This document shows, piece after piece, positions 1-26,795 of a DNA stretch of 26,795 nucleotides. A model generated the notes under the pieces. That model did not search any database and had not been told where the DNA came from. It saw only the letters and a program-made list of their open reading frames with translations. Source of the stretch: an uncultured Ruminococcus sp. GTDB taxonomy: Bacteria > Bacillota > Clostridia > Oscillospirales > Acutalibacteraceae. The position numbers were made by a program, and so were the translations under genes. The stretch spans positions 1 to 26,795 of the forward strand of contig CACZPV010000079.1 in the NCBI GenBank assembly GCA_902783065.1, in the 5' to 3' direction. Position 1 is the first letter of the stretch. Each line of letters opens with the position of its first letter.

Positions 1-1
1 A

Positions 2-2266
2 GATGATATATTAGGTACACTGGCAAAAAAATGTACCGATCAGGGATACGAATGTATGATTGCTACAGGAGATCGTGATAGTCTGCAGCTTGTTTCTCCA
101 ACTGTTACAGTGAGAATTGCCGCAACAAAATTCGGCAAACCTGAGGTTACTTTATATGATGAAGCTAAAATTATGGAAGTGTATGGTGTTAAACCAAAAC
201 AGCTTATTGATATAAAAGCTATTCAGGGAGATACTTCTGATTGTATTCCCGGTGTTCCGGGAATTGGTGAAAAAGGTGCAAAAGACTTGATTACACGTTT
301 CTGTAGTCTTGATAATATATATCAGAATATAGAAACAATTGATGTTAAGCCTGGTATCAGGAATAAACTGACTGCCGGTAAAGACAGTGCTTATATGAGC
401 TATATGTTAGGTACTATCAATACCGAAGCCCCGATTGATACAAATATTGAAAGCTATGTTCCAATTCCTTGTGATAAAGCTAAGGCCGCAGGAATAATGG
501 CAAAATATGAATTGTTTTCTTTAATGAAAAAATGGGGACTTGATGGGGATGATATTGCTGATTATTCTGTCGGAGAAAAAACTATAAAAGACGACAGAAT
601 ACTGGAAGTGATATCAGATAAGCCTCTTTCTGAACTTTATGATCAGCTGAAAGGTAAAACAGTTGATTTTCTTGCTGAAATTAATGAAAATGGTTTGTCC
701 TCAATGACAATATGTGATGGAACAAGGGTTTATAGTGCTGATGCATTTACCACAGATTTTCAGGTGTTTTCAGAAAATTTTCTTAAAGACGGAGATATTA
801 AAAAAAGAACTCATAACAGCAAACCTGTTTTTGCATTTGCAGATCGTTCCGGATTTACATTTGAAGGACTTATTTTTGATACCATGCTTGCAGCATATCT
901 TCTTAATCCTAATGCTTCTGACTATGATCTGGAAAAATTATTTGTAAAATATACTGTTCAGCCGCTAAAAACTAACAGTGTAAGCGGCATGGAAAGCTTT
1001 ATTCCTCTTTGTGAAAGACTGACTTCTGAATTGGAGAAAAAACAGCAGATAGAACTGCTGACGGAAATAGAACTTCCATTTGCAGGAGTACTTGCTTCTA
1101 TGGAAAATATTGGCTTTGCCGTAGATAAAAAAGGAATTTATAATTACGGCGAAAGTATGAATGAGGATATCGAAAGACTGAGAAAAAGTATCTGTGATCA
1201 TGTGGGATATGAATTTAATATTAATTCTCCTAAACAACTTGGAGCGGCTTTGTTTGAGAAATTGATGCTTCCTTCTAAAAAGAAAACAAAAAGCGGTTAT
1301 TCTACCAATGCGGAAGTATTGGAGGAATTAAGAAATATTCATCCTGTAATAGGCGAAATTCTGGAATACAGAACGCTTACTAAATTAAAATCAACATATT
1401 GTGACGGATTGTTGAAAGTAATCGGTGCTGACGGCAGGATACATTCAAATTTTAATCAGACTGAAACACGAACAGGCCGGATCAGCTCTACAGAACCTAA
1501 TTTGCAGAATATTCCTGTAAGAACTGCAAGAGGTAAAGAACTCAGACGTTTCTTTACTGCGAAAGAAGGATATGTATTGGTAGATGCCGATTATTCACAG
1601 ATTGAATTGCGTGTACTTGCCCATATTTCCAATGATGAGCATATGATTGAGGCATTCAGAAATGAAAAAGATATCCATACGTCTACAGCAGCAAAGGTTT
1701 TTAATTTGCCGGAGGAAATGATTACTCCTGCACTTAGAAGCCGGGCAAAGGCAGTTAATTTTGGTATTGTATATGGTATTGGTTCATTTTCGTTGTCAAA
1801 GGATATTGGTGTTTCACGAAAAGAGGCAGATACTTATATAAAGGATTATCTGCGGCTTTACAGCGGAATTGATAATTATATGCAGAATACTGTGGAACAA
1901 GCGAAAAAAGACGGCTATGTTACGACTATGTTCGGCAGAAGAAGATATCTTCCGGAATTGGCTGAGTCTAATCATAATCGACGTGCTTTCGGAGAAAGAG
2001 TTGCCAGAAATATGCCAATACAGGGAACAGCAGCAGATATAATTAAAATTGCCATGATACGTGTTTTTAATCGTCTTAAGAAGGAAAATATGCGCTCAAG
2101 GCTGATTTTACAGGTACATGATGAATTAATAGTAGAGGCACCGGAGGATGAGGCAGAAAAAGCAGCAGTGCTGCTAAGTGAGGAAATGCAGAATGCCGTA
2201 CAATTGTCTGTACCATTGATTGCTGATGCAGGAATCGGAAAAACATGGTACGATGCAAAAGCATAA
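2..2266 (+). CDS. polA: DNA polymerase I (5' end lies upstream of the window)
   Basis: Frame is open from nt 2 (DDILGTLAK...TGDRD, 5'-3' exonuclease motifs; GDTSDCIPGVPGIGEK helix-hairpin-helix). Family A polymerase motifs present: TGRISSTEPNLQNIP, DADYSQIELR (motif A), RSRAKAVNFGIVYG (motif B), QVHDEL (motif C). Confidence 0.98.
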   Translation, partial: DDILGTLAKKCTDQGYECMIATGDRDSLQLVSPTVTVRIAATKFGKPEVTLYDEAKIMEVYGVKPKQLIDIKAIQGDTSDCIPGVPGIGEKGAKDLITRFCSLDNIYQNIETIDVKPGIRNKLTAGKDSAYMSYMLGTINTEAPIDTNIESYVPIPCDKAKAAGIMAKYELFSLMKKWGLDGDDIADYSVGEKTIKDDRILEVISDKPLSELYDQLKGKTVDFLAEINENGLSSMTICDGTRVYSADAFTTDFQVFSENFLKDGDIKKRTHNSKPVFAFADRSGFTFEGLIFDTMLAAYLLNPNASDYDLEKLFVKYTVQPLKTNSVSGMESFIPLCERLTSELEKKQQIELLTEIELPFAGVLASMENIGFAVDKKGIYNYGESMNEDIERLRKSICDHVGYEFNINSPKQLGAALFEKLMLPSKKKTKSGYSTNAEVLEELRNIHPVIGEILEYRTLTKLKSTYCDGLLKVIGADGRIHSNFNQTETRTGRISSTEPNLQNIPVRTARGKELRRFFTAKEGYVLVDADYSQIELRVLAHISNDEHMIEAFRNEKDIHTSTAAKVFNLPEEMITPALRSRAKAVNFGIVYGIGSFSLSKDIGVSRKEADTYIKDYLRLYSGIDNYMQNTVEQAKKDGYVTTMFGRRRYLPELAESNHNRRAFGERVARNMPIQGTAADIIKIAMIRVFNRLKKENMRSRLILQVHDELIVEAPEDEAEKAAVLLSEEMQNAVQLSVPLIADAGIGKTWYDAKA

Positions 2267-2383
2267 AAAATAGTTTTCTTGTTCAACCGGAACCGGCAGT
2301 GTTCTGCCGACTAAGTAGGAAGAATACATTGGTTGCTTTTCAATGGAACATATATTTTAAGAAAACATCAGGAGGTTATAAAA

Positions 2384-2821
2384 ATGCTGCATATATTGTT
2401 TATCTGTACAGGAAATACCTGCCGCAGTCCTATGGCAAAGGCTATATATGCAAAAAGATCCGAAGAACTGGGAATTGAAAGTATTTTCAGCAGCGCAGCA
2501 CTGGGATTTTGTGATGATACCTGTGTATCACCTAATGCCGTAACAGTATGTAATGAAATTAATATTGATATCAGTTTTCATAAACCCAGAATTATCAGGG
2601 AACATGATCTGCATGTAACTGATATTTATGTTGTTATGACACAAAGTCATGCAAATACACTGCGCTCTATAGGCGTACCGCAAAATAAGATTTATGTACT
2701 TGGCGGCGGTATTCCTGATCCTTATGGTTCGGATCTTGTTACCTACAGAAGATGCCGTAAAGCAATAGAAGAGTCAATTGAAGAATTTTGTCAGCTTTTA
2801 CTGAAAAGAAATCCGGTGTAA
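2384..2821 (+). CDS. Low-molecular-weight protein phosphatase, YwlE-like (probable protein-arginine phosphatase)
   Basis: P-loop CTGNTCRS and general-acid DPYG. The CTGNT form is typical of YwlE-type enzymes. Start placed at ATG 2384 behind GGAGG (2371-2375) rather than the ORF-track start 2333. Confidence 0.88.
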   Translation: MLHILFICTGNTCRSPMAKAIYAKRSEELGIESIFSSAALGFCDDTCVSPNAVTVCNEINIDISFHKPRIIREHDLHVTDIYVVMTQSHANTLRSIGVPQNKIYVLGGGIPDPYGSDLVTYRRCRKAIEESIEEFCQLLLKRNPV

Positions 2822-2825
2822 ATAT

Positions 2826-3272
2826 ATGGAAAATATCATTATAAAAAATATGAACAAAGATCATATCAGTATACTGGCTGAGTTGGAAAAAAGCTGTTTT
2901 ACGCAGCCGTGGAGCGAAAAAAGTCTTGCTGAGGAATTGAATAACAGAACGGCACATTTTCTGGTTGCAGAAAAAAAAACAGGTGAAATTATGGGATATA
3001 TAGGAGTTTTTGTTGTATGCGAAAGCTGCTATATATCGAATATCGCTGTTTTTCCGCAATACAGAAGGCAGGGTGTAGGAAAAACTCTGATTAATTCAGC
3101 ATCGGAAACAGCAAAAAAACTTGGCGCAGAATCAATATCACTTGAAGTGAGCCCGTCAAATACAGCAGCAATTATGCTATATAATATGTCGGGGTTTGAA
3201 GAAGTGGGATTAAGAAAGAATTTTTATCGGGATCCACAGGAGGACGGTCTGATCCTGACAAAGACATTCTGA
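2826..3272 (+). CDS. rimI: Ribosomal-protein-alanine N-acetyltransferase (GNAT)
   Basis: LEKSCFTQPWS N-terminus, ISNIAVFPQYRRQGVG acetyl-CoA motif, LEVSPSN, YNMSGF..VGLRKNFY; directly upstream of tsaD. Confidence 0.92.
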   Translation: MENIIIKNMNKDHISILAELEKSCFTQPWSEKSLAEELNNRTAHFLVAEKKTGEIMGYIGVFVVCESCYISNIAVFPQYRRQGVGKTLINSASETAKKLGAESISLEVSPSNTAAIMLYNMSGFEEVGLRKNFYRDPQEDGLILTKTF

Positions 3273-3349
3273 AAATTTTATATAATGAGATTTAATTTCC
3301 GGTGAAAGTCGGAATAAAGGACTTTGTACAGAAAGTTTGGAGGAATAGA

Positions 3350-4366
3350 ATGAGAATACTGGCAATAGAAAGTTCTTGTGATGAAACGGCGGCAGCTGTG
3401 ATAGAAAATGGCAGAAAAATCATCTCATCCGTGGTTGCAACACAGGTGGAAGAACATAAGCTTTATGGCGGTGTTGTACCTGAAATTGCTTCACGTAGGC
3501 ATTGTGAATCCATTAACGGTGTTATTAAGGAAACACTTGGACAGGCACAGATGAAACTGTGTGAATTAGATGCACTGGCGGTAACATATGCACCGGGGCT
3601 TATTGGTGCTTTGCTGGTAGGTGTGAATTTCGCAAAGGGACTTTCGCTGGCAAGCGGACTTCCGCTGATTCCCGTGCATCATCTGAGAGGACATATTGCA
3701 GCAAACTATCTTGCTCATGAGCAGCTGAAGCCGCCTTTTTTGTGTCTTGTTGTATCGGGCGGTCACAGTCATATTGTAGAAGTAAAAGATTATACACAGA
3801 TGAAAGTCATCGGTAAAACAAGGGACGATGCTGCCGGAGAAGCTTTCGATAAAGCTGCAAGAACTATGGGAATGTCTTATCCCGGCGGTATTCATCTTGA
3901 TAAGGCAGCACAGTCAGGAAATCCTGATTCTTTTAAACTGCCGAAACCTAAAGTCAGCGGAAACCCGTATGATTTTAGTTTTTCAGGATTGAAAACTGCC
4001 GTCATTAATCTGATTCATAACGCACAGCAGCGCGGAGAAACGCTTCCTGTCAACGATATTTCAGCTTCATTTCGTAAAACGGTTGTAGAAAGTCTTTTAA
4101 ACAATTTTACTGCAGCAGCAGAAGAATTGGGATATGATAAGCTTGTTTTGGCTGGAGGTGTATCGGCAAATTCTTTGCTACGGCAGAAAACGCAGGAGGA
4201 ATGTAAAAAACATGGATGGCAGTGTTTTTATCCTCCTCTGGAATTGTGCGGCGATAACGGAGCAATGATTGGTGCGCAGGCTTATTATGAGTTTTTGTCA
4301 GGAAACAACGCAGACATGAAACTTAATGCTGCTGCAACAATGGATATTGCCAATTTGACCTTTTAA
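3350..4366 (+). CDS. tsaD: tRNA N6-threonylcarbamoyladenosine transferase TsaD
   Basis: ILAIESSCDETAAA, GGVVPEIASRRH, HHLRGH metal motif, VVSGGHS, TRDDAAGEAFDK, FSFSGLKT, LCGDNGAMI. ATG 3350 follows GGAGG (3339-3343). Confidence 0.97.
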   Translation: MRILAIESSCDETAAAVIENGRKIISSVVATQVEEHKLYGGVVPEIASRRHCESINGVIKETLGQAQMKLCELDALAVTYAPGLIGALLVGVNFAKGLSLASGLPLIPVHHLRGHIAANYLAHEQLKPPFLCLVVSGGHSHIVEVKDYTQMKVIGKTRDDAAGEAFDKAARTMGMSYPGGIHLDKAAQSGNPDSFKLPKPKVSGNPYDFSFSGLKTAVINLIHNAQQRGETLPVNDISASFRKTVVESLLNNFTAAAEELGYDKLVLAGGVSANSLLRQKTQEECKKHGWQCFYPPLELCGDNGAMIGAQAYYEFLSGNNADMKLNAAATMDIANLTF

Positions 4367-4399
4367 GTGATATAATACGGTGGAAATCTTTGATTTGAG

Positions 4400-4460
4400 A
4401 AACTAATTTTGATAATCCCGTACAAAAGCGGATTTTTTTGTACGGGATGATTTAGTTTTC
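4400..4460 (+). terminator. Probable intrinsic terminator after tsaD
   Basis: Perfect 13-bp inverted repeat ATCCCGTACAAAA (4415-4427)/TTTTGTACGGGAT (4436-4448), extended by AAACTAA/TTAGTTT, with a T-rich tail. Confidence 0.7.
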
Positions 4461-4586
4461 TTTTACTGATGTAACAATTTTATTAAAAATGTCTTTTATA
4501 ACAGGAGTATGTATTGTGCTGAGCACTGTACTCCTGAAATTGCTGTTTAATATTAGAAAAATTTGAAATAGTAAAAGGAGTAGAAT

Positions 4587-5186
4587 ATGTTTTTTAAAAA
4601 AAAGGAAGCGTTGTCTTCAAGTGTGGAATATATTGTGGTTGGTCTTGGTAACAGCGGTACCAAATACGAAAATACAAGGCATAATGCCGGATTTATTGCT
4701 GCTGACTGTCTTGCAGATAAGCTTGATGTCAGAATTGACAGAATAAAATATAAATCACTGGTTACGACTTGTACAATATCAGATAAAAAGGTTCTTCTCA
4801 TGAAGCCATCAACCTATATGAATAATTCCGGACTTGCAGTAGTGGAAGCAATGAACTTCTATAAAATTAAACCGGAAAATGTAATTGTCATATATGACGA
4901 TATTTCTCTTGATGTGGGAAAAATCCGTATTCGCAGAAAGGGCAGCGATGGCGGACACAATGGAATTAAAAATATTATATACTTGTCAGGAAGTGATTTG
5001 TTTCCGAGAATTAAAATAGGTGTTGGTCATAAACCGGAAAAATGGGATCTTGCTGATTGGGTACTGTCACGTTTCAGTGAAGACGAACTAAAAACGCTTT
5101 CCGAAACAACTGATAAAGCCTGTGATGCTGTATCTTTAATGATAGGCGGTCAAATTGACAAGGCAATGAATCTCTATAATTCCTGA
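4587..5186 (+). CDS. pth: Peptidyl-tRNA hydrolase
   Basis: IVVGLGN, YENTRHNAGF, KPSTYMNNSG, YDDISLDVGKIRIR, GSDGGHNGIKNI, RIKIGVG. SD AAGGAG upstream; conserved pth-mfd order. Confidence 0.97.
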   Translation: MFFKKKEALSSSVEYIVVGLGNSGTKYENTRHNAGFIAADCLADKLDVRIDRIKYKSLVTTCTISDKKVLLMKPSTYMNNSGLAVVEAMNFYKIKPENVIVIYDDISLDVGKIRIRRKGSDGGHNGIKNIIYLSGSDLFPRIKIGVGHKPEKWDLADWVLSRFSEDELKTLSETTDKACDAVSLMIGGQIDKAMNLYNS

Positions 5187-5356
5187 GAAATAAATAAAAG
5201 TATGGTAACGGGTATTATATATTTTTGGGTTTAGATTTATACCTGAATCCGTGAAACCCGGTGTTGATGATCAAAAAGTATAGTCATAATGCGAAGGTTT
5301 ATTCATTATATTTTAATTCAGAAACAATACAGGATTATCAGCGAGAAAGGAAAAAT

Positions 5357-8300
5357 ATGAGGTTTTTAAGGGATGTACTGTTTGGTACAGAAGAATACAG
5401 AACGCTGGAAAGAGCTGTAGAAAGCGGAATAACACCTGCTATGGCTACGGGACTTTCAGCAATACATAAAGCACATCTGGTTTATTCTATGTGTGAAAGA
5501 CTGAAACGGCGTGCACTTGTGCTGGCATCTGATGAGGCTGAAGCTTCAAGACTTTGCGGGGATTTCCAGTCAATGGGAATTAAATCCGTTTATTATCCGT
5601 CAAGAGATTTTACGTTCCGTGAAATAGAAGGTGTTTCAAACGAATTTTCTCACCAGAGGATAGGTGCGCTGTTTGCTTATATGAACAGACAATGTGATAT
5701 TGTGGTTGCCTGTGCTGATGCAGCGCTTCAATATACGGTTCCTCCCGAAGTGTTGAAAAACAGTACGGCAAGTGTCAGTGAAGGAGATGAAATATCTCCT
5801 GAAAAACTGGCAAAGATTCTTGTTTCCTGTGGTTATGTCAGAGCAGAACAGGTTGAGGGCAGCGGACAGTTTTGTATAAGGGGAGGTATTCTGGACTTTT
5901 TTATGCCTTCGGCTGAAAAACCCTACCGTGTGGAATTTTGGGGTGATGAAATTGACACTATCAGCGAATTCGATATAGAAACGCAAAGGCGTACAGATAG
6001 AATTGATGGCTTTACACTTACTCCTTCGAGTGAAATGTTGTTTGACAGCGGTATGCAGCTTTCTGAAAAAATTCTTAAAAAAGCAGCTTCTGTCAGAGGT
6101 CCCTATGCAGCTAAAGCAAAAGAAATTCTGATAGAAGAAGCTGACAAGATACGCAGCGGTGTAAGGCTTACATCTGTTGATAAATATTATTCTTTCATAT
6201 ACGATAGTCCGGCATGTCTTTATGACTATTTTACGGAAAACGAAATTGTATTTGTTTCTGAGCAACCGGCTTTAAAAGATCGTATTCGTTCTATGCTGCT
6301 GAGATGGAGTGAGGATTTATCCGACTATAAAAAAGAAGGTGTATTAGTCAGAGGACTTGATAAATTTTCTTTTGAATGGGACGATCATCTTGATGCACTC
6401 CGTCAGAGAGATACTGTTTTTATTGATAATTTTACAAGAGGAAGCTGTGAGCTTCCATTGCGGGAACTGGTTAATTTTACGGCAAAACAATTATCTTTGT
6501 GGAGCGGCTCAATCAGTGTTCTTTGTGAAGATCTTGAAAATATTAAATTAACCAGCAAAACCATTGTTATTCTTTCGGGAACAAAGAAAAATGCTGATAC
6601 TGTCTATCAAGATCTTTTGAATAAAAATATCAGTGTCCGTCTTTTGTCAGAAAATGCACAGCTTGAAGGAGAAGGTGTTTATGTATCACCCGGTAGCCTG
6701 AGCGCAAGTTTTGAATATCCTCAGGCAGGCTTCAGTCTTATTGCCCATACACATGCTTCTTTTGCTCAGACATCAGAAAACCGAAAAAAGAAAAAACGTA
6801 AGAAAAAAGGAGCCGTTTTTAGTTTGGCAGAACTGACACCGGGTGATTATGTCGTTCATGCCAATCATGGAATTGGTTTGTTTCAGGGAGTTCAAAAAAA
6901 AGAAATTCACGGTATTGTCAAGGATTATATTATAATTAAATATGCCAGGGGTGACAGTCTGTTTGTACCTGTTACTCAGCTTGATATGATCTCCAAATAT
7001 ATCGGACCGAAAGAAGATTCTAATGTTAAGCTCAGCAAACTCGGCGGCACCGAATGGCAGAAGTCTAAATCAAGAGTCCGAAAAGCTGTTAAGGATATTG
7101 CCGATAAAATGATAAAAATGTATGCTGAACGGATGAAAGTGAAGGGTTATGCTTTTTCTTCTGATAATGAATGGCAGCATGACTTCGAAAATAAATTTGA
7201 GTATGAAGAAACAGATGATCAGATGCGCTGTATTGATGAAATCAAGGGGGATATGGAACGTCCTGTTCCTATGGACAGACTTTTGTGCGGAGATGTGGGA
7301 TTTGGAAAAACAGAGGTAGCGTTAAGGGCAGCTTTTAAATGTGTTACAGATGGAAAGCAGTGTGCATTGCTTTGTCCGACTACAATTCTGGCATGGCAGC
7401 ATTATCAGACAATACTCAGAAGATTTGAGGGATATCCCATTACCATAGAACTGTTGTCACGTTTTCGTAATGCTTCACAAAAGGCACAGATTATCAAAAA
7501 GCTTGAACGCGGTGATATTGATATAGTTGTAGGAACTCACAGTCTGATAAGAAAAGACCTTAAGTTCCGTGATATAGGTCTGGTAATTATTGATGAAGAA
7601 CAAAGATTCGGCGTGGAGCAAAAAGAAAACTTTAAGGCTTTATATAAAAATGTGGATATACTTACACTTTCTGCCACTCCGATTCCGAGAACTCTTAATA
7701 TGGCAATGTCGGGAATCCGTGATATGTCTACTCTGGAGGAAGCTCCTCAGGACAGGCACCCTGTACAATCATATGTGCTGGAATACGATGAAGCTGTACT
7801 GAATGAGGCAATTCGCAGAGAATTGAAACGAGGCGGACAGGTATTTTATTTGTATAACAGAGTTGATGGGATTGAATCCAAGGCTGCTGATATTTCAAAG
7901 GCAATTCCTGAAGCGAAGGTCGCTTTTGGTCATGGAAAAATGAATGAGGCAGAACTTTCAGAAGTATGGCGCAAAATGCTTGAACAGGAAATTAATGTCC
8001 TTGTAAGCACTACTATTATAGAAACAGGGGTTGATATTCCGAATGCAAATACACTGATTATCGAAAATTCTGACAGAATGGGACTTTCACAGCTGCATCA
8101 GCTGCGAGGACGTGTGGGACGTTCCAGCAGGAGAGCTTATGCCTATTTTACTTTTGAGCGGGATAAGGTTCTCAGAGAAATATCACAGAAACGACTGGAG
8201 GCAATCAGGGAATTTACAGAATTTGGTTCGGGTTTTAAGATTGCTATGCGTGATCTGGAAATCAGGGGAGCAGGAGATATGTTTGGTGCTATGCAGCACG

Positions 8301-8830
8301 GTCATATGACAGATGTGGGATATGATATGTATATGAAACTTCTCGGTCAGGCCGTCAGTGAAGCAAAAGGAGAAGCTCCAGATCCTGATGACAGTGACTG
8401 TGTAATAGATATACAGGCTGATGCCCACCTTCCGGAAAGCTATATCGGCAATCTTAGTCACCGTCTGGAAATGTACCGGCGAATTGCAGATATCCGTACA
8501 AAAGAGGATGCCGAAGATGTTGTGGACGAAATGATTGATCGTTTTGGTGATATGCCAAATGCAGCAGAGGGACTGATAAATATAGCTCTTGTCAGAAGTA
8601 AAGCAAAAAGACTTGGTATTAATGCTATCCGACAGCGTGATGATCATATGCTGATATATTTTAACGAAATTCGGTGCGAAGGTGCAGCAGATATGATGGA
8701 ACAACTTGGTAAGTCACGAAGAAGATCAAATCTTAATATGGCTGTAAAACCACATATTTCTGTGAGGATAGAACCTCATGAATCTGCTCAGGATGCGTTG
8801 AATGCAATATTTGATATTAAATTGAGATAG
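5357..8830 (+). CDS. mfd: Transcription-repair coupling factor
   Basis: UvrB-homology region (GQFCIRGGILDFF, RVEFWGDEIDTI), RID (GDYVVHANHGIG), SF2 motifs GDVGFGKT, DEEQRFG, SATPIPRT, QLRGRVGR, and TRG motif. ATG 5357 follows GAAAGG; ORF-track start 5261 is probably too long. Confidence 0.98.
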   Translation: MRFLRDVLFGTEEYRTLERAVESGITPAMATGLSAIHKAHLVYSMCERLKRRALVLASDEAEASRLCGDFQSMGIKSVYYPSRDFTFREIEGVSNEFSHQRIGALFAYMNRQCDIVVACADAALQYTVPPEVLKNSTASVSEGDEISPEKLAKILVSCGYVRAEQVEGSGQFCIRGGILDFFMPSAEKPYRVEFWGDEIDTISEFDIETQRRTDRIDGFTLTPSSEMLFDSGMQLSEKILKKAASVRGPYAAKAKEILIEEADKIRSGVRLTSVDKYYSFIYDSPACLYDYFTENEIVFVSEQPALKDRIRSMLLRWSEDLSDYKKEGVLVRGLDKFSFEWDDHLDALRQRDTVFIDNFTRGSCELPLRELVNFTAKQLSLWSGSISVLCEDLENIKLTSKTIVILSGTKKNADTVYQDLLNKNISVRLLSENAQLEGEGVYVSPGSLSASFEYPQAGFSLIAHTHASFAQTSENRKKKKRKKKGAVFSLAELTPGDYVVHANHGIGLFQGVQKKEIHGIVKDYIIIKYARGDSLFVPVTQLDMISKYIGPKEDSNVKLSKLGGTEWQKSKSRVRKAVKDIADKMIKMYAERMKVKGYAFSSDNEWQHDFENKFEYEETDDQMRCIDEIKGDMERPVPMDRLLCGDVGFGKTEVALRAAFKCVTDGKQCALLCPTTILAWQHYQTILRRFEGYPITIELLSRFRNASQKAQIIKKLERGDIDIVVGTHSLIRKDLKFRDIGLVIIDEEQRFGVEQKENFKALYKNVDILTLSATPIPRTLNMAMSGIRDMSTLEEAPQDRHPVQSYVLEYDEAVLNEAIRRELKRGGQVFYLYNRVDGIESKAADISKAIPEAKVAFGHGKMNEAELSEVWRKMLEQEINVLVSTTIIETGVDIPNANTLIIENSDRMGLSQLHQLRGRVGRSSRRAYAYFTFERDKVLREISQKRLEAIREFTEFGSGFKIAMRDLEIRGAGDMFGAMQHGHMTDVGYDMYMKLLGQAVSEAKGEAPDPDDSDCVIDIQADAHLPESYIGNLSHRLEMYRRIADIRTKEDAEDVVDEMIDRFGDMPNAAEGLINIALVRSKAKRLGINAIRQRDDHMLIYFNEIRCEGAADMMEQLGKSRRRSNLNMAVKPHISVRIEPHESAQDALNAIFDIKLR

Positions 8831-8843
8831 GAAAGTTTTTGTC

Positions 8844-8872
8844 TTTACTTGTCTTATTTTATCTGTTATAAT
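8844..8872 (+). promoter_or_regulatory. Sigma-A type promoter for the TPR gene (and possibly galE)
   Basis: TTTACT (8844-8849), 17-bp spacer, extended -10 TGnTATAAT (8864-8872). Confidence 0.65.
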
Positions 8873-8878
8873 ATAACT

Positions 8879-9052
8879 GAGGTAACACTGAATAAATTGC
8901 TTTTTTAAGCCTGAAGTAAGCTTAAATGGCTCTGAGTGGGGCTTCGCCCCGCATACTGAACGCAGATTAATGAATTAATATGCGTCTTATTAAGAAAAAA
9001 CGTGTGATTTGCACGATCAAAACAGTGTAAGGGAAAGGTAAAGAGGGATCAT
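8879..9052 (+). other. Long 5' leader with several hairpins (candidate structured RNA, family not recognised)
   Basis: About 175 nt between the promoter and ATG 9053, with four local hairpins and a possible closing helix ACACTG (8885-8890)/CAGTGT (9023-9028). Confidence 0.3.
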
Positions 9053-10567
9053 ATGGATACCACTATCATTAAGCCGAAAAGACAATCGTCTTTTAAGGTT
9101 AATCGTAAGGCAATTATTATTGTGATTTTACTTGTGATTATCGGTGCAGTAACAGCTTTGTTTATCATAGACTATAATAATCATGAATATTACGATCAGC
9201 AGATATCAGAAGCACAGGATTATCTGATTAATAAAAAATACGATAAGGCTTTGAAGTTATGCAGCAATGCAAAAGAAATATTTGAAACCGATGAGAGGTC
9301 GTATCTTGTGGAATCTGATGTATATCTGGCAAAAGGCGATAAGCAAAAAGCAAAAAGTGTTCTGGAAGAGGCTCTGAAAATAACAGATTCCAAAAATATC
9401 CGAAAAAAGTTGGATACTATTAAAACTGACATACAATATGATGAATATATCAGTACCGGAAAAGAACTTCATAAGAAAAATCAATTCCGTGAAGCAGTCA
9501 GCTATTTTAAAAGTGCTATCAGTATCAGACCTGATGATCCTCAGGCATATCTTCTGGCAGCAGAAAGCTATCTTCAGAATGGTGAAAAAGCATTTGCAAG
9601 GGATATTCTGAAAACCGGATTTGAACTGACAGCTTCAGATGAAATCAGAGGAAAAATGATTTCTATTGAACACGATCTTCAGTCTGCACAGCATCAAAAG
9701 GATACACAGGAACAAGCAGAAAAAGAAGCAAAAGAAGCTAAAAGAAAAGCAGATGAAGAAAAACGGATGAAGGCTGAAGCTGAGGCAAAAGCAAAAGCAG
9801 AAGCCGAAGCAAGAAAAAAAGCAGAAAAAGCTGCAAAAAACACTGAATGGAAAGAAGCTTACAAACAAGTACTGCTGAATTATCTGGATAAGAAAACAAA
9901 TCCTAAGTATGAGAATCCATATATCCGTGAATTGGATGAGTTCAGTGATAATTCGGATAGTTCTGACAGATCTGACAGCGAAAAAAGTGATGAGGAAGAA
10001 GAAAGTGAGGAGGAATCTTCACAGGAGTCTTCTGAAGAAGAATCCTCAGAGGAACATGAAAGCAGCGGGGAAAGCAGTGAAAGCTCCGGTTCTGAAAAGA
10101 AAAAGAAGAATGATTTTTCTTTCGAACTTGTCGATATAGATGCTGATGGTGTTCCGGAATTGTTTGTATCCGATGCAAATACTGATACAGCGGAAAACGA
10201 ATGTTATACTTTTGCAAACGGTGCGGCTATTCCTATTGACAATAATTCTTATATCGGAAAAATTACCTATTGTAAGGATGAAAAATTCGTCAGGGTAACA
10301 GCAATCGATAACGGAATCCGTCATATCGATATTTATAAGAAAAACGGCATTAATATGGATAAATACATATCCTTCTTTGATAATTATGCTGCTGATCGCT
10401 ATACAACAGGACCGAAAGAAGCAAGTATTAATGGTAAGAAGACCGATGAATATTCTTACAATACGGAACTGAGAAAATATAATTCCTATGTATGGACAGA
10501 CATTGGCAGAAAATATAAGCTTGAAGAAAATAATCTTGAAAAAGGTATTGATGCCTGGCATCTGTAA
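9053..10567 (+). CDS. Membrane-anchored TPR-repeat protein with A/E/K-rich linker, acidic Ser/Glu tract and a DxDxDG-containing C-terminal domain
   Basis: Basic N-terminus, hydrophobic helix aa 20-39, two blocks of TPR-like helices (YDKALKLCSNAKEIF..; FREAVSYFKSAISIRPDDPQAYLLAAESY), KAEAEAKAKAEAEARKKAEK linker, EEEESEEESSQESSEEESSEE tract, LVDIDADGVPELFV motif. Confidence 0.75.
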   Translation: MDTTIIKPKRQSSFKVNRKAIIIVILLVIIGAVTALFIIDYNNHEYYDQQISEAQDYLINKKYDKALKLCSNAKEIFETDERSYLVESDVYLAKGDKQKAKSVLEEALKITDSKNIRKKLDTIKTDIQYDEYISTGKELHKKNQFREAVSYFKSAISIRPDDPQAYLLAAESYLQNGEKAFARDILKTGFELTASDEIRGKMISIEHDLQSAQHQKDTQEQAEKEAKEAKRKADEEKRMKAEAEAKAKAEAEARKKAEKAAKNTEWKEAYKQVLLNYLDKKTNPKYENPYIRELDEFSDNSDSSDRSDSEKSDEEEESEEESSQESSEEESSEEHESSGESSESSGSEKKKKNDFSFELVDIDADGVPELFVSDANTDTAENECYTFANGAAIPIDNNSYIGKITYCKDEKFVRVTAIDNGIRHIDIYKKNGINMDKYISFFDNYAADRYTTGPKEASINGKKTDEYSYNTELRKYNSYVWTDIGRKYKLEENNLEKGIDAWHL

Positions 10568-10616
10568 ATTCGTGATGCTGTAGGTGTATCTGATTATGGT
10601 GAAAGGACGGTTTTTT

Positions 10617-11627
10617 ATGACAATTCTTGTAACAGGCGGTGCGGGCTATATTGGAAGTCATACCTGCGTTGAATTACTTAATGCAGGGTATGAAGTAGTA
10701 GTAGTCGATAATTATTATAACAGTGTACCTGAGGTGCTGAACAGGGTAGAAAAGATTAGCGGAAAAACACTTAAACGCTATGATTGTGATATCCGTGACA
10801 AAGAAGGTCTGGAAAAGGTATTTACCGAAAATAAAATTGATGCGGTAATTCATTTTGCAGGATTGAAAGCGGTAGGAGAATCTACAAAACTGCCTCTTTT
10901 ATATTATGAAAATAATATTTCCGGCAGTGTTGTACTTTTTGAGGTTATGAGCAGCTTTGATTGTAAGAAAATCGTATTCAGTTCTTCTGCGACAGTTTAT
11001 GGAAATAACCCGATACCGTACAAAGAAGATATGATTACAGGAGATGTCAGCAGTCCTTACGGACGTACAAAGCATTTTATTGAACAGATTTTGAGTGATG
11101 TTTATCGTTCGGATAATGATTGGAGTATTTCATTGCTGAGATATTTTAATCCTATCGGTGCCCATGAAAGCGGTTTGATAGGAGAGGATCCGAATGGTAT
11201 TCCAAATAATTTGATGCCATATATTTCAAGAGTGGCTATTGGAAAACTGGAAAAACTGACTGTTTTTGGCGGAGATTACGAAACAAAAGACGGTACATGT
11301 ATCCGTGATTATATCCATGTTGTGGATCTGGCAAAGGCTCATCTTTGTGCAGTTTCCAAGATTCTTGAAACAACGGGTATAGAAGCTTATAATATTGGTA
11401 ACGGAAAAGGCTACAGTGTTCTGGATATCATACATGCATTTGAAAAAGCAAGCGGAAAAAAACTGAATTATGTTATAGGTGAAAGACGGGAGGGTGATCT
11501 TCCGGCATTTTATGCAGATGCGTCAAAAGCTAATCATGAACTTGGATGGAAAGCTCAGTACGATATTGATAAGATGTGTGAGGATACATGGAATTTTCAG
11601 ACAAGAAACCCTGACGGTATCAAGTAA
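10617..11627 (+). CDS. galE: UDP-glucose 4-epimerase
   Basis: TGGAGYIGSH Rossmann motif, HFAGLKAVGES, FSSSATVYG, catalytic YGRTK, LRYFNPIGAH, NNLMPY, RDYIHV. ATG 10617 follows AAAGGA. Confidence 0.97.
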   Translation: MTILVTGGAGYIGSHTCVELLNAGYEVVVVDNYYNSVPEVLNRVEKISGKTLKRYDCDIRDKEGLEKVFTENKIDAVIHFAGLKAVGESTKLPLLYYENNISGSVVLFEVMSSFDCKKIVFSSSATVYGNNPIPYKEDMITGDVSSPYGRTKHFIEQILSDVYRSDNDWSISLLRYFNPIGAHESGLIGEDPNGIPNNLMPYISRVAIGKLEKLTVFGGDYETKDGTCIRDYIHVVDLAKAHLCAVSKILETTGIEAYNIGNGKGYSVLDIIHAFEKASGKKLNYVIGERREGDLPAFYADASKANHELGWKAQYDIDKMCEDTWNFQTRNPDGIK

Positions 11628-11645
11628 TAAAAAAACAAGAATTAT

Positions 11646-11688
11646 TTCCCACATATGGACATTCTGTTTGTGTGTGGGATGTTTTTTT
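11646..11688 (+). terminator. Intrinsic terminator after galE
   Basis: Stem TCCCACATATGGACA-ttc-TGTTTGTGTGTGGGA (with G-U pairs) followed by GTTTTTTT. Confidence 0.75.
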
Positions 11689-11796
11689 CTGAATCTATGA
11701 AAATCGGTATTTATGAACAGTAAAAATGTAGTCATAATGCGGAGTTTGATTTATTGTTTTGTATTTAAAAATCACAGGACAGACGTGCTTATTTTA

Positions 11797-11830
11797 CCCA
11801 TCACCTAACCCCTCACTAGTGGGAAGGGGA
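11797..11830. repeat. Single degenerate REP-like palindromic element
   Basis: CCCATCACCTAACCCCTCACTAGTGGGAAGGGGA, a GC-rich island in AT-rich intergenic DNA. It resembles CCCTCACCCTAACCCTCTCCC-N4-GGGAGAGGG type extragenic palindromes (recalled from memory). Only one copy in the window. Confidence 0.35.
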
Positions 11831-11950
11831 ATTGTTGCACAAGAGGATAAGATTAACACGTAGGGAATTTCCTCATCATAATTCATGGAGCCGATTTTAC
11901 GGATTCAGTACTCTGTTAAAATAAATGAGTAAACACTTTTTTACAATTTG

Positions 11951-11979
11951 TTGATAATTTGTTCAGTATGTTGTATAAT
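11951..11979 (+). promoter_or_regulatory. Sigma-A type promoter for block A
   Basis: TTGATA (11951-11956), 17-bp spacer, TATAAT (11974-11979). Confidence 0.7.
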
Positions 11980-12068
11980 AGAATTGATTTTAATTGTCAG
12001 GTATGAAATAATAAACATGGATTTATGATTGATCGCTCTTTCTGGAGCAGACTTAAACTAAGTTTGAT

Positions 12069-13760
12069 TTGTGGGATGATGAGATGATAAACGAAAAAGC
12101 AGAAATATTATCTTTATTTCAACTGAATGATGAGGAAAAACAAAAACTCCGTAAAAAATTTTTTAATATTGATCCTGCTGTATGCGTATGCAGTGATTTT
12201 ACAGCTTTGCTTCATTCTGATGGAACGGTTGAAGTGAATGGAAAAACAGAATTTAATGAACAAAAGGATGAATGGTATAGTATAACAAAAATATGCGGAG
12301 GCAACGGTCATATAATCGGACTGCGTTCAGACGGAACGGTTGTTGCTTTTGGTGATAACAGCTGTGGTCAGTGTAATGTGAGTGACTGGAATAATATTAA
12401 GGATATTTTTGCAAATCACTATTATAGTGCTGCTGTAACAGATAAGGAGCAGCTTCTTCTGACCGGCAGAATGGATTTCGGAAGTTTTACGGAAGAAGAT
12501 TTGGAAGATAAGATTAACACTGCTTTCAGTGCCTGCGATAATAATAACGAGGTGCGTTTTTCCGAGGTTTTTGCTTTGGTAGAAGGATTGAAAAACTATG
12601 TTGGAGAGCATATCAAGAAACAAGATGATGCAGCGACAAAGGAAGAACTTAAAAAGGAGCTTCGTAAAGAATTGCTGCAGGAACTGAAGAAGAAAGAAAC
12701 TGATCTGGAACAGATTAAAAAGGATCTTAAAAAGGAAATTCTGATTGAACTGCGTACGGAAATCCGCTCGGTTATACCTGCATCTAACAAAGCAGCTTCC
12801 GGCAGAACTGTTAATGCAGAAAAACAATGTATGAAATGCATGAAAATGTATAAGGGCGGAAAATTTTGTCCTTATTGCGGTTTTGACAGTAACAGTCATC
12901 AGGATAGTCCATTGCTTCCGCTCGGACGTATGATAAAAAACGGAAAATATATAATTGGTGCTAAAATATCACAGAATCATGAAGGCGTAAAATATGCAGG
13001 CTACAGCACAGATTTGAAATCAAAAGTGGTGATTCATGAGTTTTTGCCTCTGGAATTATGTACAAGAGCGGTTCAGAGTGAGTATGTTACGGTCAAAAGC
13101 GGTTCGGATAAAAAATTTGCGGAACTGAGAGAAAAATTTCTGAAATACTATTATGCTATTTCTTCTGCTTCTAAAGGACATGCATATGCAAAAATACATG
13201 ATGTATTTTCTGATGGAGGTACATCCTATATTGTTGAAGAATTTGTTGACGGAGCAACTTTAAAGGATTATGTTTTACGCAAGGGCAGAGGATTGGATTG
13301 GAATACTGTCAGCAGACAGTTTCGCCCTATAGCAGCATTGCTGGCAGATGTACATGCAAAGGGTGAAGGTCATTATGCTGTATCACCTGATCATATTATT
13401 GTCTGCTCGAACGGAGAATTCAGGCTGGTAGGTTTTGCAGTGGAGGATGTCAGACACATTGGAGGTCTTATCAGTGCAGATCTTGTAAAGGGATGCAGTG
13501 CTATTGAACAGTATGATGCCAGAGCCAGACTGGATGAAACAACAGATATATATGGTTTTACAGCTTCTGTATGCTATGCCCTTACAGGAATACTGATAGA
13601 AGATGCCAATACCAGAAAAGAACGCAGTGCTATCTCTATTCCCGCAGCAGTTTTTAATACACTGCCTAAAACAGCGGTAGATCTGATTAAAGGCGGATTG
13701 TGGGTATCTCAGGCATCAAGAATAAGAACCTTTAAGTATATCCTGAATTATATAATCTGA
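12069..13760 (+). CDS. RCC1-like repeats + coiled coil + Zn ribbon + Ser/Thr pseudokinase domain protein
   Basis: About 2.5 RCC1/BLIP-II-like repeats (TALLHSDGTV, IIGLRSDGTVVAFGDNSCGQCNVSDW), ELKKELRKELLQEL segment, CMKC-x9-CPYC, and a Hanks-kinase fold with catalytic motifs replaced (SQNHEG, VVIH, HYAVSPDHI, LVGF) but TDIYG kept. Start is TTG 12069 or ATG 12084. Confidence 0.8.
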   Translation: MWDDEMINEKAEILSLFQLNDEEKQKLRKKFFNIDPAVCVCSDFTALLHSDGTVEVNGKTEFNEQKDEWYSITKICGGNGHIIGLRSDGTVVAFGDNSCGQCNVSDWNNIKDIFANHYYSAAVTDKEQLLLTGRMDFGSFTEEDLEDKINTAFSACDNNNEVRFSEVFALVEGLKNYVGEHIKKQDDAATKEELKKELRKELLQELKKKETDLEQIKKDLKKEILIELRTEIRSVIPASNKAASGRTVNAEKQCMKCMKMYKGGKFCPYCGFDSNSHQDSPLLPLGRMIKNGKYIIGAKISQNHEGVKYAGYSTDLKSKVVIHEFLPLELCTRAVQSEYVTVKSGSDKKFAELREKFLKYYYAISSASKGHAYAKIHDVFSDGGTSYIVEEFVDGATLKDYVLRKGRGLDWNTVSRQFRPIAALLADVHAKGEGHYAVSPDHIIVCSNGEFRLVGFAVEDVRHIGGLISADLVKGCSAIEQYDARARLDETTDIYGFTASVCYALTGILIEDANTRKERSAISIPAAVFNTLPKTAVDLIKGGLWVSQASRIRTFKYILNYII

Positions 13761-13959
13761 TTAACAAATCAATTATTTTATATACTGCCTGAATCTGTGA
13801 AATCCGGCAGGTCTTTTATAATCCATTATCCCTTGGAACTGCACTCCTTGGAATGACAATGGCAATCATTAATGACGTTTACTATAAAAATTGTCTTGGT
13901 ATGTGTATTATCATGCCAATGATGAGAAGTTTTACAAAGAACGGAAAGCAGGTGAACAA

Positions 13960-15657
13960 ATGCAGATGTTTGATGCCGCAAAGGGATTATTCCATTTATT
14001 TTTTTCAAATGATGATGATAAGTTTTATACTGACAGCTATGTAAGAACTGATTTGACGTTTCATTTATATGATCGTCTGACGGCAATGAATTATGAGTAT
14101 ATTTATGCTCTGTCGGGAGAAGGTTATTATAATTGCATATTTACATCGCTTGATAATATCAGTGCTGAGGCACTGGAAGACAGGAGCAGTCAGGGCAGAC
14201 TGATCGGATCGCTTTTCGGCAGCAAAAGACAAGCTGCCGAAAATTCTTCCCGTTTTCAGGAAAGACAAAGAAGCGGTAAGAAAACAATTCATCTGGATGA
14301 AATGAACTTCGAGGAAAATTTTAAAAATCTGATTGCTATGATGAAGCGTAAAAGCAAGGCAGCAGTGATTATTCCGATTGGTATTTTTAATTCACTTTGT
14401 CGTTTTCCCGAAATCATTGATGAACTGGAACGGATCAACGCTAAGAATTATCAGGATAATAACAGACATATTTTTGTTATTACTTCTTCTATGTATGCGG
14501 GGGAAAGTATTCGCTTTTTTAAGCCCAATGCTGAAACAGCATTGGAAGGCAATTTGTTTAATAACAGCGGTTTATTTCCCGAATTAGAAGCTTATTATCA
14601 TGATTATTATGATGCTTCCATGAATTTTTATATATACGATAATCTGAAACGACTGATGGGGGATAAGATTATTTTTTATAATTCCCTGAGTTTTGAACAT
14701 ATCCGAAGAATGGTAACAAGATATGCTATACATACCGGATATATGAAAGAAATGAGTATTAATAGTATTAATGCTCTTACAGGTGTGATTTACGCATATT
14801 ATCAATCCGCTGAATACCGAAAGGAGCATCATCTATCATTTCCTGAAAATCCTAAAAGATCACTTTCTGTGGTGGAAACGGCATTGAGAAATGACCGAAG
14901 TTTGCGGGAAGCTGCAGCTGAAGCAGCAAAAGATCTGCAATCACGCAGTGACATTTATAAATATATTTGCAGCGTATATCCGGATTGTGTGGACAGTGAA
15001 AATGGAATATATATGATAGGCGGCAGCAGCTACGGTGAGGACCTTGGAAAACTTATAGCTATCAAAAAAATATGTATGGGAAGATACGGAGAATGTCCTG
15101 CAGAATTAGACCGGGCAATAAATATGATGTCCAAACCGTGTATTGATACAGCTGTAAGTTTCAGTGCAGCAAATTTCAGAGAGAAAGTTATTGATATTGT
15201 TCATAAGAATATAGTAAATGAATTAACTGATTATGTGGATCTTGATTTGATTCAGTTTATGCTGAAAGCACTGAATTATTATTTTGATTATTTTCAGACA
15301 TCCTCTGTGTTGAAGGGGGATGCAGTAACAGCAAAGGATCTGAGCTTTGATTTTTATAAAAATATTATGCACCTTGCGGAAAGATTGTCAAATGCCCGTA
15401 AATCAAAACAGGAATTAAATGATAAACTGCTTTTGATGGAAGAACAAAATGATATGCAGGGAATAGAAAGCACCAGAGGTTATCTTGAACAGACAGAAGC
15501 AATGATACAAAATCTGGAACGAACCATAGAAAATGCAGAAAATATACTGTCTTCTCCGTTATCGGAAGCAAATGCAAGATCTGTGATCAGCGGCATGAAA
15601 TATGAAACTCAGAATCTGAAAAAGATAGATAACCCGTCAAACAGAATTTATAATTAA
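13960..15657 (+). CDS. Hypothetical protein (alpha/beta N-terminal domain, possibly a degenerate AAA+-like fold; C-terminal coiled coil)
   Basis: Long ORF with typical codon use. ATG 13960 follows AGGTGA (ORF-track start 13891). No Walker A and no TM helix. Confidence 0.7.
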   Translation: MQMFDAAKGLFHLFFSNDDDKFYTDSYVRTDLTFHLYDRLTAMNYEYIYALSGEGYYNCIFTSLDNISAEALEDRSSQGRLIGSLFGSKRQAAENSSRFQERQRSGKKTIHLDEMNFEENFKNLIAMMKRKSKAAVIIPIGIFNSLCRFPEIIDELERINAKNYQDNNRHIFVITSSMYAGESIRFFKPNAETALEGNLFNNSGLFPELEAYYHDYYDASMNFYIYDNLKRLMGDKIIFYNSLSFEHIRRMVTRYAIHTGYMKEMSINSINALTGVIYAYYQSAEYRKEHHLSFPENPKRSLSVVETALRNDRSLREAAAEAAKDLQSRSDIYKYICSVYPDCVDSENGIYMIGGSSYGEDLGKLIAIKKICMGRYGECPAELDRAINMMSKPCIDTAVSFSAANFREKVIDIVHKNIVNELTDYVDLDLIQFMLKALNYYFDYFQTSSVLKGDAVTAKDLSFDFYKNIMHLAERLSNARKSKQELNDKLLLMEEQNDMQGIESTRGYLEQTEAMIQNLERTIENAENILSSPLSEANARSVISGMKYETQNLKKIDNPSNRIYN

Positions 15658-15731
15658 TGGGAAACCTTTTTTACGCTGATTTTATGTTATAAGCGGAGTA
15701 AACAGGAGAAATAGTTACGAGGAGAATAGCA

Positions 15732-17390
15732 ATGGTAAATTTAGGAATAGACTTCGGCAGTACCTACACGCTGATCTCTCATTACCGGAACGACAGAAAT
15801 ACACCTGAGGCAATCAGCCTTGATAATATCAGTCCATATATTCCTTCTGTCGTTTCCTATAATAAACGAAGAAATGAATACAAGATTGGCAAGGCTGCTA
15901 AGAATCTTACAGGAAATAAAAATATCATTATATACAAGGCTTTTAAGATGCTTTTGAATGAACAGATGAATGAAGAAAACCTACGGGAAAGATATTATGA
16001 CGAAGTAAATACGCCTGAAAAAATAGCTTCTCTGTTTCTTGAAAAGGTACTGAAAAGTGCGCTGTCAAAAATCGGTGAGGACAGGATCGGTAAACTTGTG
16101 GTTGGTGTTCCGGAAGTATGGGGACAAAGCTTCAATACCTTTGACGGACGTGCTGTACTGCATCAGATATGCAGTTCGTTTGATTTTGTTGAAGAAGCAG
16201 TTGTTGTCAGTGAACCTGCCTGTGCAAGTGCTTTTTTTGCGTATAATTATAAACTGATCCGTAAGGAAAATTTTGACGGAAAAGTACTGTTAATCGATTA
16301 CGGCGGAGGTACGCTGGATATTACACTTACAAAGGTATCTTCCAATGGTGATACTATGGAGGTTAAAGTTGAAAAGCGTGATGGTGCCGGAGAAAATACC
16401 GACAGGGAAATAGGCAACGCAGGTATTAAATATATGGAAAAGGTTACTGAGAGGGCAATACTGGACAGTGAAGCTTTTTCTGATCTGGAAACAGTTGAAT
16501 ATGACGGCGATTTTATGAAGGCTGTTGATGAACTTGAAGAAGTACTTATGAGTGATGCGGAAACTGTCGAGGATACTTTCAGAGAACTGGAATATACACC
16601 GGATGCGCTGGCGGATGAAGAATTGATTGAGCTTTTTTATAAAGGCGAAAGTGTAATTGTTACATACCGCCATCTAAACGATATTTATAATGAGTTTATT
16701 TATGGTGTGTTGAAAGAAAAGCTGGAAAATGTAACCGCAGATACCAATACGTATGAGGATAACTTTAAGATAGGAATTGTGGGAGGATTCGGAAATTTCT
16801 ATCTTGTAAAAAAGCAGATAAACGATATGTTTGAAATCAGTTCCAAAGATGAACGTACAGAGGGTATTATAGTTAACAGTGAGGATAGGGAAAGAGCAAT
16901 TTCTCTTGGTGCTTCACTGCTGGCGGATGAATTAATTACAATCAGAAAGACGGCTAATTTTTCGATCGGTATTTATGCTTTTCGTTCGCACAATGTTGTT
17001 GCCAAACACTATGCAATCAAATACAGACAGGATCTGGAGTATGACAAGATATATTACACTCTTGATGCAAAGGGAAACGATGTGCCGTATTTTACACCAT
17101 CAGGCAGGTTGGATAAATTTCTGGTGAATTTCAGCGATAACGAGGAACTTGCTTTTGGTGCAAATCCGAGAGCAGAATTAGCAGAAAAACTGAAAAATGT
17201 TGTGAATAATCAGTATATGATTGCAGCAGTCGGATTTTCGGTGGATGCTACTGATTCGATAACCATTCATGTGTCTGATTATGACTGGGAAACAGGACAA
17301 AGAAGCGAACATCCGGTAAAAAGTATTAAACTTTCTACCATCAAGACGATGTTTGATGTAGTAGCACTCAATTCAAGAGGTGACAGCTGA
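15732..17390 (+). CDS. Hsp70-family (actin-like ATPase) protein, non-canonical; not the housekeeping DnaK
   Basis: LGIDFGSTYT (phosphate 1), AFKMLL (DnaK K70 equivalent), VSEPACA (E171 equivalent), IDYGGGTLD (phosphate 2), VGGFGNF (adenosine), ISLGASLLA (connect 2). Short divergent C-terminus; SD GGAG at 15721. Confidence 0.88.
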   Translation: MVNLGIDFGSTYTLISHYRNDRNTPEAISLDNISPYIPSVVSYNKRRNEYKIGKAAKNLTGNKNIIIYKAFKMLLNEQMNEENLRERYYDEVNTPEKIASLFLEKVLKSALSKIGEDRIGKLVVGVPEVWGQSFNTFDGRAVLHQICSSFDFVEEAVVVSEPACASAFFAYNYKLIRKENFDGKVLLIDYGGGTLDITLTKVSSNGDTMEVKVEKRDGAGENTDREIGNAGIKYMEKVTERAILDSEAFSDLETVEYDGDFMKAVDELEEVLMSDAETVEDTFRELEYTPDALADEELIELFYKGESVIVTYRHLNDIYNEFIYGVLKEKLENVTADTNTYEDNFKIGIVGGFGNFYLVKKQINDMFEISSKDERTEGIIVNSEDRERAISLGASLLADELITIRKTANFSIGIYAFRSHNVVAKHYAIKYRQDLEYDKIYYTLDAKGNDVPYFTPSGRLDKFLVNFSDNEELAFGANPRAELAEKLKNVVNNQYMIAAVGFSVDATDSITIHVSDYDWETGQRSEHPVKSIKLSTIKTMFDVVALNSRGDS

Positions 17391-19423
17391 TGGATTTTCA
17401 AAGAACGAACAGAACACTTCGATCGCTCGAAAAAAAGAATACGCTTACCTTAGAAGATACACTTGGCGTAATCAACGATGTTTTTGCTGATGTACAGGGT
17501 ATTGCCGGATGTTCTCCTGATAAGTTGGAACTGGGAGAACTCAGGGCAGCACTGACAGGTTTGTCTGCTGTGGGACGTGTTTTGCTGCAAATCAATAAAA
17601 CAAAGGCAGATGAAATCGGAACTGCGGCAGACAGAAAAAAGCGGTTGGATAAGATTTATGGAGAGATTGAAAATGTTTCCCGCGAGATTGACGAGGGAAG
17701 CGATGTGATTGAAAAGCTGTCATCAGAACAAAGAGAGTTGGAAAACAGGAAACTGATATTGGAAGAAAGCAACAGGGAAGCTGCATCGCTGGAAGAAAAA
17801 TGCCGCCAGTTGAAAGAAGAAACCGATAAGATCAGTACAGCTGATATGGATGAACTTAACGAAAAAATATCCGGTCAGCAAAAACAGCTGAATGAAGCGA
17901 AAGAAAGATTCAATGACACTTATAATGAATATATACGGAGACAGGATATATTTCAAAGACTTGAAAATGATATCAGTACAAAAAAATCAGAAGCTGATAC
18001 ACTTGCACAGCAGATAAGTAATGCAGAAGAAAAGATTGCCGGATATGAAAAACAGTGCAGAGAATCAGAAGAAAAACTCAGTGAACTTTCTGAAAATGAA
18101 AGCGAAAATAAGGCAAGGGCTGAGCGGCTTGAGCAGGAATATACAGAAGCTTTGTCACAGAAGGAAGAAATTATGTATTCTGTCTTACCTTCCTTGCAGG
18201 AAAAACTGGAAAATATGAACCGTCAGCTTGCAGAAACTAAAAAGCAGTCGGAAGAACTTTCTGATGTGCTGAAGAAAAAAGAAAATGAACTGAATTTGCA
18301 GACAGATGAATTGGAAGAAAAAGCTATGAAAATTCGTAATTTTTCTTCCGAATTTGAAGCGGAAATCGAAAAGAAAAAAACTGAATGTGAAATGTTAGAG
18401 TCGGAAAATAAAAAACTGCAGTCGGATAAAGAAAAGATGGACAGTGATATACAGAAGATAAAGCAACAGCAGGAGAAACTTTGTGCAGAAATTCGTTCAC
18501 TTAAAGCAGAACTGAAAGCAAATGAAGATCTTGCTGAATCACACAGAGATGAAATTGCAAGATACAGGGATATAACAATTCCGGCAGCTGTTATTGCACT
18601 CAAAAAACGTGAAGATGCCTTGGATGAATATGCTGCCAGAAGCGGTGAACTTAAAATGCAGACTGCACAAAAAGAGGATGAACTAAATACACTGAAAAAT
18701 AAGATAGAAAGCCAGAATAGTGAACTGGAAGTTTTTACTAAACAATATGATACTCTTAATTCTGAAATCAATATGAACAGTCAGCGCCTGGAAGAAATAC
18801 AGGAACAGATTGGCAGTCTTGATAATGAGCGTCAGAAAATGATGGCAGAGATCAGCAGCAAAGAGGAACAACTTGGCATGTCTGATATTGATTCTCTCAA
18901 AAATAAGCTTGACGAAGTGTGTAAAGCACTGGATGAAGCAAATGCAGCAAAGATAAATCTGACAGAGGAAATCAATCAAAAAAATGCTGAAATAGCAGAA
19001 ATTACAGAAAAATGTGGTAATATGCAAAATGAAATTCGGGAACTTGCGGCTGATGCTAATAATGAAACCGAAAAACTGACAGAACTTGAGGAAAACCGTA
19101 AACAAATTACAGAGGAAAGGCAGCGTGTAAGAAAGCAGCATGAAGAATTGACAGAGATTCTCCGAAGTCTTAATTCTCCTGAAAGTGAAGCAAATCTGAG
19201 AATTTGCGAAGCTGAAATCGATGTAATGCAGGATGCAGTAGATAAGCTTTTTCCTGATGTACCATTGAGTACACTTACGCTGTTTGAGCGCAGAGATGAA
19301 ACAGAAAAAAAGAATCGGTATTTTAAAGAGGAAATTGTCAGAATAAGGCAGCTTCTTGAAAATTATCAATCACAGTACAAGATACTGATTAATGCACTCG
19401 AAAGGAGCAGCGGAGCACTATGA
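17390..19423 (+). CDS. Long coiled-coil protein (no ATPase head, no TM helix)
   Basis: Heptad-rich E/K/Q/L sequence over roughly aa 80-610; start overlaps the Hsp70 stop (TGATG). Confidence 0.8.
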   Translation: MDFQRTNRTLRSLEKKNTLTLEDTLGVINDVFADVQGIAGCSPDKLELGELRAALTGLSAVGRVLLQINKTKADEIGTAADRKKRLDKIYGEIENVSREIDEGSDVIEKLSSEQRELENRKLILEESNREAASLEEKCRQLKEETDKISTADMDELNEKISGQQKQLNEAKERFNDTYNEYIRRQDIFQRLENDISTKKSEADTLAQQISNAEEKIAGYEKQCRESEEKLSELSENESENKARAERLEQEYTEALSQKEEIMYSVLPSLQEKLENMNRQLAETKKQSEELSDVLKKKENELNLQTDELEEKAMKIRNFSSEFEAEIEKKKTECEMLESENKKLQSDKEKMDSDIQKIKQQQEKLCAEIRSLKAELKANEDLAESHRDEIARYRDITIPAAVIALKKREDALDEYAARSGELKMQTAQKEDELNTLKNKIESQNSELEVFTKQYDTLNSEINMNSQRLEEIQEQIGSLDNERQKMMAEISSKEEQLGMSDIDSLKNKLDEVCKALDEANAAKINLTEEINQKNAEIAEITEKCGNMQNEIRELAADANNETEKLTELEENRKQITEERQRVRKQHEELTEILRSLNSPESEANLRICEAEIDVMQDAVDKLFPDVPLSTLTLFERRDETEKKNRYFKEEIVRIRQLLENYQSQYKILINALERSSGAL

Positions 19424-19908
19424 TATGCAGATTTTGTAAAAGTGAAATGGAAGACGGAGAAATCCGATGCGGTTTTTGCGGTTTTACCCATATTAACTTT
19501 ACCGAAGAAGACAGTATGGGTGCAATGGATAGAATGCTGGAAAGCTATAAAAATAAAAAACTCGGTGGAATTAAAATAGAGCTTATCAGCTACCATTATA
19601 CTGTAGAGAATGGAAAAATTACGGAAAATGGAGAAAACATTATTCTGCTTGCCGATGCAGCAGAGCTTTCTGAGGATAAAATCAAGTGGAATGATGCGGG
19701 TTTTTACGGACCGGACAGCGAGAAACAGATATTTCTTACTATAAGAACAGGACAGGAAGAAAAAATAAATCACAGTCTGGAAATTAAGATTCCTGTCAGC
19801 GAAGAACTGAAAATCGGGGTAGTAATGGTTCCTGGACTGAAAGCAAAAATTGCAGCCGGCAATCCGGATGATTATGTCCTTTCCGATGAATTTTCGGTTT
19901 TAGACTAA
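19420..19908 (+). CDS. N-terminal Zn-ribbon protein with a beta-rich C-terminal domain
   Basis: CRFC-x10-CGFC; ATGA overlap with the upstream stop codon; SD GGAG just upstream. Confidence 0.78.
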   Translation: MICRFCKSEMEDGEIRCGFCGFTHINFTEEDSMGAMDRMLESYKNKKLGGIKIELISYHYTVENGKITENGENIILLADAAELSEDKIKWNDAGFYGPDSEKQIFLTIRTGQEEKINHSLEIKIPVSEELKIGVVMVPGLKAKIAAGNPDDYVLSDEFSVLD

Positions 19909-20091
19909 AACATATTTTTAGTTATTTGCAGTGACTGATTCAACATTTGACTTGAATTACTGAAAAGTCTGAATCACGGATATTAAGCATGAATATCATA
20001 AACAGAGCGATGCATAGAAGCTTACCTCAATGCCGTGTAAGGCAATGACTTAAAACCTGAATAAAACTCCTGATAAATAGTATTAATCCTA

Positions 20092-20119
20092 TTGAATTTT
20101 TTGATAAATTTTGTATAAT
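20092..20119 (+). promoter_or_regulatory. Sigma-A type promoter for block B (ESCRT-like operon)
   Basis: TTGAAT (20092-20097), 16-bp spacer, TATAAT (20114-20119); GGAGG SD ahead of ATG 20181. Confidence 0.6.
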
Positions 20120-20180
20120 AGAAGTAGCGGCGCTTTGTACAGCGATCCGGAAGTTAACAGTTTAAACGGAGGGTAAGTAA

Positions 20181-21374
20181 ATGGCGTTTTTATTTGGAAA
20201 AAAGAAAAAAGAAAACGAAGAACAGGCTTCTCAGATGCCTGTTGTAAGGGAAGATCCTAAAAAACAATTGGATATAACAAGACAGAATATGGTAAAAATG
20301 CTTTCAGCATTGGATACGATCAGTATAAATAAAATAAGGGCAAGTGTTTCAGAAGAAATTTTGTCGAATGCTGAATTATCGGAGTTTGACAGGGATCTGA
20401 AAACAGTTAAGGCAGTAATCGGAAAACAGACATCTTCACAGCTGATGCTGGCTGAAAGTGACGCAATTGATCAGGAACTGCTGTTTTTTGCGGAACATAT
20501 CGAAGATGAAATGTGTCAGGGACATTTCCTTGTTTCAGAAACCTATATGAAGGCAATCAAATTTGGAATTTCAAAAGGCCATGAGGCAATAAAGGAATCT
20601 GATATAGAAAATAAAGATGATATTCTGAATCAGCGTCTGGAAATTATTAAACATTATAAACTGATCGCAGAATTGAACAGGAAGATTGCCGCTTATCAGG
20701 ATAGTATGGTAAAGCTTAATGAAAAACTGGCAAAATTACAGTCGGATTACTCAGAAGCTAAAAGTATTGCGAAAGAAGAAAGTATCAGGCGCAAGGATAT
20801 GTATGATAAAATTATTCGTATGAGTCCTGCAGAGGTTGCTACGGCTACACCGGAAATACAGAATTTTGCGGCAATATTTTCAACTGTTAACGAACTGAAA
20901 AGCCAGATAAATGGTGTCAAAACCAGTATTTCCGGAATGAATTCCAACGTTCAGGAAATTAAGAGGGCTATCGGAAATACAGAAAATGCACTGCTTTCAA
21001 TCAATAGTATTACTACTGAAAAAGAACGCGAAGAAATAGAGAGGGTTAACAGACAATATATAGAAAATATGAAAAGTCTTCAGGATCAGGTATTTGAATT
21101 TGAAGATTTGTTTTCTGAACTGGATGCGTCCATTGACGCAATTAATTCAGACCCTCGCATCATCAGGAAAATGCTTAAGGATATGACAAGCTACAGAAAC
21201 ATTGTTCATCAGGATGAGATTGATCAGAAGGCCGAAGAAGAAGGTATGAAGGCTTATGAGGAATATCTCAGAAAACAACAGGAACAGCTTGATGACGATA
21301 TCAGGGGTATGGAGGAAGATCTCGATAACGATGGTATAAATAACGAACCCGAAAAGCATAAGATCAGCAACTGA
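20181..21374 (+). CDS. Helical coiled-coil protein, candidate ESCRT-III/Snf7-PspA superfamily member with an extra N-terminal helical domain
   Basis: N-terminus MAFLFGKKKK; long helical hairpin about aa 148-275 broken at MSPAEVATATPE; further helices and an acidic tail; first gene of the Snf7-like/Vps4-like operon. The CDS is secure, the family call is tentative. Confidence 0.5.
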   Translation: MAFLFGKKKKENEEQASQMPVVREDPKKQLDITRQNMVKMLSALDTISINKIRASVSEEILSNAELSEFDRDLKTVKAVIGKQTSSQLMLAESDAIDQELLFFAEHIEDEMCQGHFLVSETYMKAIKFGISKGHEAIKESDIENKDDILNQRLEIIKHYKLIAELNRKIAAYQDSMVKLNEKLAKLQSDYSEAKSIAKEESIRRKDMYDKIIRMSPAEVATATPEIQNFAAIFSTVNELKSQINGVKTSISGMNSNVQEIKRAIGNTENALLSINSITTEKEREEIERVNRQYIENMKSLQDQVFEFEDLFSELDASIDAINSDPRIIRKMLKDMTSYRNIVHQDEIDQKAEEEGMKAYEEYLRKQQEQLDDDIRGMEEDLDNDGINNEPEKHKISN

Positions 21375-21390
21375 CAAGGAGGTAACAGTC

Positions 21391-22203
21391 ATGGCATTTG
21401 GTATTTTTAAAAGTAAGGCTGAAAGAGAACAGGAAAAGCTTGATAAGGAAATTGCTAAAACAGAAAGATATCTGAGTGATGACAAGAAAATGAGTGATAT
21501 CAATAAAAAACGTAAAGAACTGGATAAGAAAAAGGCAAGACGTGACGATAGTAATTTCAGGGATAAAGTTTTTGAAACTAATGTTAAATTGAATAAGCTG
21601 GAAGAAAAGTTTGTTATGAAAATCGTGACGGAATCGAATGCTGTAAAGTATGAACGTGAAAGAAATCAGAGTACCAAAAAGTCCGAAAAAAGATTGAAAA
21701 ATGCGTATCTTTCACTTGTTATGGTTAAACATGCAAAGAAAAGATTGATTGAAATAGAAAATGAAAGAGATTGGAATCTTGCAATGAGAGATATGAGCGG
21801 AGCAATAAAAACAATGAATGCGATTTCTGTTGGTTCACAGAATGTACAAAAGATGCTGTTCCGTGCAAGAGTACAGAAGATGGGTTGGATGGAAGATAAT
21901 GAATCAAGCGGTTGGTTCAACGAACAGACAGAGGAAAAAGTTTCTAATGAAGAAGTTCAGAAGGTGATGAATAGCGATCCTGTTGATCTGATGGTGGCAG
22001 ATGATATCTATGATACACTTCTGGATGATCCTACTACTTCCATGATCAATGATTATGCTGAAAGAAGTATTGGTGTTGATGCTGATTTTGATGAAATGTC
22101 AGATATGTCGAAAAAGACAGAGCAGACCATGGACACAGAAACGGATATGGCTATTTCTGATGAGGAATTTGATGATTACCTCAGAGATTGGGGAAAAGTA
22201 TAA
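21391..22203 (+). CDS. Snf7/ESCRT-III-like protein (CHMP1/2/3-like) with a C-terminal MIM1-like helix
   Basis: Basic N-half and acidic C-half; MAFGIFKSK N-terminus; AMRDMSGAIKTMN (aa 131-143) matches the CHMP2-type AMKGVTKAMGTMN pattern; C-terminal DEEFDDYLRDW has MIM1 hydrophobic spacing; directly upstream of a MIT-AAA ATPase. SD AAGGAGG. Confidence 0.68.
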   Translation: MAFGIFKSKAEREQEKLDKEIAKTERYLSDDKKMSDINKKRKELDKKKARRDDSNFRDKVFETNVKLNKLEEKFVMKIVTESNAVKYERERNQSTKKSEKRLKNAYLSLVMVKHAKKRLIEIENERDWNLAMRDMSGAIKTMNAISVGSQNVQKMLFRARVQKMGWMEDNESSGWFNEQTEEKVSNEEVQKVMNSDPVDLMVADDIYDTLLDDPTTSMINDYAERSIGVDADFDEMSDMSKKTEQTMDTETDMAISDEEFDDYLRDWGKV

Positions 22204-22215
22204 ATGAATATTTCA

Positions 22216-22242
22216 TTTCGCCCCGCCGTTGACGGGGCGAAA
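22216..22242 (+). promoter_or_regulatory. Intra-operon GC-rich stem-loop without a U-tract (candidate mRNA stability/processing element)
   Basis: Perfect 10-bp stem TTTCGCCCCG/CGGGGCGAAA with a 7-nt loop; no poly-T follows on either strand. Confidence 0.55.
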
Positions 22243-22276
22243 ATAAAACCTGATAAAACGAAAGAAGTGATTGAGT

Positions 22277-23548
22277 ATGGAACGTAATTATGCAGTGGCT
22301 GTACAGAAAAGAGAAAATCTGTACAGAGCTTATATTAATAAAGCACAGCTTGTACTTCAAAGCAGCGGTGGTAAGCATACGGCAGAGGAATGTCAGTATC
22401 TTCAGAGAGCAGCTGAACTGCAAAGCGAAATGGCAGATATGACAATCGGAGAAGAAAGAAATCATCATTTGAGGGAAAAGGAAACAATCAGCGCTAAAAT
22501 CCTTTCGGTTCTTAAAGAAATTGATCCTCAAAAGGCATTGGAATTTGAACAGGGTAAAACTGGTGAAAAGAAAACATCACAGACAACAGGTAAAGGCGGC
22601 GGTGACAGCGATAAGGAAAAGCTGGATGCTATGGCAAAATCATGGTATAAGGAAGCGCCGAATCATTCTTTTGCACAGGTTTCCGGTATGGCGGAACTGA
22701 AAGCAAAATTGGCTGACTGTGTTACCAATTCAAACTGTGAAGCGTTGCTTGATTTCCTGAAAATACCAAGATTAAACACCTACTTTTTCGTAGGGCCTCC
22801 CGGATGCGGTAAAACCTATATTATTGAAGCATTTGCTAATGAACTTGTTAATATGAAGGATAAGGATTATAAATTTCTTTCACTGGTTGGTTCGGATATT
22901 ATCAGCCGTTATGTTGGTGATGCGGAAAAAATTGTTACAAGAATGTTTGAGGAAGCAGAAAACTGTGCTCCCTGTATTGTGTTTATCGATGAAATTGACG
23001 GTGTATGCCGTAACCGTTCACAGAAATCTATGCCGGAATACGCAGCCTCTATTACAACATCCTTCCTGACAGGTTATAACAGAATAAAAAATTCCGGAAA
23101 GTCTATTATCTTTATCGGTGCGACTAATTATCCGCAGCGTGTAGACTCTGCTATGCTGGACAGAGCTGAGGTAATCCGTGTACCGCTTCCTGACGAAGAA
23201 GCAAGATGCAATGCATTTCGTATGCAGTTTGAAGGAATTGTTTCTTTGGCAGAAGGTATTACTTATGATGATATGGCATCTGTAACTGACGGTTATAATT
23301 ATCGTGATATCGAGCGTGTTACTTCCATTATGAAAAAATCTGTTTTTGAACAGGTAATGCAGCAGGCAGGTAATGAACAGGCTGCTATTGATATGCTGAA
23401 AAATGGCAGCTTTAAATTAAAGAAAAGTGATTTTGAAACTGCTATGGCTGATTTTAAACCGTCTTCAAAGAAGGATATATTGGATGCAATCGATAAGTGG
23501 GAGCGTAATCTTAACAACGACAGTTATCTGATTGACGACGAAGAATAA
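22277..23548 (+). CDS. Vps4/CdvC-like AAA+ ATPase with an N-terminal MIT-like three-helix domain
   Basis: PNHSFAQVSGMAELKAKL, Walker A GPPGCGKT (22793-22816), pore loop ISRYVGDAEK, Walker B IVFIDE (DE at 22988-22993), GATNYP..VDSAMLDR..VPLPD, TDGYNYRDI, and C-terminal LKKSDFETAMADFKPSSKKDILDAIDKW helix as in Vps4/katanin/spastin. ORF track starts at TTG 22271; ATG 22277 is likely. Confidence 0.82.
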   Translation: MERNYAVAVQKRENLYRAYINKAQLVLQSSGGKHTAEECQYLQRAAELQSEMADMTIGEERNHHLREKETISAKILSVLKEIDPQKALEFEQGKTGEKKTSQTTGKGGGDSDKEKLDAMAKSWYKEAPNHSFAQVSGMAELKAKLADCVTNSNCEALLDFLKIPRLNTYFFVGPPGCGKTYIIEAFANELVNMKDKDYKFLSLVGSDIISRYVGDAEKIVTRMFEEAENCAPCIVFIDEIDGVCRNRSQKSMPEYAASITTSFLTGYNRIKNSGKSIIFIGATNYPQRVDSAMLDRAEVIRVPLPDEEARCNAFRMQFEGIVSLAEGITYDDMASVTDGYNYRDIERVTSIMKKSVFEQVMQQAGNEQAAIDMLKNGSFKLKKSDFETAMADFKPSSKKDILDAIDKWERNLNNDSYLIDDEE

Positions 23549-23561
23549 GCGGAGGCTATTA

Positions 23562-24566
23562 ATGTCAGCAGAAGTTTTGGAAAAATATAAACAAAAAATT
23601 CCTAAGGACGACAACGAACATTACATCAGCCGTAAACGATACGAAACAATGCTTGTGGGCTGCCTGCCTTTTGAGGATCAGGAACTTTATTTTAAAACGT
23701 TGTCTTCAAAAAGTGCCATGATTCTGACAGGAAAAAAAGGCTGCGGCAAAAGAACTTTGGAAGAAGCGTTTCTGGAAGAATACGGAGAAATGTTTCCGGC
23801 TTTGCTGCGTTTTCCGTTTTGTCAGCTTGCCGAAGAAGGAGAAGAAACACTGGAAGCGGAACTGAAAGATTTTTTCTCGGCTTTGGCGAACAAAGAGGCA
23901 GAAGATGACGAAGCAGCATACATGGTTTCTCTTGGTGAAATCAATGCTGTAGATACTATGCCTAAGGTATGCAGCATGCTTGCACATGGATTGGAAAATA
24001 CCATTAAAAACGGAAAAAACATATGTATTATAACGGCTGTTTATGATGGAGAAGTCAGGAATCTGCCGAAAAGCATCCGGAAATCGGTGCTGGTATGCAG
24101 GGTTGATCCGCCTTCGCTGGAAGAACGTCTGCAGTTTTTTGAATCCTCGCTCAATTCTCTGCTTGGCTTTGTTAATGATGTGACGGGTATTGATTTCATG
24201 GCAGAGTATACAGAAGGTTTTACTTTTGATGACCTTAATGATCTCATACGTAATCTTCATGCTTTCTTAAAAGCAAAGTTTGTTACTGATGTTGCTGAAA
24301 CAAGCGGCGGAGAGATCGGGGAAGTGGAAATGGCGGATATTGGAATTGATAAGGTTAATCTGGAAAAGGACGATTTTATTTATCTTGCCGATAATTATAA
24401 AGTAGAAAAGCCGCAGCCTGCCGGAGCATTTGATATGAGTGCTCTTACGGAGGTTCTTTCTAATCTCACGCTTAATCTGGCTTCAGGTGCAGAAGAAAAG
24501 AAACCGGAGGAGAATTCACCATTTGCCCTTCTGGATGACGATGATGATCCGGACAACATTTTTTGA
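23562..24566 (+). CDS. Degenerate (probably inactive) AAA+ ATPase paralogue
   Basis: Walker A GKKGCGKR (Thr/Ser replaced by Arg), Walker B YMVSLGE (Asp lost), SRH remnant LPKSIRKSVLVCRVDPPSLEERLQFF, lid MAEYTEGFTFDDL; acidic tail. ATG 23562 follows GGAGG (23551-23555). Confidence 0.78.
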   Translation: MSAEVLEKYKQKIPKDDNEHYISRKRYETMLVGCLPFEDQELYFKTLSSKSAMILTGKKGCGKRTLEEAFLEEYGEMFPALLRFPFCQLAEEGEETLEAELKDFFSALANKEAEDDEAAYMVSLGEINAVDTMPKVCSMLAHGLENTIKNGKNICIITAVYDGEVRNLPKSIRKSVLVCRVDPPSLEERLQFFESSLNSLLGFVNDVTGIDFMAEYTEGFTFDDLNDLIRNLHAFLKAKFVTDVAETSGGEIGEVEMADIGIDKVNLEKDDFIYLADNYKVEKPQPAGAFDMSALTEVLSNLTLNLASGAEEKKPEENSPFALLDDDDDPDNIF

Positions 24567-24613
24567 TTATGGAAATGCTTTTTGATTCATAACTTTCAAT
24601 AGCAGATATATTT

Positions 24614-24671
24614 GGGCTGCCGCCATTACTCCCAGTTCCAGATTTGGGATGGGAGTAATCTTTCTGTGCCC
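24614..24671 (+). terminator. Hairpin/terminator-like structure at the end of block B
   Basis: Perfect 10-bp stem ATTACTCCCA (24625-24634)/TGGGAGTAAT (24650-24659), inner TTCCA/TGGGA pairing, followed by CTTTCTGT (weak U-tract). Confidence 0.5.
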
Positions 24672-24758
24672 GATGTTTGTATGATGATCTATTGAAGAAT
24701 GGAATCAGGTTGTGTAAAATAATAGTAAAGAAATATAGCGGATAACAGTGGTGATGAT

Positions 24759-26456
24759 ATGGAAGAATTATATAAATGTAAGAAATGCGGTCATGAATTT
24801 GATATTGAGGAAGTTTATTGCCCTATGTGCAAGGAAGAAGCCATAGGGGAGGTAAAGTTTACTTCTCCTCTCAAACAAAAGGAGGAAGGATCCAAAAGAC
24901 TTCATATAATCCTGATTATCTGTGCTGGTATATTATTGACGGCAGTTATCCTGGGCGTGTTTCTGATGAAACCGTATGCGGAGGGAGAAAACACGGATCA
25001 CAGCAGCGAGAACATCAAGGTACAAACGGAAGTTCCAAATTTTATCGGTAATACTGAACAGCGTGCAAATGAAAAAGCCAGTATGGCAGGTTTACGACTT
25101 GATATTGAATATGAAGCAAATGATAAATATGACGAAGGTCAGGTGTTCTATCAGGAAGTTGAAGAAATGACAAAGGTTGACAGGGATTCTCATATTAAGG
25201 TTAAAATTGCAACGAGTAATCCGGTTAATAATGTTGTACATGACGATAAAGTTATTATGCCGTCATTGACAGGACTTACCATGGAGCAGGCAGGAAAAGA
25301 ACTGGATGTCAGAAAATTGAAATATGAGGTCGTATATCTCGGCAGTGATGAAGTTGATGAAGGTTATGTAATATCACAAACTATTGAACCAGGTAGCATG
25401 ATTGATCCTGATACAGATATCTATCTGTCTGTTTGTAAAAAGACAGAAAGAGTTCTTGAAAAAATTACTATGGAAAAGCTTCCTGAAAGAATTACTTATT
25501 TTGTGGATGAAAATCGGATTGATTTTAACGGACTGCAGATCAGAGCTTTCTATACGGATGGTTCACAGGATCTTGTTACTGCTGATTCTTTGGGAGAAGT
25601 ATCTGAAACAGAGATTATAAATAATTATTCTGTGATGGGTTCTCCCGATCTGATTACGGTAGACAATCTGAATCATATTGTTGGAACGCAGACGCTGACG
25701 GTTTATTACAGAAACAAAACGACAACATTTGATGTTAATATTGTTGAGGATACAAAGGAAGAAAATGTGACGCTTGCCTCTATAAAAATTACCAAGCCGG
25801 CATCGGTGACAGAATATTCTCTCATGCTGGAGCCGGATGAACCTGCTGTGGATAAATATTGTAATACCAATCTCAAGGGACTGGAGGTAACCGCTTATTT
25901 TAGTGACGGTACCGAAAGAATACTTTCACCCTATGTAATGCAAGATGCACAGAAAAATCATGGTATCGATTATACATGGCAGACAGATGCTGGCTGTTCG
26001 GTCAGCAACATAAATATATACCGTGAAGGTAAACAAACAGTAGAAATTAACTACTATGGGAAAAAAACATCTTATGAAATTGTTGTTCTTAAAAACAGCA
26101 GCAATATCTGTTTGTCGGATCAATTTCCTGGTGGAGTTGAGGTCAGTCTGGATTATGACGGAATACTTGAAGTCAGTGGAACCGGAATTATTACAGATGG
26201 CTTCTGGAACGGTTATATCAACTCTGTCAAAAAAATTGTGATCAACAAAGGTATTACAGGAATCGAGAATACAGCTTTCAACAGATGCTGCAAAGCCGTA
26301 AGTATCACAATACCGGAGAGTGTGGAAAATATACAGGAATATTCTTTTAAGAATTGGACTTTCTCACAAAAAATATTTGTTCTGGGGAAGGATACGGTAC
26401 CTGAGAAATGGATCAATTTCTACAATACCTCTGCAAACATCATCTGGAACCCATAA
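24759..26456 (+). CDS. Single-pass membrane protein: Zn ribbon - TM - 2x PASTA - 2x bacterial Ig-like - BspA-type LRR remnant
   Basis: CKKC-x10-CPMC; TM aa 48-70; PASTA repeats (VPNFIGNTEQRA..., MPSLTGLTMEQA...DEVDEGYVISQTIEPG); Ig-like repeats (ITMEKLPERITYFVDE.IDFNGLQIRAFYTDGS; IKITKPASVTEY...LKGLEVTAYFSDGT); LRR_5-like VKKIVINKGITGIENTAF...ITIPESVENIQEYSF. Confidence 0.82.
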   Translation: MEELYKCKKCGHEFDIEEVYCPMCKEEAIGEVKFTSPLKQKEEGSKRLHIILIICAGILLTAVILGVFLMKPYAEGENTDHSSENIKVQTEVPNFIGNTEQRANEKASMAGLRLDIEYEANDKYDEGQVFYQEVEEMTKVDRDSHIKVKIATSNPVNNVVHDDKVIMPSLTGLTMEQAGKELDVRKLKYEVVYLGSDEVDEGYVISQTIEPGSMIDPDTDIYLSVCKKTERVLEKITMEKLPERITYFVDENRIDFNGLQIRAFYTDGSQDLVTADSLGEVSETEIINNYSVMGSPDLITVDNLNHIVGTQTLTVYYRNKTTTFDVNIVEDTKEENVTLASIKITKPASVTEYSLMLEPDEPAVDKYCNTNLKGLEVTAYFSDGTERILSPYVMQDAQKNHGIDYTWQTDAGCSVSNINIYREGKQTVEINYYGKKTSYEIVVLKNSSNICLSDQFPGGVEVSLDYDGILEVSGTGIITDGFWNGYINSVKKIVINKGITGIENTAFNRCCKAVSITIPESVENIQEYSFKNWTFSQKIFVLGKDTVPEKWINFYNTSANIIWNP

Positions 26457-26526
26457 TGGAACTTTTTGACATTTACTTAAAATAGCATAAAAATTGTTGA
26501 GAACTGTAAATTTCTTTTCAAAATAT

Positions 26527-26563
26527 AAAAAAGTCGGTGAATAAAAATTCATCGGCTTTTTTT
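26527..26563. terminator. Bidirectional intrinsic terminator
   Basis: AAAAAAGTCGGTGAAT-aaaa-ATTCATCGGCTTTTTTT: stem with G-U pairs flanked by A and T tracts. Confidence 0.8.
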
Positions 26564-26795
26564 AGTTATAATATAGAAAAATAAATGGAAACCCAGTTGA
26601 AGTCCTGCCGTAAATAGCATTTTGAAGTTCAAAAGAAACCGAAAATGGCTCTGCGACTATATATAATACTAATATCTGATAAAAATAGACTGCAAATACA
26701 ATCAAGCCTGCTTTTTATCAGAATTAGTATCAACATTTGTTTTCTGACAGGAAATCCTCTATTACGTCGTAAAGATGTTCCGGACATAGTTTTTC

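Follow-up and report, generated by a model that had tools for sequence, protein, structure and literature searches.

Organization of the locus

We analyzed a stretch of 26,795 nucleotides from an uncultured Ruminococcus sp. (contig CACZPV010000079.1), referred to here as the window. Ten open reading frames on its forward strand, g01 to g10, occupy positions 12069 to 26456, and the ORF listing confirmed that all are co-oriented, as an earlier note on this DNA had described. Block A contains g02 to g05, block B g06 to g09, and block C g10. The flanks of the locus in the window are housekeeping genes.

A strong terminator-like site lies directly upstream of the locus (11647 to 11679), and promoter-like sites were found at 11951 to 11979 and 20092 to 20119. 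The junctions that had been read as translational coupling, TGATG at 17388 to 17392 (g03/g04) and ATGA at 19420 to 19423 (g04/g05), are both present, and the proposed lack of internal terminators also held, with 0 terminator-like sites across the intergenic spacers of the locus. The second promoter-like site falls in the 272-nt spacer between g05 and g06 (19909 to 20180, + strand), where we found no remnant of a small transmembrane (TM) protein gene. The "U-less hairpins" described near 19936 to 19976 were not substantiated, as this segment folds at the level of shuffled sequence (z = -0.31). For the coexpression that the earlier note had asked about, contigs from rumen RNA libraries of two studies cover the locus, including the g05-g06 spacer, although DNA carry-over is possible and a single transcript is not proven. 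One such contig (21987 to 25351) extends from g07 to g10, and one weak contig junction skips 13887 to 20061.

Proteins encoded by g01 to g05 and g10

The product of g01 (12069 to 13760) has N-terminal RCC1 repeats (Pfam RCC1_2, E = 2e-9), a coiled coil, a short zinc ribbon (CxxC-x10-CxxC at residue 254), and a C-terminal kinase-like domain. The kinase match is weak in Pfam and clear against the solved kinase PpkA (E = 1.6e-7). In the latter alignment the VAIK Lys is replaced by His, HRD reads HYA, the Asn is His, and DFG reads GF. All four catalytic positions (Lys, HRD Asp, Asn, and DFG Asp) are thus lost, which shows g01 to be a predicted pseudokinase.

g02 (13891 to 15657, with the true start probably the ATG at 13960) encodes a degenerate AAA+-like domain (residues ~23 to 377) followed by a C-terminal helical bundle (378 to 588). 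Its AF2 model is confident (pLDDT 89.6, pTM 0.88; residues 1 to 22 below pLDDT 50) and aligned with classical AAA ATPases at Z 7.0 to 8.6 over 184 to 209 residues in VIA. The top Foldseek matches were all AAA+, though weak, and ClpB and FtsH-type proteins were among the fold matches. No Walker residue is conserved among 63 homologues of g02; together with the modeled fold, this shows a predicted dead enzyme. Blocks A and B are linked at the protein level by homology between g06 and the C-terminal half of g02 (hhalign probability 97.4, E = 1.5e-11).

g03 (15732 to 17390) encodes a divergent Hsp70-like ATPase of the actin fold (Pfam HSP70, E = 2.6e-12, covering only the first ~240 residues), which matched the nucleotide-binding domains of BiP and DnaK in the PDB (E = 1e-8). 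The motifs DFGST, DYGGGTLD, and VGGFGNF are invariant across seven diverse homologues. These intact nucleotide-binding motifs show g03 to be one of the two predicted motors of the cassette, in which no J-domain or GrpE partner was found. g04 (17390 to 19423) overlaps both of its neighbors and encodes a long coiled-coil protein whose matches are all of coiled-coil type (SMC, Rad50, and JetC); its homologues range from ~240 to 1258 aa, and the family is retained in the cassette. g05 (19420 to 19908) encodes an N-terminal zinc ribbon (CxxC-x10-CxxC at residue 3) and a domain of ~140 aa with 0 Pfam matches, and its family occurs in nearly all cassettes.

At the other end of the locus, g10 (24759 to 26456) encodes a zinc ribbon, a TM helix, two PASTA domains (Pfam, E = 4e-22), Big_3, and LRR_5 (Pfam, E = 6e-8). 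Taken together, the Pfam, PpkA, and coiled-coil matches bore out the RCC1, kinase-like, Hsp70, coiled-coil, AAA, and PASTA assignments made before.

An active AAA+ ATPase and its degenerate paralogue

g08 (22271 to 23548) encodes a classical-clade AAA+ ATPase (Pfam AAA, E = 3.7e-31) with a helical N-terminal domain of ~110 aa. Walker A, the pore loop, Walker B, sensor-1, and the Arg finger are conserved in 62 to 70 of 71 homologues, and these intact catalytic motifs show a predicted active enzyme. The description of g08 as Vps4-like found no backing in sequence tests. Against the PDB, the CDC48/p97 D2 domain scored 180 bits and Vps4B 121 bits, and among NCBIfam models CDC48 scored 133 bits versus 113 bits for CdvC. 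MIT and Vps4_C were not among the families matched by at least 5 of 61 g08 members, and were likewise absent from the Pfam matches of the 120 best g08 relatives.

g09 (23532 to 24566) has an acidic C-terminal tail with a hydrophobic end and is related to g08 (hhalign probability 99.9, E = 1.4e-37). Across its 57 family members GxxGxGK is kept, while the Walker A Thr is changed to R or H, sensor-1 N to E or D, Walker B is degenerate, and the aromatic pore loop is lost. By these sequence criteria g09 is shown to be a degenerate, presumably inactive paralogue of g08. The locus had been thought to contain at least two pseudo-enzymes and possibly a third; we count three, g01, g02, and g09.

Helical proteins g06 and g07

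g06 (20181 to 21374) encodes a helical protein whose N-terminus is hydrophobic and polybasic (MAFLFGKKKK) and whose acidic C-terminus ends in hydrophobic residues and Asn. g07 (21391 to 22203) encodes a helical-hairpin protein that carries a hydrophobic-basic motif at its N-terminus and has a C-terminal helix of acidic, amphipathic character. The N-terminal motif was present in 50/70 g06 and 34/69 g07 homologues, compared to 54/548 (~10%) in the background. The acidic tail motif was found in 34/69 g06 and 11/76 g02 homologues and in 0/506 background proteins. By hhalign, g06 and g07 are not related.

Both had been called Snf7-like, which no sequence test bore out and which stays a resemblance. 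Pfam Snf7 matched 0/71 members of the g07 family, g06 gave no Snf7 or PspA signal by Pfam, and PDB profile searches of both proteins for Snf7/PspA were empty. The AF2 model of g07 (pLDDT 87, pTM 0.75) contains a hairpin (residues 53 to 123) that aligned with Snf7, Shrub, Asgard ESCRT-IIIB, CHMP, and PspA at Z 7.4 to 8.8, but unrelated hairpins score equally; the match is that of a generic helical hairpin, and its Z is too low to be informative for a helical protein. CdvB and CdvB2 were the top Foldseek matches, at only E 0.5 to 0.8. On the basis of the model, g07 is a candidate ESCRT-III-like subunit. The N-terminal motifs of g06 and g07 presumably resemble those of CHMP2A/3/6, and we take their acidic C-terminal helices to be of MIM character. 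The conserved end motifs are compatible with an analogy to ESCRT-III, and both proteins may be membrane filament formers.

Conservation of the cassette in Clostridia

For a census, we anchored loci on the Hsp70-like gene and used 56 sufficiently long loci for family counts. All eight families g02 to g09 were present in 46/56, and the g06-g08 block in 53/56. In the gene-neighborhood comparison that the earlier note had proposed, blocks A and B were adjacent and co-oriented in 53/56 long loci, in two orders of Clostridia and at identities down to 20%; the g03-g04-g05 trio occurred without g06-g08 in a few genomes (G240 and 3/56 loci). Within the genus, two divergent copies keep the order from g02 through g09 at 20 to 55% identity. 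This order recurs on metagenome contigs that were found by way of distant relatives of g07, and in 80 species genomes from the Clostridia. One genome carries two divergent copies. Within the genus, g02 was present in 5/5 genomes that carry g06. The eight-gene core (~13960 to 24566) is inherited as a block with its order kept.

The proposal of one system of ten genes therefore stands for blocks A and B, on the census and the domain shared by g02 and g06, and fails for block C: across 83 loci the cassette has no g10 homologue next to it, the sole match being one distant fragment, and g10 is not a conserved member. The place of g01 needs qualification. An RCC1 protein adjoins the cassette in 19/83 loci only, the g01-type kinase-like domain occurs only in near relatives and in locus L022, and elsewhere the slot holds RCC1, LRR/DUF285, Sel1, or kinase proteins. 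In the cassette, g01 counts as an accessory (adaptor) gene in a variable slot.

The spacer between g05 and g06 is mostly 20 to 90 nt in relatives, and 22/52 loci (~40%) have a small gene for a protein of 2 to 4 TM segments at this position. g06 or g07 is duplicated in several loci. The cassette is patchily distributed: 5 to 7 of 24 genomes in the genus carry it, and no more than 1 of 398 genomes sampled across the class does so. Within the genus, identity is 56 to 87% for g03, g06, g07, and g08, and 38 to 63% for the faster-diverging g01, g02, g04, g05, and g09; a neighboring epimerase is 92% identical. A BrxL-like ATPase is inserted in 11 loci, DndH-like neighbors occur in 4 (E down to 7e-179), and kinases matching MADS components (mad6- and mad8-like) adjoin the cassettes of some relatives. 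Our literature search found no published description of the g01-g09 cassette.

Comparison with known systems

Like archaeal Cdv (CdvB/CdvC) and eukaryotic ESCRT-III with VPS4, the cassette sets small hairpin proteins, sometimes duplicated, beside a single-ring classical AAA+ with a helical N-domain. In both, the small proteins have N-termini that are hydrophobic and basic and C-terminal helices that are acidic and amphipathic, and a membrane protein is often co-encoded. Unlike those systems, it has no detectable Snf7/PspA homology or MIT/Vps4_C, its AAA is closer to CDC48 D2 by score, and g06 and g07 are mutually unrelated. Its additional components are two pseudo-AAA proteins, an Hsp70-like ATPase, a coiled-coil protein, and one with a zinc ribbon, and it is bacterial, rare, and patchy.

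Chloroplast HSP70B/cpHsc70-1 act on VIPP1, an ESCRT-III relative that Hsp70 remodels (PMC12798727), a precedent for what we propose for the cassette: an Hsp70-type ATPase that works on membrane-binding helical polymers or shares a locus with them. The cassette differs from PspA/Vipp1 with Hsp70 in having no PspA_IM30 match, J-domain, or nucleotide-exchange partner, and its Hsp70 is highly divergent. It shares with ClpB/Hsp104-DnaK the pairing of AAA+ modules bearing helical or coiled-coil extensions with Hsp70, and with mixed active/inactive AAA rings (Ycf2-FtsHi, Pex1/Pex6) a dead AAA paralogue beside an active one, here at the level of genes only. Unlike in those assemblies, g02 lacks Walker motifs entirely, and its fold scores are modest (Z ~8). 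The multi-gene anti-phage systems BREX (BrxL), Dnd (DndH), MADS (mad6 kinase), and type III CoCoNuT (Hsp70-like CnuD and coiled coils; PMC11090510) resemble the cassette in patchiness, variable sensor-like repeats and kinases, the BrxL- and DndH-like ATPases of some cassettes, and the combination of Hsp70-like, coiled-coil, and zinc-ribbon proteins. The cassette has none of the defining PglZ/PglX, DndFG, McrBC-type GTPase, or methyltransferases, and its version in the window lacks DNA-acting accessories.

Alternative explanations and working model

A tentative alternative is an anti-phage or anti-mobile-element system with an output other than membrane remodeling; the trigger would overlap with that of our preferred model and the output would differ. 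Repeat and pseudo-enzyme proteins would sense the invader, and the Hsp70-like and AAA motors would either act on a target protein, by unfolding or sequestering it, or pass on to DNA-acting accessories (BrxL-like, DndH/HerA-like), with g06 and g07 as adaptors or substrates. The rarity and patchiness of the cassette, the genome with two divergent copies, the variable slot, the five fast-diverging components beside a conserved housekeeping neighbor, the BrxL-, DndH-, mad6-, and mad8-like accessories, and the predicted CoCoNuT combination all favor this alternative. However, a check for known defense systems with PADLOC models returned only generic kinase, AAA, and coiled-coil matches for the ten proteins. 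Nuclease, TIR, protease, and DNA motor are all missing from the copy in the window, which lies between housekeeping flanks, and the 25 commonest flank families of the loci include no integrase or restriction genes. The membrane-type motifs of g06 and g07 and the frequent TM gene are also left unaccounted for.

That g06 to g09 are a true bacterial ESCRT-III and Vps4 homologue with a housekeeping role (division, vesicle release, or spore engulfment), and block A its upstream recruiter, is unlikely. The g07 hairpin with its CdvB and CdvB2 matches, the duplications of g06/g07, the CHMP- and MIM-like ends that we presume, and the CdvC score of g08 speak for it, but such a role is at odds with the patchy distribution, Snf7, PspA, MIT, and Vps4_C gave no sequence signal, and g06 and g07 are unrelated. 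The idea of the earlier note that block A acts in place of ESCRT-I/II or CdvA would hold only with g06, g07, and g08 of ESCRT-III/Vps4 type. It is very improbable that blocks A, B, and C are two or three unrelated operons that simply adjoin one another in this genome. The spacer with its promoter-like site upstream of g06, the trio found without g06-g08, and the weak RNA-library junction would fit, yet the synteny census largely refutes this for A and B, which also share a domain and are separated by a short spacer in most relatives; it stands for block C only. Hardly credible is a split PrkC/PknB-type PASTA receptor kinase whose halves, g01 and g10, bracket and control the locus. The PknB_PASTA_kin model does match residues 39 to 237 of g10 as its TM-PASTA part and g01 as part of the kinase, and both proteins have a similar short zinc ribbon; nonetheless, every catalytic residue of g01 is lost, and other cassettes with a g01-type pseudokinase have no PASTA gene.

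Our preferred explanation, to which as a whole we assign a probability of about 0.5, takes g01 to g09 as a single accessory cassette found in rumen and gut Clostridia, g10 being only its neighbor, and joins to this a working model in which the cassette would assemble and remodel a membrane polymer. The hydrophobic-polybasic N-termini of g06 and g07 would attach them to the membrane, and the two proteins would polymerize in the manner of ESCRT-III/PspA. g08, probably with its dead paralogue g09, would read their acidic C-terminal tails and drive ATP-dependent disassembly. Nucleation, loading, or regulation of the assembly may fall to g03 together with g04, g05, and g02, the pseudo-AAA that has the C-terminal domain and tail motif of g06. 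The link to the membrane comes from the TM gene in 22/52 loci and the N-terminal motifs. The cassette in the window encodes no membrane protein and has no recognizable toxic effector. Input specificity would come from the rapidly diverging repeat proteins and dead enzymes, and the trigger would likely be phage attack or envelope stress. The nine-gene cassette is conserved in rumen and gut Clostridia and so far undescribed, and the BrxL-like, DndH-like, and kinase accessories of some relatives make a role in conflict plausible.

Gene layout and transcription of the locus

The window has a G+C content of 37% and comes from a contig of an incomplete (77%) rumen Clostridia metagenome-assembled genome (MAG), whose closest relatives are the uncultured rumen "Ruminococcus sp." RUG genomes. 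Housekeeping genes occupy positions 1-11627 (polA, a low-molecular-weight phosphatase, GNAT, tsaD, pth, mfd, a TPR protein and a GalE-type epimerase). Among these, the low-molecular-weight phosphotyrosine phosphatase and the GNAT acetyltransferase, located between polA and tsaD (2333-3272), seem to be part of the usual housekeeping surroundings. The stretch is closed by a strong terminator (11647-11679), after which ten genes follow on the + strand.

The first of these, g01 (12069-13760), encodes RCC1 repeats and a kinase-like domain. It is followed by g02 (13891-15657), without a Pfam match; g03 (15732-17390), Hsp70-like; g04 (17390-19423), a coiled coil; and g05 (19420-19908), a zinc ribbon protein. 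Two helical proteins without Pfam matches, g06 (20181-21374) and g07 (21391-22203), precede the AAA protein g08 (22271-23548) and g09 (23532-24566), again without a Pfam match. The last gene, g10 (24759-26456), combines a zinc ribbon, a transmembrane (TM) segment, PASTA, Big_3 and LRR_5. The listed TTG start of g02 (13891) is probably too early: homologues start at the equivalent of Met24 (ATG, 13960), residues 1 to 22 are modeled with a pLDDT below 50, and 13891-13959 would lie outside the gene. The first in-frame starts of g01 (12069), g08 (22271) and g09 (23532) are likewise TTG. Similar short zinc ribbons (CxxC, 10 residues, CxxC, often then GF) occur in g01 (12828-12878), g05 (19426-19479) and g10 (24777-24830), and recurrent neighbors of the cassette in other genomes include zinc-ribbon proteins. 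This ribbon could be a shared docking module.

The gene overlaps TGATG and ATGA described in an earlier note on this DNA are both present, and the intergenic spacers contain zero terminator-like sites; that note had seen no canonical U-tailed terminator between blocks A and B. Promoter-like sites were found upstream of g01 (11951-11979) and g06 (20092-20119). Given these overlap, terminator and promoter checks, the earlier description of the locus stands; "Snf7-like" and "Vps4-like" are excepted, being interpretive labels. Shuffled sequence folds as well as the hairpins that the note had placed at 19936-19976 (z = -0.31), and the g05-g06 spacer showed neither significant RNA structure nor a remnant of the TM protein gene that relatives carry there.

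The locus is present in rumen metatranscriptome assemblies from two studies. Contigs of one run extended over 29 of its 30 bins, the g05-g06 spacer was covered by contigs of three runs from both studies, and one 3.4-kb RNA-library contig ran from the end of g07 through g08 and g09 into the first part of g10. These contigs fit transcription through the locus; DNA carry-over might also account for them, and they leave single transcripts unproven. In another RNA-library contig, 13887 is linked to 20061 by 39 unrelated bases, as it would be in a strain variant without g02-g05. We set this junction aside as unreliable because only 20 bases match on one side.

Conservation and distribution of the cassette

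Single-protein searches in 24 other genomes of the genus found g06 in 5/24 and g02 in 7/24, and all genomes with g06 also carried g02. Using tblastn on fetched loci, we recovered the order g02-g03-g04-g05-g06-g07-g08(-g09) in close relatives, and the same g02-to-g08(-g09) order in divergent copies from two genomes (G008 and G017) at identities down to 20-53%. A g07 profile run against 1.84 billion representative proteins matched about 90 clusters. Two remote relatives (E = 1e-17 and 2.5e-35) on long contigs displayed the same eight-gene arrangement, and three more lay on contigs too short for context. A class-wide search with a narrow g07 profile had suggested that the cassette was confined to one genus. 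This was overturned by a g03-anchored scan of one genome per prokaryotic species, which yielded 181 loci. The best 80 of the 181 were all from rumen or gut Clostridia, with carriers among Ruminococcus-type MAGs, Oscillospiraceae, Acutalibacteraceae, Lachnospiraceae, Blautia and Eubacterium; one of the 80 is from an isolate, Blautia intestinihominis CLA-AA-H95.

We then mapped a hidden Markov model for each gene family onto all loci, 56 of which had sufficient flanking sequence. All eight families were found in 46 of the 56, and g06-g08 in 53. Gene order was near-constant, with a few permutations in which g03 comes first or g03-g05 are moved to the end. The g05-g06 spacer measures 272 nt in the window versus 20 to 90 nt in most loci; longer spacers hold a gene for a small protein with two to four TM segments (22/52 loci). 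From the shared order, the family census and the short spacers, we conclude that block A (through g05) and block B (g06-g09) are inherited as a single unit. The earlier note had tentatively joined these blocks and block C (g10) into one sensor-scaffold-remodeller system. The union of A and B is borne out by the census, and block C drops out, since none of the other cassettes is flanked by a counterpart of the PASTA gene g10.

The trio g03-g04-g05 occurred without g06-g08 in 3/56 loci and, in a class-wide sample of 399 genomes, in the only other one that was positive. In one such locus (L109; 2814-15280 on contig C61 of genome G240), the trio is kept with further zinc-ribbon proteins and an 853-amino-acid protein with a g02/g09-like AAA region, and g06-g08 are absent. 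This variant indicates that the trio is a module combinable with other partners. Overall, 5 to 7 of the 24 genomes from the genus carried the cassette, as did at most 1 of 398 others sampled evenly across the class, and one MAG holds two divergent copies (L032 and L068). The locus is most likely a rare, patchily distributed accessory cassette.

The gene slot beside the cassette

The slot beside the cassette is variable. In 19/83 loci an RCC1-repeat protein adjoins it, on the upstream side of g02 or on the downstream side of g09; g01 is not a universal member. The g01-type pseudokinase domain was seen only in near relatives and in one distant locus. Among 108 neighboring genes on the same strand, the Pfam families counted were RCC1 (9), LRR_5 (9), DUF285 (6), protein kinases (5), and Sel1, zinc ribbons and HerA-type ATPases (4 each).

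In a divergent copy from the same genus (L015, contig C5 of G008), the genes downstream of g09 encode a complete RCC1 propeller of seven blades and a protein combining a zinc ribbon with FHA (551-1531 and 2455-3783). That one version has a phosphothreonine reader (FHA) and another has a pseudokinase hints at phospho-signaling around the cassette. In another congeneric genome (L016; contig C5 of G004, 2700-5507), the cassette occupies the same chromosomal site as in the window (10584-13760), directly after the epimerase. The two epimerases are 92% identical and the adjoining g01 proteins 44%. Judged from the alignment, so sharp a break suggests allelic replacement or diversifying evolution.

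Active and inactive enzymes

The earlier note had counted at least two pseudo-enzymes, a kinase and a second AAA protein, and the loss of catalytic residues agrees in both cases. When g01 is aligned with the solved kinase PpkA, His stands in place of both the catalytic Lys and the catalytic-loop Asn, HRD reads HYA, and the DFG Asp has become Gly. As g01 belongs to the kinase fold family and all four Hanks-type catalytic residues are replaced, it is a pseudokinase. By its motifs (Walker A and B, aromatic pore loop, sensor-1 Asn and Arg finger), g08 classes as an active classical AAA+ ATPase; GPPGCGKT, S[RK][YF]VG, FIDEID, ATN and LDR are kept in 62 to 70 of 71 homologues. Its paralogue g09 aligns with g08 at an hhalign probability of 99.9 (E = 1.4e-37). 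The 57 members of the g09 family keep GxxGxGK, with the Walker A Thr changed to R/H in 40/57; they lack the aromatic pore loop, their Walker B is degenerate, and sensor-1 is Glu or Asp. Fold homology together with this motif loss marks g09 as an AAA+ pseudo-ATPase.

The g02 model (pLDDT 89.6, pTM 0.88) consists of an alpha/beta-plus-lid module (residues 23 to 377) and a predicted helical bundle (378 to 588). By sequence, neither Pfam nor profile comparison gave an AAA match for g02, and no P-loop Lys or Walker B acid is conserved in 63 homologues. When the model was compared with all PDB structures (VIA), about 25 of the best 50 rows were classical AAA ATPases aligned over residues 23 to 377 (Z 7.0 to 8.6, rmsd 4 to 5.5 Å, 184 to 209 residues), including 55LCC, FtsH, p97, spastin, Vps4, Rix7, Pex1/6 and Msp1. 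Foldseek matches were uniformly AAA+ but weak (E = 0.02 or worse; ClpA, ClpB, ClpC, Skd3, RFC and RAD17), and the ESM Atlas gave a weak lead to iSTAND/AAA_22 clusters (0.80). The modeled fold makes g02 a probable third dead enzyme, with a degenerate AAA-like fold, first recognized here; we grade it probable, not proven, because the fold scores are modest.

The nucleotide-binding domain of g03 (residues 4 to 242) matched Pfam HSP70 at E = 2.6e-12, with invariant phosphate-1, phosphate-2 and adenosine motifs. No Hsp70 model matched its C-terminal 300 residues, and the cassette contains no DnaJ or GrpE partner.

The C-terminal half of g02 and g06 share a domain. The two families aligned over 242 columns with a probability of 97.4 (E = 1.5e-11); for contrast, g06 scored 35 against the coiled coil g04 and 3.6 against g07. 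Proteins of both families tend to end in an acidic segment capped by a short tail of hydrophobic residues and Asn (34/69 for g06 and 11/76 for g02, versus 0/506 other ORFs), a likeness in sequence that suggests a common docking partner.

Relation to ESCRT-III and Vps4

To our knowledge, surveys find bacteria without an ESCRT-III/Vps4 machine. Ravi et al. (PMC11237479) report Vps4-like ATPases that reached bacteria by transfer without snf7, as well as other AAA proteins accompanied by PspA or Snf7. The label "Snf7-like" for g06 and g07 found no sequence match: Snf7 (PF03357) and PspA_IM30 (PF04012) matched neither protein nor their divergent copies even at E = 10, hit 0/71 members of the g07 family, and missed the locus in a six-frame genome search. 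This test is insensitive, since the Snf7 model also stayed below the cut-off in a Sulfolobus control. PDB profile searches returned nothing for g07 and coiled-coil noise only for g06. The g07 model (pLDDT 87) contains a long helical hairpin (residues 53 to 123) that superimposes on Snf7, Shrub, CHMP, Asgard ESCRT-IIIB and PspA (Z 7.4 to 8.8, rmsd 1.1 to 1.6 Å, about 71 residues), scores that unrelated hairpins equal. CdvB and CdvB2 topped the Foldseek results for g07 at E = 0.5 to 0.8, an AlphaFold-DB cluster search returned nothing significant, and the ESM Atlas placed a Snf7-carrying cluster at rank 12 (score 0.89, a weak lead) for g07 and nothing for g06. Taken as model comparisons, these fold tests of ESCRT-III likeness are suggestive but weak.

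The termini add further features. A short hydrophobic and then polybasic N-terminus was found in 50/70 g06 and 34/69 g07 proteins, versus 10% of background ORFs. Acidic C-termini are conserved in both families, and g07 homologues close in an acidic amphipathic helix. These N-termini may resemble those of CHMP proteins, and the acidic helices may resemble MIM helices.

Among solved structures, g08 comes closest to CDC48/p97 D2 domains (180 bits, versus 121 for Vps4B), and NCBIfam likewise favored CDC48 (133 bits) over CdvC (113 bits). The label "Vps4-like" is not sustained by any MIT or Vps4_C signal. Even at E = 10, neither g08 nor any of its divergent copies matched Pfam MIT; neither domain was among the families matched by at least 5/61 g08 homologues or in the stored Pfam matches of the 120 best g08 relatives; and a g08 N-domain profile retrieved no MIT chain from the PDB. 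All 120 are themselves g08-family members and bear generic names only. The pore-loop and SRH motifs of g08 are presumably meiotic-clade-like. A complex prediction of the g08 N-domain (1 to 110) with the g07 C-terminal tail (205 to 270) scored 0.01, with a partner pLDDT of 42, and is uninformative either way. Overall, the motif evidence fits an ESCRT-III/Vps4 analogy, and by that analogy g06, g07 and g08 may work like ESCRT-III/Vps4, as putative functional analogues rather than established family members.

Possible role of the cassette

The earlier note had raised a known defense system as a point to check. Against PADLOC-DB v2, the component proteins matched no defined anti-phage system and gave generic matches only: PD-T4-6 and mad6 (kinase fold), IetA and TRIP13 (AAA), and JetC and LmuB (coiled coil). 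The window copy contains no recognizable toxic effector. Within the genus, identity is 56-87% for the active motors and small helical proteins (g03, g06, g07 and g08), 38-63% for the dead enzymes, coiled coil and zinc-ribbon protein, and 92% for the adjoining epimerase. One cassette subtype carries a BrxL-like ATPase between g08 and g09 (11 loci), a DndH-like ATPase stands alongside the cassette in four loci (E down to 7e-179), and some cassette-associated kinases match MADS components. Because of the patchiness, the pattern of divergence and the BrxL-like, DndH-like and MADS-type accessories, we favor a role in conflict or stress response with exchangeable sensors.

In our working model, which we hold about as likely as not, g06 and g07 would form a membrane polymer, g08 and g09 would dismantle it, block A would act as the loader, and phage attack or envelope stress would be the likely trigger. 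A bolder reading makes the cassette a bacterial counterpart of the ESCRT-III/Vps4 machine. In that reading, the membrane-binding helical polymer of g06 and g07 would be dismantled by a dedicated AAA+ ring in which a single live subunit is joined by one or two dead ones. A private Hsp70 and a coiled-coil scaffold would load it, and the fast-evolving pseudo-enzyme and repeat "sensors" would be the switch that turns it on in an immune or envelope-damage response of gut Clostridia. We put the chance that this bolder reading is right at roughly one in four.

Our literature searches found no description of this gene combination. Present in 181 species genomes, including at least one cultured Blautia, the cassette is common enough for study, and whichever role applies, it comprises eight conserved genes currently without functional annotation. 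It puts helical proteins with membrane motifs beside an AAA unfoldase and a private Hsp70. If the ESCRT-III/Vps4 analogy is true, the cassette would offer a bacterial model for the loading and recycling of such polymers, and for the role of catalytically dead AAA and kinase paralogues in such machines. Should it instead serve in defense, the gut microbiome would have yielded a new multi-motor type of defense system.

Follow-up and report, generated by a model that had tools for sequence, protein, structure and literature searches.

A conserved gene cluster of gut and rumen Clostridia appears to pair Snf7-like proteins with an ATPase of the Vps4/CdvC clade

We analysed a 26,795-nucleotide stretch of DNA (hereafter, the window) from an uncultured Ruminococcus sp., in which the ORF list confirms the four co-directional ORFs described at 20181-24566 in a first-pass annotation; these and all other features given here lie on the + strand. 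P1 (20181..21374) encodes a helical protein of 397 aa with an ESCRT-III-type N-terminus, tentatively ESCRT-III-like at residues ~160-330, and P2 (21391..22203) a putative Snf7-like (ESCRT-III-like) subunit of 270 aa that starts with a membrane-type motif and continues through a predicted helical hairpin core and an acidic linker to an amphipathic helix at the C-terminus. They are followed by an active single-module classic AAA ATPase (22277..23548; 423 aa from ATG, with an alternative start, TTG 22271, used by the ORF lister), assigned by Pfam (AAA, 4e-31), motifs, hhalign and a tree, and by its catalytically dead AAA paralogue, or pseudo-ATPase (23562..24566; 334 aa from ATG, with TTG 23532 also open as a start), assigned by motif loss in the AAA alignment. 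Upstream lie an RCC1-repeat and degenerate kinase-like protein (12069..13760; 563 aa; Pfam RCC1_2 2e-9, weak Pkinase), protein X (13891..15657; 588 aa), an Hsp70-like ATPase of the actin/Hsp70 fold (15732..17390; 552 aa; Pfam HSP70 2.6e-12, nucleotide-binding part), whose stop overlaps the start of a long coiled-coil protein (17390..19423; 677 aa; SMC/Rad50-arm-type coiled-coil matches only), and a Zn-ribbon protein (19420..19908; 162 aa; CxxC...CxxC near the N-terminus of the translation).

The first-pass description of the four genes as an operon started by a promoter of its own and closed by a hairpin was not confirmed in that form; the conserved unit comprises eight genes and contigs from RNA libraries span both proposed boundaries. 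A promoter-like site (TTGAAT-16-TATAAT, 10/12; 20092..20119) does lie in the 272-bp gap 5' of P1; however, RNA-library contigs cover this gap, and promoter-like sites occur in the window at chance frequency (44 found vs. 47 expected). The hairpin 3' of the last gene (24625..24659; RNA fold of 24555-24760) has a weak U-tract, was not called by the terminator scan and a 3.4-kb contig from an RNA library runs across it. The clearest pairing of a terminator with a promoter (11647-11979; terminator-like 11647-11679, best promoter-like 11951-11979) precedes the RCC1/kinase-like gene.

Gene-neighbourhood comparison places the four genes as the second half of an eight-gene core, in the order X, Hsp70-like, coiled-coil, Zn-ribbon, P1, P2, AAA and dead AAA, which is kept across 21/21 loci (X, which opens the core, is in place in 19/21) and persists down to 42% ATPase identity; the expected co-conservation of P1, P2, AAA and dead AAA was thus borne out in every locus examined. 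Protein X matched no Pfam, NCBIfam, PADLOC or PHROG family. The coiled-coil protein varies from 268 to 1258 aa among relatives at a conserved position, Zn-ribbon orthologues of 160-187 aa are present in most of the 21 loci, paralogous subunits number 2-3 per system, and 8/21 loci encode a protein with 4-5 TM segments within the cluster. The system was found in 16/61 genomes of the host genus (~30% of its high-quality genomes) and in 0/298 other high-quality genomes of the order, with none in sister genera, and it recurs in Lachnospiraceae, Ruminococcus and Oscillospiraceae. It is an accessory trait, and its restriction to ~30% of high-quality genomes of the genus fits one that is dispensable.

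The proposal that P2 is ESCRT-III/Snf7-like gained support from several partly independent lines (profiles, an AF2 model with structure searches, Atlas features, motifs and HMM enrichment). By hhalign, the P2 family (64 sequences) matched 55 Asgard Snf7 sequences with 82% probability (E 1e-5); the 108 columns keep one register over the N-terminal motif and alpha1-alpha3, and the score was 42.2 vs. 15.8-17.7 for reversed profiles and a maximum of 19.1 over 120 shuffles; in the same set-up, PspA vs. Snf7 gave 90-95%, AAA vs. Snf7 0.3% and controls ≤1.3%. Probabilities were 77% and 34% against two Snf7 subfamilies, and 45% against Snf7 with a P2 alignment of 83 sequences. A Snf7 HMM selected 11/83 P2 proteins, vs. 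3/1583 background ORFs. These comparisons suggest moderate profile-level homology of P2 to bona fide Snf7. PspA/IM30 (PF04012) identity was rejected (hhalign ≤1% vs. 97.5% for the positive control). No member of the P2 family (0/64) matched PF03357 at E ≤10 in a Pfam search, which is a weak negative because PF03357 also misses genuine CdvB (E 2e-4, below the cut-off).

The AF2 model of P2, built from the 64-sequence alignment, reached pLDDT 88.6 and pTM 0.78. In a shape search of 48,161 chains, ESCRT-III proteins made up 7 of the top 50 matches, all in one register; a second structural comparison placed them at ranks 2-5, the best Foldseek PDB match was closed CdvB, and PF03357 stood on the top three named clusters by Atlas features. 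Shape searches of AFDB Swiss-Prot, AFDB clusters and the ESM Atlas with this model returned no significant match; syntaxins and unnamed proteins came out on top there, with CHMP2b and Vps2 ('DOA4-independent degradation protein 4') low. The first-pass description of two charge-polarised helical proteins proved accurate family-wide, with hydrophobic-then-basic N-termini and acidic tails in both: the N-terminal motif, by a rule written post hoc with the data already seen, occurs in 73% of P2, 77% of P1 and 71% of true Snf7 sequences vs. 8% of the background, and an acidic tail in 87% of P2 and 63% of P1 sequences vs. 9%. P2 thus carries a putative H0-type N-terminal motif and an acidic tail with a terminal amphipathic helix of apparent MIM type.

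Both helical proteins had been proposed to be Snf7-like, and this stands for P2, whereas the case for P1 is weak. An enriched P1 profile aligned with Asgard Snf7 at a probability of just 24-32% (E 5-8e-4; P1 161-319 vs. Snf7 28-179), scoring 32 where the reversed profile scored 16 and the best of 40 block shuffles 19; the Snf7 HMM gave no P1 matches, the PspA profile reached 17.7% over 43 columns, and an Atlas search, for which the stored P1 model was poor, yielded no usable match. We therefore treat P1 as tentatively ESCRT-III-like. Sub-threshold Snf7 ORFs in Bacillota family f60 were considered as a bridge and rejected; no P1, P2 or AAA lies nearby, and one such ORF is beside an HtpX-type protease.

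The reading of the third gene as a single-module AAA+ ATPase was upheld, as an alignment of 37 relatives shows one AAA cassette in which Walker A/B and pore loop 1 are intact, together with a C-terminal helix. Hhalign matched it to archaeal Vps4/CdvC at 100% (ATPase 114-412 vs. 93-383), and a tree placed it with Vps4/CdvC inside a clade of SH-aLRT 97, with CDC48 D1/D2, PAN and FtsH outside and a Bacteroidota AAA group as sister of the system ATPases. In AU tests, grouping the system with the Vps4 clade was not rejected (lnL +2.3, p 0.55), and forcing the ATPase with CDC48-D2 cost 19.5 lnL (p 0.066). The ATPase thus appears to belong to a supported clade containing Vps4/CdvC, nearer to these than to CDC48, PAN or FtsH, as had been suggested, in a tree whose sampling is biased and leaves out eukaryotic sequences. 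In sequence searches of NCBIfam and the PDB, CDC48/p97 had the top raw scores, but these totals sum two domains; per domain, Vps4B scored 121 bits vs. 97 for CDC48 D2. The fourth gene was confirmed as a pseudo-ATPase paralogue in ~20 loci: it has lost Walker B, pore loop, sensor-1 and Arg finger and keeps GxxGxGK, and its profile (A4) finds relatives at E 5e-6 to 4e-23.

The first-pass annotation also assigned an MIT domain to the ATPase, and this assignment failed at the level of sequence. The N-domain, first read as a three-helix bundle, is helical, spans ~90 residues (pLDDT 73 within a complex prediction) and is followed by a low-complexity linker; its profile matched 11 archaeal MIT domains with a probability of 0.3% and a score of 11.4, below the shuffle maximum of 18.8, Pfam MIT was absent from the ATPase and 120 relatives, and MIT clusters appeared among Atlas features at noise level only (0.76-0.77). 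A single complex prediction of ATPase 1-95 with P2 226-270 scored 0.02, which is evidence neither way. The Arg-finger motif, AMLDR(A/V)E with an invariant Asp-Arg, provides one Arg, and paired arginine fingers are absent; AAA ATPases of the meiotic clade carry RR at this position.

The cluster has close counterparts in archaeal CdvB-CdvC (Thermoproteota) and ESCRT-IIIA/B with Vps4 (Asgard), in which 1-3 Snf7-type subunit genes likewise lie directly 5' of a single-module classic AAA, the subunits (~200-290 aa) combine a hydrophobic-basic N-terminus and a helical hairpin core, in P2 an apparent one, with an acidic tail that finishes in an amphipathic helix, and the ATPase homology spans the whole AAA module and C-terminal helix. 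It differs from them in an N-domain without MIT similarity, in one Arg finger rather than two, in the lack of CdvA, ESCRT-I and ESCRT-II genes, in the fixed addition of a dead AAA, Hsp70-like, coiled-coil, Zn-ribbon and X, and in its bacterial host and patchy accessory distribution. Bacterial PspA/Vipp1 (IM30) shares the ESCRT-III superfamily context, an N-terminal amphipathic membrane motif and a link to Hsp70, which controls VIPP1 oligomers through the VIPP1 C-terminal tail (PMC12798727); however, the P2 profile matches Snf7 and not PspA, the PspA partners PspF, PspB/C, LiaI/F and Toastrack are absent from this system, and PspA is not known to work with a Vps4-clade ATPase (PMC7619361). Vps4-like ATPases have also been transferred to some bacteria that lack snf7, reportedly with a TPR-6TM gene in its place (Ravi et al., 2024; PMC11237479); these are likewise bacterial single-module AAA proteins related to archaeal Vps4, and a large bacterial clade like them adjoins Vps4 in our tree, but our cluster does have Snf7-like genes, and its ATPase N-domain does not resemble a TPR. 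In CDC48/p97 D2 the likeness is in raw scores, whereas the tree sets our family apart from both CDC48 D1 and D2.

We think it fairly probable that an accessory system, spreading horizontally among Clostridia of gut and rumen, operates in the manner of ESCRT-III/Vps4 and that the four genes are its effector half. P2, and probably P1, would bind the cytoplasmic membrane via their short hydrophobic-basic N-termini and polymerise via a helical hairpin core of ESCRT-III type; the active AAA would extract subunits from the polymer through its pore loops, probably from the acidic C-terminal tails, and the dead AAA may act as a non-hydrolysing ring partner or adaptor, while assembly is most likely set off, positioned or regulated by X, the Hsp70-like ATPase, the coiled-coil protein and the Zn-ribbon, with Hsp70 control of VIPP1 oligomers as a precedent. 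What survives of the initial Snf7/Vps4-type proposal is P2, the ATPase clade and the co-conservation; the MIT domain, at the level of sequence, and the autonomous four-gene unit do not survive, and P1 remains weak. As to its role, an anti-phage or conflict-related membrane response seems the likeliest single candidate, although short of probable, with envelope-stress repair a serious but lesser candidate and others (vesicle release, sporulation-linked fission) the least likely of the three. It is possible, although we lean against it, that the system is a genuine bacterial ATP-driven scission machine of ESCRT-III/Vps4 type, either anciently related or imported from archaea and remodelled around an Hsp70-like nucleator and a pseudo-ATPase, and serving as a mobile accessory module that, for example, seals or sheds damaged or phage-attacked membrane.

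Vps4-type control of ESCRT-III is currently viewed as an archaeal and eukaryotic trait: a 2025 review describes bacteria as having no Vps4-like ATPase for their own ESCRT-III relatives (PMC7619361), and Makarova et al., 2024 report ESCRT components in archaea and not in bacteria (PMC10936438). The first-pass statement that characterised bacterial ESCRT-III relatives have no dedicated Vps4-type ATPase agrees with both, with the transferred ATPases of PMC11237479 as a caveat. A bacterial cluster that joins Snf7-like subunits and a Vps4-clade ATPase, as this one appears to do in a rumen/gut Clostridia genome, would change that view; it would offer a tractable bacterial model of ATP-driven ESCRT-III remodelling, and would leave the age of the ESCRT-III/AAA partnership and its route between domains to be explained. 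With the Hsp70-like gene and pseudo-ATPase as fixed members, the system suggests regulatory solutions unseen in archaea and eukaryotes. Being common among the Clostridia of gut and rumen, it may matter for envelope stress or phage resistance there.

The strongest competing account, which we nevertheless judge unlikely, is abortive infection or conflict: the Hsp70-like protein and AAA would serve as sensors or thresholding chaperones, P1 and P2 would be membrane-damaging effectors released on attack, and any ESCRT-III likeness would serve killing or dormancy, not repair. The patchy spread, carried by 16/61 genomes of the genus and by 0/298 elsewhere in the order yet recurring in other families, would suit such a system, as would its variable sensor-like accessories, namely the RCC1/kinase-like gene (~1/3 of loci: the window, L001, L002, L011, L064, L067 and L073), LRR, Sel1 and PP2C, and the insertion of a BrxL-type ATPase in 4 loci. 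Weak PADLOC matches of the ATPase to IetA and TRIP13 point the same way but reflect generic AAA similarity; classic effectors such as a nuclease, protease or NADase are missing from the cluster, and the idea of a defence island was rejected, as five loci examined are flanked by housekeeping and not by defence genes.

We consider it doubtful, and less probable again, that P1 and P2 are unrelated to ESCRT-III and are instead scaffolds of a general helical or coiled-coil kind (BAR-like or other), with the AAA pair as a general unfoldase that acts with the Hsp70-like protein on another substrate. In structural Z against P2, BAR domains do equal or surpass ESCRT-III (Mvp1 9.1, arfaptin 7.6), P1 and P2 found nothing meaningful in Pfam, NCBIfam, PADLOC or PHROGs and no match in PDB sequence and profile searches, and their kinship is undetectable by profile comparison (1-2%). 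Against this, the P2-Snf7 profile match is specific and its controls clean, with PspA and shuffled profiles both unmatched, the motifs at both termini recur family-wide and are those of true Snf7, closed CdvB leads the Foldseek PDB matches, and a Vps4-clade ATPase next door is the hallmark genomic context of ESCRT-III. That the system is no stress or conflict response but a lineage-specific cell-biology module, for example for division, vesicle formation or membrane fission tied to sporulation, is very unlikely given its carriage by a minority of the genus and by no sister genera, even though archaeal ESCRT-III/Vps4 drives division and vesicle release (PMC7619361), Pfam-level PspA was not found in the genomes of the genus searched, and the locus is present in bovine gut RNA libraries for which no stress is known.

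Four co-directional open reading frames occupy 20181-24566 on the forward strand, as the first-pass annotation had it: P1 (20181-21374; 397 aa, with a good Shine-Dalgarno sequence) and P2 (21391-22203; 270 aa), which encode two helical proteins, an AAA ATPase (22277-23548 from its ATG, the same as the 423-aa database form) and a second, degenerate AAA-like gene, the dead AAA (23562-24566). When gene order was compared across contigs encoding relatives of P2 and the ATPase, the recurring unit was longer: an unknown protein of ~600 aa (X), an Hsp70-like ATPase, a long coiled-coil protein, a ~165-aa Zn-ribbon protein, P1, P2, the AAA and the dead AAA. A further 13 loci of this system came from scanning species-representative genomes (uncultured Clostridia, Candidatus Scybalocola, Lachnospiraceae, Ruminococcus, Eubacteriales and Oscillospiraceae), and in the 21 loci that we annotated with profiles made from the window's proteins the core order was kept in 21/21, down to 42% ATPase identity. 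The four genes are thus co-conserved, though within a unit of eight rather than as the autonomous operon first described. Copy number varies (one or two P1-family and one or two P2-family genes), and at 8/21 loci the Zn-ribbon gene and P1 are separated by a gene for a 161-166-aa protein predicted to have 4-5 TM segments (L007, L010, L065, L066, L068, L069, L072 and probably L074); in the window's version of the cluster, no TM protein is predicted. Four loci carry an insertion between the active and the dead AAA, a gene for a BrxL-type (BREX-associated) ATPase (L008, 11058-12698; L011, 11681-13150; also L067 and L070).

The upstream gene is variable, with RCC1/pseudokinase, LRR, Sel1 or PP2C domains; in the window it encodes RCC1 repeats together with a protein-kinase region that is weak and probably degenerate (12069-13760, forward strand), and this RCC1-type gene is found at about a third of system loci, once downstream rather than upstream (L001). 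Downstream, 24759-26456 (forward strand) encodes a protein with a Zn-ribbon, one TM segment, two PASTA domains, Big_3 and a BspA-type LRR; with no kinase domain, it looks like the extracellular half of a kinase of the PrkC/Stk1 type, and in relatives it is not conserved alongside the system. The promoter and end hairpin ascribed to the four genes correspond, on the forward strand, to a promoter-like site upstream of P1 (20092-20119) and a hairpin with a weak U-tract 3' of the last gene (24625-24659); however, promoter-like sites in the window were not commoner than in shuffled sequence (44 found vs. 47 expected), and the hairpin was absent from the terminator-scan calls. Further upstream, at 11647-11679 and 11951-11979, is the clearest pairing of a terminator with a promoter. 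The cluster was present at at least 99% identity in bovine gut metatranscriptome libraries from two studies (29/30 bins covered in one run), libraries that may carry DNA. A 3.4-kb contig (21987-25351; one contig is not proof of a single transcript) runs through P2, the AAA and the dead AAA into the downstream gene, and others cover the 19908-20181 gap; these contigs show presence and, in crossing that gap and passing the dead AAA, give no support to a tight insulation of four genes. In one metatranscriptome contig of run X1, 39 other letters link 13887 directly to 20061, a junction that would leave out the genes from X to the Zn-ribbon; the contig's shorter side has only 20 letters, and another organism may be its source.

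P2 itself is probably ESCRT-III-like. Direct searches for known families, Pfam Snf7 included, found nothing for the window P2 or for any of the 64 family members gathered by exhaustive HMMER search. The Pfam Snf7 negative is of little weight because the model also scores genuine crenarchaeal CdvB below its gathering threshold (E 2e-4; L079, L098, L099, L101), as it does the S. acidocaldarius CdvB control, which it matches below cut-off, while an HMM derived from Asgard Snf7 detects crenarchaeal CdvB at 6e-10 to 3e-6. An ESM Atlas search on language-model features of P2 placed three Snf7-bearing clusters first (scores 0.88-0.89), at the level of a lead only. In the decisive profile-profile comparison, against 55 Pfam-confirmed Asgard Snf7 proteins reached through archaeal Cdv and Asgard ESCRT loci of the genome scan, the P2 family gave an hhalign probability of 82% (E 1e-5, score 42.2), the 108 aligned columns keeping register over the N-terminal motif and alpha1-alpha3; the accepted remote relationship of PspA to Snf7 gave 90-95%, the AAA as negative control 0.3%, reversed profiles 0.4-0.8% (score 15.8-17.7), and the maximum scores were 11.5 in 60 column shuffles and 19.1 in 60 block shuffles. 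The strength of this signal depends on the alignment (77% and 34% against two Snf7 subfamilies; 45% against Snf7 with an 83-sequence P2 alignment). In the reciprocal test, 11/83 P2-family proteins, whose members are mutually non-independent, exceeded 8 bits with the Snf7 HMM vs. 3/1583 background ORFs. To PspA, P2 has no profile similarity (at most 1%, vs. 97.5% for the positive control). ORFs of 234-251 aa from one family of Bacillota (coded f60) also score sub-threshold with Pfam Snf7 (E 7e-5 to 9e-3, model ~3-119; L013, L017, L028, L055-L059; one beside an HtpX-type protease); these are unrelated to the eight-gene system and may be another divergent bacterial ESCRT-III-like family.

The charge-polarised termini described for both helical proteins hold up across divergent families, which begin with a brief run of hydrophobic or aromatic residues and then lysines, and have a strongly acidic C-terminal 40 residues, often with an amphipathic helix at the end. 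By a simple rule, formulated after the data were seen, the N-terminal motif and the strongly acidic tail occur in 73% and 87% of the P2 family, 77% and 63% of the P1 family, 71% and 42% of Asgard Snf7, 56% and 50% of PspA, and 8% and 9% of 1055 background ORFs. These features match exactly those described for ESCRT-III, an N-terminal lipid-binding H0 and C-terminal Vps4-recruiting elements (PMC7619361). For P1 we make the ESCRT-III-like assignment only tentatively: residues ~161-319 of an enriched 35-sequence profile align to most of the Snf7 core with a score (32) above the reversed profile (16) and the maximum of 40 block shuffles (19), but the probability is 24-32% and the Snf7 HMM has zero matches in the P1 family. 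Sequence comparison detected no relationship between P1 and P2.

The AAA is a classic-clade ATPase with intact Walker A (GPPGCGKT), Walker B (DEID) and pore loop 1, a single Arg at the finger position (invariant Asp-Arg), a small subdomain without a long insertion and a conserved C-terminal helix. Its raw search scores are highest for CDC48, but each such total adds up two domains; taken domain by domain, Vps4B reaches 121 bits vs. 97 bits for CDC48 D2, and the family profile matches archaeal Vps4/CdvC at 100% probability (114-412 vs. 93-383). For the phylogeny, 112 AAA modules went into a maximum-likelihood tree (17 system, 11 Vps4/CdvC, PAN, CDC48 D1/D2, FtsH and, from the genome scan, 62 further single or double AAAs); its non-outgroup sequences were collected via a shared PPGCGKTY pattern, and the set had no eukaryotic meiotic-clade members. 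The system ATPases are monophyletic (SH-aLRT 100), on a long stem, and nest in a 97-supported clade with Vps4/CdvC and a large bacterial group, outside which CDC48 D1/D2, PAN and FtsH fall. The nearest neighbours of the system ATPases are ~590-aa Bacteroidota/Acidobacteria proteins (support 94) rather than Vps4. Constraining the system with Vps4 was unrejected and slightly better (lnL +2.3, p-AU 0.55), and constraining it with CDC48 D2 cost 19.5 lnL (p-AU 0.066). The ~590-aa genes have an ~850-aa Hsp70-like gene just upstream (L106, 4699-7230; L088, 4569-7142), with P1, P2 and any Snf7-like gene absent beside the pair, and the Hsp70-like/AAA partnership may be older than the eight-gene system.

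The MIT domain attributed to this ATPase did not survive comparison of sequence profiles. A profile of its N-domain (residues 1-92, 37 sequences) matched 11 archaeal Vps4/CdvC N-domains at 0.3% probability, with a score (11.4) below the shuffle maximum (18.8); Pfam MIT was absent from the window AAA and 120 relatives, and Atlas features of residues 1-100 reached MIT clusters at noise level only (0.76-0.77). Because the claim failed at the level of sequence profiles, we do not file the protein as a Vps4 family member; judged at that level, it is an AAA of the Vps4 clade whose N-domain is either different or beyond recognition, and may still fold as an MIT-like bundle. The dead AAA is a divergent paralogue (profile E from 5e-6 to 4e-23) and, as first proposed, degenerate: across about 20 loci it keeps GxxGxGK, with R, H or Q replacing the catalytic Ser/Thr, and has lost the Walker B acidic pair, pore-loop aromatic, sensor-1 Asn and Arg finger. 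In L011 and L067 it is ~550 aa, the product having a precomputed Pfam DUF421 match.

The MAG that contains the window measures 1.96 Mb and is 77% complete. The P2 family occurs in 16/61 genomes of the genus (8/27 high-quality ones) and in 0/298 high-quality genomes drawn from some 150 further genera within the order, yet the system recurs in other Clostridia families, among flanks that vary between loci and contain housekeeping genes; the pattern is that of an accessory, horizontally moving trait. No Pfam-level PspA_IM30 or Snf7 was found in the MAG or 12 same-genus genomes (G000-G012), several of which are 99-100% complete.

The reading that needs the fewest assumptions is a remodelling module of ESCRT-III/Vps4-like type, in which proposed membrane-binding, polymerising subunits would be recycled by a Vps4-clade unfoldase assisted by the pseudo-ATPase, and in which the coupled Hsp70-like/coiled-coil/Zn-ribbon/X set would trigger or place assembly. 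In VIPP1, Hsp70 controls an ESCRT-III-superfamily polymer via its C-terminal tail (PMC12798727). We lean towards a role in conflict or stress response because of the patchy distribution, variable sensor-like genes and BrxL-type insertions. According to a 2025 review, bacteria appear to have no Vps4-like ATPase (PMC7619361), and Makarova et al., 2024 detected ESCRT components among archaea but not among bacteria (PMC10936438); no published description of the eight-gene set was found in the literature searched, subscription journals being outside its coverage. Ravi et al., 2024 reported PspA paired with a double-AAA protein, and Vps4-like transfers to bacteria in which a TPR-6TM gene displaces snf7 (PMC11237479), whereas in the eight-gene system a probably Snf7-like P2 stands beside a Vps4-clade AAA. 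A large bacterial clade of single-module AAAs (430-460 aa) with TPR-like N-termini adjoins Vps4/CdvC in our tree (L085, L096, L102, L110, L116, L117, L119, L121, L130, L141 and others) and probably represents those transfers.

Follow-up and report, generated by a model that had tools for sequence, protein, structure and literature searches.

The disassembly of ESCRT-III is carried out by Vps4 in eukaryotes and Asgard archaea and by CdvC in the TACK archaea, two ATPases whose domain order is also that of the protein described here. Reviews hold that bacteria are without a Vps4-type ATPase acting on ESCRT-III (PMC7619361, PMC10936438), one of them noting that it 'appears absent in bacteria' (PMC7619361). 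In the portion of their text considered here, Ravi et al. 2024 (PMC11237479) describe Vps4-like ATPases that have been transferred to bacteria, where they are paired with a TPR+6TM protein replacing Snf7, as well as bacterial proteins of the PspA/Snf7 clade associated with AAA+ ATPases, including a two-domain AAA+ protein found with PspA. [quoted passage not shown]

The stretch of DNA analysed in this work, hereafter the window, comprises 26,795 nucleotides from an uncultured Ruminococcus sp. Its first 11.6 kb carry housekeeping genes (polA, a low-molecular-weight phosphatase, a GNAT acetyltransferase, tsaD, pth, mfd, a TPR protein and an epimerase) and are followed by ten co-oriented genes without informative names, the eighth of which encodes the ATPase (Table 1). 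The open reading frame is real. Its product, a classical AAA ATPase in which Walker A, Walker B and sensor 1 are all intact, is matched by the Pfam AAA profile (PF00004) above cut-off over aa 170-300 (E 3.6e-31), with no other notable Pfam match, and belongs to a large, unnamed family in gut Clostridia. Our preferred reading is that this protein works in the manner of Vps4 and CdvC, as a ring targeted by its N-domain that threads co-encoded helical proteins, a proposition to which we assign an even chance.

Table 1. Features of the ATPase gene and its surroundings, with positions counted from the first nucleotide of the window.
Feature	Coordinates	Strand	Remarks
geneA, 397-aa helical protein	20181..21374	+	two genes upstream of the ATPase; position kept by synteny
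geneB, 270-aa helical protein	21391..22203	+	upstream of the ATPase; basic N-terminus, long helices, acidic tail
geneB terminal amphipathic helix DEEFDDYLRDW	22159..22191	+	AF2 helix 257-267, low pLDDT; MIM1-like pattern
GC-rich hairpin CGCCCCG / CGGGGCG	22219..22239	+	within the 73 nt that separate geneB from the ATPase gene; read from sequence
ATPase gene (P0001)	22277..23548	+	ATG start; 423 aa; Pfam AAA; AF2 model
N-domain, aa 1-92	22277..22552	+	helices 3-29, 36-55 and 59-82 plus short helix 84-92; AF2 pLDDT ~90
G/K/S/T-rich disordered linker, ~aa 93-109	22553..22603	+	pLDDT <50 at aa 95-109; length varies in the family
Walker A GPPGCGKT, aa 173-180	22793..22816	+	G173, G176, G178 and K179 invariant in 36 sequences
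Pore loop 1, Y212-V213-G214	22910..22918	+	G214 nearly invariant; aligns with KW[LM]G of CdvC/Vps4
Walker B, D238 E239	22988..22993	+	invariant (36-member alignment)
Sensor-1 N284	23126..23128	+	invariant (36-member alignment)
SRH Arg-finger positions D295 (first, non-Arg) and R296 (second)	23159..23164	+	both nearly invariant
C-terminal helix, aa 399-414	23471..23518	+	pLDDT ~91; conserved Trp of the L..WE pattern
Degenerate AAA paralogue without N-domain	23562..24566	+	matches P0001 at E 9.9e-6; acidic tail

The motifs singled out by an earlier, sequence-only reading of this locus are all present, namely PNHSFAQVSG (aa 128-137), the pore-loop stretch SDIISRYVGDAEK (aa 206-218), DSAMLDRAE (aa 290-298) and the C-terminal stretch DFETAMADFKPS...LDAIDKW. 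In an alignment of 36 relatives, whose identity to the ATPase falls as low as 27%, the entire Walker A stretch from G173 to T180 is invariant, as is the Walker B pair, and the aromatic or hydrophobic residue preceding G214 of pore loop 1 varies. Since the quoted motifs are present and the catalytic residues invariant, the original observation is confirmed.

With the family alignment as input, the AF2 model of the ATPase (pLDDT 87.1) consists of a three-helix N-domain, a disordered linker, an AAA large domain with its helical lid and a C-terminal helix. When the full-length model was compared by Foldseek with the Swiss-Prot models, ranks 1-11 were all occupied by Vps4/SKD1 proteins, in matches that run nearly end to end (query 9, or 1, to 411; subject about 2-430) and bear out the overall Vps4/CdvC architecture claimed from the sequence. 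These were followed by katanin p60, Sulfolobus acidocaldarius CdvC (query 8-411 against 3-370 of 374, TM 0.62/0.69) and spastin, and none of the top 30 Swiss-Prot rows was p97, FtsH or a proteasome ATPase. A profile of the family likewise runs through both MIT and AAA of human VPS4B (186 bits, with profile positions 11-356 on residues 2-351). In a MAFFT alignment of the family with four CdvC from Thermoproteota genomes and three eukaryote-type Vps4 (metagenome proteins with MIT, AAA and Vps4_C), the beta-domain insert of about 45 residues is confined to eukaryote-type Vps4 and absent from both CdvC and the ATPase family, just as the sequence-only reading had it. The C-terminal helix aligns in the same comparison with that of CdvC and Vps4, and in a separate profile search with that of p97 D2; the predicted likeness of this helix is seen in the pattern KPS..D..(W/F) of the C-terminal stretch, which the ATPase family, CdvC and Vps4 have in common. 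Pfam Vps4_C gives no match in the ATPase, and p97 D2 has the same pattern.

The description of the N-domain as MIT-like holds for its fold and position, as judged from the model, and less clearly for its sequence. Foldseek places the N-domain, a confidently modelled three-helix bundle whose location and size suit an MIT domain, onto the MIT part of the Vps4, CdvC and katanin models, and the profile of the N-domain, aligned by hhalign with 20 archaeal and 4 eukaryote-type MIT domains, gives a P-value of 3.3e-4 at 38% probability over 73 collinear columns (10-85 against 5-78). When the comparison is restricted to six eukaryote-type MIT sequences, the probability drops to 1.6%, which lends no support. 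Searched against the PDB, the same profile ranks the MIT domain of Saccharolobus solfataricus Vps4 second, at an E-value of 0.28, and Pfam MIT is found in none of the 36 N-domains of the family, KATNA1_MIT in a single one (E 0.04). Homology of the N-domain with MIT is thus plausible but unproven.

The catalytic centre of the family departs from Vps4 in the second region of homology (SRH). D295 and R296 align by MAFFT with the arginine pair of CdvC (LRRFQK) and Vps4 (RRRFEK), the corresponding ATPase sequence being LDRAEV, and the near invariance of both residues agrees with the claim of a single Arg finger at the second position. The two adjacent Arg fingers (R-R-F/L) that are a trait of Vps4 and CdvC do not occur in the SRH of the ATPase family, which is one residue shorter in the MAFFT alignment than that of Vps4/CdvC, and the conserved PW that follows sensor 1 in Vps4/CdvC is absent from the ATPase. 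This short SRH, LDR[AV]E, is presumably as close to the single-finger motifs found in Lon and TRIP13 as it is to that of Vps4, a likeness we take as a lead only. A Lon-, TRIP13- or SpoVK-like identity, considered on the strength of LDR[AV]E, was rejected, since all searches by sequence and by structure rank Cdc48, Vps4, AFG2 and spastin far higher.

The further claim that the protein carries meiotic-clade signatures, understood as membership in that clade, finds no support in comparison: its SRH differs from the RRRFE of Vps4, and its AAA module scores alike against Cdc48 D2, AFG2, archaeal Vps4 and spastin. A profile of the AAA module alone, searched against the PDB, gives 181 bits for AFG2 homolog B, 162 for Metallosphaera sedula Vps4, 158 for Cdc48 D2 and 145 for Cdc48 D1, the M. 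sedula protein being the best single-cassette match (161.7 bits, 8-292 of 298 profile positions). In structure comparison the module is equally close to Cdc48/p97 D2, AFG2, archaeal Vps4 and spastin, and among these tied structures archaeal Vps4 comes first in identity (29%) and superposes with the smallest rmsd (2.2-2.4 A). The NCBIfam equivalog model for CdvC, whose cut-off is 650, scores 113.2 bits, lower than the CDC48 model TIGR01243, which at 133.6 bits is likewise far below its own cut-off of 802. Neither sequence nor structure, then, separates the candidate affinities of the AAA module.

Maximum-likelihood trees of the AAA module were computed under LG+C20, one with 101 rows and one, in a careful run, with 56, the rows being drawn from the ATPase family, CdvC, eukaryote-type Vps4, archaeal and bacterial Cdc48 D1 and D2, PAN, FtsH and bacterial TPR-AAA, kinase-AAA and tandem-AAA proteins. 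All members of the ATPase family come together in one clade at the end of a very long stem (some 1.2 changes per site), and CdvC groups with Vps4 (SH-aLRT 92 with 101 rows, 92/83 with 56). The family falls outside the clade of CdvC, Vps4, Cdc48, PAN and FtsH, a clade supported at 98/96, and adjoins a marine metagenome protein (L034) together with bacterial groups, near the kinase-AAA and tandem-AAA proteins. Constraining the family to join CdvC and Vps4 costs 9.0 and 7.7 log-likelihood units, and the AU test does not reject the union (p 0.34 and 0.32), so that the phylogeny of the AAA module leaves room for a union with Vps4 even as the maximum-likelihood trees place the family elsewhere.

These results bear directly on the idea that the ATPase is a true Vps4/CdvC member received from archaea, strongly diverged by the loss of one Arg finger and by drift of its MIT sequence. 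The AU test is compatible with such a history, as are the identity and rmsd of the archaeal Vps4 structures, the rank of M. sedula Vps4 among one-cassette proteins and the better MIT profile match obtained when archaeal sequences are included, and archaea-to-bacteria transfers of Vps4-like ATPases are reported in the portion of Ravi et al. 2024 considered here (PMC11237479). On the other hand, the maximum-likelihood tree parts the family from the group holding CdvC and Vps4, the CdvC equivalog score stays below that for CDC48, the double Arg of the SRH, constant in the Vps4/CdvC family, is missing, and Pfam finds neither Vps4_C nor MIT. The trees neither support nor exclude descent from archaeal Vps4, and as a claim of membership we judge it improbable. 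With a placement outside the CdvC and Vps4 group, a union that the AU test does not reject and tied scores, the data do not establish the ATPase as a member of either the Vps4 family or the meiotic clade; it is best described as a Vps4 look-alike of unproven ancestry, and its family may represent a deep or convergent bacterial lineage.

The genes around the ATPase bear on its likely substrates. In every compared locus the ATPase is flanked immediately by geneB and by the AAA paralogue, and the position of geneB is conserved in 10 loci besides the window. All positional orthologues of geneB combine a basic N-terminus and long helices with an acidic, low-complexity tail or linker and then a terminal amphipathic helix, whose pattern in other loci reads acidic-x-x-hydrophobic-x-x-x-hydrophobic-basic and, as a motif, recalls MIM1. 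The gene evolves fast, and word-based searches retrieve close relatives only. A profile of geneB aligns by hhalign with that of 19 CdvB-type proteins encoded beside cdvC (P 0.0012, 19% probability, 58 columns in the alpha2-alpha3 region), and a feature search of the ESM Atlas leads to a cluster with 16% Snf7 annotation, at 0.89. The AF2 model of geneB has a pLDDT of 67, and its Foldseek matches in Swiss-Prot are all non-significant, although CHMP7, Vps24 and Did4 account for seven of the best 13; against the PDB and wider sets the model gives generic helical matches only. No geneB member scanned matches Pfam Snf7 or PspA. The ESCRT-III signals of geneB are individually weak, and a complex prediction for the N-domain (aa 1-95) with the last 45 residues of geneB scored 0.14 against a mark of 0.34, which is evidence neither way. 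We consider geneB a candidate substrate or partner of the ATPase, possibly ESCRT-III-like.

The other neighbours offer fewer clues to function. Pfam scans of geneA returned no informative family match, and scans of the neighbours with Pfam, NCBIfam and PADLOC found no Snf7, PspA or MIT, yielding only coiled-coil noise and generic kinase matches. The AAA paralogue, whose ATG at 23562 is preceded at 8 nt by GGAGG, has kept Walker A in part and lost the DE of Walker B and the Asn of sensor 1 across eight aligned orthologues, a pattern of residues that marks it as a conserved, presumptive pseudo-ATPase partner.

Gene order is kept in metagenome and MAG contigs whose ATPases are 27-55% identical. 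The conserved array begins with an uncharacterised protein of about 590 aa, an Hsp70-like ATPase, a long coiled-coil protein and a zinc-ribbon protein of about 160 aa, and ends with geneA (360-400 aa), geneB (190-270 aa, duplicated in some loci), the ATPase and the AAA paralogue (330-390 aa). The Hsp70-like and coiled-coil genes lie upstream of the ATPase in the window and in seven related loci (L003/L004, L029, L159/L160, L163), and L005/L006 have genes of the same size at these positions, without a recorded Hsp70 match. One could picture the ATPase as the AAA partner of the operon's Hsp70-like ATPase in a two-chaperone system resembling that of ClpB and DnaK, in which it would assemble or dismantle the coiled-coil protein of 677 aa, or something else encoded by the operon, instead of the two small helical proteins. 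The recurrence of the Hsp70-like and coiled-coil pair ahead of the ATPase, and the overlap of the two genes at 17390 in the window, speak for this arrangement, which we nonetheless hold to be very improbable: the ATPase always has geneB and the dead AAA as its direct neighbours, a 580-aa gene separates the Hsp70 and coiled-coil block from geneA in L163, and none of the tests run linked the N-domain to the Hsp70-like protein.

Homologues of the ATPase are numerous in gut and rumen-type metagenomes, and the few that carry a name belong to MAGs of Blautia, Eubacterium, Lachnospiraceae and Oscillospiraceae, where they are annotated only as 'ATP-binding protein'. The family was found in none of 400 other species-representative genomes sampled from the phylum of the window, and neither the family nor the operon in any of about 398 others sampled from its class. 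The host of one relative, 38% identical, apparently belongs to the same class as that of the window, the genome samples drawn for the two hosts' classes being to all appearance the same. So rare and patchy a cassette fits an accessory, horizontally spread system, and the presence of Hsp70-like, pseudokinase-like and sensor genes in the operon fits an accessory or conflict cassette better than core membrane biology.

The main alternative is that the ATPase is a generic classical-AAA unfoldase of a horizontally spread conflict or defence cassette, its N-domain being an ordinary adaptor with a convergent likeness to MIT and the upstream proteins coiled-coil scaffolds unrelated to ESCRT-III. Besides the rarity of the operon, its composition is in keeping with this account, a fixed core being set amid flanks that vary by locus (kinase-like, PASTA/LRR, VWA and HerA-like DUF87 genes), and PADLOC matches the ATPase to IetA (77.6 bits) and TRIP13 (70.8 bits) and two of its neighbours to the PD-T4-6 kinase. 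The lack of a Pfam match to MIT or Snf7 and the placing of the family in the trees, close to groups of bacterial kinase-AAA and tandem-AAA proteins, also count in its favour. The PADLOC scores, however, amount to ordinary similarity between one AAA protein and another, and the gene set matches no defence system known to PADLOC; the GC content of the cassette is uniform with that of its flanks and bears no island signature. Moreover, the proteins matched end to end by the structural model are specifically MIT-AAA proteins, and the weak signals of geneB all lead to ESCRT-III and to no other helical family. On this evidence we regard the unfoldase account as unlikely, if by no means negligible.

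The Vps4-like mode of action draws on several kinds of comparison: the end-to-end Vps4 matches that fill the first eleven Foldseek ranks, the profile alignment with VPS4B, the invariant catalytic motifs and the hhalign result for MIT; the C-terminal helix with its KPS..D..W pattern, the absence of a beta-domain, as in CdvC, and the conserved gene order; and the terminal helices of geneB together with its weak ESCRT-III signals in the CdvB alignment, Foldseek and the Atlas. Against it we have counted the absence of Pfam matches to MIT, Vps4_C and Snf7, the null result with eukaryotic MIT alone, the maximum-likelihood placement, the missing first Arg finger, the ties of the AAA module and the rare, patchy operon. 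Under this mechanism the protein would form a ring, presumably a hexamer, and thread its substrates as a classical AAA ATPase in the fashion of Vps4 and CdvC. Its three-helix N-domain would recruit it to the C-terminal tails of the upstream helical proteins, chiefly geneB, where the acidic tail and terminal amphipathic helix may provide the docking site. The pore loops would then extract subunits from an assembly, powered by ATP hydrolysis in which one Arg alone (R296) acts in trans, and the dead AAA paralogue could act as a fixed partner, either as co-oligomer or as regulator.

A stronger version of this proposal sees in the operon a genuine bacterial machine of the ESCRT-III/Vps4 type, in which a drifted but true MIT domain docks a MIM-like helix and the ring disassembles membrane-bound polymers, the whole travelling among gut Clostridia as a cassette wired to the Hsp70-like ATPase, the dead AAA and envelope sensors and serving, for instance, in membrane repair or in the response to infection. 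In both versions the neighbours would polymerise as ESCRT-III does, presumably with some link to membranes; the stronger one we put forward tentatively, leaning towards doubt. The ATPase and its operon are not established as a bacterial ESCRT machine; the family is nonetheless a real and interesting variant. If its partners prove to be ESCRT-III-like, ATP-driven polymer recycling would be a bacterial process as well, or else the same solution would have evolved twice, in the latter case by setting a three-helix adaptor and a single AAA ring upon helical polymers with terminal docking helices. The family also joins an AAA fold that is otherwise classical to a lone Arg finger, which makes it useful for the study of the evolution of the second region of homology.

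Among known systems, Cdc48/p97 D2 and AFG2/SPATA5 equal or exceed Vps4 in AAA profile score (158 and 181 bits) and share the pattern of the C-terminal helix, but the ATPase differs in having one cassette instead of two, a helical N-domain instead of a double-psi barrel and an SRH without R-P-G-R. Katanin p60 and spastin, the MIT-AAA severing enzymes of the meiotic clade, act on tubulin tails, carry the double Arg of the SRH and are restricted to eukaryotes, and no sequence-level link between them and the ATPase family was found. With the systems of Ravi et al. 2024 the protein has in common that bacterial AAA ATPases are likened to Vps4, in the portion of that article considered here (PMC11237479); that portion makes no mention of the present operon, where Hsp70-like, coiled-coil and dead-AAA genes accompany the ATPase, and in our trees the TPR-AAA proteins from metagenomes form a clade separate from the ATPase family. 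As for Vps4 and CdvC themselves, the ATPase stands apart from them in having no Pfam match to MIT or Vps4_C, Asp-Arg in place of Arg-Arg and no PW after sensor 1, and its gene, unlike those in the Cdv and ESCRT loci, is followed by a dead AAA paralogue and shares its operon with genes of Hsp70-like, coiled-coil and kinase-like type. Vps4 and CdvC are, however, its best full-length structural matches in Foldseek; like CdvC it has no beta-domain, like both it has an aromatic/hydrophobic-Gly pore loop 1, and, in a further likeness to them, it is encoded directly after small helical proteins that end in acidic tails and a terminal amphipathic helix.

The ten co-oriented genes that make up the block around the 423-aa Vps4-shaped ATPase begin and end with sensor-like genes, and both of these match the PADLOC model PD-T4-6 (E 2e-10 for the first and 2e-13 for the last), the first matching in addition the NCBIfam MADS6 kinase (E 1.6e-9). 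Within the block, the end of an Hsp70-like gene, whose Hsp70 match is limited to the nucleotide-binding half of the protein, overlaps the start of a coiled-coil gene. Seven related loci (L003/L004, L029, L159/L160 and L163), counted among those with sufficient upstream sequence, present the same two neighbours, and genes of the same size, with no Hsp70 match on record, occupy this position in L005/L006.

Features of the block and of the outgroup locus
Feature	Position	Description
Block's first gene	window 12069-13760	RCC1 repeat, zinc ribbon, kinase-like domain
Hsp70-like gene and coiled-coil gene	window 15732-19423	552 aa and 677 aa; overlap at 17390
GC-rich hairpin	window 22219-22239	perfect 7 bp (CGCCCCG / 7-nt loop / CGGGGCG); in the 73-nt gap from the 270-aa gene to the ATPase gene
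ATPase gene	window 22277-23548 (+)	Arg343 in motif Y-R-D-I
Dead AAA paralogue	window 23562-24566	acidic tail, hydrophobic end
Block's last gene	window 24759-26456	zinc ribbon, TM segment, PASTA, Big_3, BspA-type LRR
L034 AAA ATPase region	L034:3490-5352	nearest outgroup

The hairpin that precedes the ATPase gene is followed on its 3' side by an A-rich run, with no T-run, and it may determine the expression ratio of the upstream helical 270-aa protein versus the ATPase, or serve as an RNA processing site. On the other side of the ATPase gene, the dead AAA paralogue carries an acidic C-terminal tail whose last residues are hydrophobic (LLDDDDDPDNIF), and similar C-termini are seen in some of its orthologues (LLDMDLEDF, MDSMDPHGL). 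This tail could constitute a second docking peptide, either for the MIT-like N-domain of the ATPase or for some other partner.

No further member of the ATPase family was detected in 400 other genomes sampled from the phylum of the window, nor in some 398 other genomes of its class, eight of its own family included; the host genome itself is only 77% complete. An AT-rich contig from a marine metagenome (L034) encodes the outgroup that lies nearest in the tree. This AAA ATPase is 415 aa long; its N-terminus is helical and TPR/MIT-like, and its second region of homology has the classical R-S-G-R form. Directly 5' of it lies a 198-aa helical protein (start MSLKDRLFG), and L034 looks like another pairing of a helical protein with an MIT-like AAA protein. 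A large clade is formed by proteins of about 590 aa from the metagenome loci L035, L046, L051, L062, L071 and L084, with a classical AAA module as their C-terminal half; scans of three of them (L035, L046 and L051) gave matches to Ser/Thr kinase models, PknB-type and MADS6, in the portion N-terminal to it. This combination of kinase and AAA echoes the kinase-like genes of the window operon.

The nucleotide pocket of the ATPase is set apart by Arg343, invariant across the family and presumably one residue ahead of the sensor-2 position. In place of the family's Y-R-D-I, classical AAA proteins present G-[AS]-D-I. Arg343 and the lone Arg finger give the ATPase a pocket make-up that is atypical for a protein of the classical AAA type.
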